A stretch of 64,000 nt of DNA, taken from the NCBI GenBank assembly GCA_036012755.1, contig DASCPX010000027.1:160001-224000 (forward strand), in the 5' to 3' direction. A program made the translations under genes and the position numbers. Below, one piece after another: positions 1-64,000 of this stretch. Source of the stretch: Myxococcota bacterium. Its GTDB lineage: Bacteria; Myxococcota_A; UBA796; CAJQPC01. Below the pieces are notes generated by a model. That model was not told the DNA's origin. It saw nothing but the letters and a program-made list of their open reading frames with translations, and ran no database searches. Each line of letters starts with the position of its first letter. Position 1 is the stretch's first letter.

Positions 1-630
1 CTGGCGCCGCACTGGTACGCCAACATGTTCGGTGGCTGGTTCTTCGCCAGCTGTTTCTGGCTCACGATGATCGCGCTGGGGCTCTTCAGCCTGGCCATGC
101 GTGGATGGATGGGCATCAAGCACCTGCTGAAGCCCGGCATGTACCACGACCTCGGCCAGCTGATCTTCGCCTTCTGCATCATCTGGACGTACATGTTCTT
201 CGCTCAGCTGCTGCCCATCTGGTACGGCAACATGACGGAGGAGATCGGCTTCCTGCTGGTCCGGATGACACTCGAACCCTGGAACGACCTCGCCAAGGTC
301 GTCGGGTGCATGTGCTTCCTGATCCCCTTCGGGACGCTGCTGTCGCGTGGCATCAAGAAGATGCCGCTGGGCTTCGCCATCGTGCTGGCGGTCCCGGCGA
401 TCGGGATCGCGCTCGAGCGCTTCCTCGTCGCAGCCCCGAGCGTCTGGATGGGTGACACGATCCCGCTCGGCCCCGGAGAGGTCGCCATCTTCGCCGGTTT
501 CCTGGGCGCCTTTGTCCTGGTCGTCAGCAAGTACGTCTCCAGCGTGCCCCCGGTCCCCGTGACCGACCCCTACATGCTTCCGCACCCGAACGACATCCAC
601 GTGCACTCGCGGGACGCTGCCCACCACTGA
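1..630 (+). CDS. actF: Alternative complex III ActF-like membrane subunit (5' truncated by window edge)
   Basis: Frame is open from base 1; polytopic; HWY, HDLGQLIFAFCIIWTYMFFAQLLPIWYGNMTEE matches the ActF/NrfD-like signature. Confidence 0.75.
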   Translation: MAPHWYANMFGGWFFASCFWLTMIALGLFSLAMRGWMGIKHLLKPGMYHDLGQLIFAFCIIWTYMFFAQLLPIWYGNMTEEIGFLLVRMTLEPWNDLAKVVGCMCFLIPFGTLLSRGIKKMPLGFAIVLAVPAIGIALERFLVAAPSVWMGDTIPLGPGEVAIFAGFLGAFVLVVSKYVSSVPPVPVTDPYMLPHPNDIHVHSRDAAHH

Positions 631-666
631 GATCGACTGCGGGGCCCGACGGTGCGGGCTCGGCGA

Positions 667-2373
667 TCAGACGATCGGGCGACGCTTCTTCGCCTGGGCC
701 CGGACCGCGAGCATCGAGCGCGCCCGATCCAGCCCCGTTCGGTACTTCATCTCGTCAGGGACGAGGTCCGCTGCCTTGGCGTAGCAGTCGATGGCCAGAG
801 GCTTGTCCTTGACCCTCATCGCAGCCTCGCCCTTCTTCGCGAGGGCGACGGCCGCCTTGGCGATCAGCTCCTCCCCGACGATGGCCGAGCGCGCACTCCT
901 GCGGGCCTCCGCGTCGCCCAGCTCCTCGAGCGCGGTGGCCAGCCGGGCGTTGATCGTCGTGAGCGCTTCGGTGAGCTCGCTCGGGACCTCTCCGAACACG
1001 AGCGGGTCGTAGCGGTTCTTCAGCTTCTTGTGTGCGGCCTCGACCCCTTTCGTCGTGATGATCCAGTGGACCTCGAGCACGTCGAAGGCGTTGGCTCCCT
1101 GGACCTTTTCGCGCTTCTTCAAGATCGGACCGCGGATACGCCTCACCTTCCGCTCGAGGTCCTCGCCCTCGCCGAAGTCGATGAAGCCCATCTCGTTCAG
1201 GGCCCAGATCGTTCCAGCTGTGCCGGCCTTCGTCATCGGAGTGATCGAGAACAGCTTGCGAACCCGGAGCGGCTGCGGTTGGCTGACCAGCTCCAGCAGC
1301 TTGCGCTCCTGGTCGTCCCACGCGAAGCCTGCCAGGATCTGGCGCGCGCTGGCCCGGACGCTGATGTGGTTCTCCAGCCGCGGTCGGAGCATCGTGTAGA
1401 GCTTCTCGGAGGTGACATTCCGAGCGTGGTTCATCATGGCGCGGAACAGGACCTCTGGCACGTTGACGGGCGGGATCGCGAAGCGCTGCGGGAACTGGTC
1501 CACCGGGAAGAAGGCCCAGACACCGTCGTGAGTGCGAAGGACCATCTGGAAGATGAACTCGCACTGCCGCTTGAGCACAGCCGGGATCTGCCCAGGGGTC
1601 AACAACCCCATTCGAACCAGCGCCTCGCCCTGCTTGCAGCCCTCGCTGTCCATGATGTCGAGGGCCTGTTGGACGTGCTCGTCGCTGACCTTCTCGGCCT
1701 TCTTGAGCAGACCCCCCAAGGTCTCCTCCTCGTCGAGGGGCTCGCGTCGCCAGCCGACGGGACCGCCGTCCACCCAGAAGCCATAGCGCTGGACACCGTC
1801 CTCCTGGATCACCGTGAGCAGCCCGGTGGTCTGGTTGACGGCGATGTCCACCAGGAAGCTCCGCAGGCCACGGCCAGCGAGCGAACCCTGCGCCATCGGC
1901 GCCTGATCGAGCACATCCGGGATCTCGTAGCCGTAGGTCCGCCGCCGCGCGACGTACTGGTCATCGACGGCCTCTTCGGTCGGCGCCGCGACGGCGGGTG
2001 CGGGAACGACCCGCTCGACGATGACCTCCCTGACCTCGCCGGGGAGGACGACCTCGCCCAGATCGAGCAGGTGCTGCCTGACGCGCTCGATCGTCTGGAA
2101 GACGCTCTCGACCGCCTCGGCCACGTTGTCTGGCCAGTCCGGGACCTGAGCGGCGGTGTCGCCGTTGTCCAACACGCGGAGCACGTTGCAGCGGACCGGC
2201 CCCACGCGTCCTCGGAAGGGCAGCACGAGGTCCAGGTTGAACTGGAGCGCGAGCTCGTCGCCATCGATCGAGTCGGCGGGGACGACCACCGTGTCGTTGT
2301 CGAGGTGTTCCTCGTACTCCCGCAGGAATGTGTCGAGGTCAGAAAGGTCCCATGAGGTCGCTCGAACGGCCAT
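667..2373 (-). CDS. Multidomain protein: PilZ-like N-terminus, DUF4388, degenerate J-domain, C-terminal TPR
   Basis: GSLAGRGLRSFLVDIAVNQTTGLLTV (DUF4388-like); AFDVLEV...AHKKLKNRYDP (J-like, HPD replaced by YDP); LAIDCYAKAADLVPD (TPR). Confidence 0.6.
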   Translation of the reverse strand: MAVRATSWDLSDLDTFLREYEEHLDNDTVVVPADSIDGDELALQFNLDLVLPFRGRVGPVRCNVLRVLDNGDTAAQVPDWPDNVAEAVESVFQTIERVRQHLLDLGEVVLPGEVREVIVERVVPAPAVAAPTEEAVDDQYVARRRTYGYEIPDVLDQAPMAQGSLAGRGLRSFLVDIAVNQTTGLLTVIQEDGVQRYGFWVDGGPVGWRREPLDEEETLGGLLKKAEKVSDEHVQQALDIMDSEGCKQGEALVRMGLLTPGQIPAVLKRQCEFIFQMVLRTHDGVWAFFPVDQFPQRFAIPPVNVPEVLFRAMMNHARNVTSEKLYTMLRPRLENHISVRASARQILAGFAWDDQERKLLELVSQPQPLRVRKLFSITPMTKAGTAGTIWALNEMGFIDFGEGEDLERKVRRIRGPILKKREKVQGANAFDVLEVHWIITTKGVEAAHKKLKNRYDPLVFGEVPSELTEALTTINARLATALEELGDAEARRSARSAIVGEELIAKAAVALAKKGEAAMRVKDKPLAIDCYAKAADLVPDEMKYRTGLDRARSMLAVRAQAKKRRPIV

Positions 2374-3294
2374 TCAACGCTCCCGAGTGCCCAGAATGCC
2401 ATCCCGAAGCGCACGCCAGACAGGGATCTTGCCGGATCCGTCAGGCAGATCGACCACGTAGCGCGGCAGGGCGACGCCCGAGACGCGGCGCGCGAGGCCA
2501 TCGTGGAGCGCGAGGCCGTCGTTGGCGTCGACCCGGAACCGGGCGTTTCCAGCCGCGTGATCGGTGTGGTGCAGGTAGTAGGGAAAGACGCGCAGCCCGA
2601 CGAGCTCTTCGCAGAGGCGCTGGAGTACATCCACGTCGTCATTGACGCCCGAGAGCAGCACCGCCTGGTTGAGCACCGGCAGTCCAGCCCCGACGAGGCG
2701 TGAGAGGGAGCTCCGCACGGATGGGCTCAGTTCTCGAGGGTGGTTGCAGTGCACGAGCACCCACGTGGGACCCCGCCGGGCCAACCCCTCGACGAGTTCG
2801 TCGGTGACGCGCTCAGGCGCGGCGATCGGCGCGCGAGTGTGGATGCGCGTGATGGGGAGCCCGACCTCGTCGATGGCGCGGAAGACCAGCTCGTCCCTCA
2901 CGGCGAGGGGGTCTCCGCCGCTCAGGATCAGCTCACGCGCTCCGCTGCGGCGACAGACTCCCAGGGCCTGCTCGAGCTCCGCCGGGTCCGGGTCGAGGCG
3001 CCCGGCGTGGTCGTTGCGCCGGAAACAGTACCGGCAGTAGGCATGACAGCGACGGGTGAGCATCAGCAGTACACGGTCCGGGTGCTTCTGGACCACCCAG
3101 GGAGTCGGCCTCGAGCGCCGCTCCCCCACCGGGTCGACGAGCCCCTCGGGATCTGGTTCGAGCTCGGACGCAGCGGGTAGGACCTGCAGGCCCATGGGGT
3201 CCTCAGGGTCATCGACGAGCCCGAACCAGGAGCGCGGAACCCGCACGGGAAAGCGGGCGTCCACCGCGCTCCAGAGCTCGGGATCGATGCCCAT
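2374..3294 (-). CDS. epmB: KamA-family radical SAM lysine 2,3-aminomutase (EF-P beta-lysylation EpmB)
   Basis: CHAYCRYCFRR radical SAM motif, ILSGGDPL, NQAVLL, PYYLH; divergent from efp; start set at the ATG preceded by GGAGG (longest ORF starts at 3381). Confidence 0.85.
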   Translation of the reverse strand: MGIDPELWSAVDARFPVRVPRSWFGLVDDPEDPMGLQVLPAASELEPDPEGLVDPVGERRSRPTPWVVQKHPDRVLLMLTRRCHAYCRYCFRRNDHAGRLDPDPAELEQALGVCRRSGARELILSGGDPLAVRDELVFRAIDEVGLPITRIHTRAPIAAPERVTDELVEGLARRGPTWVLVHCNHPRELSPSVRSSLSRLVGAGLPVLNQAVLLSGVNDDVDVLQRLCEELVGLRVFPYYLHHTDHAAGNARFRVDANDGLALHDGLARRVSGVALPRYVVDLPDGSGKIPVWRALRDGILGTRER

Positions 3295-3379
3295 CCTCCG
3301 AGATGCCTCCAGCCGGCCGACCGTGGGCGAAGGCCGCTCCACGGGATACGGAACGGTGATTTCTGACCGAGGCCGAGAC

Positions 3380-3955
3380 ATGGCGTCCTACTACCAGACT
3401 TCGGATTTCCGTAACGGGCTCAAGGTCGTCGTCGATGGCTATCCCTACGTGGTGACGTACTTCCAGTTCGTGAAGCCAGGCAAGGGCACGGCCTTCACAC
3501 GGACGAAGCTGAAGAACCTCATCAACGGCAACGTCATCGAGCGCACCTACCGCACGGGCGAGAGCTTGGAGCAGGCGGACTGCGAGGAGCGTCCGATGCA
3601 GTACCAGTACCAGGACGACGACATCTTCTACTTCATGGACATGGAGTCCTTCGAGACGATCGGCATCGGGGAGGAGTTCCTCGGCGGGGCCGAGAAGTAC
3701 CTGCTCGACGCGCTCGAGGTCCAGGTGATGGTCTACAACGGGCGTCCGGTCGGCATCGAGCTTCCGAACTTCATCGAGGCCGAGATCACCCACTGCGAGC
3801 CAGGGGTCAAGGGCAACACGGCACAGGGCGCGACCAAGCCGGCGACCATCTCCTGCGGCGCGACGGTCCAGGTCCCGCTCTTCGTCGAGCGAGGCGAGAT
3901 CATCAAGGTCGACACCCGTGATGGCGGCAAGTACGTCAGCCGCGTCCGGAACTAG
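3380..3955 (+). CDS. efp: Elongation factor P
   Basis: MASYYQTSDFRNGLK...VKPGKGTAFTRTKLKN, PGVKGNTA, VPLFV; PGKG Lys loop. Confidence 0.97.
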   Translation: MASYYQTSDFRNGLKVVVDGYPYVVTYFQFVKPGKGTAFTRTKLKNLINGNVIERTYRTGESLEQADCEERPMQYQYQDDDIFYFMDMESFETIGIGEEFLGGAEKYLLDALEVQVMVYNGRPVGIELPNFIEAEITHCEPGVKGNTAQGATKPATISCGATVQVPLFVERGEIIKVDTRDGGKYVSRVRN

Positions 3956-4766
3956 CATTCCCCGGGCAGAGGTCCTGCGGGCGCGCGCCCACATCATCCG
4001 GAGCATCCGCGAGTGGTTCTGGGGCAGCGGCTTCCTCGAGGTCGAGGCGCCGACGCTCGTGCGCAGTCCGGCGATGGAAGAACACCTGGAGGCCTTCCGA
4101 GTGGGCGAGCGCTTCCTCCACACCTCGCCCGAGTTCGCGCTCAAGCGCGTGCTCGCGGCTGGACTGCCGCGCATCTTCTCCCTGGGGCCCTGCTACCGAG
4201 ACGAGGAGTGGGGTCCGCTCCACGGACACGAGTTCACGATGCTGGAGTGGTACCGGGTGGGATGCGGCTACGAAGGCATCGCCAGCGACCTCGTCGGGCT
4301 GCTCGGCGCCCTGGGAATACCCGAGCCCGTCCGTGTGACGGTGCGCGAGGCCTTTGTCGCCGTTGGGGGGCGACCAGAGGACCCCATCGAGGCCCAGCGG
4401 ACCTGGGTCAACGACGTCGAGCAGCGCTTCCAGCGTCCGACGCTGGTCTTCGACTACCCGGCGGACGAAGCCGCCCTGTCCGAGCTGCGTGGTGAGCATG
4501 CCGAGCGCTTCGAGCTGTACTGGAAGGGCGTAGAGCTCGCCAACGCCTTCACCGAGTTGCGCGATCCCACCGAGCTGCTGGAGCGCTGGGCCAAGAACAA
4601 CGCTCGGCGGCGGGCGGCAGGCAGAGCCCCCCACCCCGTCGATGCCCGCCTGGTGGAAGCCGTCGCCCGCCATCCCCGCGCCGGTGGCATCGCGCTCGGG
4701 ATCGACCGGCTGGTGATGCTGCTGCTCGGCGAAGACGACATCGAGCGGGTCCGCGTGTGTGGCTGA
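3918..4766 (+). CDS. epmA: EF-P lysine aminoacylase (PoxA/GenX); true start uncertain
   Basis: FLEVEAP, LHTSPEFALKR, EFTMLEWYR, ERFELY, ELANAF, GGIALGIDRL; directly after efp. Confidence 0.9.
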   Translation: MMAASTSAASGTSIPRAEVLRARAHIIRSIREWFWGSGFLEVEAPTLVRSPAMEEHLEAFRVGERFLHTSPEFALKRVLAAGLPRIFSLGPCYRDEEWGPLHGHEFTMLEWYRVGCGYEGIASDLVGLLGALGIPEPVRVTVREAFVAVGGRPEDPIEAQRTWVNDVEQRFQRPTLVFDYPADEAALSELRGEHAERFELYWKGVELANAFTELRDPTELLERWAKNNARRRAAGRAPHPVDARLVEAVARHPRAGGIALGIDRLVMLLLGEDDIERVRVCG

Positions 4767-5389
4767 TCATCGCCTGTGGCCAGGTGCCGGAGAGCGATGG
4801 CCGGCGCTTTGTCCGCCAGCTCGGCGGCAGCCCGGAGGCCTGCGCCGCGATCGACGACGCTCGCCTGCGGGGCCACTGCCAGCTCGCCAACGGCGCTGCC
4901 TGCGAGGAGGTCGAAGTGGGCCCCTGGCAGGACGAGTGCTGGTTCAGCCTGGCCGAGCACATCGTCGATGATGACGAGGCAGTCTCGACCTGCACCAAGG
5001 CCGGCCTCTACGCAGGCGACTGCTTGACGCACCTGTTCAAGGCCCAGGTCGACGACGACCTCGCAGCCGCCGAAGCCCTGGAGATGCACTACGACGAGCT
5101 CGGGGCTGGCGACTGGGAGCCCCCTTGGGGATGGTGGTGGCGGCGGCATCACCAGCGAGCGCCGCGCCTGGACCGCAGCTGCGCCGAGCTGTCCCCGCCA
5201 CAGACGCGCCGCTGCCTGCGCGAGGCCATCCCCGCCCTTCGCCTCGCCTACCGGTCGGCCCTGTCCGAGCGCCCCCGCGAGCACTGCGGCCTCGCGCTGG
5301 AGGAACTCCGGAAAGGAAAGATCCCCTGGGTCGCGGACACAGAGCTGGACGCGGTCGTCGTCGAGGAGCTCGAGGCCGCCTGCCCCTAG
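4757..5389 (+). CDS. Cys-rich putative lipoprotein
   Basis: GTG start overlapping the epmA end; MWLIIA-C lipobox; many Cys. Confidence 0.6.
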   Translation: MWLIIACGQVPESDGRRFVRQLGGSPEACAAIDDARLRGHCQLANGAACEEVEVGPWQDECWFSLAEHIVDDDEAVSTCTKAGLYAGDCLTHLFKAQVDDDLAAAEALEMHYDELGAGDWEPPWGWWWRRHHQRAPRLDRSCAELSPPQTRRCLREAIPALRLAYRSALSERPREHCGLALEELRKGKIPWVADTELDAVVVEELEAACP

Positions 5390-7968
5390 GGGACCGCCGC
5401 TTCGCCCTCTATCAGCTGCTCGATCAGCGCCTCCATGAGCTCGACTTCGATCGGGCTCAGGCGGTACTCGATCTCCATGCCCTTCTCCTCGCCCGCTTGG
5501 AGAACGCGCTTGCGTGAGCTCCAGACGACGACGCCGTCGAGTCGGACGGGGTCGGCCTGCCCGGGCACGGCGATCTCGAAGGTGCACTCGCGACCCTCCT
5601 TCAGCGGCTTCTCGGCCTTGATGAAGGTGCGCCCGCGGTCGAGGTTCTCCCGGTACTCGCGAACGAAGGCGGTCGTCGTCCGGTAGCTGATCTTCAGGCG
5701 CGCCGGCTTTCGTGCGCGGACCCGAGGCTCCGGCTCGGGGATCGGATCCGGCTCGATCTCGGGCAGATCCTCCTCAGGCGTCTCGGCGTAGAGGTCCTCT
5801 GGGTAGAAGAGGTCCTCCTCCAAGAGCGCCGGCCGCAGCTCGTCACCGTCGATCGGAGCAAGGTCGTCGTCGGCCAGCTCGGAGACGGCGCCGTTGGCCT
5901 GGTTCTCCTCGGGAGGGGCGAGGTAGCCGAGGGCATCCGTCGGGAGTTCCTCCGCCTCGTCGTCCACCAGGTTGACACCCATCTCCTCATCGAAGTCCAG
6001 GAGCGAGGGATCGACCTCGGCTGGCTCCGGGTCGAAGTCGCCGTAGTCGATCAGATCGTCGGGGGTCTCGTCAAAGACCGCCGCGAGGTCGTCCGCATCG
6101 ATCCTGGCGGGCTCGGTGGATCCCCCAGCCACGACCGCGGCCGGCTCGGGTCGGGGCTCCTCCTCGAACGGCTGGATGTCCGAGGCATCGAGGGTGGGCA
6201 TCTCGATCGCCAGCTTGGTCCTGCGAGCCTGCTCCGGAGGCGGCTCCGGGATCTCGATGGCGGGGGCAGCGGGCTCGCCATCCGGCAGATCGATGCTGGC
6301 CGGATCTCCAGTGTCCTCCTCCTTTGTGCCGAAGATGCTGGAGAAGAAACCGGCCTTCTGCCTGGGCTCTCCAGCGACCGCGGGGGGGCCGATCCCTTGC
6401 GCCAGCCTGGCCTCCCTGACGACGCGGGCAGCCTCGACCGTCTCCGAATCCGGGAGGTGGGGTTCGTTAACGCGATCACCGTAGTTGCGGATGACCAGTT
6501 GCTTTCGCTCCCCGGTGAGCCGATCGACGGCGGTGGTGTGGAGCATTCCGTTGGCGTCGATCCGGAAGGTCACGTCGATCTTCCGTTCCATTCGCGCAGC
6601 GGTGCGTAGGCCGTCGAGGATGAACTCGCCGAGGCGCTCACACTCCTCCGCCACGCGGGAGGTGCCCTGGCGGACCGTGATGCGCGCACGCTCCTGGTCC
6701 TCGTTCGCGGTCGTGAAGACCCTGGTCTTGGTGAAGGGGATGCGGGTGTTTCGTTCGATGACTGTCGTGAAGAAGCCGCCCGCTGAGTCGATGCCGAGAT
6801 CGAAGGGGGTGACGTCGATGAGCAGCGTCGTCCCGATCTCCGGCTCGTCCAGAGACTGGGCGTGGACCGCCGCGCCGATAGCGACGACCTCCTCCGGGTG
6901 GACGGACCTGGAGGGCTCACGACCAAAGAGCGCCGAGATGGCCTCTCGTACGCGGGGCATCCGAGTCTGGCCACCGACGAGCACGACATCGTCGATCTGC
7001 CCGATCTGGAGCCCGGCCATGGCCACGGCCTCCTTCGTGATCTCGACGGTCTTGTCGATGAGATCGCTGACGAGCTCCTCGAGCTGCGTCCGGGTGAGCT
7101 CGTACTCCAGGTTGCGAGTGGCTGTTATGCGCGGGACGAGCACCGTGACCTTGTCGGCGAACGACAGCTCGCACTTCGCGCGCTCTGAGGCGTCCTTGAG
7201 CCGCTGGAGGGCCGTGACGTCCTCGCGGAGATCCTCGCGGTGGTCTGCGAGGAAGCGATCGGCGAGCCACTCGACGATGCGCAGGTCCAGGTCCTCTCCA
7301 CCAAGGTAGGTGTCGCCAGAGGTCGCGAGGACCTCGTAGACTCCGCTGGAGAGGTGGAGCACCGAGACGTCGAAGGTGCCACCGCCGAGGTCGAAGATGG
7401 CGACGCTGCGCTCGATGTCCTTTCGGAAGCCGTAGGCAAGGGCCGCGGCTGTGGGCTCGTTGAGCAGCCGGTCGCACCGGAGGCCCGCCATCTCCGCGGC
7501 CTTCATCGTCGCGGCGCGCTGGGAGTGGTTGAAGTAGGCGGGCACGGTGATCACGGCCTCGTCCACCGGCTCGCCGAGCGCCTTCTCGGCGATCTGTCGG
7601 GCCACCTTGAGGATGATGGCGTGCACCTCGATCGGCGACATGACGTTGTCGCCGATGGTGACGTGAGCCTCGCCGTTGGGCCCTTCTACGACCTGGTAGT
7701 GCATGCGCCTGGAGGTGTCTTGAGCCTGGCGCGAGTCGAAGGTGCGCCCGATCAGCCGCTTGGCGGCGTAGACCGTGTTGTGGGGGTCGGTCAAGATGCG
7801 GTTCTTGGCCGCTTGTCCAACCACGAAGCTCCCGTCGTCCTTCTGACAGACGACGCTCGGGAGCACCTTGTAGCCTTTCCCGTCCTCAAGGACCTTGGGG
7901 CGTCCCTTCATGAACACGGCCACGGCCGTGTTCGTGGTGCCCAGATCGATCCCGATGGTCCTGCCCAA
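5386..7968 (-). CDS. Hsp70/DnaK-family chaperone with acidic linker and C-terminal PilZ-like (TIGR02266-type) domain
   Basis: GIDLGTTN, TVPAYF, NEPTAAALAYG, DLGGGTFDVS, LVGGQTRMP; C-terminal RKPARLKISY..FVREYRENL..GVVVW..GMEIEY; TTG start with GGAG SD. Confidence 0.88.
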   Translation of the reverse strand: MGRTIGIDLGTTNTAVAVFMKGRPKVLEDGKGYKVLPSVVCQKDDGSFVVGQAAKNRILTDPHNTVYAAKRLIGRTFDSRQAQDTSRRMHYQVVEGPNGEAHVTIGDNVMSPIEVHAIILKVARQIAEKALGEPVDEAVITVPAYFNHSQRAATMKAAEMAGLRCDRLLNEPTAAALAYGFRKDIERSVAIFDLGGGTFDVSVLHLSSGVYEVLATSGDTYLGGEDLDLRIVEWLADRFLADHREDLREDVTALQRLKDASERAKCELSFADKVTVLVPRITATRNLEYELTRTQLEELVSDLIDKTVEITKEAVAMAGLQIGQIDDVVLVGGQTRMPRVREAISALFGREPSRSVHPEEVVAIGAAVHAQSLDEPEIGTTLLIDVTPFDLGIDSAGGFFTTVIERNTRIPFTKTRVFTTANEDQERARITVRQGTSRVAEECERLGEFILDGLRTAARMERKIDVTFRIDANGMLHTTAVDRLTGERKQLVIRNYGDRVNEPHLPDSETVEAARVVREARLAQGIGPPAVAGEPRQKAGFFSSIFGTKEEDTGDPASIDLPDGEPAAPAIEIPEPPPEQARRTKLAIEMPTLDASDIQPFEEEPRPEPAAVVAGGSTEPARIDADDLAAVFDETPDDLIDYGDFDPEPAEVDPSLLDFDEEMGVNLVDDEAEELPTDALGYLAPPEENQANGAVSELADDDLAPIDGDELRPALLEEDLFYPEDLYAETPEEDLPEIEPDPIPEPEPRVRARKPARLKISYRTTTAFVREYRENLDRGRTFIKAEKPLKEGRECTFEIAVPGQADPVRLDGVVVWSSRKRVLQAGEEKGMEIEYRLSPIEVELMEALIEQLIEGEAAVP

Positions 7969-7997
7969 AAGGCTCTCTCCAGCCAAAGTGCAGCAGA

Positions 7998-9395
7998 CTA
8001 TACCGCGTCACTCTCCTCTGACCGAAACAGCGGAAGCTGCGGCGTGTCGACCCCGGGTCTCGGCGGAATCGGGTAGCGACCGCTGAAGCAGGCGTCACAG
8101 TAGCTCCCGCTGTCCTCGCCCAGCTCGGCGTGCAGCGCCTCCATAGGCAGATACGCGAGACTGTCGGCGCCGATGTGCGCTCGGGTCTCCTCGATGTCGA
8201 GCCGGTGAGCGATCAACTCTTCCTGGGTTGGAGTGTCCACCCCGTAGAAACAGCTCGCGATGATGGGCGGGGAGCAGATGCGGAGGTGCACCTCAGCAGC
8301 TCCGGCCGCCCTCAGGAGCCGCACGATCTTGCGTGAGGTGGTGCCGCGGACGATGGAGTCGTCGATTACGACCAGGCGCTTCCCCTCGATCACGGAACGA
8401 ACCGGTGAGAGCTTCAACTTCACGCCGAAGTCGCGAATCTGCTGGCTCGGCTCGATGAAGGTGCGCCCGACGTAGTGGCTCCGGATGAGGCCCTGCTTGA
8501 AGGTGAGCTTCGACTCGAAGGCGTAGCCGAGGGCGGCCGGCGTGCCGCTGTCGGGGACCGGAAGGGCGACGTCCGCCTCGACGGGGGCGGAGCGGGCGAG
8601 ACGTCTCCCCCACCCGAAGCGCGAGTCGTAGACGGGTCGTGAGAAGACGTCGCTGTTCGGTCGCGCGAAGTAGACGTGCTCGAAGACGCAGCTCTTGCGC
8701 TCGCGCCGCGGGAAGGGCGACAGTGACATCACGCGGCCGTCTTCGATGATGATCATCTCTCCGGGCTCGACTTCCCGCTCGACCGTGCCGCCGACGAGGT
8801 CCAGCGCGGTGGTCTCGCTGGCGATGATCCAGGCATCACCGAGGCGACCGAGCACGAGCGGGCGGAAGCCCATCGGGTCGCGCACGGCCACGAGTCGGTC
8901 CTCGGAGAGCAGCACCAGGCTGTAGGCACCCTCGACTTGCATGAGCGCGTCTACGAGGCGGTTGATGAAGGTGCCCTGGATGCTCGTCGCGACCAGGTGG
9001 AGGATGACCTCCGTGTCCGAAGAGGTGGCGAAGATCGAGCCGCGCGCTTCGAGTCGCCCGCGGATCTCGGCTGCGTTGACGAGGTTGCCGTTGTGGGCGA
9101 TGGCCACCTGCCCTTCCCGGTACCTGACCACGAAGGGCTGCACGTTGCGCAGGGACGACTCTCCGGAGGTCGAGTAGCGCACGTGCCCGATCGCGCTGGT
9201 GCCGGGGAGCTTGTCGAGCTCCTGGCCTCCGTAGACATCGCCGACCAGGCCCAGACCACGCCAGGCCCGCAGGCGCGTTCCGTCCCAGGTCGAGATGCCA
9301 GCCCCCTCCTGCCCGCGATGCTGGAGCGCGTGCAGGCCGAGGTAGGCGACCTTCGCGGCCTCGTCGTGACCGTGGATGCCGACGATGCCGCACAC
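7998..9395 (-). CDS. purF: Amidophosphoribosyltransferase
   Basis: MCGIVG N-terminal Cys, QHRGQE, GHVRYST, HNGNL, DDSIVRGTT. Confidence 0.97.
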   Translation of the reverse strand: MCGIVGIHGHDEAAKVAYLGLHALQHRGQEGAGISTWDGTRLRAWRGLGLVGDVYGGQELDKLPGTSAIGHVRYSTSGESSLRNVQPFVVRYREGQVAIAHNGNLVNAAEIRGRLEARGSIFATSSDTEVILHLVATSIQGTFINRLVDALMQVEGAYSLVLLSEDRLVAVRDPMGFRPLVLGRLGDAWIIASETTALDLVGGTVEREVEPGEMIIIEDGRVMSLSPFPRRERKSCVFEHVYFARPNSDVFSRPVYDSRFGWGRRLARSAPVEADVALPVPDSGTPAALGYAFESKLTFKQGLIRSHYVGRTFIEPSQQIRDFGVKLKLSPVRSVIEGKRLVVIDDSIVRGTTSRKIVRLLRAAGAAEVHLRICSPPIIASCFYGVDTPTQEELIAHRLDIEETRAHIGADSLAYLPMEALHAELGEDSGSYCDACFSGRYPIPPRPGVDTPQLPLFRSEESDAV

Positions 9396-9398
9396 GCT

Positions 9399-10133
9399 CT
9401 AGGCGCCGAGCTCGTGACCGAAGACGCGGCTGTAGAGCTCCCTGTAGGTCTCGCTCAGGTCACCGAGGTCGCGGCGGAAGACGTCCTTGTCGAGCTTTCT
9501 GCCCGTGCCCTTCTCCCAGAGACGGCAGCCGTCGGGTGTGATCTCGTCGGCGAGGAGGAGCTGACCGCTGGGGGTTCGGCCGAACTCGATCTTGAAGTCC
9601 ACCAGGTCCACGCCGAGCGGGTCCCAGAAGCCCAACAGCGCCGCGTTGACCTTCAGCGCTGCCATGCGGAAGTACTCGAGCTCCCACTGCTCGGCCCATC
9701 CGAACATGACCGCGTGCACATCCGACATCGCTGGATCGTCGAGCTCGTCGCTCTTGTAGAACCACTCCACCATCGGGTAGGGCAGCGGCTCGCCCTCCTC
9801 CCGTCCGAAGCGGCGAGCGGCCGAACCGGCGACGATGTTCCTGACGACGACCTCGACAGGGACGATCTCCACGCGATGGCAGAGCTGGTCGGTCGCGGAG
9901 AGCCGCTCGACCAGGTGGGTCGGGAGCCCTGTCTCGGCGGAGACGAAGTTCATCAGGTGCCAGCTGATCGCGGCGTTGACGCGGGCCTTGTCCGCGACGC
10001 GATCGAACTTCTTGCCGTTGAACGCAGTGGCGTCGTCCTTGTAGTGGAGGATGACGTGGTCGGGGGAGTCGGCGACGGCAAAGACCTGCTTGGACTTGCC
10101 CTCGCGAAGTAGCTGTCCGCGAGTGTGGCTCAT
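9399..10133 (-). CDS. purC: SAICAR synthetase
   Basis: EGKSK, KDDATAFNG, EVVVRN..AGS, LVDFKIEFG, LADEITPDGCRLW, DKDVFRRDLG. Confidence 0.96.
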   Translation of the reverse strand: MSHTRGQLLREGKSKQVFAVADSPDHVILHYKDDATAFNGKKFDRVADKARVNAAISWHLMNFVSAETGLPTHLVERLSATDQLCHRVEIVPVEVVVRNIVAGSAARRFGREEGEPLPYPMVEWFYKSDELDDPAMSDVHAVMFGWAEQWELEYFRMAALKVNAALLGFWDPLGVDLVDFKIEFGRTPSGQLLLADEITPDGCRLWEKGTGRKLDKDVFRRDLGDLSETYRELYSRVFGHELGA

Positions 10134-10194
10134 TGGGGCCTCCAGTGAGGTTCCTAGCGAGGAGCTCCGACTCGCGCGGTGACGGTCCTGTGAA

Positions 10195-13100
10195 TCAGCC
10201 CTCTTCGAGCTGTTGGAGCACCCGCCGGAGACGCCGGACGCGGGCGCCCTGCTCCAGGCCGAGCCACTGCTCGAGCGCGATGCCGTAGGCCTTGCGGGCC
10301 CGCGCCAGCTGCCCGCAGCGGCGCGCCTCGTCGCCTGCCAGCTCGGCGGGCCAGGCGTTGTCGTAGTCGAGGTCTCCCCAGGACTCGAAGTCCGCGATCG
10401 CCTGGTCGATCGCGCGATCGAAGGCGGACCAGCGTCCGCTGTGGGCCTCCGCCGCGGCGAGGACGACGTGGAGAACGCCGAAGAGGCCGCGCACACCCCT
10501 GGCCCTGGCGTAGCCGAGCACCAGGACCGTGCGCTTGCGGGCCTCGTCGGTGTGTCCGCGCTGGAGGGCCAACAGCGCCAGGTTGGTCTGCGGGTACACC
10601 TTCGCGTACGAACCGCAGGCCTCGTACACGGCCTCGGACCGGAGATAGAGCCCCTCGGCCTTGGAGAAGTCCTCTGCGTGACGCGCGAAGACGCCGAGGT
10701 CGTTGAGGCTGTTGGCGACGCCGAGGCGGGCACCGATGCGCTCGTAGACAGCCAGCGCTCGTCGAATCCAGGTAGCGGCGCCGTCGAAGTCTCCGGAGTG
10801 GCGCAGCAGTATCCCCAGCCCACGGTGGGCCCCCGCGACGCCCTTCTCGTCGCCGAGCTCGGAGTAGAGCTGCTCGGCCAGCAGGTAGTACTCCCTGGCG
10901 CTCTCCGTTTCGTGGAGTATGCGACAGACATCCCCCAAGCCGAGGATGCAGTGGGCCTCGCCCAGCAGGTCCTCGACGAAGCGCCGATACAAGGCGAGGG
11001 CTTCCAGGTAGCCCTGCCGCGCGTCCTCCAGCAGCCCTCGCTGGCGGTTTGCCTCCGCGACACCCCGGATGGCTTCGGCAAGGACCCCGATCTGGCCGTT
11101 TTGGCGGGCGATGGGCAAGACGCGAGAGATCCGCTCGTCGAAGTCCGCCCACTTTCCTTGCAGGCGGTCCACCGCCGCGCGGACGACGAGGCCCTCTGCG
11201 ACTCTCGGATCCCGCTCGGTCAGGCCCAGGGTGCGCTGGGCAGCGAGGCGGCGGTCGAGCAGGTCTCGGGCCTCGGAGAAGCAGCCGGCGTCACGCAGCC
11301 GCTCGGCGGCGACCGCGAGCGGCTCCAGGGCTGCGTCGTGGTCTCCAGCGGCCAGGTAGTGCCTGGCTATGCGCTCGACCGCTTCCCCCTTGGCCCCGTA
11401 GCGCTCGGTGAGCATCGCAGCACAGCGACGGTGGTGGCGATCGAGCCGACCTTCCTCGTCGGCGGTGCGCTGGAGGGCCTCGCGCAGCATGCCGTGCACG
11501 AAGGCGAAGCCCTCATCTCCTCGAACGAGGAGCCGTACGCGGGCCAGGGCCTCGAGGACGTCCGGGCGGTCATCGTGCCCGCACAGGACTGCCCACTCGT
11601 CGGCATCGACCTGGTGTCCCAACGCGGCGGCCAGCTCCAGCAGCCGGCGGTCCTCTGGCCCCCGCTCGGAGAGCGCCGCGTCGAGGCGAGCCGACCAGAC
11701 CTCGTAGAGATCGTCCGGAATGGTCGCTCGCTCGCCGCTGCGAAGGCGCCACCCCTGCTCCGAGAGCTCCAGGACCCCACGATGGACGAGGTCGCCGACG
11801 AGCTGCACTGCGAACAGCGGAGAGCCGGCGGTGCGCTCCTCGACTTCGTCTGCAAGCTCGCCGGAGAGCCCGAGGAGACCCCGCACGAGCTCACGATGCT
11901 CCGCGTCCGCGAGCTTCCGGAGGCTCAGCACGCGAGTCTGCTCGGAGAGCTCCAACTGCTCGAGGAGCGAGGCAGCCTCTGGCCGCTCGAGGATCGCCTC
12001 GTCCCGGATCGTCAGGATCAGCATCAGCGGCATCTCGAGGCCGCGCGACATCAGCCAGCGAGCGAGCGAGAGGGCATCCGGTCCCCACTGGACGTCGTCG
12101 AGGTGCACGATGACCGGGCGCGGGCCGCCCTCGTCGACGAGATCGGCAGCTGCTCGCTGCAGCACTCGCTGGACGAGCACGTAGCGCTCGGTGGTCGAGC
12201 CGAGGCGCAGGCGAGCGTGGGAGGGTCGGAGCAGCGCGACGAGGCCGTCCACCTCGGAGCTGGGATCGCCGAGTCCCCTGCCCCTGAGCGCTACCTCGAG
12301 GTGCGCTTCGAGGTCGTCGCCCGAGAGGCCCACGGCGTGGAGGTGGCGCGCCAGCATCCGCGCGATGCCGAAGCGGGGCCCACCGACGGGGTCGTGGTCG
12401 GCCCGGAGCACTGTTGCGTTTCCGAGCTCGTTGGCGCGCTCGCTGATCCATGCGGCGAGTCGGCTCTTGCCGATGCCGCTGGGACCTCGCAGGATCAATG
12501 CCCTCGGGCTCCTTGCAGACCGGCACTCCTCCAGCAGCCTCCAGGCCATGTCGCGCTCGGCCTCTCTACCGACGAAAGGAACTGTCCGCAGGCCGTAGAG
12601 ACCGAGCCCCGCGCCGAAGACGGGATCGCCACGCTGGCCTGGACGGCGCCAGTCCTGGGGCAAGGGCGGGACCCTGCGCGGTGCCAGCGGCTGGTCCAGG
12701 GAGGTGGGCTCGTCGAGCTCGGGCGGCGGCCGATCCCAGTCGATCTCGACCCATGTCAGCGCCTGCGGCCTGGGAGCTCGAACCGGGACGGCAGGAGGAG
12801 GTCCGTCGGGGGGCTCCGGCAGATCCGCGAGCTCCCAGGCGGCGTCGGCAGCCCGCTGGTAGCGGTCCCAGCTGCGCTTCTGGAGGAGGCGTCGAAGCCA
12901 GGACTCCAGCCCCTCGGGCACGGAAATGGCTGGCTCGAGACGGGGTGGATCCTGGAGCAGGTGGGCCTGCATCAGGGCCTGCACGCCCTCCTTCTCGAAG
13001 GGCGGCCGATACGTGACCAGCTCCCAGGCGAGCACGCCGACCGCGTAGAGGTCGGTCCACGGCCCGAACTCGCGCCAGGCTCCGCGGAACTGCTCCGGAG

Positions 13101-13653
13101 CCATGCCCACCGGCGTCCCTACCAGCCCCCCGCTGCCCTCGGCCCGTCCGAGCGCGTGAGCCAGCCCGAAGTCCGAGAGCTTCAGCGCGGCTCCGGTGGT
13201 GGCCTCTGTCAGGAGCACGTTCTCAGCCTTGATGTCGCGGTGAACCACGCCGCGCGCATGTGCATGGGCCAGCGCGTCCAAGAGCGCGAGCAGGAGCCGA
13301 CGGCAGCCGCGCCAGTCGAGCTGTCTCGCCACGCCGCTGAGCGAGCCGTGGGTGGCGTACTCCATGACGAGGTAGGGGCTTCCGAGGGCCAGCTGGCCCC
13401 TGGAATCCTCTGCCGTCACCGCGTCGATCTCGCCGTGGTCGAAGACGCTGATGATCGAGGGGTGCTCCAGGCCCGCCACCGCGCGGATCTCCTGCCTGAA
13501 GGCGTCCAGGGCGCTGGCGTTTCGCGCGGCCTCGGTCGTGACGACCTTCACGGCGACCGGGAGGCCCTCTTCCGTGTGGCGTCCCTTCCACACCTCGCCC
13601 ATGCCACCGCGCCCGATGACGCCTTCGAGGTGGAACGGACCGAGGTGCAGCAC
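10195..13653 (-). CDS. Ser/Thr protein kinase - STAND/AAA ATPase - TPR fusion
   Basis: GRGGMGEVW, VAVK, HRDIKAEN, DFG; Walker A GPSGIGKS, Walker B HLDDVQW, GSPLF; C-terminal TPRs. Confidence 0.9.
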   Translation of the reverse strand: MLHLGPFHLEGVIGRGGMGEVWKGRHTEEGLPVAVKVVTTEAARNASALDAFRQEIRAVAGLEHPSIISVFDHGEIDAVTAEDSRGQLALGSPYLVMEYATHGSLSGVARQLDWRGCRRLLLALLDALAHAHARGVVHRDIKAENVLLTEATTGAALKLSDFGLAHALGRAEGSGGLVGTPVGMAPEQFRGAWREFGPWTDLYAVGVLAWELVTYRPPFEKEGVQALMQAHLLQDPPRLEPAISVPEGLESWLRRLLQKRSWDRYQRAADAAWELADLPEPPDGPPPAVPVRAPRPQALTWVEIDWDRPPPELDEPTSLDQPLAPRRVPPLPQDWRRPGQRGDPVFGAGLGLYGLRTVPFVGREAERDMAWRLLEECRSARSPRALILRGPSGIGKSRLAAWISERANELGNATVLRADHDPVGGPRFGIARMLARHLHAVGLSGDDLEAHLEVALRGRGLGDPSSEVDGLVALLRPSHARLRLGSTTERYVLVQRVLQRAAADLVDEGGPRPVIVHLDDVQWGPDALSLARWLMSRGLEMPLMLILTIRDEAILERPEAASLLEQLELSEQTRVLSLRKLADAEHRELVRGLLGLSGELADEVEERTAGSPLFAVQLVGDLVHRGVLELSEQGWRLRSGERATIPDDLYEVWSARLDAALSERGPEDRRLLELAAALGHQVDADEWAVLCGHDDRPDVLEALARVRLLVRGDEGFAFVHGMLREALQRTADEEGRLDRHHRRCAAMLTERYGAKGEAVERIARHYLAAGDHDAALEPLAVAAERLRDAGCFSEARDLLDRRLAAQRTLGLTERDPRVAEGLVVRAAVDRLQGKWADFDERISRVLPIARQNGQIGVLAEAIRGVAEANRQRGLLEDARQGYLEALALYRRFVEDLLGEAHCILGLGDVCRILHETESAREYYLLAEQLYSELGDEKGVAGAHRGLGILLRHSGDFDGAATWIRRALAVYERIGARLGVANSLNDLGVFARHAEDFSKAEGLYLRSEAVYEACGSYAKVYPQTNLALLALQRGHTDEARKRTVLVLGYARARGVRGLFGVLHVVLAAAEAHSGRWSAFDRAIDQAIADFESWGDLDYDNAWPAELAGDEARRCGQLARARKAYGIALEQWLGLEQGARVRRLRRVLQQLEEG

Positions 13654-13702
13654 GAAGCGATGCTACCGGTCGGGGGCCAAGGGGATTAAACAGGTCCGGC
13701 CC

Positions 13703-13786
<84 letters not shown>

Positions 13787-13841
13787 GTTCTCGCCGTCGC
13801 GAGCGCCGACGACGTCGGGGCAGCGACGGCCGGGAGATCTC

Positions 13842-14330
13842 GTGAAGGACCTGAAGCACCAGCTCGCGGAGGCTCTCGGGGTCGAGCCGCCCTCGGAGGA
13901 GAGGCCGGTCCTGAGCGACCCGGCGCCCCGGGAACCACTGGCGGAGGACGCCCACCTCGACTCGGCCTGGCACCAGCGGCTCGTCGAGCTGGCCCGTGGG
14001 TTCTCCATCCAGCTGGCCGCGCGACCGAAGCTCGGTCAGGCGCGGCAAGCCAGCGACCAGCTGGTCAAGCTGCTGAAGAAGGCCGGACGGGGGCGCGACG
14101 CCAAAGAGCTCGCCAAGCTGCGCGACGCCTTCATGGCGAGGCGCGACAAGGCTGCCTGGGCAGCCGTGAAGGAGCGCTTCGCCGCGCTCGAGCTGAGCGA
14201 CAAGGCCTTCCGCTCGGTCAAGCAGTCCAAGGCGGATCCGACGCGCGTGCTAGGACTCATCGACAACAGCGGTGAGAGCCTGCGTGGGGCTTCGGCGAAG
14301 AAGGCCCGTGCGCTGCTCACGCGGAGCTGA
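13842..14330 (+). CDS. Hypothetical basic helical protein
   Basis: GGGAG SD before GTG; typical codon bias. Confidence 0.65.
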   Translation: MKDLKHQLAEALGVEPPSEERPVLSDPAPREPLAEDAHLDSAWHQRLVELARGFSIQLAARPKLGQARQASDQLVKLLKKAGRGRDAKELAKLRDAFMARRDKAAWAAVKERFAALELSDKAFRSVKQSKADPTRVLGLIDNSGESLRGASAKKARALLTRS

Positions 14331-14345
14331 CCCGCACGGGGCGGC

Positions 14346-14768
14346 TCAGGGACAAGGGCTGCCGGTGAGCAGGAGCCCCGGGCACTCCGTCGCCGTCCGG
14401 TAGGTCTCCACGGCGCCGATGTCCGCTGTCGCCGCGTAGGTGATCGTGGCGTCGGTGGTGCTGTTCTGCACCGTGGCGCCACCCTCGACGTAGAGCATCG
14501 CGCTCGAGGCGTAGTTCCTGAGCAGCGCGCCGGTCGCGACGTAGATGGTCGCCTCCGGCCCGTTGTTGGTGAGGTCGGCCCCCGGACACGCGATCACGGC
14601 GGCCTGGTAGTCGTTGTTGAACTCGATGCCCGTGACCACCCGGGCGTCCGAGGGCACGGCGATCTCGCAGATCGCGACGCTCGTGTCCTGGCTGTCGATC
14701 GTCGTGACGTCGGTGTCGGAGCTCCACGGCTCCTTGTCTCCGCAGGCCAGCAACACCAGCGCTACCAC
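14346..14768 (-). CDS. Putative lipoprotein
   Basis: GTG overlapping the upstream stop; MVALVLLA-CGDK. Confidence 0.6.
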   Translation of the reverse strand: MVALVLLACGDKEPWSSDTDVTTIDSQDTSVAICEIAVPSDARVVTGIEFNNDYQAAVIACPGADLTNNGPEATIYVATGALLRNYASSAMLYVEGGATVQNSTTDATITYAATADIGAVETYRTATECPGLLLTGSPCP

Positions 14769-15544
14769 CGAGCCACCATCGCCCAGCGGCCCACGGAGAG
14801 CTTCACCTTGTTCTCGTCCTTCAAGCCGCGCAGGACGCGAAGGACCTCGCTCGGAGACACGTCGTCCCAAGGCGCCTGGCGCTGACAGCCGGCGACCAGC
14901 ACCGCCTGCTTCAGGCCGCTGGAGCCGTAGCTCGAGAGGCGCTGGATGACCTGCTGCCGGAGCCACACGGCCCGCTCCGGGTCCCTCGCGGACTTCGTCG
15001 GCAGCTTCGGACGGCTGGCGCGCGGGGTCCCGTCCTGGGTCGGGGCGCTGCCGCGACGCTTGCGCTTGCGTTCGTCCGGGTGCTTGTGCGAGTCCGGCAC
15101 GTCGAACTGGTGGACCTTCACGGTCTGGCTCTTGGTCGCGGGGTCGACGAGCTCCGGCTCGGCGCTGTCGAAGCAGTCGAGCACGGTCACCATCGCCGGG
15201 GCGCTGCGAATGTGCTTGAGCGCGCCCTCCGAGCGCTCGATCACGGCCTCGCGGAAGCAGGCCGGGATCTTCTCCGCAGGGACCTGGGCGAGCTCGGTGA
15301 GGAAATCCGCGAGGACCGCGCCCTCCGGCAGATCGTTGAACTCACGCACCATCTGGGCCTGGAAGCCCTGGAGGTCCCGTCGCATCTGACCGGGAAGCGA
15401 CTCGAGCTCCGAGAGCGCCAGCAGGTCGCAGAGGCAGTGGGGGTCGAGGGCGTTGAGCGGCTTTCGTACGAGGTCCTGCGTCAGGACCGACAGGGTCGTG
15501 ACATCTGAGGTTCGCAGCCCTGTGATGTTCGTGCGCTTGATCAT
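14762..15544 (-). CDS. Hypothetical protein, possible C-terminal winged helix
   Basis: GAGG SD; basic linker then helix-helix-helix-beta hairpin ending KVKLSVGRW. Confidence 0.6.
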   Translation of the reverse strand: MIKRTNITGLRTSDVTTLSVLTQDLVRKPLNALDPHCLCDLLALSELESLPGQMRRDLQGFQAQMVREFNDLPEGAVLADFLTELAQVPAEKIPACFREAVIERSEGALKHIRSAPAMVTVLDCFDSAEPELVDPATKSQTVKVHQFDVPDSHKHPDERKRKRRGSAPTQDGTPRASRPKLPTKSARDPERAVWLRQQVIQRLSSYGSSGLKQAVLVAGCQRQAPWDDVSPSEVLRVLRGLKDENKVKLSVGRWAMVARW

Positions 15545-15594
15545 CCTGTCCTCTCGAAGCATGTGGTCAGTACCCACCCTCTCGCGGAGCGTCC

Positions 15595-16188
15595 ATGCGA
15601 ATCACCAAGGTCTACACACGCGGCGGCGACAAGGGACTCACGAGTCTGGTCGGCGGAACGCGCGTTCCCAAGAACCACCCTCGCCTCGAAGCCTACGGCA
15701 CAATCGATGAACTCAACACCGTCGTCGGACTCGCGCGGACCTTCAACCGGGGCAGCGAGGCCCCAGAGACCCGCGCGCGCCTCGACGCGATCCTGCGCCG
15801 CGTCCAGAACGAGCTCTTCAGCCTGGGCAGCGACCTCGCGACGCCTCCCGAGCACCGGAGAGAAGGAATGATCCGCGTGGGGGACGAGGAGATCGATCGC
15901 CTGGAGCGGGAGATCGACGAGCTGAACGAGGAGCTCGGGCCGCTCACAGAGTTCATCCTGCCAGGGGGCGGCCCGGTCGGGGCTTTCCTGCACCAGGCCC
16001 GCACCGTCTGCCGTCGCGCCGAGCGCCAGGTGCTCACCCTGGCCGAGAGCGAGGGCGCGGACCTCGACGCAGGATCGCTTCGCTACGTGAACCGACTGTC
16101 GGATCACCTCTTCGTGCTCGGGCGCTGGGCCGCCCGGTCCCTGGGCGAGGAAGAGCACCTCTGGGATCGCCCGGGATCCCGGCGCTAG
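15595..16188 (+). CDS. pduO: PduO-type cob(I)alamin adenosyltransferase
   Basis: KVYTRGGDKGLT, EAYGTIDELN, FILPGG, ARTVCRRAER, NRLSDHLF. Confidence 0.93.
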   Translation: MRITKVYTRGGDKGLTSLVGGTRVPKNHPRLEAYGTIDELNTVVGLARTFNRGSEAPETRARLDAILRRVQNELFSLGSDLATPPEHRREGMIRVGDEEIDRLEREIDELNEELGPLTEFILPGGGPVGAFLHQARTVCRRAERQVLTLAESEGADLDAGSLRYVNRLSDHLFVLGRWAARSLGEEEHLWDRPGSRR

Positions 16189-16190
16189 CG

Positions 16191-19160
16191 CTACTCCTCG
16201 TCCGTCGGGTCGACGGGTGTGTTCAGCATGAAGTCCGGGATGCCCGGCGGCGTCCAGCCGTCTCCGTCGATGTCCACGAAGATCGGGTTCGTGATGGCGA
16301 AGGGCGTCACCGGGTAGACCGTCGGATGCTCCGGGGTCTCGGACAAGAGAGCGCCCACGGCATCGACGCTGGAGAGCGCCTCGGTCACGACGTCCTGGAG
16401 CTGCACCGGCGCGTAGTCCACCGGGGTGAACAGCGGCTCCATGCTCTCTGAGCCTGTCACGATGAGCACGTACCAGCTGTCTTGCTCGGGCAGGTCGACG
16501 TAGGTGTCGACCATTCGCACGACACCCTCGTCGAGCTCGGTCCACTCCTGGACGAGCTCGCCGTTTCGGTAGAGTTCCACGCGGTCGACGCTCATCCAGC
16601 TCGGCGCCTGGATCTCGATGTCGATCTCGACGTCACCCTCGACCACGACCTCGTCGCCGACGATGGCGTCCCCGACGCCGAAGCGCACGAAGGGGCCGTA
16701 GCTGGTGACGACGTGGCCGCTGCGGATGTTCTCGCTGATCTCGATGGGGTCGACCCAGCCCGGGTCGTCGGCGGAGCTCAGGACGTAGTTGCGCGGGCAT
16801 CCGGACTCGGTCGAGGTCGTCCCGTGGGTGTCGGAGTTCCCGACCGCCGTGAAGCGATAGCCGAGGTTGAGCAGGCTGAACCAGTCGTCGACCTGGCCGT
16901 GGAGGCCGTAGCCCAGCGTGTAGGTGCCCTCGTCGAGATGCTGCTGCTCCTCGAGGGTGCGCGCGAGGATCTCGAGGTGGCTGACGTCCTCGCCCGCGGC
17001 GATGCGATCGAGCTCGTCCTGGGTGGGGGTGCGGATGAAGTCGTAGCGCTTGCCGTTGAGGAGCTCGATGGCGTCGAAGTCCATGCTGAAGTTGCTCGAC
17101 GCCAGGAGCAGGTTCGTGAGCGCCAGCAGCGATGTCTCGACGAGCGGATCGTCGATGTCGCCGCCGTAGGGCGAGTAGCCGTACTGGTCGAAGTAGCCGA
17201 GGATGCCGTCCCGAGGGTGAGCGACGACCGTGACGGGGTCGATGTCCTCGACGCCGAGCTCGCGCAGATCGTCGAGCATCTCGTCCGGGGTCGCGTCGGT
17301 CCAGTCGAAGGCTCCGCCGGCGAGGGCGAGGTGGTCGTGGCCGATCGGGAATCCGAGGTAGTGGCCGGCCTCGACGGTCGTGACCTCCACTCCGGGGACC
17401 GAGGAGATCCACGGAGTCATGCCCAGGTCCTCGATGACGGGCCGGAAGTCGCTGACGAAGTCGTGATCGCTGGTGACGAGGAACTCGACGTGCTCCGAGG
17501 CCATGGTGGCCACCCGGCCCTCTGGCGAGACCCCCGAGTCGTGGGAGGGGTTGCTGTGCACGTGCAGATCAGCGCTGATCCAGCCCGTCGTGGCGACGCT
17601 GCGCAGGACCTGGAGCTCGAGGTCCACCGGTCGCGTCGCGCTCACCGAGATGCGCTGCTGGTCGATCTCGTACTCGGGACCGCGCGTGGCGTAGACGACG
17701 TAGTCGCCAGGGGGAAGGGACAGGGAGGTCGCGCCGAAGGGGTTGAAGACCACCGCCTCGGGCATGCCGCCGATGTACGAGTCGCCCAACACGGGGTCGC
17801 GCACGAGGGGCTCGCCGTCGTCGCGGTGGACCGTGATCTTGCTGGGCACGAGCAGCCCGTCCTCGTCGACCACGCTGACGTCGAGGTGCCCGGCGCGGGG
17901 AGCGACCAGGGTCAGACCCTCGACGCTGCGGCCCTCTACGACATCGACCGGGACGCGGGGCCCCGTGCCGGCGCCCCCATCGTGTACGACCAGATCGTAG
18001 GCACCTGGCGGCAGGGTGCCGCCGAAGCTCCCATCCGGGTGGTGATCCTCCCACCCCACGTCGCTCTCCCACTGAGAGAACGGAGCGTCCTCGCCTCGCA
18101 CGTAGACGAGCACATCGACGCCGCTGAGGGACTCGAGGCTTCCCTCTTCCACGACGAAGCCCTCGACCCGACCGCGCGGGGTGCCCCGAGCCTCGAGGAT
18201 CCCGTCGAGCACGCTGCCGACGTCGCCTTTGCCGACGAAGAACATGCGCTCGTAGGTGAACGCGCTGCCCGCCGGGAAGCGTTCCTCCGGGGGCAGCGTG
18301 CCCTCCAGTCCGGCGCCGAAGGTGGCTGTCTGACTGGACGTGAACAGCGGCACGTAGACAGGGCCATCCGCCATCGCCAGGCCGTAGCTGATGCCGTCTG
18401 CGGTGCCTGCGACGAAGTCGAGCTCGAAGGGCTCGAGGAAGGTGTTCTGACCATTGGCGGCGGCGTCCTGGACCGCGCCGTTCTCGTCGAAGCCGATGGT
18501 GGGGGCGAAGACGTTCATGTCGCCGCCCTGGAGGTAGAAGTCACCGAAGGAGAGCCCGGTCTCGATCGCGTACTCCAACAGCGGCAGATCAGGGGTGGCC
18601 CCGAGCTCCACGGCGTCGTCCGGGTACTGGTCCCACTCGGCGAAGTACGCCGTGGTCCGGATGGTCACCCAGGGCTGGCCTGGCTCCACGATGTAGTCGG
18701 TGGCGATGCTGAAGTCCGGAGCCTCGATGATGGCCCAGAGCCCCTTCAGGAGCTTCAGGAAGGGCTCCTGCGGCGCCATCACGCGGACGACCGCGGCGCC
18801 TCCGTCCGAGCCGTCGCTCAGGATCTCGACGGTCCCCTCTCCCTCCATCGCGTACATGACGTTCATGTTGACGGTCGGGAAGAGCTCCGCGAGGCGGTCG
18901 TTGCCGAAGCCCGAGCCCGTCCCTCCAGATGCGCGGTTCAGGTCCGCGTCGATGAGGCTTCCCCCGAAGAGCGATGGCCCCATGGATGCACCGGTCTGCG
19001 TGATCGCGACCCGGATGCGGTCGTTCTCGAGCAGGATGTCCCCCGGCCTGGCGAGCGCCTTTGGCCCACCGATGGTGTCCGAGAGGTCCTCGATCAGCGT
19101 TGCCGATGCGTAGGGCTGAGGGGGTGTTTCACAGGACAGCAGGAGGGCGAGAGGCGTCAT
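16191..19160 (-). CDS. CehA/McbA-family PHP metallohydrolase, putative lipoprotein
   Basis: MTPLALLLS-C; ADLHVHS..SHDS, TSDHD, GVEVT, AHPR, GNSDTH, TNPIFVD. Confidence 0.8.
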   Translation of the reverse strand: MTPLALLLSCETPPQPYASATLIEDLSDTIGGPKALARPGDILLENDRIRVAITQTGASMGPSLFGGSLIDADLNRASGGTGSGFGNDRLAELFPTVNMNVMYAMEGEGTVEILSDGSDGGAAVVRVMAPQEPFLKLLKGLWAIIEAPDFSIATDYIVEPGQPWVTIRTTAYFAEWDQYPDDAVELGATPDLPLLEYAIETGLSFGDFYLQGGDMNVFAPTIGFDENGAVQDAAANGQNTFLEPFELDFVAGTADGISYGLAMADGPVYVPLFTSSQTATFGAGLEGTLPPEERFPAGSAFTYERMFFVGKGDVGSVLDGILEARGTPRGRVEGFVVEEGSLESLSGVDVLVYVRGEDAPFSQWESDVGWEDHHPDGSFGGTLPPGAYDLVVHDGGAGTGPRVPVDVVEGRSVEGLTLVAPRAGHLDVSVVDEDGLLVPSKITVHRDDGEPLVRDPVLGDSYIGGMPEAVVFNPFGATSLSLPPGDYVVYATRGPEYEIDQQRISVSATRPVDLELQVLRSVATTGWISADLHVHSNPSHDSGVSPEGRVATMASEHVEFLVTSDHDFVSDFRPVIEDLGMTPWISSVPGVEVTTVEAGHYLGFPIGHDHLALAGGAFDWTDATPDEMLDDLRELGVEDIDPVTVVAHPRDGILGYFDQYGYSPYGGDIDDPLVETSLLALTNLLLASSNFSMDFDAIELLNGKRYDFIRTPTQDELDRIAAGEDVSHLEILARTLEEQQHLDEGTYTLGYGLHGQVDDWFSLLNLGYRFTAVGNSDTHGTTSTESGCPRNYVLSSADDPGWVDPIEISENIRSGHVVTSYGPFVRFGVGDAIVGDEVVVEGDVEIDIEIQAPSWMSVDRVELYRNGELVQEWTELDEGVVRMVDTYVDLPEQDSWYVLIVTGSESMEPLFTPVDYAPVQLQDVVTEALSSVDAVGALLSETPEHPTVYPVTPFAITNPIFVDIDGDGWTPPGIPDFMLNTPVDPTDEE

Positions 19161-19198
19161 GGCGGCGTCAGGTTATCGGCCCCCCGAGAGGTGGTCCA

Positions 19199-20233
19199 AT
19201 GCTGCTGTTGCTGCTTTCCTCGGCCGACGCCGCCGAGACCCGACCCACGGTGCTCGCCCAGGTCTGGGCCACGGCCTACGACCAGGACGAGACCGCCCAG
19301 AGCGATCCCGCTGGCTACGGGGATCCAGAGGACGACCCGGGCTTCAAGGTGCGCCGCGCACGTGTGGGCATGGACGTGGTGGACGACAGCGGCAAGCTGA
19401 GCGCAGGGGTCACCGTCGGCTACAGCGCCGGCTCGGACGCGATCGTCGCCTACGAGGGCGGCGTCGGGCTCGTCGAGGCCCGCGCCTCGGTCCAGGCTCA
19501 TGAGCTCGTGGGGGTCCACGCCGGGCTCGTCAAGGTGCCCGTTGGCCGCGAGACCCTGACCTCGTCGAGCGCCCTGCCTTTCCAGGAGCGCACCGTCGCG
19601 TCGAATCACCTGATGCCCTACCGCGAGGTCGGTGTCCTGGCGGACTTCGAGACCGCGGGGCTGCGCCTGCGCGCGGGGGCATTCAACGGAAACGGCAGCC
19701 TGCGCGGTGACGACGATGCAGGAGTCCTCGCCGCCGGCCGGGCCGAGTACACCCTGGGCGAGGGCGACCCATACCGGACCTTCGGCTCGGTGGACGGCTT
19801 CACCCTCGGAGTCGGCGGCGACTTCGTCTTCAACCCGGAGCTGGCGACCAGGACGATGGTCTACGGTGGCGACATCGTCGTGCGCGTGAAGGGCCTCACC
19901 GCAGTCGTGGAGTACCACCAGGCGAACATCACGCCGACCAACACAGAGGCCGAGGCCCCGGGCGTCCTGGCGGCGACGAAGAGGAGCGGTGGCCACGCCC
20001 AGGTCGGCTACACCATCGCGGATCGGTGGGAGCCCGTCGCGCGCTTCGAGGTCTTCGACGAGGACGCCTCGGAGTCCAACAACGGCGACCTCGCCCACGG
20101 CACCTTCGGCCTGACGGCACACCTCATGGACGACCACCTTCGGCTCGGCGGCGGCTACGTGATGCGCCGCGAGACCGGTGGCCGCACTGTGCCGAACGAC
20201 ACGGTCCGGCTCTGGTCCCAGGTGGCATTCTGA
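19199..20233 (+). CDS. Outer-membrane porin (OprO/OprP-like)
   Basis: GFKVRRARVG, KVPVGRETLTSS..LPFQERT, GAFNGNG; C-terminal Phe. Confidence 0.7.
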   Translation: MLLLLLSSADAAETRPTVLAQVWATAYDQDETAQSDPAGYGDPEDDPGFKVRRARVGMDVVDDSGKLSAGVTVGYSAGSDAIVAYEGGVGLVEARASVQAHELVGVHAGLVKVPVGRETLTSSSALPFQERTVASNHLMPYREVGVLADFETAGLRLRAGAFNGNGSLRGDDDAGVLAAGRAEYTLGEGDPYRTFGSVDGFTLGVGGDFVFNPELATRTMVYGGDIVVRVKGLTAVVEYHQANITPTNTEAEAPGVLAATKRSGGHAQVGYTIADRWEPVARFEVFDEDASESNNGDLAHGTFGLTAHLMDDHLRLGGGYVMRRETGGRTVPNDTVRLWSQVAF

Positions 20234-20255
20234 GAAAGCCGGGTACAATGCCCAC

Positions 20256-20585
20256 ATGCAAATCGCGGGTCTGCCGGGTGCGAGCGAGCCATCCTTCATG
20301 ACCCGGGACCGCGCGCTGGTGAGCTTCGACACCTTGATCCGATCGACCGTCGAGGAGCTCCTCGAGGCTGGCGTCGACATCTCGCGAGAGGTCACGAAGG
20401 CGACAGTCCAGTGCGCCCGGCAGCTCGTCTGTGCGATGCAGAACCTCGACCGAAGCAGCCTGAGCGAGCTGGTGACACGGGAGCTGCGCCGCTTCCGGAT
20501 CCTGCTCGTGCGACCCGTCGTCGAGGCGATCCTCGCCACCTACGCGGGCATCGTCGCGCGCATGGACATCGACACCGTCTACTGA
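20256..20585 (+). CDS. Hypothetical protein, likely leaderless
   Basis: TACAAT 6 nt before ATG; typical codon bias. Confidence 0.6.
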   Translation: MQIAGLPGASEPSFMTRDRALVSFDTLIRSTVEELLEAGVDISREVTKATVQCARQLVCAMQNLDRSSLSELVTRELRRFRILLVRPVVEAILATYAGIVARMDIDTVY

Positions 20586-20598
20586 CATCTCCATAGGG

Positions 20599-20803
20599 GG
20601 ACCCCTGCAGGTCCCCCTACGCGCCTTCGGCGCTTACCCCCCCGGCGACTCTCCGCCTCGCTGTCGCCTCGTTGCTCGGACCGGACCCCTGCAGGTCCCC
20701 CTACGCGCCTTCGGCGCTTACCCCCCCCGGCGACTCTCCGCCTCGCTGTCGACTCGTTGCTCGGACCGGACCCCTGCAGGTCCCCCTACGCGCCTTCGGC
20801 GCT
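20599..20803. repeat. REP/BIME-like palindromic tandem repeat, 2.4 units of 84-85 bp
   Basis: Identical 36-mer GGACCCCTGCAGGTCCCCCTACGCGCCTTCGGCGCT at 20599, 20683 and 20768 with near-identical linkers; between convergent genes. Confidence 0.9.
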
Positions 20804-20805
20804 CG

Positions 20806-21762
20806 TCAGGGGCGCTTCGGCAGCTCCTCGTAGCCCCGCGCTTCGAGCCAGCGCTCCGCCTCGAGGGCCGCCATGCAGCCGCTGCCGGCGGCGGTGATCG
20901 CCTGTCGGTAGACCGTGTCCTTGACGTCGCCAGCGGCGAAGACCCCTGGGATGTTCGTCCGGGCAGCGCCGGGCGCGGTGAGGAGGTAGCCGGCGGCGTC
21001 CGTGTCGAGCCAGTCGGCGAAGACCCTGGTGTTGGGTGTGTGGCCGACAGCGATGAAGAGCCCGTCGAGGTCGAAGTCGCGCTCGGTCTTGTCGACGTTG
21101 TCGACGAGGCGCACGCCAGTGACCTCGTCGTCACCGAGCACGTCGATGACCGAGGTGGTCCAGTGCACCGTGATGCGGTCGTTCTCGAAGACCCGCTCCT
21201 GCATGATCTTCGAGGCCCGCAACTCGTCGCGCCGCACGAAGAGGTGCACCTCGGCGAACTTCGTGAGGAAGCACGCCTCCTCCGCGGCCGAGTCTCCTCC
21301 GCCGACGACGCCGACGACCTTGTCCCGGTAGAAGAAGCCGTCACAGGTCGCGCAAGCGCTGACGCCGTAGCCCAACAAGCGCTTCTCGTTGGGCAGGCCG
21401 AGGTAGCGCGCGGTCGCCCCCGTCGCGATGATGAGGGTCCTGGCGAGACCCTCGTCGCCGTTGTCCAAGCGGTATTGGAAGGGCCAGGAGGCGAGATCCA
21501 CGTGTTCGACGGTCCAGGGCTTGTAGACGGTGCCGAAGCGCAGGCACTGCGCCTTCATGAGGTCCATGAGCTCGGGGCCCGTGATCCCCTCCGGGAACCC
21601 GGGGTAGTTGTCGACCTCTGTCGTGATGGTCAGCTGCCCACCGGGCTGCAGCCCCTCGAAGACGATCGGCTGGAGGCTGGCGCGCGAAGTGTAGAGAGCG
21701 GCGGTGTGGCCAGCGGGGCCAGAGCCGATGATGACGACGTCGTGGACCGAGGTATCGGACAA
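20806..21762 (-). CDS. trxB: Thioredoxin reductase
   Basis: IIGSGPAG, GGQLTITTEVDNYPG, CATCDG, GGGDSA, FAAGDV; TTG start with GGAG. Confidence 0.96.
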   Translation of the reverse strand: MSDTSVHDVVIIGSGPAGHTAALYTSRASLQPIVFEGLQPGGQLTITTEVDNYPGFPEGITGPELMDLMKAQCLRFGTVYKPWTVEHVDLASWPFQYRLDNGDEGLARTLIIATGATARYLGLPNEKRLLGYGVSACATCDGFFYRDKVVGVVGGGDSAAEEACFLTKFAEVHLFVRRDELRASKIMQERVFENDRITVHWTTSVIDVLGDDEVTGVRLVDNVDKTERDFDLDGLFIAVGHTPNTRVFADWLDTDAAGYLLTAPGAARTNIPGVFAAGDVKDTVYRQAITAAGSGCMAALEAERWLEARGYEELPKRP

Positions 21763-21773
21763 CGTGGAACTCC

Positions 21774-22802
21774 GTGAAAGGTGCAAGTGGCGTGACTAAC
21801 GTGGGAGAGCTCATCCAGCGCGAGGCCCGCGACCTGGGGCTGGGCCATGTCCGCTTCGCCCGCGTGGAAGGGCCGACACCTCGCATCGAGGCCTTCGAGG
21901 CCTTCCTGGACGAGGGTCGCCATGGAGTGATGCGCTACCTGGAGAGGGGTCGCAAGATCAGGGGAGACGTGAGCCTTCGCTTCCCCGGCGCCGCCACCGC
22001 GGTCGTCATTGGCCTCGCGCACCATCACGCCCGCCCGCCGGATCCCGGCGGACTCACGGGCATGGTGGCGCGCTACGCCTGGGGACGGGACTACCACAAC
22101 CTCTTCGGCAAGCGGCTGAGGCGGCTCCAGAAGCGCCTTCGCGCTGCAGGCATCGACAGCTGGGGTGGCGTCGACACCGCGCCGATCCTCGAACGTGCCT
22201 GGGCCGAAGCCAGCGGCCTCGGCTTCACCGGGAAGTCGTGCATCCAGATCCTCCCGGCGAGGACGACCTGGTTCTTCCTCGGCGTGCTCTTCGTAGGAGC
22301 GGACATCGACCCCGATCCGCCAGTGGAGCGGGATCACTGCGGCAGCTGCACGCGCTGCCTCGCCGCCTGCCCGGCCGGCGCCTTCGTCGGTCCCTACGAG
22401 CTCGACGCTCGCCGCTGCGTCGCCTACTGGACCATCGAGGCGCCCGGTGCGATTCCCGCTGCCCTGCGTCCCGCGCTTGGCCGCTGGGTCTTCGGCTGCG
22501 ACCTCTGCCAGGAGGTCTGCCCGCACAATGCCGCAGCGCCCGTGTGCCCCGAGGACGACCTCGCCCCACGCAACGCCTGGCTGGACCTCGTCTGGCTGCT
22601 CGACGCCGAGGACGACGTCCTCGATGCCCGTTTCACGGGAACACCCCTGCGCCGCCCCGGGATCGAGGGGCTGCGGCGGAACGCCTGCGTCGTGCTCGGG
22701 AACCTCGGAGACAGGGCGGCCATGCCCGTGCTCGAGCGTGCACTGAAGCGGGGCCCGCTCGTGGCGGAGCATGCCCGTTGGGCCCTGGAGAGGCTCGCAT
22801 GA
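21774..22802 (+). CDS. queG: Epoxyqueuosine reductase; start uncertain
   Basis: RYAWGRDYH, VDTAPILER, CGSCTRCLAACP, FGCDLCQEVCP. Confidence 0.93.
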   Translation: MKGASGVTNVGELIQREARDLGLGHVRFARVEGPTPRIEAFEAFLDEGRHGVMRYLERGRKIRGDVSLRFPGAATAVVIGLAHHHARPPDPGGLTGMVARYAWGRDYHNLFGKRLRRLQKRLRAAGIDSWGGVDTAPILERAWAEASGLGFTGKSCIQILPARTTWFFLGVLFVGADIDPDPPVERDHCGSCTRCLAACPAGAFVGPYELDARRCVAYWTIEAPGAIPAALRPALGRWVFGCDLCQEVCPHNAAAPVCPEDDLAPRNAWLDLVWLLDAEDDVLDARFTGTPLRRPGIEGLRRNACVVLGNLGDRAAMPVLERALKRGPLVAEHARWALERLA

Positions 22803-24520
22803 TCGAGGTCCAGCGCGAACACGGCGTCGAGACCCTCTCCTTCGAGGAGTTCGAGAGGCAGGTCCGACGTGGGGACATCCCATCCGAGACGCTCGTCCGG
22901 ATGGAGGTGCTCACCGGCAAGGACTTCAAGCCGGTCGGCGAGCTCGAGCTCTACCAGACACTGGCCGATCCAGAGGACCTCGCCTACGAGCGGCGGCTCC
23001 GCAACGACCCGCCCATCGTGACCGCCCTGTTGGTCGGCGTGCAACTGCGCATCTACCTCTGGAGCAAGGCGCCGGGAGCCGGCGACTGGCTCCTCGATCA
23101 CGCCACCAACTGGGCCCCGGCCGTGTTGGAGTCCGGCGAGGTCTACAGGCTCCTGTCATACGGCGGGCTCCACATGAGCCTCACGCACGCGGCCTTGAAC
23201 ATGCTGTTCCTCGCCTACGCCGGCTGGAACCTCGAGCGCGCCATGGGCCGCCGCAACCTCCTGACCGTGTTCTTCTTCTCGGTCTTCGTCGGCGGGCTGA
23301 TGTCCATGTTCTTGAGCCCGGGACGTCCTTCACTCGGGGCGAGCGGTGGCGACTTCGGGCTCATCGCTGCGGCCGTCGTCTTCGGCTGGAAGCACGAAGA
23401 CCGCCTCCCAGCCTCCGCCCGCAAGTACTTCGGTTGGGCCATCCTCCCCTACCTGGTGTACCCCCTGTGCCTGGGGCTCCTGTCGTCGACCGTCGACAAC
23501 TGGGGCCACCTGGGCGGACTGCTCGGTGGTGCCGCGACGGCGACCTGGCTGCAGCCTGAGGGCTTCAGCCGCTACGCCTCCGCCAACCGCATCGTGCGAC
23601 GGGTAGTGGTGCTGGTGAGCGCGCTGGTCCTGGCCGGGCTCTTCATCTGGGGACCGCGACTGGTCAAGCTCGAGCATCGGAGCGCGCCGAGCGGGCTGGC
23701 CCTGGGTGTTCCCCTCGGCTGGCACGAGGGCTGGGCCTTCACCGAGGATCGCGGGTGGACCTCGCCGACCGGGGCCACGACCCTGGTGGCGACGACCAAG
23801 ACCTACCGGCGTCCCCTCTCACCGGACGAGGCTGTCGAGGCCCTCGTCGAGCAGGTCGAGGCTGGGGGTGATGTGCAGCGTCACGACGTGCGCGCCTTGG
23901 AGGTCGACGGCTGGCCGGCCAGGGAGGTCGAGCTGGACTTCGATCTCGGCGGGGAGCCCCAGGTCATGCATGCCCTGGTCGTCGTGGAGGGCCCCACGGT
24001 GCATCGGGTCCACCTCCACGGCAGCCAGGAGCGGGCTCGCAGATCGAGGCAGCTCGCCGAGCACGTCTTCTCCCTGGTCGAGGTCCAGGACCCCCAGGTC
24101 CTCGTCGCGGCGCGCGAGAAGGCAGCGCGCAACCCGCGCTCGTGGAAGGCGAACCTCCAGGTCGCCAGACTGGAAGCGCTCTACGGCTACCCCGAGGCCT
24201 CGTGGGAGGCCTACCGGCGGGCCTATCGCGACGCCTCCGAGCGCAAGCCGGAGATCGCGGCGGGCATCCTCGATCTGTACGCCGACTACGGCGAGGGACC
24301 GGAGCCCGAGCGCATCGACCAGCTGATCGAAGCCCACTGGCGACATCCATCGGTCGCGGCCACGGGGGCTGACGCCCTCGATCGAATGGGGCGAGACGCC
24401 GATGCCATCGCGCTGTTGGACGAGGCATGGGTGGCGACCGGCGGAGACTTCGTGGTGCGGCGCGCGCGGGAGTCCCGCGGCCTGTCGTCGGATCCGCCCG
24501 GTCCTATTCCTGGTCCGTGA
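22799..24520 (+). CDS. Rhomboid intramembrane serine protease with extra N- and C-terminal domains
   Basis: ATGA overlap with queG; H..LNM, GASGG (Ser), NWGHLGG (His). Confidence 0.85.
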   Translation: MIEVQREHGVETLSFEEFERQVRRGDIPSETLVRMEVLTGKDFKPVGELELYQTLADPEDLAYERRLRNDPPIVTALLVGVQLRIYLWSKAPGAGDWLLDHATNWAPAVLESGEVYRLLSYGGLHMSLTHAALNMLFLAYAGWNLERAMGRRNLLTVFFFSVFVGGLMSMFLSPGRPSLGASGGDFGLIAAAVVFGWKHEDRLPASARKYFGWAILPYLVYPLCLGLLSSTVDNWGHLGGLLGGAATATWLQPEGFSRYASANRIVRRVVVLVSALVLAGLFIWGPRLVKLEHRSAPSGLALGVPLGWHEGWAFTEDRGWTSPTGATTLVATTKTYRRPLSPDEAVEALVEQVEAGGDVQRHDVRALEVDGWPAREVELDFDLGGEPQVMHALVVVEGPTVHRVHLHGSQERARRSRQLAEHVFSLVEVQDPQVLVAAREKAARNPRSWKANLQVARLEALYGYPEASWEAYRRAYRDASERKPEIAAGILDLYADYGEGPEPERIDQLIEAHWRHPSVAATGADALDRMGRDADAIALLDEAWVATGGDFVVRRARESRGLSSDPPGPIPGP

Positions 24521-25007
24521 CCAGGCGCCCGCTCAGCGTGCCGTCAACGGTCAGCACGCCAGAGTCCCCGGCGGAGGTCTGCCAGGTGTCGACGGCGCTG
24601 TAGATGCCGCTGAGCTCGTCGCCCTGCCAGATGATGTTCGCGTTCCAGGCGACATCATGGTCCGAGAACTGGGCCCCGGTGTCACCGAGCGTGGTGTTGT
24701 CGCTCGTCCAGTCCGTGCCGACCGTCTTGAGCGTGAAGGCGTTGCAGTTGTCGGAGTCCGGGACGTACTTCGCGGAGAACTCCTGCCCCTCGATCAGGAT
24801 GCGGAAGGTGGAGTTGGCTCCGACGTAGGTCAACTGCCACTCTCGCTCCCCGTTGTAGAAGGGCGCGTAGGTCGGCATCACGCTGTCTTCGGGGTTGTCG
24901 TGGTTGCTGACCGACGAGAACACCGAGTAGGTACCGGCGATCCGGGATGCATCGGTGCACTCGTTCGAGCAAGCCAGAAGGCCCAGGAGCACAGTCATCG
25001 CTCTCAC
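24504..25007 (-). CDS. Putative lipoprotein (start 25007 or 24998)
   Basis: (MRA)MTVLLGLLA-C; beta-rich mature region. Confidence 0.65.
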   Translation of the reverse strand: MRAMTVLLGLLACSNECTDASRIAGTYSVFSSVSNHDNPEDSVMPTYAPFYNGEREWQLTYVGANSTFRILIEGQEFSAKYVPDSDNCNAFTLKTVGTDWTSDNTTLGDTGAQFSDHDVAWNANIIWQGDELSGIYSAVDTWQTSAGDSGVLTVDGTLSGRLVTDQE

Positions 25008-25044
25008 CTCTCCGCCGCTTTATACTCCGCGGCGCGGAGAGACC

Positions 25045-25695
25045 ATGCAGAGCGCCATCGATTTGAGGACGTGGACATACATCGACATCCTCCAACCCCA
25101 GACAGCTGGGTTCGTAGCGACCATCTCTCGGGGCTACCTCCCGCTGGTCGGCCAGGCCTCGCTTTTCATCGAGGTCCAGCCCGGGATGGACGTGAACCGG
25201 GTGACGGACGCAGTCCTGAAGCGCACCAGCTGCACACCTGGAATGCAGGTCGTGGAGCGGCGCTACGGCGCGCTCGAGGTCCATCACTTCGACCAGGGCC
25301 AGGTCCGCGCGGCCGGTGATGCGATCACCGACGTGCTCGGCATCAAGGAGTCGGACCGGCTGAAGCCCCGCGTCGTCTCGGCCCAGACCATCACCGGGAT
25401 CGAGGGCTACCACTCGATGATCGTGAACCGCTTTCGGCACGGGAACTACATCCACGAGGGAGAGACCCTCTGGGTGCTCGAGACCCACCCGGCGGGCTAC
25501 GCGCTGCTCGCCGCGAACGAAGCCGAGAAGGCCGCCGACGTGGAGGTGCTCGAGTTCCTGAGCTTCGGCGCCTTTGGCCGCCTCTACCTGGGCGGGCTCG
25601 AAGAGGACATCAAGGAAGGGGCGAGAGCCGCGATCGCTGCGCTCGAGGCCATCGACGGCCGAGAGAACCCCGGCGCGCCAGCCACCTTCTACTGA
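25045..25695 (+). CDS. Bacterial microcompartment tandem-domain shell protein (BMC-T, CcmP/CsoS1D type)
   Basis: LRTWTYIDILQPQ, QVVERRYGALEVHHFDQGQV, ETHPAGYALLAANEAEKAA, GAFGRLYLGG; TATACT and GGAG upstream. Confidence 0.9.
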   Translation: MQSAIDLRTWTYIDILQPQTAGFVATISRGYLPLVGQASLFIEVQPGMDVNRVTDAVLKRTSCTPGMQVVERRYGALEVHHFDQGQVRAAGDAITDVLGIKESDRLKPRVVSAQTITGIEGYHSMIVNRFRHGNYIHEGETLWVLETHPAGYALLAANEAEKAADVEVLEFLSFGAFGRLYLGGLEEDIKEGARAAIAALEAIDGRENPGAPATFY

Positions 25696-25740
25696 GCGAC
25701 TGCAACTGCATGGGTCGCTCCATGCGGATAGAGCAACGGC

Positions 25741-26484
25741 ATGTACAACCTGCTCATCGCACTGGGCGTCGGCGTCTTGGCCTTCGGACTGGGGACCCTC
25801 GGCGGGAAGTGGCTCTATGGCTTCGCTCCGGCGATGCTGGTGGCGCCGGCTGTCTACTTCTTCCTCGCGCGCCGCAGCGGCAAGCAGCTCGAGGCCATCA
25901 TGGCGAAGGCGATGAACGAGCTGCAGGACGGGCGGGTGAAGGTGGCGAAGGAGACCATCGCCTCCGGCTACCCGCTGGGGAAGTGGCAGTTCCTCATCTC
26001 CAAGCAGATCCACGCCCAGCTCGGCGCGTTGGAGTACATCCAGAAGAACTACAAGCAGGCGCGACCGCTGTTGGAGAAGGCGTGGTCGCGCAACTGGCAG
26101 GCCCAGGGCATGCTCGCCGTCATAGACGCCCGCGACAAGAAGCACGACGAGGCCATCGCCCGCTTCGAGAAGGCCACCTTCCTCGGCAAGAAGGAGCCCG
26201 TGATGTGGGCCCTGTGGGTCTGGCTGCTCCTGGATGCAAAGCGCGTCGAGGCGGCCATGAAGAAGGCTGCGGAGGCGGTCGAGACCTGCGAGTCCAACAA
26301 GACCCTCAAGGAGCTCCAGGCTGCCATCGCCAACGACAAGATGAAGCGCTTCAAGTGGGGCAAGGTCTTCGGCCAGAGCTGGTACCAGTTCTTCCCTGAC
26401 CAGGTCCCGGTCCAACGCGGCGCGTCCCCTGCCAACCACCCGAACATGCGCGGGCGCAAGACCTACCCCCACCCGCGCAGGTAG
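25741..26484 (+). CDS. Membrane-anchored TPR-like protein
   Basis: Two N-terminal TM segments followed by helical repeats. Confidence 0.7.
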   Translation: MYNLLIALGVGVLAFGLGTLGGKWLYGFAPAMLVAPAVYFFLARRSGKQLEAIMAKAMNELQDGRVKVAKETIASGYPLGKWQFLISKQIHAQLGALEYIQKNYKQARPLLEKAWSRNWQAQGMLAVIDARDKKHDEAIARFEKATFLGKKEPVMWALWVWLLLDAKRVEAAMKKAAEAVETCESNKTLKELQAAIANDKMKRFKWGKVFGQSWYQFFPDQVPVQRGASPANHPNMRGRKTYPHPRR

Positions 26485-26488
26485 CCGC

Positions 26489-28171
26489 TCAGGGCGCTCG
26501 GGCCCCCGTCGCGCCGCCGATGCCCACAGCGTCCGGCCAGCCGCCCTTGCGTGGGTCGCTGGCGCCCTCGAGGCTGTGCTCCCGCCGCACGATGACCTGG
26601 ACGGAGCTGTAGAAGGCCCGCTCCGAGATCTCGTGGCCTCGCGCCTCCAGCATCAGGTGTGTGTCCTTCGGGATGCCCTCGTCGAGGAACAGGGTCTCTG
26701 GCACCCACTGGTGATGGACGCGGGGCGCGCCGACCGCGTCGGCGGCGTCCATGCCGAAGTCCAGCACGTTCGACAGCACCTGCATCGTGCTGCTGATGAT
26801 GAAGGGCCCGCCGCTGCCACCGACGGCCATCACCACCCGGCCCTCGGCGTCGAGGACCACCGTCGGAGTCATCGACGACAGGGGCTTCTTGCCGGGCGCC
26901 ACGGCGTTGGACTCCTTGCCGACGAGGCCGTAGGCGTTCGGCACCCCAGCCTTCGTGACGAAGTCGTCCATCTCGTTGTTGAACAGGATGCCGCTGCGTT
27001 CGTCCAAGACCTGCGACCCGAAGCTGGTGTTGATGGTGGTGGTCAGGGCGACCGCCGCTCCTCCGGCGTCCATGGTCGAGATGTGCTGCGTCCCGGCGTC
27101 ATCCGGGATGCCGGCGAGCGTGCCGTAGTGGTCGCGCCCGAAGGTCCTGGTGGGCCAGATCGAGGCCTGGATCTCGGCGATGCGGGCATCGTCCAGCATT
27201 CGATCGATGGGGACCTCGACGAAGGCCGGGTCGCCCATGAACTCCGCCCGGTCCGCGTAGGCGTGCTTCATCGCCTCCGCCAACAGGTGGATATGGGCTG
27301 AGGAGTTGTGTCCCAAGGCCTCGAGATCATGGGCTTCCAACACCGCCAGCATCTGGAGCAGGGCCGCGCCTCCAGAGGACGGTGGCGGCATCGTCACGAT
27401 CGTGTACCCGCGGTAGGTTCCGACGAGGGGCTCGCGCACGGTCGGCTGGTAGTCGGCGAGGTCGCTCTCGGTGAGGATGCCCCCGGCGGACTGCACCGCG
27501 CCCACCATGTTCCTGGCGACGGAGCCGGTGTGGAGGGCCTCGCCCTCGGTGCGCGCCCAGGCCTCCAGGGTGCGCCCCAGGTTCCTGCGCCGGAGGTGGA
27601 GGCCGACGTGCACGTCGGTGGGGCCTCCGTCGAACAACAGCGGCGCCATGTGTGCCTTGTCGTCCAGGGCGGCTACGAGATGGGCTCCGGCGGGGAAACC
27701 GCCCTTGGCGAGGGTGATCGCCGGCCGGGCGATGTCGGAGAGGGACAGCGACCCATGGTCCCGGGCGAGCTGCGCCAGCCCCCTCGCCTCTCCGGGGACG
27801 CCGACCGCGAGTCCGCCGACGCGCGAGGCCAGCGGCACCACCTCGCCGCTGTCGTCGAGGTACATGTCGGCGTAGGCCGCAGCCGGAGCGACCTCGCGAA
27901 AGTCCAGCACCGTGCGCTCTTTTCCGTCCACGATGACGGCGAAGCCGCCACCCCCGAGCCCCGAACCCGCTGGCTGGACCACCCCGGCCGCGAGCACGGC
28001 AGCGACAGCGGCGTCAGCGGCGTTTCCGCCACGCCGAAGGACCTCGGCCCCGGCCCAGGACGCCAGCTCGTGGTCGGAGGCGACCATCGCCTGGCCGGTC
28101 TTCGGGTAGGGCGCCGCGGCCAGCAGACCGAGCGCGACGGCGGCGAGGGCGGCAGACCGAGCGAGCTTCAT
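26489..28171 (-). CDS. ggt: Gamma-glutamyltransferase
   Basis: GGNAADAAVA, SGLGGGGF, DFREVAP, PPPSSGG, autocleavage GTQHIS, NNEMDDF, PLSSMTP. Confidence 0.95.
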   Translation of the reverse strand: MKLARSAALAAVALGLLAAAPYPKTGQAMVASDHELASWAGAEVLRRGGNAADAAVAAVLAAGVVQPAGSGLGGGGFAVIVDGKERTVLDFREVAPAAAYADMYLDDSGEVVPLASRVGGLAVGVPGEARGLAQLARDHGSLSLSDIARPAITLAKGGFPAGAHLVAALDDKAHMAPLLFDGGPTDVHVGLHLRRRNLGRTLEAWARTEGEALHTGSVARNMVGAVQSAGGILTESDLADYQPTVREPLVGTYRGYTIVTMPPPSSGGAALLQMLAVLEAHDLEALGHNSSAHIHLLAEAMKHAYADRAEFMGDPAFVEVPIDRMLDDARIAEIQASIWPTRTFGRDHYGTLAGIPDDAGTQHISTMDAGGAAVALTTTINTSFGSQVLDERSGILFNNEMDDFVTKAGVPNAYGLVGKESNAVAPGKKPLSSMTPTVVLDAEGRVVMAVGGSGGPFIISSTMQVLSNVLDFGMDAADAVGAPRVHHQWVPETLFLDEGIPKDTHLMLEARGHEISERAFYSSVQVIVRREHSLEGASDPRKGGWPDAVGIGGATGARAP

Positions 28172-28178
28172 CGAGGCA

Positions 28179-29183
28179 TCACACCACGAGCCAGGCCAGC
28201 GCGACGGCGACCTGGAGGGAGAGCGGGAGCAGCGCCTCGCGGAGCGGTCCGCGACACAGCAACAGCGGACCGAGGCCGCCGACGCCGAGGCCCACGGCCA
28301 GGGGCAAGGCGACGGGAGGTAGCGGATGGGCGGCCGTGTCGAGCATCGAGGCGACTACGAGCGCGCCGGCAGGCTCGCCGGCGACTGCGCCGAAGACGAA
28401 GGCCGCGCCGAACAGCAGCGGGTCCAGCCATGCCCGCTGCTCGACCATCTCGATGCCGACCAGCGCCTGCTCGAACAAACCCGAGTGGCGCACCGACCAG
28501 GCCACGAAGGTGATCGCACCGACCCAGGCGAGGGCCTCGAAGGGCAGCTTGCTCAGCCCCAGCGAGCGCCGCCCCATGAGCCCGAGGACCACCGAGCCGA
28601 CGACCAACACCAGCGGCGCGAGCTCAGGGCGCGCGGCCGCGAACAGGGCGATCGCCGCGAGCAGCGCGGAGGCAGGCGCGGAACCCTCGCCATCGATGCG
28701 GCGCCCCCCGGGCCAGGCGACCAGCGCCAGCAGCACAGCCAGCGGAGCCACCTCCGCGGAAGACACCAACAGCAGCGTGACCGGGGTCCCGATCGGAGAG
28801 AGCAGCCCACCCGCCGACGCCACCAGGGCGATTCGCACGGCCGTGCGGCCGTCCTGCGCTCGCGGCGCGAGGAGCGCGACGGCGGCCAGGTCTCCGAGCA
28901 GCGCGCCGGCCACGAGCGCCGCGAGCCCGGCGCTGCGGGGCAGCATCGGGCGAGCGGCCCGACCCGCGAAGCCGAGGAGCAACCAGGCCGAGAGCGTCCC
29001 CAGCTCCACCACGGGAGCCCCCGCCAGGCGCTCGACCGGCACCCAGTGAAAGGCGACCGCGCAGCCGGCGGCGCCGAGGACCGGGAGCACGGCGACCGCC
29101 GACCACCGCCGACCCAGGCCGAGCAACAGCGCGAGACCGAGCAGGACCCCGCCCGCCGTGGCGTTGCGGACGAGCAGGTCCAC
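28179..29183 (-). CDS. Polytopic membrane protein (ArsB/NhaD/SLC13-like, degenerate)
   Basis: Highly hydrophobic; ASAGGLLSPIGTPVTL resembles the ion-transporter-superfamily GxxxPIGxPxN motif. Confidence 0.55.
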   Translation of the reverse strand: MDLLVRNATAGGVLLGLALLLGLGRRWSAVAVLPVLGAAGCAVAFHWVPVERLAGAPVVELGTLSAWLLLGFAGRAARPMLPRSAGLAALVAGALLGDLAAVALLAPRAQDGRTAVRIALVASAGGLLSPIGTPVTLLLVSSAEVAPLAVLLALVAWPGGRRIDGEGSAPASALLAAIALFAAARPELAPLVLVVGSVVLGLMGRRSLGLSKLPFEALAWVGAITFVAWSVRHSGLFEQALVGIEMVEQRAWLDPLLFGAAFVFGAVAGEPAGALVVASMLDTAAHPLPPVALPLAVGLGVGGLGPLLLCRGPLREALLPLSLQVAVALAWLVV

Positions 29184-29794
29184 TAGCGCAGGCGGACAGG
29201 GTTCGAGAGCACGCCGATGCCCTCGACCTCGACCTCGACGACCTGCCCCGGCGACAAGGGTCCGACTCCGCTGGGGGTGCCGGTGCAGATGAGGTCGCCA
29301 GGAAAGAGCGTCATCACGTGCGAGATGAAGGACACGAGCGTCGGCACATCGAAGACCATGTCGCTCGTGCGTCCGTCCTGGCGCAGCTCACCGTCCACCC
29401 TGCAGGTGACGCGGAGATCGGCGGGATCGAGGTCCTCGACGATGCGCGGACCAGCTGGACAGAAGGTGTCGAAGCCCTTCGCTCTGCCGAAGACCTTGTC
29501 GGCGCGCTGGAGGTCCCTCGCCGTGACATCGTTGACGCAGGTGTAGCCGCGCACGTAGCCGAGCGCATCGCCGACGGAGACGCACTTCGCCCTCCGTCCG
29601 ATGACGACGCCGAGCTCCGCCTCGTGGTCGACGCGGTCGGTGCCGGGAGGGATCTCGATGGCATCCCCGGGACCGATCAGGGCGCTCGGAGCCACCAGGA
29701 AGATCTTCGGGACGGCTGGAATGGGCTTGTTCATCTCCTCGGCGTGCCGGCGGTAGTTGCTGCCGATCCCAATGATCTTGGAGGCTTTGATCAC
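29183..29794 (-). CDS. Fumarylacetoacetate hydrolase family protein
   Basis: IGIGSNYRRH, DHEAELGVVIG, NDVTARDLQ, KGFDTFCP, TGTPSGVG; GTGA overlap. Confidence 0.92.
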   Translation of the reverse strand: MIKASKIIGIGSNYRRHAEEMNKPIPAVPKIFLVAPSALIGPGDAIEIPPGTDRVDHEAELGVVIGRRAKCVSVGDALGYVRGYTCVNDVTARDLQRADKVFGRAKGFDTFCPAGPRIVEDLDPADLRVTCRVDGELRQDGRTSDMVFDVPTLVSFISHVMTLFPGDLICTGTPSGVGPLSPGQVVEVEVEGIGVLSNPVRLR

Positions 29795-30522
29795 AGCTGT
29801 GTCTCCAGGGCTTCGAGGGCCTCGGCGGGGTCCGCGGTGAACAGCAGCAGCCCGCGCCAGACCCACTTCTGCCAGTGGTAGTCGGAGATGCGTCCCTGGG
29901 CCACGGCGAGGTGGCAGCGGGGGAGCTCCCCACCGTAGACCTCTGAGAGCTCGTCGAAGATGAGATCGAACTCCTCCTCGTCTGGTCGGTAGCCGACGAA
30001 AAAGCAGACCGTCTTGCGCAGCACCCGCCGCGCGTCCTTGGCGACGCCGGACAGGCGGCTCTCGTCCGCGTCGGTCAGCAGGAGTGTCTCGGGCCGCTCG
30101 AAGCCACCCCAAAGCTTGTAGACGAGGAGCTTGCCTTCCACTGGCTCGGGGATCGGGTCGCCGGCGTACCGGACCTCCACATCGACCCCGGACTCGACGG
30201 CGGCCCGCTCGAGGAGGTCGTCCCAGCAGGTGGTGAAGATGCGCGGGAACATGCGCACCGCCGCGCGGTGGAAGGCGCCCGGTTCTCCCCCGCCGATGCG
30301 TTCCTGGAGGGCCGAGATCAGGGAGTCCCGACCGCGCCGAGCCGCAAAAGCCGACGATGCCTCCCGGAGCGCTTTGCGGCCCTCGAGCATGCGGGCGAGC
30401 CCTCGCTGGTCCGGGTACTCGGCTCCGGCCTGCTCGACCGCCTCGAGGCTCGCGCGACGACCCACGAAGAGCGCGCAGCGGCGCTGCCGGGTGGCATCGA
30501 CGACCTCGATGGGGACGTTCAC
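29791..30522 (-). CDS. Degenerate SIR2-like (SIR2_2) protein
   Basis: LFVGRRAS, IFTTCWDDLLE, YKLWGG, FFVGY correspond to the SIR2_2 motifs FVGAG.S, TTNYD, KLHG, FIGY. Confidence 0.65.
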   Translation of the reverse strand: MNVPIEVVDATRQRRCALFVGRRASLEAVEQAGAEYPDQRGLARMLEGRKALREASSAFAARRGRDSLISALQERIGGGEPGAFHRAAVRMFPRIFTTCWDDLLERAAVESGVDVEVRYAGDPIPEPVEGKLLVYKLWGGFERPETLLLTDADESRLSGVAKDARRVLRKTVCFFVGYRPDEEEFDLIFDELSEVYGGELPRCHLAVAQGRISDYHWQKWVWRGLLLFTADPAEALEALETQL

Positions 30523-31505
30523 GCGACCGCCGCGACCGCCGCAGCGAGAGCATCCCGGTCGCGAACGACAGCTCCCATCTGCGCCACGGCCAGCGCAGCC
30601 ACCCGGGAGCCGAGGTCTCCGCTGCGCCCGGGCTCCCAGCCCTTGCACCAGCCGTAGAGGTAGCCGGCGGCGAAGCTGTCCCCCGCACCGGTGGTGTCGA
30701 CAGCGGTCGTCTCGTAGACCTGCACCTTCGCGATCTGGCCGTCCTGGGCGACCAGGGAGCCACGCCGGCCCATCTTCACGATCACCGTGGACGCCCGCGC
30801 AGCGAGCTCCACGATGGCCTCCTCAGGACCCAGTCCGGTGACAGCGCGAGCCTCCTCCTCGTTGAGGAAGACGATGTCGGCTTCGTCGATCGCCGCGTCC
30901 ATGCGCCCCCTGACGGCGTCGATGACGAAGGGGTCGGCGACGTCGAGGCTGACGGGGACCCTGTGGTCCTTCGCAAAGCGCATGGCCCGCTGCGCCGCCT
31001 GGACCATCGGCCCGCCCAGGAAGAGGTAGCCGGTGACGTGGAGCACACGGCAGGCCTCGATGATGCCCTCGAAGTCGCCGAGGTCGCTGAGCTCCACCGC
31101 GCAGCCGAGATCCGTGACCATGGTGCGCTCGGCGTCCCTTGCCGAGATGAGCGACAGGCACTTGCCGGTGTTCCCAGCCCCGGAGAGCTGCAGCGCGTGT
31201 CCGCCACAGGCCTCCTCGACGCTGCCTCGGTAGAGGGCCCCGAACGCGTCGTCGGCGACCTGTCCGCAGAAGCGGGCGCCGAGTCCCATGAGACCGAGGG
31301 TGGCGATCGTGTTCGCGCAGCTCCCGCCCGACTGGATCTCGACGCCGTGGTGACGGGCCCTCTCGAAGATCTCCACCCACTCGTCGTGGGGTCGTGGGTG
31401 CATGTGGCCGCGTTCGAGCTCGAGCTCGCTCAACAGGCGGTCGTCGGGCAGGCGGACCAGGGCATCGACCAGGGCGTTGCCGAGACCGGCGACATCGTGC
31501 TTCAC
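30519..31505 (-). CDS. PfkB-family (adenosine kinase-like) kinase
   Basis: GNALVD, GGSCANT, FLNEEEA, DTTGAGDSFAAG. Confidence 0.92.
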   Translation of the reverse strand: MKHDVAGLGNALVDALVRLPDDRLLSELELERGHMHPRPHDEWVEIFERARHHGVEIQSGGSCANTIATLGLMGLGARFCGQVADDAFGALYRGSVEEACGGHALQLSGAGNTGKCLSLISARDAERTMVTDLGCAVELSDLGDFEGIIEACRVLHVTGYLFLGGPMVQAAQRAMRFAKDHRVPVSLDVADPFVIDAVRGRMDAAIDEADIVFLNEEEARAVTGLGPEEAIVELAARASTVIVKMGRRGSLVAQDGQIAKVQVYETTAVDTTGAGDSFAAGYLYGWCKGWEPGRSGDLGSRVAALAVAQMGAVVRDRDALAAAVAAVA

Positions 31506-31554
31506 ACGTCCTCCAGGATGAGTCCGCCCTAATCAGCCCTGGTACCCTCGGCAC

Positions 31555-32589
31555 GTGGCCCGCAGGCTCCCTTGGAAGGCCATCGTCGGCGTCGTGGTCT
31601 CGCTGGCGTTTTCTGTGCTCTTCCTCTGGAGCGTGGAGTGGGATGCGCTCACCGGCGCCCTCTCCGATGTGCATGGTGTGCCCGTCCTTTTCGCCTGCTG
31701 CCTGCTGCTGGGCGAGTTCGTCCTCCGGGCCGTTCGCTGGAAGGTGCTGCTGCGACCGGTGGCTCCAGAGGCCAGGGTGCGTGACCTCTTCGTCGCGACC
31801 GTCATCGGCGCCGCGGCGAACACGCTCCTCCCCCTGCGCGCCGGAGAGATCGCCAAGCCGCTGGTCGCATCCCGGAAGACCGGCGCCGCGTTCGTGCCCG
31901 TGTTGGCGACGGCCGTGATGGAGCGCGTCTACGACATCTTCGGCCTGTTGACCGTCTTGTTGACCATGGTGCTCGTCCTTCCTCGGGACCCCGGGCGGAG
32001 CGCCGAAGACGCCGTCCTGGTCTCGAACCTGAAGCTCTACGGTGGCCTCTTCGGCACCGCCGCGTTGATCGCGATGATCGTCTTCTTCGCGCTGGCGAGC
32101 CGCGGTAAGGACGCCAAGGCCCTCTTCGGCCGCATCACCTCGATCGCTCCGGCCCCCATCGCGAAGAGGCTCGACGAGCTCTTCGACGGCTTCGTCACCG
32201 GTCTTGGAAACGCTCGGGACCCCAAGGGGCTCCTGCAGGCTGCCGCGGTGAGCGTCGCCATCTGGTTCAACGGCGCGCTGGCCATCTACGTGCTGTTCCA
32301 GGCCTTCGAGCTCGACCTGCCCCTCGGCGCGGCCTGCTTCACCGCCGTGGCCATCGCCCTCACCGTGGCGGTGCCCCAGGCCCCCGGCTTCCTGGGGGTC
32401 TTCCACGTCGCCATCCAGAAGACGATGGAGCTCTGGGACGTGGATCCCACCCACGCGAAGGCCTTCGCCATCATCTTCTGGGGGGTGTCCTTCCTTCCCG
32501 TTACGCTGATGGGACTCGTCGCGATGTGGTCAGAGGGGCTCAGCCTCGGCGGCCTCTGGTCAAAACGGCGAGGAGGAGACGAACCATGA
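31555..32589 (+). CDS. Lysylphosphatidylglycerol synthase TM / flippase-like (UPF0104) protein
   Basis: RAVRWKVLL, NTLLPLRAGE, ERVYD, PQAPGFLGVFH. Confidence 0.85.
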   Translation: MARRLPWKAIVGVVVSLAFSVLFLWSVEWDALTGALSDVHGVPVLFACCLLLGEFVLRAVRWKVLLRPVAPEARVRDLFVATVIGAAANTLLPLRAGEIAKPLVASRKTGAAFVPVLATAVMERVYDIFGLLTVLLTMVLVLPRDPGRSAEDAVLVSNLKLYGGLFGTAALIAMIVFFALASRGKDAKALFGRITSIAPAPIAKRLDELFDGFVTGLGNARDPKGLLQAAAVSVAIWFNGALAIYVLFQAFELDLPLGAACFTAVAIALTVAVPQAPGFLGVFHVAIQKTMELWDVDPTHAKAFAIIFWGVSFLPVTLMGLVAMWSEGLSLGGLWSKRRGGDEP

Positions 32590-33299
32590 CCCTCCTGATG
32601 CTCCTTGCCTGCGGCGACAAGGACCCGGACGATCCCACCACGGACGACAGCAGCGTCGAGGGTGACACCGACACCGACACGGACGCTGACACCGACACCG
32701 ACACCGACACCGACGTGCCCCAGTCCGACGCCTCGGGTGACATCGAGCTCCGAGACGGCACGATCGGCGGGGATGTCGCGATCACAAAGGCCTTCTCGTA
32801 CAGCACCGACCAGGCCATCTTCGTCTACGCCTCGTCCAGTCCGGATGCCTCGTGTGACGTGCTCGACGAACTGTTCGACCCCGAGAACCGGGATCCGGTG
32901 AACCGCGGCCCGCTGTTCGCCGAGGGCCAATGCAACGTGAGCTTCAGCATGGTCGGAGGCATGGAGGTCGCCGCCTACGACATCCAGACGGACAGCGGTG
33001 GGACCGTCCAGGCGAACTGCGCCTTCGGCGAGGGCGAGTGGGAGTACGTCTCTACTGGCGACGAGGGCTACTACTGGAGCGGCGAGTACTACGAGGCCAG
33101 CGCCTGGAAGGGTGACTTCAGCATCGTCTGGCTCGATCAGTCGGAGGCCTCGATGCAGCTCGACCTCGACCTCCGCGAGTGGGAGGGCACGTTCCCCTAC
33201 TCATCCGAGCGCACTGACGAGTACAAGGCCTCAGGCAAGGTCGACGGCACGATCTACACGGAACACTGCGACGGGCTCAAGAACGTAGGGCTCTTCTGA
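32586..33299 (+). CDS. Lipoprotein with (DT)n linker
   Basis: ATGA overlap; MTLLMLLA-CGDK. Confidence 0.7.
   Translation: MTLLMLLACGDKDPDDPTTDDSSVEGDTDTDTDADTDTDTDTDVPQSDASGDIELRDGTIGGDVAITKAFSYSTDQAIFVYASSSPDASCDVLDELFDPENRDPVNRGPLFAEGQCNVSFSMVGGMEVAAYDIQTDSGGTVQANCAFGEGEWEYVSTGDEGYYWSGEYYEASAWKGDFSIVWLDQSEASMQLDLDLREWEGTFPYSSERTDEYKASGKVDGTIYTEHCDGLKNVGLF
32664..32714 (+). repeat. (GACACC)n coding microsatellite encoding DTDTDTDADTDTDTDTD
   Basis: Imperfect hexamer tandem seen directly. Confidence 0.85.
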
Positions 33300-34705
33300 G
33301 GGAGTTCGCGGCGGTCGCTGCCCTCGCTGTCGCCTGGGCGCTGCTCCCGGCCCTCCCCGCCCTCTTCGCAGGCGAGCTGCTCGGCTCGCCCCATACGGAT
33401 CTCTACCCCTCGGTCTGGGGGATGTGGTGGTTCGCCTCGGAGCAGCCCGGCCTGCCCTTGCACACGACACAGCTGGGCGCGCCGGAGGGCATGCCCTTCT
33501 ACTACTCCTCGCCCATCCACGGGTGGCTCGCCTGGCCGCTGATTCCGCTTTTCGGGGTCGCCGGGACCTGGAACGTGCTCGTCGTGCTGGCCCGGATCGC
33601 GACGCCGCTGTGCGCCTTCTTCGCCGGCAGGGCCTGGGGCCTCGAACGAACCGGCGCCCTCGTCGCCGCGGCGGTCTACGGGTGCTCGCCCTTTTTCCAT
33701 GGCTTCGCCGTGGAGGGCATCGTGGAGGGCCTCGACGGCTGGACCCTGCCCCTGTTCCTGTGGGCCCACTTCCGCGGGCGACGCCTCCTGGCGGTGCTTG
33801 CCTTCGCGCTGGTGGTGGTGAGCAGCTGGTACCTGGGCGCCGTGGTCTGCCTGCTCGCTCTGTGCCTGGGCCGGAGGGCCTGGCCCTCCGCGCTGGTGGG
33901 GCTCCTGCTCGCCAGCCCGTTGGTCTGGGCCTTCGGCATGGCCTTCCCGGAGAGCGCCGCCGTGCCAGCCGAGGTGAGGGCCATGATGGGCACCTCCGTC
34001 CTGCCCGGAGTCCCGGGCATCCTCGCCGACAACCCCTTCGCGAAGACCTCCTGGATCGGCCTGACCGCCCCGGTCCTGGCGCTGGTCGTCGTGCGTGAGA
34101 GGCGCCTGGTAGCCGGCCTCCTCGCTGTCTTCTGGGTGCTCTCCCTGGGACTCGGACCCGATCTCCCCGGGCTCTCCTCGCTCCGCTTCCCCTACAGGCT
34201 CCACGCCGGGGTGCTGGTCCTGCTCGCCGGGTTGGCGGGGCTGGGCGCTCAGCGCTGGTCCTGGGGTGCCTGGCTCGCTCCGCTCATCGTCGTCGAGGGG
34301 CTGCTGTTGTCCCCCATCGAGCCGCTGATCCCGGGCGCCCCCGCCGAGATGCACCCGATCTACGACGAGCTGCCCGATGGGGACATGCTCCTCGACATCC
34401 CCGGACCCCTGGCGATGCCACCGGGGCAGATCAACCCCTCACGTCCACGGGCTCGCTGGTTCCTCTACCAGCAGGTCTTCCACGGGCGAGCCTCGCCCTG
34501 GATCCCGGACTTCAACGGGGTCGGCGTGGCGGCAGACGATGGCCTCGACGCGGTCCGAGCGCTGGATCCGCACGGTCCGGACAGCGACGACGATCTGCGG
34601 ATCGACGCCGAGTTGGTGGTCGTCCACGGCCTGGACCTCGAGCTCCCCGGCTTCGTCGAGGTCGACGAGGTCGACGGCAAGCGGCTCCTTCAGCGAATCC
34701 GCTGA
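33296..34705 (+). CDS. Polytopic membrane protein (GT-C glycosyltransferase-like); probable CTG start
   Basis: Frame is open upstream of ATG 33422 and encodes a TM helix plus GSPHTDLYPSVWGMWW; RFPYR motif. Confidence 0.6.
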   Translation: MREFAAVAALAVAWALLPALPALFAGELLGSPHTDLYPSVWGMWWFASEQPGLPLHTTQLGAPEGMPFYYSSPIHGWLAWPLIPLFGVAGTWNVLVVLARIATPLCAFFAGRAWGLERTGALVAAAVYGCSPFFHGFAVEGIVEGLDGWTLPLFLWAHFRGRRLLAVLAFALVVVSSWYLGAVVCLLALCLGRRAWPSALVGLLLASPLVWAFGMAFPESAAVPAEVRAMMGTSVLPGVPGILADNPFAKTSWIGLTAPVLALVVVRERRLVAGLLAVFWVLSLGLGPDLPGLSSLRFPYRLHAGVLVLLAGLAGLGAQRWSWGAWLAPLIVVEGLLLSPIEPLIPGAPAEMHPIYDELPDGDMLLDIPGPLAMPPGQINPSRPRARWFLYQQVFHGRASPWIPDFNGVGVAADDGLDAVRALDPHGPDSDDDLRIDAELVVVHGLDLELPGFVEVDEVDGKRLLQRIR

Positions 34706-36666
34706 TCGAGGACGAACGCCAGGTGGTCGGTGGTGTAGGGCGCCTCGGCGAGCACCAGCGTCCAGTTCAACCGCGCGGCGCTCGAGCGGGGCAGCGACAG
34801 CCACACCTTCTCCTCGCCGCCGGCGTGCATCACGACGTCGATGGCGTCGATGGCAGGCTCGGCGTGCAGGAGCACCCGACTGCAGCCGAAGAGCACGCTC
34901 ATGGCATCGGAGAGGTCGTCGGAGTGCACCTCGGAGCCGTCGAGGTCGAAGCGAAACACGATCGCGGTGGGGCTCCTCTGCACGGATAGCGATGCAGACG
35001 AGCCGCCGGAGAGGCCGACGCGGTGTGGCGAGCCGCCCATGAACACGCTCGCCTCTGCTACGTGGAGCCGCCAGCCGATGAGCTCCGTCGGCATCTCCGT
35101 GCTCCCGATGAAAGCCCTTGCCAGCGCGACCGGGTCCTTCCGGGCGAGCTCGGAGACGCGCTCGGGCCCCTCGAGGACGTTCACGAGGAGCTGGACGCGA
35201 TGCAGCATCGCCCTGCGCTCTTGGAGCGGGGAACCGCCCGCCCGGAGCACCTCGACGACGTCATACTCGGGCAGCGGCTCGGCGCTGGGAAGAGGCGAGA
35301 TGATTCGCCCACCGGCGCGGACCTCCTCGACCGCCAGCTCGACAGTGCGGAGGTAGGTCCGGTAGATCCCGAGCGACTCGCGACGGGACAGCCGCGCCTC
35401 TCGCGACCACATGTCCACCGGTTGGAGCATGGACCGCAGCCCCTCTGTGTCGGCGAGCAGCGCGCGAACCGCTGCGTTCTGGTTCTGGAGCGCCTGGTCC
35501 AGCACCGTCATGGACCAGAGTCGCGCGTCCAGACTGCCCTGCTCCTCATCGCGCGCACCGACCACCAGGCCCTCCAGCGGCACGATGTCGCCCTCCGCCA
35601 CCGCAGCGAGGACTTCGGTCTCCGCGCTCTGCTTGAAGCCACGGCCGGCATGGAAGAGCGCCAGCGGCGCTTCGTCGCGCGAGGAACCGCGCGCCTTGAG
35701 GTCCACGAGCAGTGACTCGGCCTTGCGCTGGCGCATGTCCACGACCGCGCTCCTGACACCGGGAGACAGCTCCTCGGCGCGCCCCAGATCGCGCATCGCC
35801 CCGGCTGGCTGGAGGCGCTCGAAGCGCTGGTGCGCCCGCTTGAGGTAGAGCCCAGCCAGCAGGGTCGGGTCGCCGCTTCCGAGCGCGCGAGCCCTCTCCA
35901 GCTCTGTTATCGCCGAGTCGAGGTCGTTGGACGAGGCCGCCCGGCGGGCGATGGCCTCGTGGGCGCGGGCCTCGACCAGCCGCGTCCGGGCGCTCGGGTC
36001 CACGTCCCGGGCTCGAGCCAGGAGCTCGATGGCGTACTCCGGCCGGCCGTCGACGATCGCGTCCTCCGCAGCGTTGATGGCGCGACTCGACAGGCGGGCC
36101 CGGGCCTTTCGCTCGGCGTCGGTGTCCGGCCAGTCACGCGCGAAGCTCAACAGCTGTCCGTCGGTCGGCTTGCGGCCCATCTCCTCGTAGCTGTCCCAGG
36201 CGTCGGCCTGGTAGCGGAGCTCCTCGACCTCCGGGGCCATCGGTCCGCGAGGAAACCAGTCGAGGTAGTCATCGCAGATCGCGACGCTCGGGTCGTCCTG
36301 GATGCGCTCCCACAGCGCGATCTCGCCACGCTCGAAGGCCTCCTCCGCGAAGGGCGTCATGCCGGGGACGTCGAGCGCCGCCCTGATCACGTCGAAGTTG
36401 CTCGGGTCGCCCATGGCCCCCAGGACGAGCAGGGCCCGCGGCCCCTCGGGGCGATTGCGCAGCACGGCCTCTCGCAGCGGAGCCACCGCGGGCGGACCGA
36501 GCACCAGCAACTCCCGGTACGCCGTTCTCCAGATGAGCTCGTCATCTGATTTCAGCGTCTTGACGAGCTTCTCGGCTGCGACCGGGTCGGTGCTCGCCGC
36601 ATCAGCGAGAGCCTCGACCTGTTCGGGGTAGCGCGGCAGGCAAGCGATCAAGAGGAGCCAGAACAC
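34690..36666 (-). CDS. HEAT/TPR-repeat lipoprotein
   Basis: MFWLLLIA-C; LGPPAVAPLREAV HEAT-like; YLDWFPRGP; TPR helices. Confidence 0.65.
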   Translation of the reverse strand: MFWLLLIACLPRYPEQVEALADAASTDPVAAEKLVKTLKSDDELIWRTAYRELLVLGPPAVAPLREAVLRNRPEGPRALLVLGAMGDPSNFDVIRAALDVPGMTPFAEEAFERGEIALWERIQDDPSVAICDDYLDWFPRGPMAPEVEELRYQADAWDSYEEMGRKPTDGQLLSFARDWPDTDAERKARARLSSRAINAAEDAIVDGRPEYAIELLARARDVDPSARTRLVEARAHEAIARRAASSNDLDSAITELERARALGSGDPTLLAGLYLKRAHQRFERLQPAGAMRDLGRAEELSPGVRSAVVDMRQRKAESLLVDLKARGSSRDEAPLALFHAGRGFKQSAETEVLAAVAEGDIVPLEGLVVGARDEEQGSLDARLWSMTVLDQALQNQNAAVRALLADTEGLRSMLQPVDMWSREARLSRRESLGIYRTYLRTVELAVEEVRAGGRIISPLPSAEPLPEYDVVEVLRAGGSPLQERRAMLHRVQLLVNVLEGPERVSELARKDPVALARAFIGSTEMPTELIGWRLHVAEASVFMGGSPHRVGLSGGSSASLSVQRSPTAIVFRFDLDGSEVHSDDLSDAMSVLFGCSRVLLHAEPAIDAIDVVMHAGGEEKVWLSLPRSSAARLNWTLVLAEAPYTTDHLAFVLDQRIR

Positions 36667-36767
36667 TGTCGTCTCCTAGCTCTCCGGACAATTCCTGCAC
36701 AGGACTGTAAGGAACTCCGATCACCCTGCGTTGTCGGCCTGAGACATCTCTAGTCAAGGAGTCCTCC

Positions 36768-38174
36768 ATGCAGCGCTGGCAGCTCACCGCGGGTCTCGGC
36801 GTCATCGCCGCCCTCGCTGCGGTCCTCGCCCCCACCCTGAAGGCCAGCGTCACCAACGCGCCCGAGACGATGGAGGTGGGTCCCCACCTGACCGAGATCG
36901 AGCTCCCGACCAGCCCGGTCACGGTCGAGCAGGGCAACCTGACGCTCACCGCTGGGCTCGATCACCCGGCGGTGCTCGACGGACGAACGCAGGACAGGCT
37001 GCTCGTCATCACCGTCGGCGCCGACGACCTCGACGAGGGCCTCGATCGGCCCGTCAACGTGGCTGTGGTGATGGATCGCTCGGGATCCATGCAGGCCAAG
37101 GGCAAGATGGAGTACGCGAAGACCGCGGCGCGCGAACTCGTCGAGTCCCTCGACGCAGACGATCGCTTCTCTCTCGTGACCTTCAGCGACCGCGCAGAGC
37201 TGGTCGTCGCCTCACAGACCATCAGTGATTCCGCTTACCTCCTCCGCACAATCAATGGAGTACGTGAAGGTGGCGGGACCAACCTCTACGAAGGACTGCG
37301 GAGCGGCCTGACCCAGGTGCGCAGCTACAGCGGCGACGACCAGGTCAACCGGGTCATCGTCCTCTCCGACGGCAAGGCAAACGTCGGCGTGACCTCCGCG
37401 AGCAGCCTCTCCAGCCTCGCCGGCCAGTACAACGACGAAGGGATCCGGGTCAGCACCATCGGCCTCGGCCTCGACTACAACGAGGACCTCCTCGCCGCCA
37501 TGGCCGATCGCGGAGGCGGCACCTACCGCTTCGTCAACGACCCGGACGTGCTCACCACGGTCTTCCGCGAGGAGCTCCACCAGATGAACCAGGTCGCCGC
37601 CAGCGGCGTCTCCATCGACGTGCGGCTCCCCGGAGCCGAGCTGGTCGAGGTCTATGGCTACGACGAGCAGTTCGTCGACGGAGGCTTCCGCGTGTGGCTC
37701 GGTGACGTCTACGGTGGCCAGACCCGGAAGATCGTCGCGAAGGTGCGCGTCAGCGGAGTCGGGGTCGGATCCGAGCTGACGGCCTCCACCGTCACCCTGT
37801 CCGAGTCCGGTGCCGTGGCCTCCTACGTCGAGCCGGTCGAGGTCAAGGCCCAGGTCGTCGCATCGCAACAGACCGTGGACATGACAGTCAACCGCGAGCT
37901 CGCCGTGCTCGGGAACTTCGCCGCCGCCGGGCAGCTCGCGGACGACGCCGCCCAGGCCTATGCCCTGGGGGACCGCGACAGGAGCGAGGAGCTCCTGGAG
38001 GCCTCCAACCTCGTCGCCGGTGAGGCGGCCAGTCGCTACGACAGCAACCGGCTGCGCCAGCAGAGCGCGGAGCTCATCGTCCAGACCGAGGACTACCAGG
38101 CGGAGCCGAGCTCGGACGAGGGGCGCTACGCCGTGAAGAAGAACAAGGAGGCAAACCGTGGCTGGTACTACTGA
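36768..38174 (+). CDS. VWA-domain protein (YfbK-like)
   Basis: MIDAS DRSGSM, GGTNL, LSDGKANVG; AAGGAG SD. Confidence 0.88.
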   Translation: MQRWQLTAGLGVIAALAAVLAPTLKASVTNAPETMEVGPHLTEIELPTSPVTVEQGNLTLTAGLDHPAVLDGRTQDRLLVITVGADDLDEGLDRPVNVAVVMDRSGSMQAKGKMEYAKTAARELVESLDADDRFSLVTFSDRAELVVASQTISDSAYLLRTINGVREGGGTNLYEGLRSGLTQVRSYSGDDQVNRVIVLSDGKANVGVTSASSLSSLAGQYNDEGIRVSTIGLGLDYNEDLLAAMADRGGGTYRFVNDPDVLTTVFREELHQMNQVAASGVSIDVRLPGAELVEVYGYDEQFVDGGFRVWLGDVYGGQTRKIVAKVRVSGVGVGSELTASTVTLSESGAVASYVEPVEVKAQVVASQQTVDMTVNRELAVLGNFAAAGQLADDAAQAYALGDRDRSEELLEASNLVAGEAASRYDSNRLRQQSAELIVQTEDYQAEPSSDEGRYAVKKNKEANRGWYY

Positions 38175-39225
38175 GGTCCTCGCGCCGACTACCCACGGCG
38201 CCTTTTCCATCGCGCTCCCAGGACGGACCATCGCACGGGACGTCGTGGCCTACGCCGCTGGCTTCACCGCCAGCTTCGCCTGGGCGGCCGGCCTCGGCTT
38301 CGTCGACAGCCACCCCGAGCTGTCCTTTGCCGGATCGCTCGCCCTTGGCCTGGTCGCCAGCGTCCCCCGCAAGATCCTGTGGACCCCGATCGCCTTGGCT
38401 GCCGGCATCGGCATGGCGTGGCTCGCCGCACCTCTGGGGGTGCCATCGGTGGTGCTCGCCGGGGCAGCCGTGGGGCTCGTCGCCGCTTGGATTCGCGGCC
38501 TGGACCAGGGCCGTCTGGATCTGCTCAACGGCGCGCTCTCAGGGGCTATCGCCGCCGCCGTCGCCGGTACGGTGTTCGTGCTCGGACTGCTCGGTGACAT
38601 CCACCCCGTCGCCAACTTCGCCCTCGTCGGACTCGCGGCTTCCCTGTCGCTGGCTCCGACCTGGTTTCGCTTCAAGGCCCGGAGCGAGGTCCCTTCCCGG
38701 AAGAAGGTGGAGCTCACCCTGGAGCCGCCGTACCGCAAGCCGGTCCTGCGCGCCTTGGAGCTCCACGGCCAGCTGCGGGCAGCGAAGCCACCGGAGGAGA
38801 TGATGGAGGGCCTCCACGAGGTCGTCGGGTGGGTCTACCGCCTGGCCCAGTCGCTCCAGACGCTGGGTCGCGACGTCGAAGCCCTCGACGAGGAGAAGCT
38901 CATCGAGCGCGTGGAGCTGTTGCAGATGGAGGCGGATGAGACAGAGGACGAGTTCCTCCGGGATCGCCGCTACGCCACCGCGGAGCACCTCCGCAAGCTC
39001 CTCCAGCACGCCCAGCAGCTGCGCCTCGAGCAGGAGCGCACCGCGTCGCTCCAGGAATACGCCATCGCCTACCTCGAGGAAGCGCGGCTCGGGCTCACGC
39101 TGGCCCGTGCCCTCCCGGGTGAGCAAGCCCCCGTGCGCCTCAACGAGGTGCTCGACAAGCTGCGCGGTCACGCGCGAGAAGGCGACGTGCGCCGCCGGAC
39201 CGCCCGCGAGGTCGGCCTCAGCTAG
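38158..39225 (+). CDS. Membrane protein with C-terminal coiled-coil region
   Basis: Several N-terminal TM segments, charged helical C-terminus; overlaps the VWA gene end. Confidence 0.7.
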   Translation: MAGTTEVLAPTTHGAFSIALPGRTIARDVVAYAAGFTASFAWAAGLGFVDSHPELSFAGSLALGLVASVPRKILWTPIALAAGIGMAWLAAPLGVPSVVLAGAAVGLVAAWIRGLDQGRLDLLNGALSGAIAAAVAGTVFVLGLLGDIHPVANFALVGLAASLSLAPTWFRFKARSEVPSRKKVELTLEPPYRKPVLRALELHGQLRAAKPPEEMMEGLHEVVGWVYRLAQSLQTLGRDVEALDEEKLIERVELLQMEADETEDEFLRDRRYATAEHLRKLLQHAQQLRLEQERTASLQEYAIAYLEEARLGLTLARALPGEQAPVRLNEVLDKLRGHAREGDVRRRTAREVGLS

Positions 39226-39550
39226 CCAGGACCTCGCTGAACCACCCCTCTGGCTCCCTGTCGTTCAAGTCGACGGAGTGTCGGGCCTCGCCCACCCAGA
39301 CTCGGGCCTTCGGTCCTCCGAAGCCGGCGGTCAGCCGCACCTTCACGCGGCGCCCGTCGATCTCGCCCTCACCGGCGAAGGAGGCCCCGAACCCTGCCTC
39401 CTCGATGGCGAAGGGGATCGCCTCGGCGTATGGCCGCAGCGCGGAGCGCCAGAGCATGTTCGCCAGCGCGACGATCCAGAACGCAGCTACGCTGATGACG
39501 ATGCCTGCGAGGACACCGCTGAGGTAGGGCTCGTCGATATACTGGCTCAC
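39218..39550 (-). CDS. Small single-TM protein
   Basis: GTGA overlap with upstream gene; one TM segment. Confidence 0.6.
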   Translation of the reverse strand: MSQYIDEPYLSGVLAGIVISVAAFWIVALANMLWRSALRPYAEAIPFAIEEAGFGASFAGEGEIDGRRVKVRLTAGFGGPKARVWVGEARHSVDLNDREPEGWFSEVLAS

Positions 39551-40401
39551 CCCTCCAGGTCGATCACGTCACCCTCCCGGGCCAGCGTCACGCGTGGGTT
39601 GGCGTGATCGGCCCACTCCTCCGCGAGCTCATCGAGCTCGTCGTCGCTCGCATCGGGCGCATGGTGGAACAGCACGAGGTGCTTCGCGTTCGCCACCCTG
39701 CAGAGGGCGCTGGCGTACTCCGGGTAGGCGTGTCCCCAGGTCATCTTCTCGAGGTACTCGTCGAAGGTGAACATCGTGTCGAAGGTGACGAGGTCTGCGT
39801 CTGCAAGCGCGTCCAGCACGGCCTGTTCGGAGCTCGAAGGCACCTCCCCGACCATCGCGCCCTCCCCCGGACGGGCGAGCGGAGCGGTGTCGGTGAGGTG
39901 GACGTAGGTCTGACCACCTGCAGAGATCCGGTAGCCCACCGAGCCACCAGGGTGGTTGAGCCGAACGCCGACGATCTGGAAGGGGCCCCGCTCGAAGGGG
40001 CGCCCCGGCAGGATGGGGTGGAAGCTGACCTCACCCGGCATCTCCCGGAGGCGCACCGGGTGGTACACACCGTTGCTGTACCGGGCCACCCGTTCCCTGA
40101 CCTCTTCCTCGCTGAAGGCGGGCGCGGACACGCGCACCTGGTAGCCAGGCGCATAGACAGGTCCGAAGAAGGGGAAACCGAAGAGGTGGTCCATGTGGAA
40201 GTGCGTGAACAACATGTCCAGTTCCCGGGTGGACCGGGAGAAGAGGTCCCTTCCCAGTGGACGCGCCCCGGTGCCCGCGTCGAGGATGAGGACCGCGTCG
40301 CCGTGGTTCACCTCGACGCAGGAGGAGTTGCCTCCGTAGCTGGAGGTCAGTGGACCGGGGACCGGAATCGAGCCCCGGACACCCCAGAATCGGACCTTCA
40401 C
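39547..40401 (-). CDS. MBL-fold metallohydrolase (PhnP/RNase Z-like)
   Basis: FWGVRGSIP, LDAGTG, THFHMDH, NHPGG, WGH, LFHH. Confidence 0.9.
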   Translation of the reverse strand: MKVRFWGVRGSIPVPGPLTSSYGGNSSCVEVNHGDAVLILDAGTGARPLGRDLFSRSTRELDMLFTHFHMDHLFGFPFFGPVYAPGYQVRVSAPAFSEEEVRERVARYSNGVYHPVRLREMPGEVSFHPILPGRPFERGPFQIVGVRLNHPGGSVGYRISAGGQTYVHLTDTAPLARPGEGAMVGEVPSSSEQAVLDALADADLVTFDTMFTFDEYLEKMTWGHAYPEYASALCRVANAKHLVLFHHAPDASDDELDELAEEWADHANPRVTLAREGDVIDLEG

Positions 40402-40511
40402 AGCACCCCTGGCTCAGCCCTCGGATTGTATCTCACTGTGCGTGGTCGCGCGCTTGACACCCCTGTGGCCGGGGTTAGGGATCGAGCGCTCTCGGGTCAG
40501 AGGGTGGACTC

Positions 40512-40588
<77 letters not shown>

Positions 40589-40597
40589 CCTGGCCCC

Positions 40598-41107
40598 TCA
40601 GGCTCCGACAGCCTCGCCGACCCAGGCTCGCATCTTCGGGAGGGTCGTCTCGCGGTAGGCCTCGTCCGTGCGCTCACGCGCGAACACCCGGAGCAGACCC
40701 GCGACGAGGTAGGAGAGCTCCTCGTGGAGCGCCATGCGCTCGTAGATCGCCTCGTCGCCGGTCATGGAGGACGGCAGCTTCACCTGCGCGAGGTCCAGGG
40801 TCGGGTTGCGCAAGGTGAGGCCAAACTCTCGGTCCCCTCGCCGAATGGCGAGCCGCAGCTCCTTCACGACGCGGCCACCAGCCAGGGCGGCGCGAGACTC
40901 GACGGCCTCCGCGGCGTTGTCCCCGGTCATCACGGCCCGAGGGCGATCGTCGCCGGCACCCCGGAAGGCGATGCGGTCGTCGACCCAGACATCGATCCAG
41001 CCGATGTCTCCACCGAGATTCATCGAGCCGCCATCCCGAACGGAGGCGTACCAGAGCCAGGTCATGAACTCGCTGGGCAGGTGGGCCAGCATCGGCCTTT
41101 CATCCAC
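40598..41107 (-). CDS. RdgC-like protein, C-terminal half
   Basis: EFMTWLWY, ALAGGRVVKELRL, FGLTL; own GGAGG SD inside the upstream gene. Confidence 0.6.
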   Translation of the reverse strand: MDERPMLAHLPSEFMTWLWYASVRDGGSMNLGGDIGWIDVWVDDRIAFRGAGDDRPRAVMTGDNAAEAVESRAALAGGRVVKELRLAIRRGDREFGLTLRNPTLDLAQVKLPSSMTGDEAIYERMALHEELSYLVAGLLRVFARERTDEAYRETTLPKMRAWVGEAVGA

Positions 41108-41714
41108 GGCGGACCTCCAGGTTCGAGCCACCCGTCTGCTCGAGCGCGAGGGCCAGGTCCTCGTCTCCGAGCCAATCGAGCGGGTTCGTCGGGTTCAGTC
41201 GAAGCCCGAATGTCTGGTGGAAGAGCTTGCGGAAGCGGTCGTTCTCCCGATCGGAGAGGTTGGCGAAGAGCACCGTGCCTTCGGCCATGTTCCAGCACAC
41301 CTCTGTGACGCGCACTCGGGGGATCGCGCGCTTCAGCCACTCGAACTCGAGGCGCTCCTTCAGCTCCGCCTTCACGCCGCGCGGGGCTACCTTCTGACCG
41401 CTCTCGAGGCACCACTCGCTCACCGCGCGGTCGAGGTGCGCGCGGAAGAGCGCGGCCGGGAGGACCTTCTTGTCGACCCGCAGCCCAAACAGCGCGTAGT
41501 GGCCAAAGAGCCAGTGGTTCAGGTCGTCGAAGTCGGAATAGAGCAGGTTCTGGGGACGCACCCACCCCCAGGTCTCCTCCTTCGACGTCTTCGAGCCCGG
41601 ATCGCGAAACCCGTAGGCGTTGAGCGCCTCGACGTAGGTGATGCGGAAGCCCTCGGGCGTCTCGCCCTGGGCCGTGTACCGGCGCGCCGTCAGCGCGCCT
41701 CTGAGGATGCCCAT
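41100..41714 (-). CDS. RdgC-like protein, N-terminal half
   Basis: ETWGWV, LRVDKKVLPAA, KAELKE..LKRAIPR resemble the RdgC N-terminal region. Confidence 0.7.
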   Translation of the reverse strand: MGILRGALTARRYTAQGETPEGFRITYVEALNAYGFRDPGSKTSKEETWGWVRPQNLLYSDFDDLNHWLFGHYALFGLRVDKKVLPAALFRAHLDRAVSEWCLESGQKVAPRGVKAELKERLEFEWLKRAIPRVRVTEVCWNMAEGTVLFANLSDRENDRFRKLFHQTFGLRLNPTNPLDWLGDEDLALALEQTGGSNLEVRRG

Positions 41715-42059
41715 CTACTTCTCCCGGCCGCCCTTACCCGCGCGGCGTATCTCCAGCCAGTAGTAGGCGCCCACCACCCGCTTCTCCTCGCGGTCCAGCA
41801 GGAAGATGCGGTGCCTCAGGAGCTCCTTGCGGCCTTCGCGCCAGGTCTCCTCCAGATCGGGCTCGACCAGCTCCCACTCCATCCCGTCCCGAGCCGCGAG
41901 ACCCCGCCCCGGGGCGTTGTCCACCGGAAAAGGCAGCGGTCGGTCGAAGAAGATGACGCGGTCCTCGCGGACGGGCCCCTCCTTCGTCCAGAGGCCCAGG
42001 CCGATGGGGACGTTGCCGCTCCAGCCATCGTCCCGGACGATCCAGACGGAAGGACTCAC
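41715..42059 (-). CDS. Hypothetical Trp-rich protein
   Basis: GTGA coupling upstream; stop abuts the next ATG. Confidence 0.6.
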   Translation of the reverse strand: MSPSVWIVRDDGWSGNVPIGLGLWTKEGPVREDRVIFFDRPLPFPVDNAPGRGLAARDGMEWELVEPDLEETWREGRKELLRHRIFLLDREEKRVVGAYYWLEIRRAGKGGREK

Positions 42060-42805
42060 GGCTCAGACAAGCTGACGAGAGCGTGACGGAACATGGTCAC
42101 CTCGATCTTGTTCTTCACGACCAGTCCGAACTCGAAGCGCCCAGCCCAGGCCACCCGGCCCTTGAGGATCTCGCCTTCGATGAGGCGCACCTCGACCGGA
42201 GTCTCGCGGTCGAGGTAGCCGAAGAGTCGCCGGTTGCTGCAGGTGTAGCGGTCCTGAGGGCGCCAGATGGGCTCCTGGGCCTCTGCCTTCCGCGCCTTGT
42301 CCCAGCCCATTGCCCGACGAGCCTTCTTCTTCCCAGCCGCTCCGACGCACCACTTGAGCTGCAGCTTGTGGATGGGTTCGTCGCTGCCTTCGATGAAGAA
42401 CTCATAGCGGTCGAGCTTGGCGATGCGCGCCTCGATGTCCCGATGGCCGTGGAGCGCCAGCGCGAGCTCGTCGCCCGCATCCAGGGCGTCCTGGAGGGCC
42501 GAGCGCTGAGCGTTGCCGGCGAAGTGGTCGGCGAGTCGACGCTTGAAGAGCACGGCGTCGAGGTCAGCCTGGCCGAGCGCGACCTGGGTCGCCAGGGCGC
42601 GAGACAGCGAGTGCTTGCGGATCAGGCTGTCGACCGCCGCAGCCAGCGCCATCTTCTTGAGGACGTCGTTGAGCTCGATTCGGCCGAGGGCAACCTGGGT
42701 CGCGACGGCACGGGAGAGCCCACTCTCTGAAACGAGCGACTCTATGCGCCTGTCGATCTCCGGGGCGCGACGGCGTGCCCGTCCCTTCCGTCTGTCCATC
42801 ACCAA
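42056..42805 (-). CDS. Basic protein with duplicated N-terminal helical repeat and two Hfq/Sm-like domains
   Basis: PVEVRLIEGEILKGRVAWAGRFEFGL..TMFRHAL resembles Hfq Sm1/Sm2; a second, weaker copy upstream. Confidence 0.6.
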   Translation of the reverse strand: MVMDRRKGRARRRAPEIDRRIESLVSESGLSRAVATQVALGRIELNDVLKKMALAAAVDSLIRKHSLSRALATQVALGQADLDAVLFKRRLADHFAGNAQRSALQDALDAGDELALALHGHRDIEARIAKLDRYEFFIEGSDEPIHKLQLKWCVGAAGKKKARRAMGWDKARKAEAQEPIWRPQDRYTCSNRRLFGYLDRETPVEVRLIEGEILKGRVAWAGRFEFGLVVKNKIEVTMFRHALVSLSEP

Positions 42806-42856
42806 CTCTCCGACGTCCCCCTCGAACGAGCGTAACGCACGCCCGAGGAGGAGGTC

Positions 42857-43744
42857 TCAGCTGGCCTCGCGGTGTGCCTCCGTCAGCCCTGACACGACGC
42901 GGTTCCGGCCCGCACCCTTTGCCACGTACAGCCTCGCGTCTGCGGTCTCCACCAGCTCGGCGACGGCGCCGCGGAGGTCGCCCTGGCCGAGCACCTCGAC
43001 GGCCACCCCCAAGCTCATGCTGATCGAGAAGGCGCCCTCTGCTCCTTCGAAGACCTGCCGGGACAGCTTCTCTCGTATTTTCTCGGCGATGCGGTCGGCC
43101 GCCTGGGGCGGACAGTCCGGCAGGACGACGATGAACTCCTCGCCGCCCCACCGACCAACGAGATCGCCCCGTCGACGTCCTTCCATCATGAGCTTGCCGA
43201 TGCGGGCGAGCACGCGATCGCCGACCGCGTGCCCGTGGTTGTCGTTGACCCGCTTGAAGTGATCGACGTCGCAGAAGAGCACGGCCATCGGCGCCGCGGC
43301 CTCGGCGCAGGCTTCTGCCATCTGGCCGAGGCGGACGTCGAGAGCACGGCGGTTGAGCACACCGGTCAGCGGATCTGTCGTGGCCACGTCGGCGATCGCG
43401 TGGGACTGGCGAAGGAGCTCCGTCCGGCGCTCCTCGATGCCGTCGAGCAGCCGCTGCTCGGCCCGCTTGAGCCGCCGGGCCATCCTCACGAGCCGCTCGG
43501 TCGTGCGGCGTTGCCTGTCCTGCTCTGCGGAGAGCACATCGCAGATGGCTCCGAGCGCGAGCGCGAGGGTCTCGATCTCCACCGCGGGTCCGGTGGCCTG
43601 GAGTCGCGCCACGACCACATCCGAGGCCAGCACCGGGTGGCCCTCCGCCTCGGCTGCCTCGAGCGTCGCGCGTCCATGGAGGCGCTCGTGGTGCTCGAGC
43701 AGTCTCATGACAGGTTCGCTGCGGAGGATCGACGGCACCATCAA
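42857..43744 (-). CDS. Diguanylate cyclase (GGDEF)
   Basis: DPLTGVLNRR, DVDHFKRVNDNHGH, RRGD I-site, GGEEF. Confidence 0.93.
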   Translation of the reverse strand: MMVPSILRSEPVMRLLEHHERLHGRATLEAAEAEGHPVLASDVVVARLQATGPAVEIETLALALGAICDVLSAEQDRQRRTTERLVRMARRLKRAEQRLLDGIEERRTELLRQSHAIADVATTDPLTGVLNRRALDVRLGQMAEACAEAAAPMAVLFCDVDHFKRVNDNHGHAVGDRVLARIGKLMMEGRRRGDLVGRWGGEEFIVVLPDCPPQAADRIAEKIREKLSRQVFEGAEGAFSISMSLGVAVEVLGQGDLRGAVAELVETADARLYVAKGAGRNRVVSGLTEAHREAS

Positions 43745-43774
43745 GTCTCTTCACGGACCGATGCGCTCCCGCCT

Positions 43775-44599
43775 TTAGAGCGCATCCCGGGAGATGAGGT
43801 GAACGCGGCCGAGGTCCGGGCCGTGTGGCAATCCGATCGCCAGCGTCTCCCGGTCTCCGGCGAGCACGATGGGGCGCCCGATGCTGGAACGATCGAGGGC
43901 CAGGACCGGTCCTTCGCCGAGCGGTACGAGGCGGAGCCGACCGGGCGCCTCGTCGATGTTGTAGGTCCCCGCCGCGTAGCCACCGCCGATGGCACGGCCG
44001 AGGTGGTCGCCTGGACGCCCGGCGTGCTCGCTGGACCCTCGCACCAGGCCAGCGCCCCCATCCAGCCCCACCTGCGGATCGCTCCACCAGATCCCCTCGG
44101 CCCAGTGCACTACCTGCCCGCCCTCGCCGGCTTCCCCGACCGCATCTCCGCTCTCTGCGTCGAGGACGACACAGCTCTCCGAGCACTCCAGGACGAGCAG
44201 TGTGTCCCCGATGCTCACCGCGCGGGGATCCTCGAAGGCGAAGTCGCCGTACGAGGAGGCGACGCCGCCACCGTGGGCGACGGCCCACTCACAGCCCGGG
44301 CCGAAGTCAGCGGCATGAGCTGTCGACTGGAAGTCGCGGACCCGACCGGTCGGGCCGTAGAGGCCGTCGGGCTCGATCCACTGAAGCGTCGTGTCCACGC
44401 AGACCGCGAGCGGGTCACGGGCGGCGTAGCAGTCGCTCCCGTCACAGACGGCGTCGTCCGAGCCCACGACGATGCGCTCTCCGTCGACTAGCAGGACACG
44501 CCCGTAGCCGAGGGCTCCTTCGAGGGTCCGCGTCGCGACCTCCCAGGGCACGGCGACCTCGTCCTGGAGGAGCGGGGCACAGCCGAGCAGGAGGATCAC
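43775..44599 (-). CDS. FG-GAP/beta-propeller-like lipoprotein
   Basis: GTGA overlap; MILLLG-C; GDHLGRAI, LAIGLP..GRVHL. Confidence 0.6.
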   Translation of the reverse strand: MILLLGCAPLLQDEVAVPWEVATRTLEGALGYGRVLLVDGERIVVGSDDAVCDGSDCYAARDPLAVCVDTTLQWIEPDGLYGPTGRVRDFQSTAHAADFGPGCEWAVAHGGGVASSYGDFAFEDPRAVSIGDTLLVLECSESCVVLDAESGDAVGEAGEGGQVVHWAEGIWWSDPQVGLDGGAGLVRGSSEHAGRPGDHLGRAIGGGYAAGTYNIDEAPGRLRLVPLGEGPVLALDRSSIGRPIVLAGDRETLAIGLPHGPDLGRVHLISRDAL

Positions 44600-45192
44600 G
44601 ACCAGCAGCGTATCCGCCGGTAGAAACCCAGCGCGCCGACCTCGACCTTCCAATCGAGACAACGGGCGCCGTGGGCCATTGCGTCAAAGCCAGCTTCGCC
44701 GAGGCTGTACTTGCGCCACATCCGGCGCACCCAGAACTCCGGGGGCCATGGGCCAGTGCGTTCGATCCAACCCTCGATGTGTCCGCTGTCCGCGTCCGCG
44801 TCCAGCAGGTCGCACCGACCTCCGGGCTTCAGGACGCGGTGCAGCTCGCCGAGGATCGCCGCCGCGTCCTTCCAGTGGTGCATCGTCTGAACCGCGACGA
44901 TGCGCTCGAAGGTCGCGTCCGGGTAGGCGATCCTGGCGGCGTCCATCTGCTTGAAGGTGCAGGCCCCCGCAGCGTTCCGCCGAGCGATGCGGATCATCTC
45001 GGCGGAGGTGTCGATGCCGACGCAGTCGAGCTCCGGGTTGCCCGCGGCGGCGTGGATGCTCACCCATCCAGGTCCGCAGCCGACGTCGAGCAGCGCGCCC
45101 TGGCGGATGTCCATGCTGGCGGCGATGTGGCGATAGGCGGGCTGGTAGTAGCGGGCCGGCAGCGCGTCGTAGATGCGCGCGGTCAGCTTCAC
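44596..45192 (-). CDS. Class I SAM-dependent methyltransferase
   Basis: LLDVGCGPG, GIDTSAEM, HRVLKPGG. Confidence 0.9.
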   Translation of the reverse strand: MKLTARIYDALPARYYQPAYRHIAASMDIRQGALLDVGCGPGWVSIHAAAGNPELDCVGIDTSAEMIRIARRNAAGACTFKQMDAARIAYPDATFERIVAVQTMHHWKDAAAILGELHRVLKPGGRCDLLDADADSGHIEGWIERTGPWPPEFWVRRMWRKYSLGEAGFDAMAHGARCLDWKVEVGALGFYRRIRCWS

Positions 45193-46124
45193 AGGCCATC
45201 ACTCCAGGCCTTCAGCGCGGCGGCGAGCGCCGCGAGGCCGCCATCGACGGCGATGCCTTCGCTGCCGACGTTCCACGCGATCTGGACCTGCCCCTCCGCC
45301 GCCCGCTGCCCGCGCAGAAGCTCCAGTCGTCGGTCCAGGCCGTTGCTCAGGATGCGCACCTGGGCCGGGGGGCCACCGACGAGGCCGATTCGGGTGACAC
45401 CGGCCAACAGGAAGGTGTCGCTGATGTCTCGCAGGAGCCCGGCCTGGCCCTGGCCAGCGCAAAGGTCGCAGCGCTCCTCTGTGACCGGCACCCGCGCTGC
45501 GTGGGGCGGAGCCGGGCAGTCTGGCCGACCGCAGTGGAGCACGACATGAGCGGCGAGGATGGCTCGAGCGGAGGGCTCGTCGACGACCTCGAGGAGCTCG
45601 GCGAGGCTCTCCCATCGCCTCGCGTCGACCAGGGCGCGAACTGCGGCACCGCGGGCGTCCATCCCCTCGAGCCCCCTGGCACCCAGGAGCTCGCCGATGG
45701 AGGGTCGGTCGCGCTGCTCATCCAGGCGCGCGCTGGCGACACGGAGCTTTGCGGTCGCCAGCTCCAGGTTCGAGTTGAGCTCGGCCACGTTGGCCTCGAG
45801 GTCCGCGATGCGAGCAGCGGCGCTCTTGCGCTGTCCGCGCTCGACGTCCAGTGTCTGCTCCAGCTGCTCCGTCCTGGCCTCATAGGCGCGTGCGCGCTCC
45901 TCTGCCCCCGAGCGGGGGGGACCTGGCCTGGCTGCTTCGGCCTTGGGCGTCGGGCGCGCGGGCTTCTGGGCAGGGGCCCCCGGCTGCCTGGTCGTCTTGC
46001 CCTTCGCAGGTGGCTTGTCGCCGAGGCGCTCCACGCCCGATTGCGCCATCAGCTGTTCGAAGTCCAGGTCTCCGGAGGCCAGCGCCTCGAGGCTCTCTTC
46101 GTCGTCCAGTGTCCGCCGGCCCAT
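45189..46124 (-). CDS. Coiled-coil protein with Cys cluster and C-terminal alpha/beta domain
   Basis: Heptad-rich middle; HCGRPDC...CDLC; RIGLVGG. Confidence 0.6.
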   Translation of the reverse strand: MGRRTLDDEESLEALASGDLDFEQLMAQSGVERLGDKPPAKGKTTRQPGAPAQKPARPTPKAEAARPGPPRSGAEERARAYEARTEQLEQTLDVERGQRKSAAARIADLEANVAELNSNLELATAKLRVASARLDEQRDRPSIGELLGARGLEGMDARGAAVRALVDARRWESLAELLEVVDEPSARAILAAHVVLHCGRPDCPAPPHAARVPVTEERCDLCAGQGQAGLLRDISDTFLLAGVTRIGLVGGPPAQVRILSNGLDRRLELLRGQRAAEGQVQIAWNVGSEGIAVDGGLAALAAALKAWSDGL

Positions 46125-46130
46125 TGGCCA

Positions 46131-48218
46131 TCAGTAACCGGCTGTGGCCTCCAGGATCGACTCCAGCGGCACCTTCAGCTCGCCGGGCTGGGTCAGTCCC
46201 AGCTCCGCGAGGCCGCGCGCGAGCTCGTACTGATCAGCGTTGTAGGCGTCGACAGCGACGTTGTACAGCGCCACGCGGGTCGCGGGGTCCTCTGGCGCCA
46301 GCCCGAAGGCGTTCCGTGCATGCAGAGCGCGGTCCTCCAGCTCCCCCGGCTGCTCGGCGAGTTCGGCGAGGCAGCGCGCCGCGACGTCCGGGAGTCCAGC
46401 CGTCGCGGCGAGCTCTGCGGCATCTCGAAGCCGCCGTTGGTTGTTCGAGTGGCCAAGGCGCACCCCGACCATCGCTGTGGCGGCTGTGGCCCGAGCCTCG
46501 AGCTCCAGGTCGTCGAGCCGCTGGGCTTCGGCGATGACCTCTGACCAGAACACCCAGGACTTCTCGGCAGGCAGACCCACCGCGATGTTGTAGGCGCACC
46601 AGGCATAGGCCCTCTCGGCCTGCCTCGCATAGTCCATCTCGCCGATGCGCTTCAGCGCTGAGCTGCTCTCGTGGAAGTGGGTCCGCGCACCCCCGAAGTC
46701 CCCGCGGTCATAAGCCTCCAGCCCCTGGTCGTAGGCCATGAGAGCGGCGACGAGAGTCCTGTGGTGTTCCAGGGCTCCAGCGACGCCCGCACCCACGGCG
46801 AGGGTCGCTGCGTCCTCGCTGGCGCCGAGCAGGATCAAGGCCTGCGCAGCGTTCCTCCGCGCCGTCTCGACCACGTGGTCCCCGTGCCCTGTCGCCTCGG
46901 CCACCTCCGCTGCACGCGCGAAGGCCTCCAGGGCGCCCGCGAGGTCCTCTGCCTCGACGCGGCCCAGGGCGTAGGCGAGCTCGACGTGCGCGGGCCCGAG
47001 GTCATCGCCAGCCTGCGAGAAGAGCGCCAGCGCCTGGCTGAACTCGCGATCGGCGGAGTGGGCAGAGTCCACTCGCACCATCGCCGTAGCGACACGTGCG
47101 GCCTCGGCGTAGTGCCCCGCGCCGACGCGGTAGTCGAGCGCCGCGGTGAGCGCGGCCCGCGCCCCGTCCACGTCGCCACGGCGGGCAGCGATCCCACCCT
47201 CGAGCTCCCTCGCGGCGGCGTTGGCCGGCGGCAGGTCCATGCCAGCGAGCTCCTTCACGGCGGCGGCGTGCCGCTCCTCGGCGATCTCGACGCGTCCGAG
47301 CCGAAGGGCGAGGCGCCCCAGCTCGATGCCGACCGCCACGGCCTCTGCTTCGAAGCCCGCCGACCGATGGGTCGCTTCGGCCTCTGCGAGGAAGGTGAGC
47401 GCCAGGTCGTCGCGGCCGGCGAGGTGATGCGCCATGCCCAGACCGAAGAGCACCTGACCCGTCTGCCAGGACAGCCCTGAGACTCGGGCCGCGGACAGGG
47501 TGTCGGTGAGGGTCTTTGCGGCGGCGTCCGGCCGGCCGCTCGCTCGCTGGATCGCACCCTCGGCGAGGCCGACGTCCACGAGCTCACGGGGGGTATCAGC
47601 CCTCGAGCGCATCGCCTCCAGCTCGGCGTGAGCCGCGCCGAGGGCTCCGCGGCGCAGGTGCGCACCGACTGCATCCAGCCCGCTGCCCCCTGTCTCCTCT
47701 CGAGTGGAGGACAGCCTGGACCGGAGCGCGTCGGCCTCGTCGTCGGCGACGCCCTCGAGCTCGCCGAGGCCATCGAGAGCGGCGCTGGCCCTGGACCCGG
47801 CGCCGGCGTCGATGTCCAGAGCGATGAGGTTCAGCCTCGCCATCACCGCCGTGTCGCCTCCACCTGTGGCCAGCTGCTCGAAGATGCGGCGTGCCTTGGC
47901 TGCTTCTCCCCGCTCCCGAAGGACCAGGGCCAGGACATTTCGCCCCTCTGGGGAGGTCACCCCGTGCAGCGCGGTCTCGGCCGCACGCAGGTCTCCTGCC
48001 TCGTAGAGCAAGGCCCCTTGGACCACCCGCGCCTGCTCCCCTGCCCCACCCTCCGCGAGGCTGCCGAACAGGGAGGCTGCCTCGATGACGCGACCCTCTG
48101 CCATGGCGCTGTAGGCATCCTCGACGAGGGCCTGGTCGTCCTCGTCGAGGCGCATCTCCGCGGACGATGGGATGACGACCGGGGTCGCCAGCGCCAATCC
48201 GAGCAGGGCGGCGATCAA
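46131..48218 (-). CDS. Exported TPR-repeat protein
   Basis: TTGA overlap with the pcp stop gives MIAALLGLALA-TP; Ala-rich TPR helices. Confidence 0.7.
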   Translation of the reverse strand: MIAALLGLALATPVVIPSSAEMRLDEDDQALVEDAYSAMAEGRVIEAASLFGSLAEGGAGEQARVVQGALLYEAGDLRAAETALHGVTSPEGRNVLALVLRERGEAAKARRIFEQLATGGGDTAVMARLNLIALDIDAGAGSRASAALDGLGELEGVADDEADALRSRLSSTREETGGSGLDAVGAHLRRGALGAAHAELEAMRSRADTPRELVDVGLAEGAIQRASGRPDAAAKTLTDTLSAARVSGLSWQTGQVLFGLGMAHHLAGRDDLALTFLAEAEATHRSAGFEAEAVAVGIELGRLALRLGRVEIAEERHAAAVKELAGMDLPPANAAARELEGGIAARRGDVDGARAALTAALDYRVGAGHYAEAARVATAMVRVDSAHSADREFSQALALFSQAGDDLGPAHVELAYALGRVEAEDLAGALEAFARAAEVAEATGHGDHVVETARRNAAQALILLGASEDAATLAVGAGVAGALEHHRTLVAALMAYDQGLEAYDRGDFGGARTHFHESSSALKRIGEMDYARQAERAYAWCAYNIAVGLPAEKSWVFWSEVIAEAQRLDDLELEARATAATAMVGVRLGHSNNQRRLRDAAELAATAGLPDVAARCLAELAEQPGELEDRALHARNAFGLAPEDPATRVALYNVAVDAYNADQYELARGLAELGLTQPGELKVPLESILEATAGY

Positions 48219-48721
48219 AGCAAGACCTCCAGCCCCGCGAGCAGCCTGCCAGGGGAGAGTGCCTGACAAGAGGCGACGTGGACGAAGACCGCGGGCACGG
48301 CGAGATCCCTCAGGGAAGTGTAGAGCCAGGCGTTGCACACGTAGGACCCCGCGTCCCGCGAAAGGGTTCCGCCGAGTGCAGCGGCGAGGGCCTCGACGTC
48401 GAGACGGACGTCCAAGCTCGGCGCGCCCTCACCCAGGTCGGCAGGGCAGACACCGTCGATGTCGTCACGGCTGCACCGGTTCACGGCGGTGCACTCCACC
48501 TGGACGCCCTCGCGCGTCGGCGCGACCCCGAGCCCCACCACGAGGCGTGCGTGCGCGGCCGCGTCCGCCGTCTGGCATGGAGCCCGCTGGTAGCTGACCG
48601 GCAGCACGATGCCCCGGACGGGCACGCCCCGGACCTCGCACCCGTCGACCGCCAGCGCCAGCGCTCCGGAGGGGTTCTCCGCCAGCTCCCCGAAGGGGCC
48701 GAAGCCGGTGACCAGGATCAC
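48215..48721 (-). CDS. pcp: Pyroglutamyl peptidase I (C15)
   Basis: ILVTGFGPF..NPS, VE..A.N, SRDAGSYVCN, FVHV (Glu-Cys-His triad). Confidence 0.88.
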   Translation of the reverse strand: MILVTGFGPFGELAENPSGALALAVDGCEVRGVPVRGIVLPVSYQRAPCQTADAAAHARLVVGLGVAPTREGVQVECTAVNRCSRDDIDGVCPADLGEGAPSLDVRLDVEALAAALGGTLSRDAGSYVCNAWLYTSLRDLAVPAVFVHVASCQALSPGRLLAGLEVLL

Positions 48722-49623
48722 AGCTTCTCGGCGACGCGCACCAGGAGCTCTCGAGCGTGGACGACCGGGTAGCGCCGCATCGTGACGATCACGCCCTCGC
48801 CGGTCGCGCGCACCTCTTCGAGGCGCCGGCCTCCGATGACCTCGACCACAGCCCCCAGGAGGTGACCCGGGTGGACGGTATCGCCCACGGAGACCTCCGG
48901 AACCCAGAAGCCGCCGCACATCGAGTAGTGGTAGCAGACTCCCTGGCGGGTGGTGTCGACGATGGTCTCGCCGGGGTCCACCAACCCACCGCCAAGGACG
49001 CCCAGGTGGCCGAGGAGTCGCAGGATGCCGTTGGCCAGTGCCCGCGCGTGGTCGAGGTCCAGATCCCCGCCACGTCCGCCCACGAGGTGGAGCGCAGCGC
49101 GCGCTGCCTCGCGCCAGGCGCCCACGAGTCCGGTGGCTTCCAGCCTGTCTCCGGCCCGGCGCCAGACGACCGGGAGCTCCATCGCCCGGGCATAGGCCAG
49201 CTCCGGTCCGGACAGCGGCACCCGCACCTGGGGCAGCTCGCGCACGACACGGCTCCCGGAGTGCAGGTCCACGCAGACGTCCGCGCGGGTGGCGTCCAGG
49301 AGCGCATAGGCGATGCGCTGGACGGGTGAACCCGCCGGATCGCCCGGGAAGGCGCGGTTGATGTCCCGGTCGTCGAAGGGCCACCGCTTCGTCCCCTGGT
49401 CGACGCCGAAGCTGTTCACGATGGGCAGCAGGTGAACCCGGCCGGAGACCCGCAGCATGCCGAGGGTGCGGGCGACGATGTTGAGGGCGTGGACACCGGT
49501 GAGCTCGGTGCCGTGCATACCGGCGACGCAGGCGACCACCGGCTCATCGCCGTCTCCAAAGGTCAGCCGCTCGAGCACGAAGGGTTCGCGGTAGGGCGCC
49601 TCGATCCGGAAGACCTCAGCCAT
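48718..49623 (-). CDS. M14 succinylglutamate desuccinylase/aspartoacylase-family protein B
   Basis: GMHGTE, DINRAFPG, DLHSG..ELPQVR; C-terminal biotinyl-like domain. Confidence 0.85.
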   Translation of the reverse strand: MAEVFRIEAPYREPFVLERLTFGDGDEPVVACVAGMHGTELTGVHALNIVARTLGMLRVSGRVHLLPIVNSFGVDQGTKRWPFDDRDINRAFPGDPAGSPVQRIAYALLDATRADVCVDLHSGSRVVRELPQVRVPLSGPELAYARAMELPVVWRRAGDRLEATGLVGAWREAARAALHLVGGRGGDLDLDHARALANGILRLLGHLGVLGGGLVDPGETIVDTTRQGVCYHYSMCGGFWVPEVSVGDTVHPGHLLGAVVEVIGGRRLEEVRATGEGVIVTMRRYPVVHARELLVRVAEKL

Positions 49624-50551
49624 CGGTGCCCTCGACGATCCGCGCGACCATCGTGCCAGGGAAGACCACTGGCTGGTCGCGCATCGCGGCGATGCGCGCC
49701 GCGCAGGGGCAGCGGACCTCTTCCAGGCGCTCACCCGTCGCGGGGTCGATGACCTCGCCCAGCACCTCGTCCGCCTCGACGGCGTCCCAGGGGGCTTTCC
49801 TCGGCAGGAACAGACCTGCGCGGCCCGCTCGAACCCGGTGTACCTGGCTGTCATCGACGGTGGTCGGGCGGGTGACCGCAGCCCAGTGGAAGGGCAAGGC
49901 CATATCCGGCAACACGCCGAGCACGTTCAAGACGTTCAGCGCTCCCTCGGCGAGCGCCTGGCCGACGCCGGGAGTCAGGCGGTTCCCGGACCCCCCCTCC
50001 AGCGTGAGCGTGGACTCGAACTGGGCTGCGAAGGTGCTCGGAGCCGCCAACCCCGGGTCGCGAAGCCAGACCAGGTTCACGTTCGCGTGGCGAGCGACCT
50101 CGGCCGCGCTCTCCGCGCTGCTGCGCACGTGTGCCTGGGGCGTCTCGCTGAAGGCCGGATGGGCGCCACGCAGCTCGATGATCTGGTCCGCCCCGTCGAG
50201 ATCCTGGATCAGCTTCCATGCCACGACGTCAGGGGCATGGGCGTCGGGGCGCCCTGGGAAGCGGCGATTGAGATCCTGGTCGAAGAAGGGCCAGTGGCGA
50301 ATGCCCCTGTGGGCCGCGAGCGGATTGATGCAGGGATAGATGTCCACGCACCCGGAGAGGACCTCGTGGTGCTGCCCGAGGATCGCCGCGACGGTGTGGG
50401 CAACGCGGACTCCCTCCGGAGTGTCACCGCGGATGCCCGCGACGATCGCCACCCGAGGACCTTCGCCCGCCTCGAAGCGCTTTCGGACGATGTCGACCGA
50501 ATCCCCGGAGGGCATTCCGATCGAGTGCAGGACGTCCAGGCTAGCGCTCAC
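49616..50551 (-). CDS. M14 succinylglutamate desuccinylase/aspartoacylase-family protein A (Zn ligands substituted)
   Basis: GIRGDT, DLNRRFPG, IELRG..ETPQAH, TLEGG; paralog of the adjacent gene. Confidence 0.8.
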   Translation of the reverse strand: MSASLDVLHSIGMPSGDSVDIVRKRFEAGEGPRVAIVAGIRGDTPEGVRVAHTVAAILGQHHEVLSGCVDIYPCINPLAAHRGIRHWPFFDQDLNRRFPGRPDAHAPDVVAWKLIQDLDGADQIIELRGAHPAFSETPQAHVRSSAESAAEVARHANVNLVWLRDPGLAAPSTFAAQFESTLTLEGGSGNRLTPGVGQALAEGALNVLNVLGVLPDMALPFHWAAVTRPTTVDDSQVHRVRAGRAGLFLPRKAPWDAVEADEVLGEVIDPATGERLEEVRCPCAARIAAMRDQPVVFPGTMVARIVEGTDG

Positions 50552-50568
50552 GCCAAGGCCTTATCCGC

Positions 50569-51033
50569 TCAGACCGCGCTGGCGACGATCGCCGCGTATC
50601 CCTGGGCGGCGGCTTCGTACGCCGTGCCGACGAAGAGTCGCAAGTGGCGGTCGACAGCGTCCGGATCGTCCACCGCGCGCTCGACCACGGCTTCGCTTCG
50701 CAGCTGCCAGGCCTCGGCGGCTCGTTGCCGCGTGACCCCTCGCACGATCTCCGTGCCCTCGGCCGTCGCGAGTTCGCGCGCCGTAGCGCGGACCCAGGTG
50801 GCGACGTCGTCGATGGCCTTGCGCGCCGCGACCCGGACGTCGCCTTCGCGGAGCAGGACCGCGTCGAACTCGGCCAGCGCCGAGTCAGAGCGGACGTTCG
50901 CTGTCTTCCGCCAGCGCGCGAGACGGTCGGGGGTGGGAAGTCGAACCATCCGCGGGTCGAGTACGGGCAGGTTCGGAAAGAGGTGGTCCTCTAGGTCCCT
51001 GTGGGTCCGGAGGACTCGGAGCGTCGGCGTCAT
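50569..51033 (-). CDS. Hypothetical protein, first gene of a long minus-strand run
   Basis: ORF with typical codon bias downstream of a sigma70-like promoter. Confidence 0.6.
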   Translation of the reverse strand: MTPTLRVLRTHRDLEDHLFPNLPVLDPRMVRLPTPDRLARWRKTANVRSDSALAEFDAVLLREGDVRVAARKAIDDVATWVRATARELATAEGTEIVRGVTRQRAAEAWQLRSEAVVERAVDDPDAVDRHLRLFVGTAYEAAAQGYAAIVASAV

Positions 51034-51075
51034 GGCAGCTGGGGGAGCGAGGTGCGGCAGCGGGGAGCTGTCTGG

Positions 51076-51104
51076 AGACTACGCCTGCGGTCTCGACACG
51101 TCAA
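51076..51104 (-). promoter_or_regulatory. Putative sigma70 promoter TTGACG-N17-TAGTCT
   Basis: Near-consensus boxes with 17-bp spacer in an intergenic region. Confidence 0.55.
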
Positions 51105-51146
51105 GACTTCCAGAGCCCAGCCGGGGGTCTCTGCTTGAAAAAGCCC

Positions 51147-51174
51147 GGAACGGGGTGAAAGGTATGGCGTCGTA
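51147..51174 (+). promoter_or_regulatory. Putative ECF-type promoter GGAAC-N16-CGTC
   Basis: Matches a common ECF consensus; lies upstream of the S8 protease. Confidence 0.35.
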
Positions 51175-51227
51175 CGCTCGTACAACCTGCGAAGCACACG
51201 GCAAAACACACAGCGTGGAGTGCGCCC

Positions 51228-52934
51228 ATGCGCAGACTGAACGTCGTCCTCATCCTCGTCGCCTGCATCCTGCTGATGTGGATCCTCCGCCCCACCTCAG
51301 CGCTGCGGACCGGCGCGGATGGCGATGCCCCAGAGGCCACCCATGCAAGCGGCGTCGTGGTCTTCGATCTCATCGACGACACACCCCTGTCCGACATCGA
51401 GGCGCTCGAGCGGGATCTCGGCATCGACCTCGAGTACAGCTCCGATGTCAGCGAAGACGAGGCCCTCCTCCGCGCGGAGGTCGACGACGTCGCGGCGATC
51501 GTCGCTGCAGCGCAGGGCAATGCCCTCGTCGAGGTCGTCGAGCCGGTCGTGGAGTTCGAGGTCAGCGGGTACCCGAACGACCCGATGTGGGACCAGCAGT
51601 GGAACATGGAGATGATCGACACCCCCGCGGGTTGGCGCGCTGGCGGTGGCAAGGGCGTGAAGGTCGCGGTCATCGACACCGGCGTGACCTGGGTCGAGGA
51701 TCTCGAGGGCATCCCGATGGGTCCGGGCAAGAGCTTCGTGCCCTTCGTCAAGAAGCCGATCGACGATCACGGCCACGGCACGCACGTCGCGGGCACGATC
51801 GCCCAGGTGACGAACAACGGAAAGGGCGTCGCCGGAGTGGCCCCCAACGTCACGATCATGCCGTACAAGGCGCTGTCCAAGCACGGCTTCGGCTCCAGCG
51901 ACTGGATCGCCGCTGCGATCGACCACGCCGTCGACAACGGGGCGGATGTCATCAACATGAGCCTCGGCGGATCCCACTCGGGCGTCCTCCACAACGCCGC
52001 CGAGAAGGCCGCCGATGCTGGCGTCGTCGTGGTCATCGCTGCCGGAAACTCCGGAAGGAAGGGCGTTGGCTGCCCCGCGCACGGTGACAACGTGATCGGC
52101 GTCTCCGCGGTCGGCCCGGACGACTCCAAGGCCTACTACAGCTCTTGGGGAAAGGGCGTCGAGATCGCCGCCCCCGGAGGTGACACGCGCAAGAGCGGCG
52201 GAGGCATCCTCCAGGACACCATCGACGGCAGCGGCGGCCACAAGTACGCCGCCTTCCAGGGGACGTCGATGGCGACGCCACATGTCGCTGGCGCGGCTGC
52301 CGTCCTCCTCGGCATGGGTCTCGACGCCGAGAGCACCACCGACGTGCTCTTCAAGACCGCCGAGGACAAAGGCGACGAGGGCTTCGACGAGATCTACGGC
52401 CACGGGCGTCTCGACGTCGGCGCCGCCGTCCGAAGGGTCCTGGTGCGCAGCAACGGGCTGAAGTTCGTTCTCGGGGGCCTGATGGCCATCGCGCTCGTCA
52501 TGTTGTCCCGGTTCCGCGGCTCGCAGTCCATTCCGATGGTCGGTGCGGCGGCGCTGTCGGCAGGAGGGCTCTTCTTCCTTCCCCTGCTCCCGATTCCGCC
52601 CAACCCTGTGGTCGAGGTCCTCAGCCGCGACCTGTTGAGCCTCCCCGCCGTCGTAGTCGGCGCGGACTGGGTGCACTTCCCCCTGTGGGCGTCCGCGCTC
52701 CTGCCCGCCGTGCTCGCATTCCTGCTCGGTCCGAGCAAGCGCTTCGGCCCAATCGTCGCGGGCATCTGCGTCGGATTCGGCACCAGCCTGCTCTACGGCG
52801 CAGCCTCTGGCACCCTCGACGTGTGGTGGCTGGGCATGGGCCTGGACAAGGTCTGGCTGTCGCTCAACGGGACCGCATGCCTGCTCGCAGCGATGGCGGT
52901 CGTGGGCCTCCACAAGCTGGAGCGGCCGTCTTGA
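51228..52934 (+). CDS. S8 subtilase with C-terminal multi-TM region
   Basis: VAVIDTG, HGHGTHVAG, AAGN, GTSMATPHVAG. Confidence 0.93.
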   Translation: MRRLNVVLILVACILLMWILRPTSALRTGADGDAPEATHASGVVVFDLIDDTPLSDIEALERDLGIDLEYSSDVSEDEALLRAEVDDVAAIVAAAQGNALVEVVEPVVEFEVSGYPNDPMWDQQWNMEMIDTPAGWRAGGGKGVKVAVIDTGVTWVEDLEGIPMGPGKSFVPFVKKPIDDHGHGTHVAGTIAQVTNNGKGVAGVAPNVTIMPYKALSKHGFGSSDWIAAAIDHAVDNGADVINMSLGGSHSGVLHNAAEKAADAGVVVVIAAGNSGRKGVGCPAHGDNVIGVSAVGPDDSKAYYSSWGKGVEIAAPGGDTRKSGGGILQDTIDGSGGHKYAAFQGTSMATPHVAGAAAVLLGMGLDAESTTDVLFKTAEDKGDEGFDEIYGHGRLDVGAAVRRVLVRSNGLKFVLGGLMAIALVMLSRFRGSQSIPMVGAAALSAGGLFFLPLLPIPPNPVVEVLSRDLLSLPAVVVGADWVHFPLWASALLPAVLAFLLGPSKRFGPIVAGICVGFGTSLLYGAASGTLDVWWLGMGLDKVWLSLNGTACLLAAMAVVGLHKLERPS

Positions 52935-53143
52935 CGCTCACCGGTACCCTCTCGCGGGAGTTCTTCGGCGGGCCTCTCTGGGTGCTGCGTTCAGACGACG
53001 GCGCCAGCTACCAGCTCAACGGCGAGGTGCCAGAGAAGCTCGAGGGCTGCCGCGTGCGGGTTCGCGCGAAGAAGGCCAAGGGCCAGTTCGGCATCGCGAT
53101 GATCGGCGAGATCCTCGACCTCAGCTCGATCGAGGCTGAATAG
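52931..53143 (+). CDS. Small OB-fold-like protein (DUF5818-like)
   Basis: TTGA overlap; MTLTGTL..GG..WVLRSDDGASYQL. Confidence 0.55.
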   Translation: MTLTGTLSREFFGGPLWVLRSDDGASYQLNGEVPEKLEGCRVRVRAKKAKGQFGIAMIGEILDLSSIEAE

Positions 53144-53149
53144 GCTGGC

Positions 53150-54289
53150 TCAGTCGCCCCGCCAGTTCGGCGATGAGCACTCCACGACACCGTCGACGGG
53201 CTCGCACTCGTAGACGCCACGAGCGGCGACGAAGACCGAGCCCTTCAGCTTCAAGGTGCCGTCGAAGCCCGTGACCTGGCATGGGCCCGCCTTCACCTCG
53301 CGGGCGTAGCAGGTCGGGTCGCACACCAGGGGCGCCGCGTCGCGACAGGTGACCGTCGGACTCGCGAGCCCCTTCATCACGAACTTCACCTTGTCGACGG
53401 TGTGGGTCGGGAGGACCTCCGTCGTGTCCCCATGCTCGCGGATGACGATGACCTCGCTCGGAACCTCGACGGTCTCCTTCACGACGAGCAGCATCGGCTC
53501 GCCCCCCTCCCCCAGCGTGTCCTTGAACTGGATGCCCGTGGACAGCGCCAGGTCATGATCATGGTGACCAGCCTGTGATGGGTTCTGGCGACTGCCGGTG
53601 TCGCGCGGGACCGCGATGACCAGGTAGCGATAGAGCTCGGCGGGGGTGATGACGTTGTCACGGGTGGTGTCGGCGCCGCCGGTGATCGCGTCGATGAAGT
53701 GCTTGGCGAAGACCTCGCTGAAGCCGGTCTCCCCCAGCGACGTCGCGGACAGGTGGTAGGTGTTCGGGACATCCGGCCAGCTGCTGGCGACCGGTCCGAC
53801 GAGCGCGAGATCTCCAAGGGAGGCGCCGTGCGCGGCATCGGTCACCAGCGCGTAGGAGCCCGCCTGAAGCCACTCGGGGAGGCTCTCTCCCAGGGCCGAC
53901 ACCGACAGGGAGGTGCCCGGCAGGTCGTCCGCCGAGGTGTCGTAGGTCAGCAGATAGGGGTCGTCGAAGTCCGCCCCCACGCCCTGGCCGACGAAGTAGA
54001 CGAGCACGGTGTCCCGGTAGGTGACCAGCGGCGCCAACTCCTCGCGGAAGAGGCGCTCGAGCCGCTCCTTGGTGGCCTCCGAGTCCGTGATGAGGCGGAC
54101 GTCGTCGTAGTTGGCCTCCTCGCGCAGGGCCAGGGCCACCCGGGCGGCGTCACCATGCGCAGCCGGCAGCATCAGCTCGGCCGGGAGGGACTCGTAGGTG
54201 GAGATGCCGACGACGACGGCGTAGCGTCTCGCGACGGGCTCCTCCGGGGGTTCCTGGGCCAGGGCCGCCAGCGAGAGCGCCAGGATCAC
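53150..54289 (-). CDS. Exported caspase-like (C14) protein lacking the catalytic dyad
   Basis: RYAVVVGISTY, DSEATKE, YFVGQG (His to Gln), TDAAHG (Cys to Ala), GGADT..DNVIT..EL. Confidence 0.8.
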   Translation of the reverse strand: MILALSLAALAQEPPEEPVARRYAVVVGISTYESLPAELMLPAAHGDAARVALALREEANYDDVRLITDSEATKERLERLFREELAPLVTYRDTVLVYFVGQGVGADFDDPYLLTYDTSADDLPGTSLSVSALGESLPEWLQAGSYALVTDAAHGASLGDLALVGPVASSWPDVPNTYHLSATSLGETGFSEVFAKHFIDAITGGADTTRDNVITPAELYRYLVIAVPRDTGSRQNPSQAGHHDHDLALSTGIQFKDTLGEGGEPMLLVVKETVEVPSEVIVIREHGDTTEVLPTHTVDKVKFVMKGLASPTVTCRDAAPLVCDPTCYAREVKAGPCQVTGFDGTLKLKGSVFVAARGVYECEPVDGVVECSSPNWRGD

Positions 54290-54810
54290 GCGCCCTCCTC
54301 GAGCTCTGCCAGCAGCCCCTCGAGCTTCTCGATGATCTCGGGAGTGCTCTCCGTCGCGGGTGCGGCCTTGACCTCTTCGAGGAGCTCCCGCTGCCGGGCC
54401 AGTTCGGCTGCCACGTCGGCGTTGGCGTCGCGGCTCGCCGCGTGGACACTCTTCGACATCTCGCGGCAGGCCGTCGAGAGCTCGGCGTCCGAGTTGTGCA
54501 GCTCCATGGCCAGGTGCTGCCAGGTCGGACCGGCCGTGGTTGCGAACTCCCCAAAGGACGCGTCCCGGTTCTCCATCGCCTGGGCCGCGAGGGGGTTGGG
54601 GTTGGCCGCCGCTTCCGGGTCCTTCTTGATGGCGCCGACCTCGACCTTGTTCCTGGGGTCGCGGGTCTCCTCCGACTCGACGGAACCGACGGTCTCGGCC
54701 CCGATCTCCGGACCGTCCTTCGGACCGGAGGGTTGGGTGGAGAGAAAGAGCAGCACGGCAGCGCCGATACCAACCAGCCCTCCGAGCCCTATGACGAGGT
54801 TCTTGTTCAT
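54286..54810 (-). CDS. Membrane-anchored hypothetical protein
   Basis: GAGG SD; N-terminal TM segment MNKNLVIGLGGLVGIGAAVLLF. Confidence 0.65.
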   Translation of the reverse strand: MNKNLVIGLGGLVGIGAAVLLFLSTQPSGPKDGPEIGAETVGSVESEETRDPRNKVEVGAIKKDPEAAANPNPLAAQAMENRDASFGEFATTAGPTWQHLAMELHNSDAELSTACREMSKSVHAASRDANADVAAELARQRELLEEVKAAPATESTPEIIEKLEGLLAELEEGA

Positions 54811-54818
54811 TGTCGTCC

Positions 54819-56075
54819 TCAGCCCAGGTTCCTGTAGAGACCCACGACGACGGTCTTGTCGTCCCCGCCCATGTTGGCGGTCAGGCCCACGCTCGGGGTG
54901 GTGGCGACCTGGTAGTCGCCGCACCGCCCCTTCATCTGCCGGTGGATCTCCACCGCCTGCTTGACGCCGGTGGCGCCGACCGGGTGGCCGAAGCCGACCA
55001 GCCCGCCGCCGGTGTTGACGGGGAGTCGCCCGTCGATCTCCGTGACGCCTTCCGCGAGCAGCGCGGCGCCTCGTCCCGCATCGGCGAAGCCCAGAGCCTC
55101 GTACATCAGGATCTCTGTCAGCGTGAAGCAGTCGTGGACCTCTGCCACCCGGACATCGCCCGCGTTCACGCCGGCGGCGGCGTAGGCGCGCTCGGCCGCG
55201 AGGCGCGTGGTGTCCAGCGCCGTGGGATCACCGTCCTCGTAGAGGCTGGTCGTGGCGTGGCCCAGGCCGACGATCTCGATGGCATCCGCCTCCCTGAGGC
55301 CCAGCTTGGCGAGCCCCTCCTGGGTGACGAGGAACATCGCGCTGGCGCCGTCTGACACCTGTGAGCAGTCCGTGACCTTGAGGTAGGGGTTGAATTCCTC
55401 GTTCGCGAGGAAGTTCGGGTTCCGATCGCTGGCGGCGGCGGCGTACTCGAGCGTCATCGAGGCGGCGCGCATGTGGGCGAGCGGGTTCTTGTTCGCGTTG
55501 CCGTAGGCCTTCACGGCGGCGCGCGCGATCTCCTCTTCCGTCGTCCCGTACCGCTGTCGGTAGTACCGGGTCCGTCGTGCGAAGAGCGCGGGGAAGGTGA
55601 AGTCGTCGATGGAGCGCTGGCGCTCGTAGTCCGCAGCCCGAGCGAGGTAGTCGCCGCCGACACGCGCCGACGCCGTCGTCTGGACCTCGACGCCCGCGAC
55701 GAGGACAACGTCCGCACCAGCGCGGAGCGCATCGACGCCACAGGCCATGGCCAGCCCGCCGCTGGCGCAGGCGCCCTCGACACGCATGCACGGCTTGCCC
55801 CCGAGCGCCGGATCGACCCCCGCCAGCGCCGCGCCGAGGTGACCCTGGTTCACGAACAGCTCCCCCACGAAGTTGGCGACGTAGCCCTTGTCGACCTGAG
55901 CCAGATCCGCCCCGGTCGCCTCGGCCGCGTCCGCCACCGCCTGGGTGAGCAGCTCCCTCAGCGTCGGGTTGTTTCGCTTGCCGAAGTCAGGGTGGCGCTT
56001 CCAGATGAAATCGGGGTGCCCCTTGCCGATGAACGGCGTGTGGGCACCACCGGCGACGAAGACCCTGCGGTCCAT
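54819..56075 (-). CDS. SCP2-type thiolase (acetyl-CoA acyltransferase)
   Basis: EGACASG, VSDGA, EVHDCF, GHPVGATG, NMGG. Confidence 0.92.
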   Translation of the reverse strand: MDRRVFVAGGAHTPFIGKGHPDFIWKRHPDFGKRNNPTLRELLTQAVADAAEATGADLAQVDKGYVANFVGELFVNQGHLGAALAGVDPALGGKPCMRVEGACASGGLAMACGVDALRAGADVVLVAGVEVQTTASARVGGDYLARAADYERQRSIDDFTFPALFARRTRYYRQRYGTTEEEIARAAVKAYGNANKNPLAHMRAASMTLEYAAAASDRNPNFLANEEFNPYLKVTDCSQVSDGASAMFLVTQEGLAKLGLREADAIEIVGLGHATTSLYEDGDPTALDTTRLAAERAYAAAGVNAGDVRVAEVHDCFTLTEILMYEALGFADAGRGAALLAEGVTEIDGRLPVNTGGGLVGFGHPVGATGVKQAVEIHRQMKGRCGDYQVATTPSVGLTANMGGDDKTVVVGLYRNLG

Positions 56076-56129
56076 GCGTGGCTCCGGGTGGAGGTGGTCT
56101 CCACTCCTAACCGCGTCTGGCGATCCCGG

Positions 56130-56381
56130 CTAGGCCGACGCCCGCCGCTGTTCTCGCAGGATGCCCTCCACCTCCGGGTGCACCTGGTAGAGCGTGATGA
56201 CGGTGCCGAAGGTGTTCTTCCACTGACGGACACGCTCACGGCTCACGCCGAACTCGTTCGCGATCGCCTGTCCAGATTCGTTCGCCGCGAGGGCCTCGAG
56301 CAGTCGACGGAATCGACTGCGACCGTAGGACTTGATGAAGTTACGAGCGACGCGTTCGCGACTCTTCGCCGAGGCAGCCAT
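56130..56381 (-). CDS. Stand-alone sigma70 region-4-like HTH protein (83 aa)
   Basis: SGQAIANEFGVSRERVRQW resembles sigma4.2 (TLEEIG..FGVTRERVRQIE); GGGAG SD. Confidence 0.65.
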   Translation of the reverse strand: MAASAKSRERVARNFIKSYGRSRFRRLLEALAANESGQAIANEFGVSRERVRQWKNTFGTVITLYQVHPEVEGILREQRRASA

Positions 56382-56460
56382 GCTCTCGTCTCCCTGATGT
56401 GCCACATGAAGGATGCGGCGAGGTTCTTCCGTTCCGCGTTGGGACCTTGGTCCCGAGAAA

Positions 56461-56488
56461 ACCTTACCACGAGTTGTTGACACGTCAA
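56461..56488 (-). promoter_or_regulatory. Putative sigma70 promoter TTGACG-N16-(TGG)TAAGGT with TTGAC-N2-GTCAA inverted repeat over the -35
   Basis: Seen directly in an AT-richer intergenic region. Confidence 0.55.
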
Positions 56489-56564
56489 TCGTTCGCGACG
56501 GAATCGGCCCAAAGAGCGCCTTCTTCCCGCACGATGCGCCGGCGATCGCGCCAACTCTCAGGTG

Positions 56565-57422
56565 CTACTCGAAGGGCAGTCTGGACGATCGTGCACTCAG
56601 ATGGCCGCTGTTGGTAGCGATCCCCAACTCGGTGCCTGGCTCCCAGGCCGCCGGTCTCAACACGGCGAGCGCGAGTGTGCGACCATCGACGGTTGCCTCG
56701 GACGAGACGACGCCGAGCTGGTCCTCTCCCAGGAGGACCGCACCGCCAGTGCTCCCCTCCCCGTCCACGACGAGACCGGTCAACCGCTTGTTGACCTTGC
56801 CCATCGTGTCCATCCGGTTGATGACCTCCTGCCCGACGTAGCAGCCCTTGTCGAAGGCGCAGATCCGATCGCGCAGACCCATCTCGTGGACAAAGGCACG
56901 CTCGCCGAAGTCCACCGGCCAACGGGGCAGGCCCGCCTGGATGCGGAGACCCTCGAGGACCTCGACGGATGTGTCCGGACCGAGACTGACCCCGATCAGG
57001 TCGAAGCCGGAAAGGCCGCAGCGATCCGTGGCCGCGATCCAGCCTCCACCGTGGGCAACTATGCCATCCGGGACGGGCAGCCCGTGGGCCTCGAGGATGG
57101 CAGCGCTGTCCTCGCCCACCACGTGCACGATCCCGTGGCTGGAGGTGAGGTCCTCCAGCTCGATGGGGTCCATGATGATGTACATGTCCAGGCGCCGAGC
57201 GACCTCCTCGACATCCGCGCCGTCGATCACCAGGAGCGCCTGGTCGGGTGCGAGGCACCAGGCGTCGAGCAGCGCGAGCAGGCGACCCTTGCTGTCCGCC
57301 ATGCCCGAGTGCCCGCCCTGTCCCGGCCGCCGGAAGGCGTTCGTCAGCATGCTGTTGCAGAAGCGCGGTGTGTCGCTTCCAGTCAGCCGCAAAACACCCG
57401 GGTTCCCGAGGTCGATGATCAC
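56565..57422 (-). CDS. ygfZ: YgfZ/GcvT folate-binding protein
   Basis: KGCYVGQEV signature; GTGA overlap start (longest ORF starts at 57440). Confidence 0.88.
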   Translation of the reverse strand: MIIDLGNPGVLRLTGSDTPRFCNSMLTNAFRRPGQGGHSGMADSKGRLLALLDAWCLAPDQALLVIDGADVEEVARRLDMYIIMDPIELEDLTSSHGIVHVVGEDSAAILEAHGLPVPDGIVAHGGGWIAATDRCGLSGFDLIGVSLGPDTSVEVLEGLRIQAGLPRWPVDFGERAFVHEMGLRDRICAFDKGCYVGQEVINRMDTMGKVNKRLTGLVVDGEGSTGGAVLLGEDQLGVVSSEATVDGRTLALAVLRPAAWEPGTELGIATNSGHLSARSSRLPFE

Positions 57423-58180
57423 GGGCTCTCCATCGTCCACACCGAGCCCTCGGCCTGGTCCGCGACGTAGAGGAGACCACCCAGGACCTCGATGGATCCT
57501 GGCCGCCCAGGACCGCTGCCGAGGACCCTGCCTCCAACCTCCCGGACCCCCATGAGGCCAGACGCCAAGAGCGTGCCGGTGCTCCCGTCCAGGGCGTGGG
57601 CCTCTGTGGCGTCGAGCTCGTCGCCATCGACGAACACACCGCTGTCCGTGCCCGTGACGAGCTCTCCGTCGAAGACGGTCACAGACAGAACCGCGATGTC
57701 CTTTTCGTAGACCGTCGCCGAGCTGCCGTCCGGCTCGACGGTCCAGACCACCTCTGCCACGGGGTCTGCGACGAGGAGTCGACCATCCAGCCAGGTGATG
57801 TCAGCGGGCCGGCGCATCGGCAGGCCGGCATCTCCGGCCTCGGCCAGGACCGTGACGTTCCGTCCACCTTCGAAGACGCCCACCCAGCCCGCAATGCTGT
57901 TGTCCGTGCCCGTCAGGTAGACGGTGCCGTCGTGGACGAGGACGCCCAGCAGCTGACCGAGGTCGTGGCCGACCTCTTCGACCTCGTCGTCCTCCGGAGA
58001 CCACGACCACAGCGAGCCTCCGAACTGCGCTGTGGAGAGCAGCCGGTCACCATCGACAGCGAGGTCCCAGGCGAGGTTGTCCACCGCCCACGCGACAGCC
58101 ATCGAGGCGCCTGGAGCGGAGGGGTCACCCGTGCCGTATCGGGTGGAGCCGTCCGTGCAGGCGAGGAGGAGCGTCAGCAC
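57419..58180 (-). CDS. Beta-propeller (NHL/SMP-30-like) lipoprotein
   Basis: MLTLLLA-C; RPADITW..LLVAD, LLYVADQ. Confidence 0.65.
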   Translation of the reverse strand: MLTLLLACTDGSTRYGTGDPSAPGASMAVAWAVDNLAWDLAVDGDRLLSTAQFGGSLWSWSPEDDEVEEVGHDLGQLLGVLVHDGTVYLTGTDNSIAGWVGVFEGGRNVTVLAEAGDAGLPMRRPADITWLDGRLLVADPVAEVVWTVEPDGSSATVYEKDIAVLSVTVFDGELVTGTDSGVFVDGDELDATEAHALDGSTGTLLASGLMGVREVGGRVLGSGPGRPGSIEVLGGLLYVADQAEGSVWTMESP

Positions 58181-58190
58181 GCTCCGGATT

Positions 58191-58397
58191 CTAGTCGATC
58201 CGCGTGTAGGGGAGAAGCGCCAGGTGGCGGGCGCGCTTGATCGCCGTGGTGATCTGGCGCTGCTGCTTGGCGGAGAGTCCCGTCAGGCGACGGGGCAGGA
58301 TCTTGCCCCCCTCCGTCAGGAACTTCTTGAGGGTGTCGACATCCTTGTAGTCGATTTTTTCGATCTTGCCGATGCGCGGGGAGCGACGTCGTGCCAT
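58191..58397 (-). CDS. rpsR: 30S ribosomal protein S18
   Basis: [48 protein letters not shown]. Confidence 0.96.
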
Positions 58398-58474
58398 GGG
58401 GTTCTCCGAGTGCCGCAACGAGGGCGTGACGAGAGGCCAGCCGGGTTAATCCGCCAGGTGGTGGCGGGCAAGGC

Positions 58475-58894
58475 TCAGTCGGACTCGAGGCAGTCCCTCA
58501 GGCCCTGCAGTGACTGCCGCCACGTCTTGTCCTGGCTCTCACGGGCCTCCTCGTCGTCGAGCAGGCCGCCTCCGGAGTGGATCAGTCCGACCCGTGTCTC
58601 GTCCCCATCGCGGGCGATGGAGAAGCTGAGCACCGTGCCCTTGGTGTCTGCTGGCGAGTTTTCATCCCACCGGAGCTCGAACTTGCTGGTGGGACGGAAG
58701 GTCAGGATCGTCCCGACCTCCTCGACCGGTTCGCCATCGTCGTTCTCGCTGGTGAGCACGACGCGGCCGCCCTTCCGGCCATCCACCCGGGCCTCGTCGG
58801 CGTACCAGGACTTCCAGCCCTCGGCGGTCGTGAGCATTCGCCAGACGGCCCGTGGGCCGGCCGCGATGTGGATGAAACGGCGGATCGAAGCCAA
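58475..58894 (-). CDS. SRPBCC/AHSA1 START-like domain protein
   Basis: IHIAAGPRAVWRMLT..W, D.R.GG, terminal W...L..LR. Confidence 0.85.
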   Translation of the reverse strand: MASIRRFIHIAAGPRAVWRMLTTAEGWKSWYADEARVDGRKGGRVVLTSENDDGEPVEEVGTILTFRPTSKFELRWDENSPADTKGTVLSFSIARDGDETRVGLIHSGGGLLDDEEARESQDKTWRQSLQGLRDCLESD

Positions 58895-58930
58895 AGCACG
58901 CGCTCATTAACCAACGGCTACAGTGCGGCA

Positions 58931-59818
58931 ATGTGGTTGCTGCTCGCATGCAACGGCGATGGGGACAGTCCCATCCATCGGGAGAGCCTGCCGGTGGACG
59001 ACACCGCCCTCGTGGAGACAGGCGAACCGCCCGAGCGCTTCGTCGGCGAGGGCGGCGGCTACGGCCATGCGCTCGCCAGCGACGGTGACCGGGTCTTCGT
59101 CTCCGCCCCATGGATCGGATCCGTGTACGAGCTCGACGGCACCTTGCACACGCTCGGCCCGGTCGGCTCCGGGTATGCGATGGCCTACGACGACGATCTG
59201 CTCATGGGGAACCCCTTGGAGGGCACGCTCTCAGACGGCACGGAGGGCGAATACGGGGCGGTGGTGCGTCGCGACGGCGGCTGGCTGCTCTCCAGGGGTC
59301 TCGGCGCCGAGTTTCCGTCCGGTCCGGTCGCGCTCCCGGAGAGACCCGCCGACCTGGCCTTGTGGAACGGCCAACGGGTCGCGGGCATGGCCCACGGCAC
59401 ACATGCCCTGTCCATCGAGGAGGAGCTCGTCGAGAGACTCGAGCCGGGCGACGGCGCTGGCTATGCCCTCTGCGTCGCTGACGTGGACAGCGACGGCGTC
59501 GACGAACTCGTGGTGGGCGCGCCGAACGCCGGTGTCGTCTACCTCGTCGAAGATGAGCTCGAGACCGCCGAGTCGGTGGTCGGCGAGGGGCGCTTCGGGC
59601 ACTCCCTGGCCTGCGCGGAGGGCCTCCTCGTGGTCGGCGCACCCATGAGCGGCGCCGAACTCGCCGGCGAGGTCGTCATCTACGAAGACCTCGACCCGGT
59701 GGCTGTCGTCGAAGGCGAAGTCGGGGACACCCTAGGGGCGAGCGTGCTGCTGTCCGGAGACCGTATCTTCGCGGGCGCGCCAGGTAGCACCGAGGGAGCC
59801 GTCCTGCGGCTTCGCTGA
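58931..59818 (+). CDS. FG-GAP (integrin-alpha-like) repeat lipoprotein
   Basis: MWLLLA-C; YGHALA, DVDSDGVDELVVGAP, FGHSLA, VVGAP. Confidence 0.8.
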   Translation: MWLLLACNGDGDSPIHRESLPVDDTALVETGEPPERFVGEGGGYGHALASDGDRVFVSAPWIGSVYELDGTLHTLGPVGSGYAMAYDDDLLMGNPLEGTLSDGTEGEYGAVVRRDGGWLLSRGLGAEFPSGPVALPERPADLALWNGQRVAGMAHGTHALSIEEELVERLEPGDGAGYALCVADVDSDGVDELVVGAPNAGVVYLVEDELETAESVVGEGRFGHSLACAEGLLVVGAPMSGAELAGEVVIYEDLDPVAVVEGEVGDTLGASVLLSGDRIFAGAPGSTEGAVLRLR

Positions 59819-60390
59819 GGACGATTGGAGACCAGCAGGACTGCGCCGACGAGGGCGACGAAGAGGAAGCCGGTGCCGAGTCCGACCAGGCACAGGCCCA
59901 CTCCGACGAGCATCCCGCTCCTGCGCGTGACCGCCCGAGGATCGGGGGTGCGACTTCGAAGAGCGACCCAGAGGACCTCTCCGAGCGCCAGCGGCCATGC
60001 AGGAAGGAGATGGAGCACGGCAGCCGCCAGCGCGACCGCCCCGATCACGCGGAGTTCCGGCAATGGAGCCAACGCGAGCAGGCCGAGCACAGCGCTCCCC
60101 AGCGGCGCTGCGAGGGCGACGAAGTAGGCGGACCCGTCACCTCCACCGGAGGTCGCGTGGACACCCAGGCCGTGAACGCGGATCTCCCGAGCGCCGGCCA
60201 GGCGGGCGCCGAGTGCCTGGAACAGGACCGTCAGGCCCAGGCCCACGCTGAGGAGCGCCGCCGAGCGAAGGGACCCACCGAGCCCCTGCAGGCCGACGAG
60301 GGCGCCCAGGACGGCAGGCAGGGAGAGCTCCAGGCGCCACGTCGTCGGGGCGCTCTCGCGCTGGGACAGGGACTCGACGGTCTGGATCAT
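59680..60390 (-). CDS. Degenerate M50 site-2 protease-like membrane protein
   Basis: VLFQALGA for HELGH; VALAAP; HLLPAWPLALGEVL for NLLP.FPLDGGRVL; 3' end overlaps the convergent gene. Confidence 0.55.
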   Translation of the reverse strand: MIQTVESLSQRESAPTTWRLELSLPAVLGALVGLQGLGGSLRSAALLSVGLGLTVLFQALGARLAGAREIRVHGLGVHATSGGGDGSAYFVALAAPLGSAVLGLLALAPLPELRVIGAVALAAAVLHLLPAWPLALGEVLWVALRSRTPDPRAVTRRSGMLVGVGLCLVGLGTGFLFVALVGAVLLVSNRPQRSRRTAPSVLPGAPAKIRSPDSSTLAPRVSPTSPSTTATGSRSS

Positions 60391-60494
60391 CAGCGAGCAG
60401 GGGCTCCCGGAAGCGGGCATCACTGGTAGCGAGACTGCCCATCTCCCCCCGTGGGATCGGACCCGGGGCGACGGGTGTTTATGATGAAGCCCAG

Positions 60495-60740
60495 ATGCGC
60501 AGCTACGATCCTTTCCGACTGGACTTCCGGCCCGAGCCAGAGCCTGTCCACGGCGAGATCCAGCCGGCCCTCCGCGTCGTCGAGGACGAGGACCTGTTGC
60601 ACGGTCCGCGCTTCCCCTTGTGGATTCGGGTCGGCGCAGTCCTCATGGCCCTGGGCTTCGCACTGTCGACGGCGCTCTCCGGTGGGTCTCCGGTGCTCAC
60701 GCACCCCGCCGTGCCTCAGGGGGAGCCCCTCACGCGTTGA
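60495..60740 (+). CDS. Small single-TM protein
   Basis: TATGAT upstream; one TM segment. Confidence 0.45.
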   Translation: MRSYDPFRLDFRPEPEPVHGEIQPALRVVEDEDLLHGPRFPLWIRVGAVLMALGFALSTALSGGSPVLTHPAVPQGEPLTR

Positions 60741-61173
60741 ACCAGGACGGGACCGCCAGCTCGATCGGTCCGCGAATGCGCGCTTGACAGGCGAGTCGGT
60801 CGCCTCGGGCAACGGCGGCTGCGCCCAGCGCGACCTTCTCCCGGTCCTCCATCGGCGAGAGATGCGTCGTCTCTCCGCGGACGATGACCCTGCAGGTTCC
60901 GCAGGACGCACAGCCACCGCAAAAGTGGTCCAGTGAAACCCGGAGGGACCTGGCCGCCTCGAGGACGGTCGCCCCAACCACCGCCTGACCCCCGCCGCGC
61001 TCCCCGAAGTCGACCTCGACCAGATCGCCGTCGTTCCAGGGAAGAGGCGGGCCCAGCGCGACCTGGCGCAGCCTCGCGGCCAGCTGGCGCAGCGCTCTGT
61101 ACAGGACCGTTAGGCGACTTGCGGCGATCAGCCACCCCCTTCCGGGGCGGTAACTCGCCCATGGACTCGGCAT
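60730..61173 (-). CDS. 2Fe-2S ferredoxin
   Basis: CGGCASCGTC...RLACQ; GGAGG SD. Confidence 0.88.
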   Translation of the reverse strand: MPSPWASYRPGRGWLIAASRLTVLYRALRQLAARLRQVALGPPLPWNDGDLVEVDFGERGGGQAVVGATVLEAARSLRVSLDHFCGGCASCGTCRVIVRGETTHLSPMEDREKVALGAAAVARGDRLACQARIRGPIELAVPSWFNA

Positions 61174-61196
61174 AGCCCCCTCCCTGGAGCGAACCG

Positions 61197-61622
61197 ATGA
61201 CCAAGCTTGCCAACGCTGCCCTGGAGCTGTCCCGTCTGGACGACGTCATCCTCGTCGAGCTCACACTCGATGGCGACAACGCGGCCTTCGATGCTCTGTT
61301 CCATCGATACTCCGGGAGGGTCTACGCCATCGGCCTCGGGATGATGCGAAACGACGCCGAGGCCCATGATGTCGTGCAGGAGACCTTCCTCAACGCCTTC
61401 CGGAAGCTCCACACCTTCCGGAGGGAGAGTCCCTTCCGCGGATCGCTCTTCCGCATCGCCCACAACGCCGCCTTGATGCGCCTGCGCAGTCGCCGTCGCA
61501 GGCCAGAGGTGGCGCTGCAGGTCGACGAGGGCCATGCCCGGCCCCTGCCCGACCACAGACCCCTGGCGCTCGCTGGTCTCGAGACCCGGGAGCTGGGCCC
61601 CTACCTCGGCGGCGCGGTCTGA
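61197..61622 (+). pseudogene. ECF sigma factor with region 2 only (truncated, or a sigma2-only protein)
   Basis: AFDALFHRY..VY, AHDVVQETFL.AFRKL..FR, LFRIA.N; stops before region 4; conserved Trp is Ser. Confidence 0.65.
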
Positions 61623-61703
61623 CTCCAGGCCGTTGGATGAAACTCCGATGACACTGGGAGCGGTGGTGGCCAAGCCCATCGGCCACTACGATGAGGACGC
61701 CGC

Positions 61704-63194
61704 ATGCCACGCCCATCGCCTCGTGAGAACCCCTGGCCCCGGGCCCTCGGGGTCTCGCTGGTGGTGCACCTGGTGGTCCTGGCCATCCCGCTCTGGCCCG
61801 AGGCCGGGGCAAGCGACCAGGATGACATCGTGGAGCTCGTCGAGTACGGCCTCGTTGAGCTCACCGCAGACGGTGTCGCCGAGCTCGGCGAGGACGCAGC
61901 GCCAGAGGAACCAGACCCGGCGGCCGGCGCACCGACGGTCGATGAGGCGCTCCTGGCCTGGCTGCCCGAGCCCCCGGAGGAGGTCGAGCCGCCAGCGCCC
62001 GAGCAGCCGGCCGAGCTCGAGCACGTCCAGTTCGACGAGACCTCCACCGAGAGCGACGTCGCCCCCGAGACCAACCGGATCGCGAGCAAGAACGTGCTGG
62101 CGGACCGTGACACTCGAGCGCTGACACCGGTCCTGGAGCGCGGGCCGACGGTGCCTGCCCAGCTCGGCGCACCGGGCAGCGTGGGCAGCGGGAGTCCGCA
62201 GAAGACCGTCGAGATGCAGACCGAGAGCGGGAGGAAGCTGGCCTCCGACGCCGAGGCCGTCGCGAGGAAGCGAGCAGCCCGCGAGAGCTCCGACGAGGTC
62301 AGCGACGGTGAGCGGGGCGCCGCCACCGCCGCGGGCGCAAGGAGCCTCGCGGAACGGGACGGCGGCCGCGAGGCGAAGGACCTGGAAGGGCGGGGCGCGC
62401 GCCCGGAGAGCCATCAGAGCGCTGGTCGGAATGCGGCCAGGGTCCTCGGCCAGGTGGAGAGCGCTCCGCTGGCCATCGATGGTTGGGAGCCTCACGCCGT
62501 CCGCGTCGAGCCCAGTCTCGGCCAGCCCGCGCCCTCGGCAGAAGCATCCGAGATCGAGACGGAGGACCGCGAGGATGACGACGCGGTCATGCAGGCCCGA
62601 GCAGAGCGCCGAGTTCGGGAGACCGGCGACGACGGTGAGGTCGAGCTGCGCACCCCCCAGCCGGTGGACCACGAAGAGGACGCCCCGGCGGTCGCGGACC
62701 TCGACGACCAGGGCGAGGACCTCGAGGAGGCGGACCGGGCCTGGGGTGGGGAGCAGGTCCAGGAGCGCAGCGTCGAGTCTGGCGCGACGGGCAGCACCGC
62801 CCTGACCGGAAGGACCGCGACCACCTCGCCGCTGGTCCTCGAGCGCACGGTCGACGATGGACCCGTCACCCAGGCGGAGGCGATGCTCCACCCACACGCG
62901 CACTACATGGACGAGGTCCGAACGGGCATCGAAGAGCGCTGGCGCGAGCTGACACCGCTCGAGGTCAGGGCGATGGGTCTGCAGGGAACGGCGGTCGTCG
63001 TCCTGGAGATCGATGGACGAGGCAGGGTGGTGACGAAGACGCTGACCAAGCGGAGCGGCCACAGCGAGCTCGACCAGCTGGCGCTCGCTTCCGTGCCGAC
63101 GCGGGTCAAGCGCCCCCCGGAGGGAGCAGCCGACCCGACCTTCGTCTACGAGATGCGGTTCATCCACACGGATCGCTGGGCAAGCGCGAACTGA
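61704..63194 (+). CDS. TonB/TolA-like energy transducer with long acidic linker
   Basis: TM SLVVHLVVL (S..H motif); C-terminal VVLEIDGRG..RSGHSELDQLAL. Confidence 0.75.
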   Translation: MPRPSPRENPWPRALGVSLVVHLVVLAIPLWPEAGASDQDDIVELVEYGLVELTADGVAELGEDAAPEEPDPAAGAPTVDEALLAWLPEPPEEVEPPAPEQPAELEHVQFDETSTESDVAPETNRIASKNVLADRDTRALTPVLERGPTVPAQLGAPGSVGSGSPQKTVEMQTESGRKLASDAEAVARKRAARESSDEVSDGERGAATAAGARSLAERDGGREAKDLEGRGARPESHQSAGRNAARVLGQVESAPLAIDGWEPHAVRVEPSLGQPAPSAEASEIETEDREDDDAVMQARAERRVRETGDDGEVELRTPQPVDHEEDAPAVADLDDQGEDLEEADRAWGGEQVQERSVESGATGSTALTGRTATTSPLVLERTVDDGPVTQAEAMLHPHAHYMDEVRTGIEERWRELTPLEVRAMGLQGTAVVVLEIDGRGRVVTKTLTKRSGHSELDQLALASVPTRVKRPPEGAADPTFVYEMRFIHTDRWASAN

Positions 63195-63222
63195 AGGGCG
63201 ATACTGAGGGCTGGTGCACCCG

Positions 63223-64000
63223 ATGAGCGACCGCTCCCGCCGCAAACGCCGCGAAGCGTGGGTCGCGCGCCTCGTCACCTGGGGTGCGATCTCACTCTTC
63301 CTCCACGTGCTCGTCCTGGGCGCGCTCGGACCGCTCTGGCCGTACATCTCGGAGCCGCCACAGCTGGAGTCATTCCAGCCTGACTCCCTGGTCTTCCTGG
63401 AGCCCTTCGAGGAGCCGGACGAGGAGCCAGAGGAGCCCGAGTACAGCGGGCAGATCGTCGAGGTCGCAGAGCCCGTCGACAAAGAGAAGCCAGTGGACTC
63501 CGACTTCCTGGCCGAGTTCGACCGCACGGTGCCGGATCAGACGCGGGTCGAGAAGTTCCGCGTCGACCGAGATGTCGTCAGCGACGTCTTCTCCCGCGAG
63601 GACCGGATCGAGGCCGAGGAGCTCGAGGATCTCAACGTCACAGAGGACAGCACCGGGGCCCAGGTCGGCAACGACCACTTCGACCCGGATCGCAACGGGG
63701 CGCTCGCGTCGCTGCCGTCGCCTTTCGCCCTCACCAACAAGGACGGCCTCCAGAAGCCGGTTCCGGCCTCGCACCGCACCGAGTTCCTGGCGGGATCTCC
63801 CAGCAATGACTTGCTGGACGTCGAGCTGGGCGAGGCGGTCGCCCTCAACACCAAGGAGTTCCTGTACGCGAGCTACATCAACCAGATCAAGCAGCTCGTC
63901 TCCTTCTACTACCAGCAGAACCTCGACAACCTGCCTCGCGGAACCGTGCTCTCGAAGAGCCAGTACACGACCGTCGTCGACGTCACCCTCAGCAGCGCCG
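63223..64000 (+). CDS. Second TonB-like protein (3' truncated by window edge)
   Basis: TM SLFLHVLVL; GQIVEV..FLAE, LNTKEFLYASYINQIK typical of myxobacterial TonB-family proteins; not in the ORF track because it lacks a stop. Confidence 0.7.
   Translation, partial: MSDRSRRKRREAWVARLVTWGAISLFLHVLVLGALGPLWPYISEPPQLESFQPDSLVFLEPFEEPDEEPEEPEYSGQIVEVAEPVDKEKPVDSDFLAEFDRTVPDQTRVEKFRVDRDVVSDVFSREDRIEAEELEDLNVTEDSTGAQVGNDHFDPDRNGALASLPSPFALTNKDGLQKPVPASHRTEFLAGSPSNDLLDVELGEAVALNTKEFLYASYINQIKQLVSFYYQQNLDNLPRGTVLSKSQYTTVVDVTLSSA

Follow-up and report, generated by a model that had tools for sequence, protein, structure and literature searches.

In the genome of the uncultured, Myxococcota-like bacterium from which the window analysed here (a 64,000-nt stretch of DNA) comes, starts of the form Met-hydrophobic-[AGS]-Cys with the Cys at positions 6-14 (mode 8) open 702 of 5400 genes, next to 75-88 canonical lipoproteins, and this short-leader trait is real and genome-wide. 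We consider it likely that such leaders are ordinary Sec signals shortened to their core and used via SecYEG, perhaps eased by a change in TM5 of SecY.

A sequence-only reading of the window had listed 11 short starts, and the coordinates and residues of all 11 match the sequence. Its choice of starts is supported. Five of them (4757, 19160, 36666, 54289 and 58180) have no in-frame ATG/GTG/TTG upstream, and the remaining six have one 17-118 codons away. The five belong to predicted lipoproteins at 4757..5389 (+; MWLIIA-C, Cys 7, no Pfam family), 16191..19160 (-; MTPLALLLS-C, Cys 10), 34690..36666 (-; MFWLLLIA-C, Cys 9, AGGAG upstream) and 57419..58180 (-; MLTLLLA-C, Cys 8, TAGAAT at -13), and to a caspase-domain protein (PF00656 weak, below cut-off) at 53150..54289 (-; 11-residue leader MILALSLAALA, GTGA overlap with the upstream stop). 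In-frame stops lie 4 codons before 19160, the start of a 989-aa product whose homologs are database-named CehA/McbA-family metallohydrolase, and 3 codons before 36666.

Upstream alternatives exist for starts 32586, 44599 and 48218, each of which overlaps the stop of the preceding gene; these encode a predicted lipoprotein with Asp/Thr repeats at 32586..33299 (+; MTLLMLLA-C, Cys 9, ATGA overlap, GGAGGAG upstream), a predicted lipoprotein at 43775..44599 (-; MILLLG-C, Cys 7, GTGA overlap) and a TPR protein at 46131..48218 (-; 11-residue leader MIAALLGLALA, TTGA overlap, GGAGGT upstream). They also exist for a predicted lipoprotein at 14346..14768 (-; MVALVLLA-C, Cys 9; TTG/GTG 34 and 66 codons upstream), which overlaps the last 7 nt of the upstream gene, for an FG-GAP repeat predicted lipoprotein at 58931..59818 (+; MWLLLA-C, Cys 7; TACAGT at -12, GTG 21 codons upstream), and for a Porin O/P family outer-membrane protein at 19199..20233 (+; PF07396, E 9e-10; 11-residue SPase-I-type leader MLLLLLSSADA), which has GAGGTG upstream and whose alternative starts extend back across the start of the divergent gene. 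Translation upstream of the short starts is Arg/Pro/Gly-rich and contributes no hydrophobic core. A further short leader, missing from the earlier list, heads a predicted lipoprotein at 24504..24992 (-; MLLGLLA-C, Cys 8). Normal signals coexist with these, as had been said: gamma-glutamyltranspeptidase (26489..28171, -) has a canonical basic signal peptide, a VWA protein (36768..38174, +) a basic N-terminal signal or anchor of normal length, and a subtilase (51228..52934, +) a short but basic 13-residue lipoprotein leader with Cys 13.

Genome-wide counts show that the short Cys leaders are not due to chance, because Cys occurs 182, 283, 221 and 166 times at positions 7-10 over the 5400 genes, against a background of 72, and the profile after internal start codons is flat; positions 16-25 have no peak. 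A stricter pattern matched 680/5400 genes vs. 5/4382 internal-start controls. Gene starts in this genome come from the codon-score caller of our analysis, so that the jump of GC3 from 0.60 to 0.92 at short starts is partly circular. Yet in the 1257 genes whose start is set only by overlap with an upstream stop, Cys was counted 72, 80 and 50 times at positions 7-9 vs. 17. Relaxing the pattern to admit charge gave 19 short leaders with Lys/Arg and 702 without, the absence of charge being partly built into the search pattern. The earlier reading had allowed that longer starts, CTG or ATT included, might add basic n-regions. In 516 of the 702 genes no ATG/GTG/TTG would yield a leader of 14-40 residues, in 351 no start would do so even with CTG/ATT/ATC/ATA, and in 135 an in-frame stop forces the short leader; an upstream ATG/GTG/TTG is present in 186. 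A Shine-Dalgarno sequence, -10 box or stop overlap accompanies 70% of the 702 short starts, whereas the rate is 22% among 250 upstream alternatives and 14% among 5300 internal starts. The share of short-leader genes is 3-20% on each of the 39 contigs that carry 50 or more genes. An island or transfer origin was rejected, as the short-leader genes lie on 87 contigs (GC3 0.906 vs. 0.898).

Short leaders are more hydrophobic than canonical ones of the same genome (KD 2.99 vs. 2.23, a difference partly set by the pattern) and richer in Leu (55% vs. 35%), with Leu at -3 in 439/702. The strict lipobox [LV][ASTVI][GAS]C is matched by only 149/702 short vs. 40/75 canonical leaders because -2 is Leu in 411/702. 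When the -1 filter that the main pattern requires was omitted, Ala/Gly/Ser occupied -1 in 782/1018 first-Cys cases at positions 6-12. The mature parts resemble those of canonical lipoproteins in Asp+Glu (0.191 vs. 0.197; other genes 0.142) and in Lys+Arg (0.052 vs. 0.053; other genes 0.096), and 694 of the 702 proteins lack a later TM segment. The early mature part does not show the compensating acidity that might be expected, with a mean charge over 18 residues of -2.9 vs. -3.3. A short SPase-I-type pattern was found in 356/5400 genes (control 54/5052), compared to 347 (control 51) of the basic n-region type. These 356 leaders of about 9-15 residues, without n-region, have 28-30% Ala at positions 9-11 and charged residues afterwards, a predicted A-X-A-type site. 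The short leaders fall into two classes with distinct -3/-1 patterns, SPase II vs. SPase I, and the lipoprotein class dominates.

Envelope families were chosen by Pfam with the leader ignored, and their N-termini were read by eye. No Lys/Arg precedes the hydrophobic stretch in 6/6 Omp85, 3/5 TolC-type, 3/8 TonB-receptor and 2/2 LolA genes and in 13/19 called OmpA-domain genes, or in 27/40 called genes when the five families are pooled. BamA begins with MIHLLLAFWIALA, a 13-residue leader without Lys/Arg, and its start sits on the lolD stop. Among BamA orthologs, Lys/Arg is absent in 7/8 from motif-rich genomes and kept in 13/15 from motif-poor ones; BamD-like proteins run against the trend, keeping Lys/Arg in 8/11 motif-rich genomes. 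BamA, LolA and TolC-type proteins carry such leaders, and the presumption of the sequence-only reading that short-leader proteins are of envelope type is supported.

The homolog alignment that this reading had proposed was made for one family, that of the 19160 protein. Of its 119 homologs, 112 conserve the Cys, with [AGS]C within the first 50 residues, and the 112 leaders comprise 57 short uncharged (about 6 of which resemble mis-called starts), 10 short basic, 39 long basic and 6 long without Lys/Arg, with the same mature sequence after them. Short N-termini are also present in database gene calls. The same Cys thus stands behind long basic and short uncharged leaders, which argues for eroded Sec signals and against a new route. 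Paralog clusters tell of similar sharing, as 20 of the 511 that hold short-leader proteins also hold canonical-leader members.

Within the host's order, motif matches vary from 0 to 134 per genome in a patchy manner, and 130 genomes outside the order have at most 6 each. The trait is therefore lineage-level, as had been proposed, with motif-rich genomes confined to one order among those compared. Gene-level counts in relatives, resting on 12-100 kb samples per genome, gave pooled short leaders in 33/432 genes of rich, 11/166 of middle, 10/507 of poor and 5/380 of outgroup genomes. In these samples the groups were alike in the short SPase-I pattern (2.4-3.2%). Of 15 short calls in motif-poor and outgroup samples, 9 had a basic upstream alternative and were false calls of the caller.

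SecA, SRP, LepB, Lgt, LspA, Lnt and Lol are all encoded in this genome; LolD and LolC/E were recognised by motif only, and Lnt, missed by the motif search, was recovered by family search. SecA is single-copy and ordinary. SRP loss was rejected as an explanation, since Ffh, FtsY and SRP RNA were all found here, and Ffh is present in 113/121 order genomes (61/61 of good quality). In this genome lgt is matched 5 times, lspA twice (in tandem) and S26 peptidase 3 times; order genomes have 1-6 lgt and 1-3 lspA. Reading of the tables, with no statistic, revealed no relation of lgt/lspA copy number to the trait, and extra copies were rejected as its cause; the two motif-richest order genomes (134 and 130 matches) have one lspA each and 3-4 lgt. 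No Ffh or SecA alignment column separating 14 motif-rich from 12 motif-poor genomes was found. These results lend no support to the earlier suggestions of a non-canonical way of export or lipidation or of a modified SecA, SRP, Lgt or LspA; inspection of secA, secY, ffh, lgt and lspA did bring out a SecY TM5 substitution, and nothing trait-linked in secA, ffh or the number of lgt and lspA.

This SecY TM5 substitution is the sole machinery change detected. Position 187 is Ala/Ser in 90/90 matched order genomes in place of Ile, which we take to be one of six SecY pore-ring isoleucines, and Ile/Met/Val in 30/30 extracted outgroup sequences. Phe192 is mostly Thr in the order, and I82, I86, I191, I278 and I408 are retained in this genome's SecY. 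Among 147 diverse SecY representatives, Ala/Ser stands at 187 in 20, with a small residue at 192 too in 4. The change is not sufficient, because order genomes with zero motif matches also carry it; it is plausibly a permissive change, neither sufficient nor unique. In the accessible parts of PMC3164448, prl export of defective signals is ascribed to pore-ring substitutions, and the ring residues named there and in those of PMC13537251 are I86, I191, I278 and I408, with 187 not among them. The latter source gives increases in translocation of log2 0.47, 0.28 and 1.31 for E. coli SecY I187M, F192S and F192L, modest effects vs. log2 2.45 for I191S, and the rows found in it do not include I187A/S.

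It is very unlikely that the short leaders are an annotation artefact with the real starts lying upstream, CTG/ATT included, and bearing a normal n-region. Upstream ATG/GTG/TTG codons in 6/11 window and 186/702 genome-wide genes would allow it, as would the caller's false short calls in motif-poor and outgroup samples, but the 135 leaders forced short by in-frame stops and the 351 without a candidate start even with CTG/ATH do not. Start signals at upstream alternatives are moreover near the background rate, the Cys peak survives in stop-overlap starts, and database gene calls of homologs give equally short N-termini. We give hardly any credence to the idea that the leaders are cytoplasmic-side membrane anchors or uncleaved N-termini rather than cleaved export signals: cleavage is a prediction and a 6-9 residue helix cannot span a bilayer, but leaders of this kind are found on BamA and further Omp85 proteins, on TolC-type proteins and TonB receptors, and on a porin and LolA, and the -3/-1 patterns typical of SPase II and of SPase I remain distinct between the two leader classes.

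It appears improbable that short leaders are served by a non-canonical route of their own or by a specialised paralog (extra Lgt/LspA, altered SRP/SecA, an unknown factor). The 5 lgt, 2 tandem lspA and 3 S26 matches could be such paralogs, and the patchiness of the trait in the order means that some factor varies between genera. Against this, copy numbers do not track the trait, the two richest genomes make do with a single lspA and 3-4 lgt, the Ffh and SecA alignments yielded no diagnostic column, leader lengths are continuous within the 19160 family, and M. xanthus has four lspA, according to the part of PMC8048626 available. We lean against, yet take seriously, the absence of any special machinery, in which any bacterial Sec takes Leu-rich short leaders less efficiently, relaxed selection lets them drift and the SecY change is incidental. 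Such drift agrees with the failure of the SecY change to predict the trait inside the order, with Ala/Ser187 in other SecY proteins, and with the reduced but not abolished export on n-region charge loss described in the accessible text of PMC5875014. It accords less well with the at most 6 motif matches in 130 genomes outside the order, with the leader on the essential BamA, or with the minimal h-region length that model bacteria require (same text). Drift constitutes the first half of our preferred explanation, and the cause alone differs.

According to the preferred reading, shortened Sec signals used via SecYEG, the basic n-region would have been lost together with a portion of the h-region. 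A Leu-rich stretch would remain along with the site for processing, which is L-x-[AGS]-C (Lgt/LspA/Lnt) in the lipoprotein class, with Cys mostly at 7-10, and A-x-A (LepB) in the SPase-I class, with predicted cleavage near residue 9-13. Precursors would pass SecYEG with SecA and/or SRP, and raised hydrophobicity probably offsets the lost charge. Since a helix of 6-9 residues is too short for the bilayer, we place the leader in the lateral gate or outer leaflet, where the Cys would lie at the periplasmic face, the site of Lgt and LspA action. The starts, the homology of the Cys with that of canonical lipoboxes, the envelope families served, the machinery content and the SecY residues are read directly from sequence, and export, lipidation, cleavage sites and topology are inferred. 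Proofreading may be loosened by the order-wide TM5 change (Ala/Ser for Ile187, mostly Thr for Phe192), with several sub-lineages drifting short; the role of this change as enabling cause is the weakest step, possible rather than probable. More tentatively still, and with some doubt, the whole order could carry a SecY whose proofreading is naturally relaxed (Ala/Ser for Ile187, Thr for Phe192, Ala193 retained), and this could have allowed three or more sub-lineages to reduce most signals to 6-9 uncharged residues, too few ever to cross the membrane. Such leaders, possibly still N-formylated and hence wholly uncharged, would be lipidated and cleaved from the outer leaflet by standard Lgt/LspA.

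The short Cys leaders share with canonical Sec/SPase II signals (E. coli Lpp type; Lgt-Lsp-Lnt-Lol), as far as the accessible part of PMC8048626 describes them, the invariant Cys, a small -1 residue and a hydrophobic h-region; the Cys site is common to canonical-leader homologs and paralogs, and all pathway genes are encoded. They differ in Cys position (6-14 and not the approximately 15-25 of this genome's canonical set), in lacking a basic n-region, in being sub-membrane-spanning as a helix and in the frequent Leu at -2. Like canonical Sec/SPase I signals (n-h-c, A-X-A; PMC5875014, in part), the second class has a core followed by small residues, with the Ala peak at 9-11, and heads outer-membrane and periplasmic families, yet is only about 9-15 residues long with the n-region absent. 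The SecY change resembles prl SecY/Sec61 mutations, in the accessible portions of PMC3164448 and PMC13537251, in the loss of a bulky hydrophobic residue on the central TM5 face beside Ile191; here it is natural and order-wide, with a putative prl-type effect.

We found no published account of short uncharged leaders in the literature searched, which omits most subscription papers. Export and lipidation in bacteria are taken to need the n-h-c design and an h-region long enough to span the membrane, yet about 13% of one genome's genes, and the essential BamA and LolA, appear to manage without the n-region at about half the length, which puts the textbook minimum length of a bacterial signal peptide in question. 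The PROSITE rule for lipoprotein signals sets the Cys at about 15-35, and our counts suggest that rule-based predictors may overlook much of the order's secretome. With several hundred naturally minimal signals, matched ortholog pairs that differ in leader length and a candidate channel change to work with, it becomes possible to test directly how short a signal can be, what its positive charge does and how SecY proofreads. A cell-free SecYEG assay exists (PMC13537251, accessible part).

The window corresponds to G000:C27:160001-224000, G000 being the host genome (6.73 Mb, 68% GC, 250 contigs, 95.95% complete). Genes were predicted with our own codon-usage caller, which gave 5877; the analysis used the 5400 with a score of at least 20 that did not run off a contig edge. 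All 11 short starts reported in the sequence-only reading are present in the window as described. Its view that they are well constrained also held: five have no ATG, GTG or TTG upstream, and the other six are backed by a stop overlap, a -10 box or an SD-like site. An additional short lipoprotein leader is found at 24992-.

A pattern-free count over the 5400 genes gave 182, 283, 221 and 166 genes with Cys at positions 7, 8, 9 and 10 vs. a background of 72, with no Cys peak at positions 16-25. The peak was kept among starts with no earlier start codon in frame (n = 2580), even when CTG and ATH were counted as start codons (n = 1459). Starts picked solely by overlap with an upstream stop (n = 1257) gave Cys counts of 72, 80 and 50 vs. 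17; control internal start codons produced a flat profile. The strict short-lipoprotein pattern (Met and uncharged hydrophobic residues ahead of [AGS]-Cys) matched 680 of the 5400 genes vs. 5 of 4382 controls, and a slightly looser one matched 702, the set on which later short-leader figures are based. Between 75 and 88 genes, according to the filter used, have canonical lipoprotein leaders, and 19 have short leaders with Lys/Arg. The short SPase-I-type pattern was matched by 356 of 5400 genes (control, 54 of 5052); leaders or anchors with a basic n-region numbered 347 (control, 51).

No ATG, GTG or TTG yielding a leader of 14-40 residues is available to 516 of the 702 short-leader genes, and 351 lack such a start even with CTG, ATT, ATC and ATA admitted; in 135 an in-frame stop forces the short leader. 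GGAG has its maximum at -12 to -9 of the short starts and TANNNT at -12. An SD, a -10 box or a stop overlap accompanies 70% of short starts vs. 51% of the starts of other genes. The rate is 22% for 250 ATG/GTG/TTG alternatives lying upstream, 18% for 415 alternatives with CTG or ATH and 14% for 5300 internal starts. Little weight was given to the GC3 step at the start, which is partly circular. Genome-wide, the TANNNT box at about -12 occurs in 17% of short-leader genes (58180- and 58931+ of the window among them), 7% of other genes and <1% of controls, which points to mRNAs in the lineage that may be leaderless or nearly leaderless.

For comparison among genomes we used a DNA motif for M-h-x-h-h-h-A-C; as it counts one leader length and ATG starts only, a low count is not proof of absence. 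The host genome has 68 hits, 46 of them at called starts. Across the 121 genomes of the order the range is 0-134, clustered by genus, and the 130 genomes outside the order have at most 6 each. In a FastTree tree of SecA and Ffh from 30 genomes (G141 excluded), the motif-rich genomes form three separate groups among motif-poor ones, a pattern that fits repeated gain of short leaders as well as repeated loss and does not tell the two apart. Of 42 loci, 27 are close SecA relatives; most of their records are titled as MAGs of an uncultured Myxococcota, Deltaproteobacteria or proteobacterium source, several labels being evidently loose. The Enterobacterales or Klebsiella titles of L107, L112, L113, L117, L122, L125 and L126 are probably wrong, since their SecA sequences are 63-69% identical to that of the host, like those of adjoining Myxococcota MAGs.

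Envelope families were chosen by Pfam and their N-termini judged by eye. A hydrophobic stretch without preceding Lys/Arg was seen in 6/6 Omp85, 3/5 TolC-type, 3/8 TonB-receptor and 2/2 LolA proteins, and, of 21 OmpA-domain matches, in 13 of the 19 that coincide with a called gene. The host BamA has a 13-residue uncharged leader, its start lying on the lolD stop. Among 30 BamA loci, one truncated locus being excluded, Lys/Arg is missing in 7 of 8 motif-rich genomes (leaders of 13-19 residues) and kept in 13 of 15 motif-poor ones (three judged from DNA context only), with mixed leaders in the 7 middle genomes. As a counter-trend, most motif-rich genomes (8 of 11) have BamD-like proteins that retain Lys/Arg. 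BamD is as a rule a lipoprotein. In each of the 22 genomes shown from the order and class, the BamD-like PF13525 protein (L315-L337; G000:C149:39926-40537 in the host) has an SPase-I-type leader and lacks the lipobox Cys, the lipobox being present in G211, the sole outgroup genome, from another class.

Among the best 119 of 415 database matches to the window lipoprotein 19160-, leaders form a continuum of 57 short uncharged (about six probably mis-called), 10 short basic, 39 long basic and 6 long without Lys/Arg, while 7 have no early [AGS]C. The mature sequence after Cys is alike whatever the leader type. The 702 short-leader proteins fall into 511 clusters, 20 of which have canonical paralogs; the charge make-up of their mature parts is that of canonical lipoproteins, and 694 have no further TM segments.

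Family searches of the host genome identified one SecY, one SecA, Ffh, SRP RNA, three S26 peptidases, five Lgt, two LspA, Lnt and two LolA; FtsY, YidC, SecD, SecE, LolCDE-type genes and two deformylases were recognised by motif only. Ffh was found in 113 of the 121 order genomes. The earlier suggestion of an altered SecA or SRP as the cause was not borne out, as no Ffh or SecA column splits 14 motif-rich from 12 motif-poor genomes, and lgt and lspA copy numbers did not track the trait across the genomes compared. A tandem lspA-lspA-lgt-lgt array lies at G000:C59:99943-102645 (L001-L005), with several short-leader lipoprotein genes on its flanks.

In TM5 of the host SecY (E. coli numbering), Phe192 is replaced by Thr and Ile187, which we take to be a pore-ring residue, by Ala. 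Ile187 is not listed among the ring residues in the accessible text of PMC11470409 and PMC5427846. Position 187 is Ala/Ser in 21/21 order sequences and Ile/Met/Val in all 30 outgroup sequences that could be extracted out of 32. With a pattern leaving 187 free, 90 order genomes were matched (including the 21; 31 unmatched), all with Ala (52) or Ser (38) at 187 and 80 with Thr192. The order genome G058 (8% contamination) carries a second secY at G058:C138:1765-1808, with Ile187 and outgroup-type residues, probably on a foreign contig. As 20 of 147 diverse SecY representatives have Ala/Ser at 187 (four with a small residue at 192 as well), the change is uncommon rather than unique. Scanning every SecY column post hoc flagged residue 193, and the prediction drawn from this was formulated together with its test on 69 genomes not in the first set; those with Ala193 (n = 47) had a median of 2.24 motif hits per Mb vs. 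0.60 for those with Cys, Gly, Ser or Thr (n = 22). No genome among the 30 without Ala193 exceeds 11 hits, but 13 of 60 with it have at most 5. Because Ala193 is also the residue of E. coli and the usual one in the outgroup, and related genomes are not independent, we treat this association as a lead only.

Most likely, leaders pared to a Leu-rich core would be exported by standard Sec and then processed by standard Lgt-LspA-Lnt or LepB. Since the Cys on which Lgt and LspA act lies at the periplasmic interface, according to the portion of PMC8048626 consulted, such a leader would need to reach the outer leaflet only. Efficient export in model bacteria requires charge and a minimal h-region (PMC5875014, in part), and pore-ring changes relax this requirement (excerpts of PMC3164448 and PMC13537251). 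SRP binding can block deformylation (PMC5454389, excerpt), which, we speculate, would make short leaders wholly uncharged. The short leaders resemble Sec/SPase II and Sec/SPase I signals in predicted role but lack their defining n-region and length. Large Myxococcota secretomes were obtained with SignalP in PMC11495043, whose available text does not mention short leaders, and we found no description of the trait in titles and abstract openings of the open-access literature.

Several other genes were noticed. The 1504-residue product of G000:C43:80059-84573 combines an N-terminus that looks RND transporter-like by eye with two C-terminal TolC-type (OEP) domains, and the 1013-residue product of G000:C127:59222-62263 has a C-terminal TonB-receptor barrel and an apparent membrane-protein domain instead of a signal peptide at its N-terminus. 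In the window, a lone gene at 25045-25695 (+) gives a weak BMC-domain match below the cut-off, no other microcompartment genes being recognised among the window proteins scanned. At 40598-41714 (-), an RdgC-family gene (PF04381, E 1e-10) is followed by a 164-residue gene without a Pfam family.
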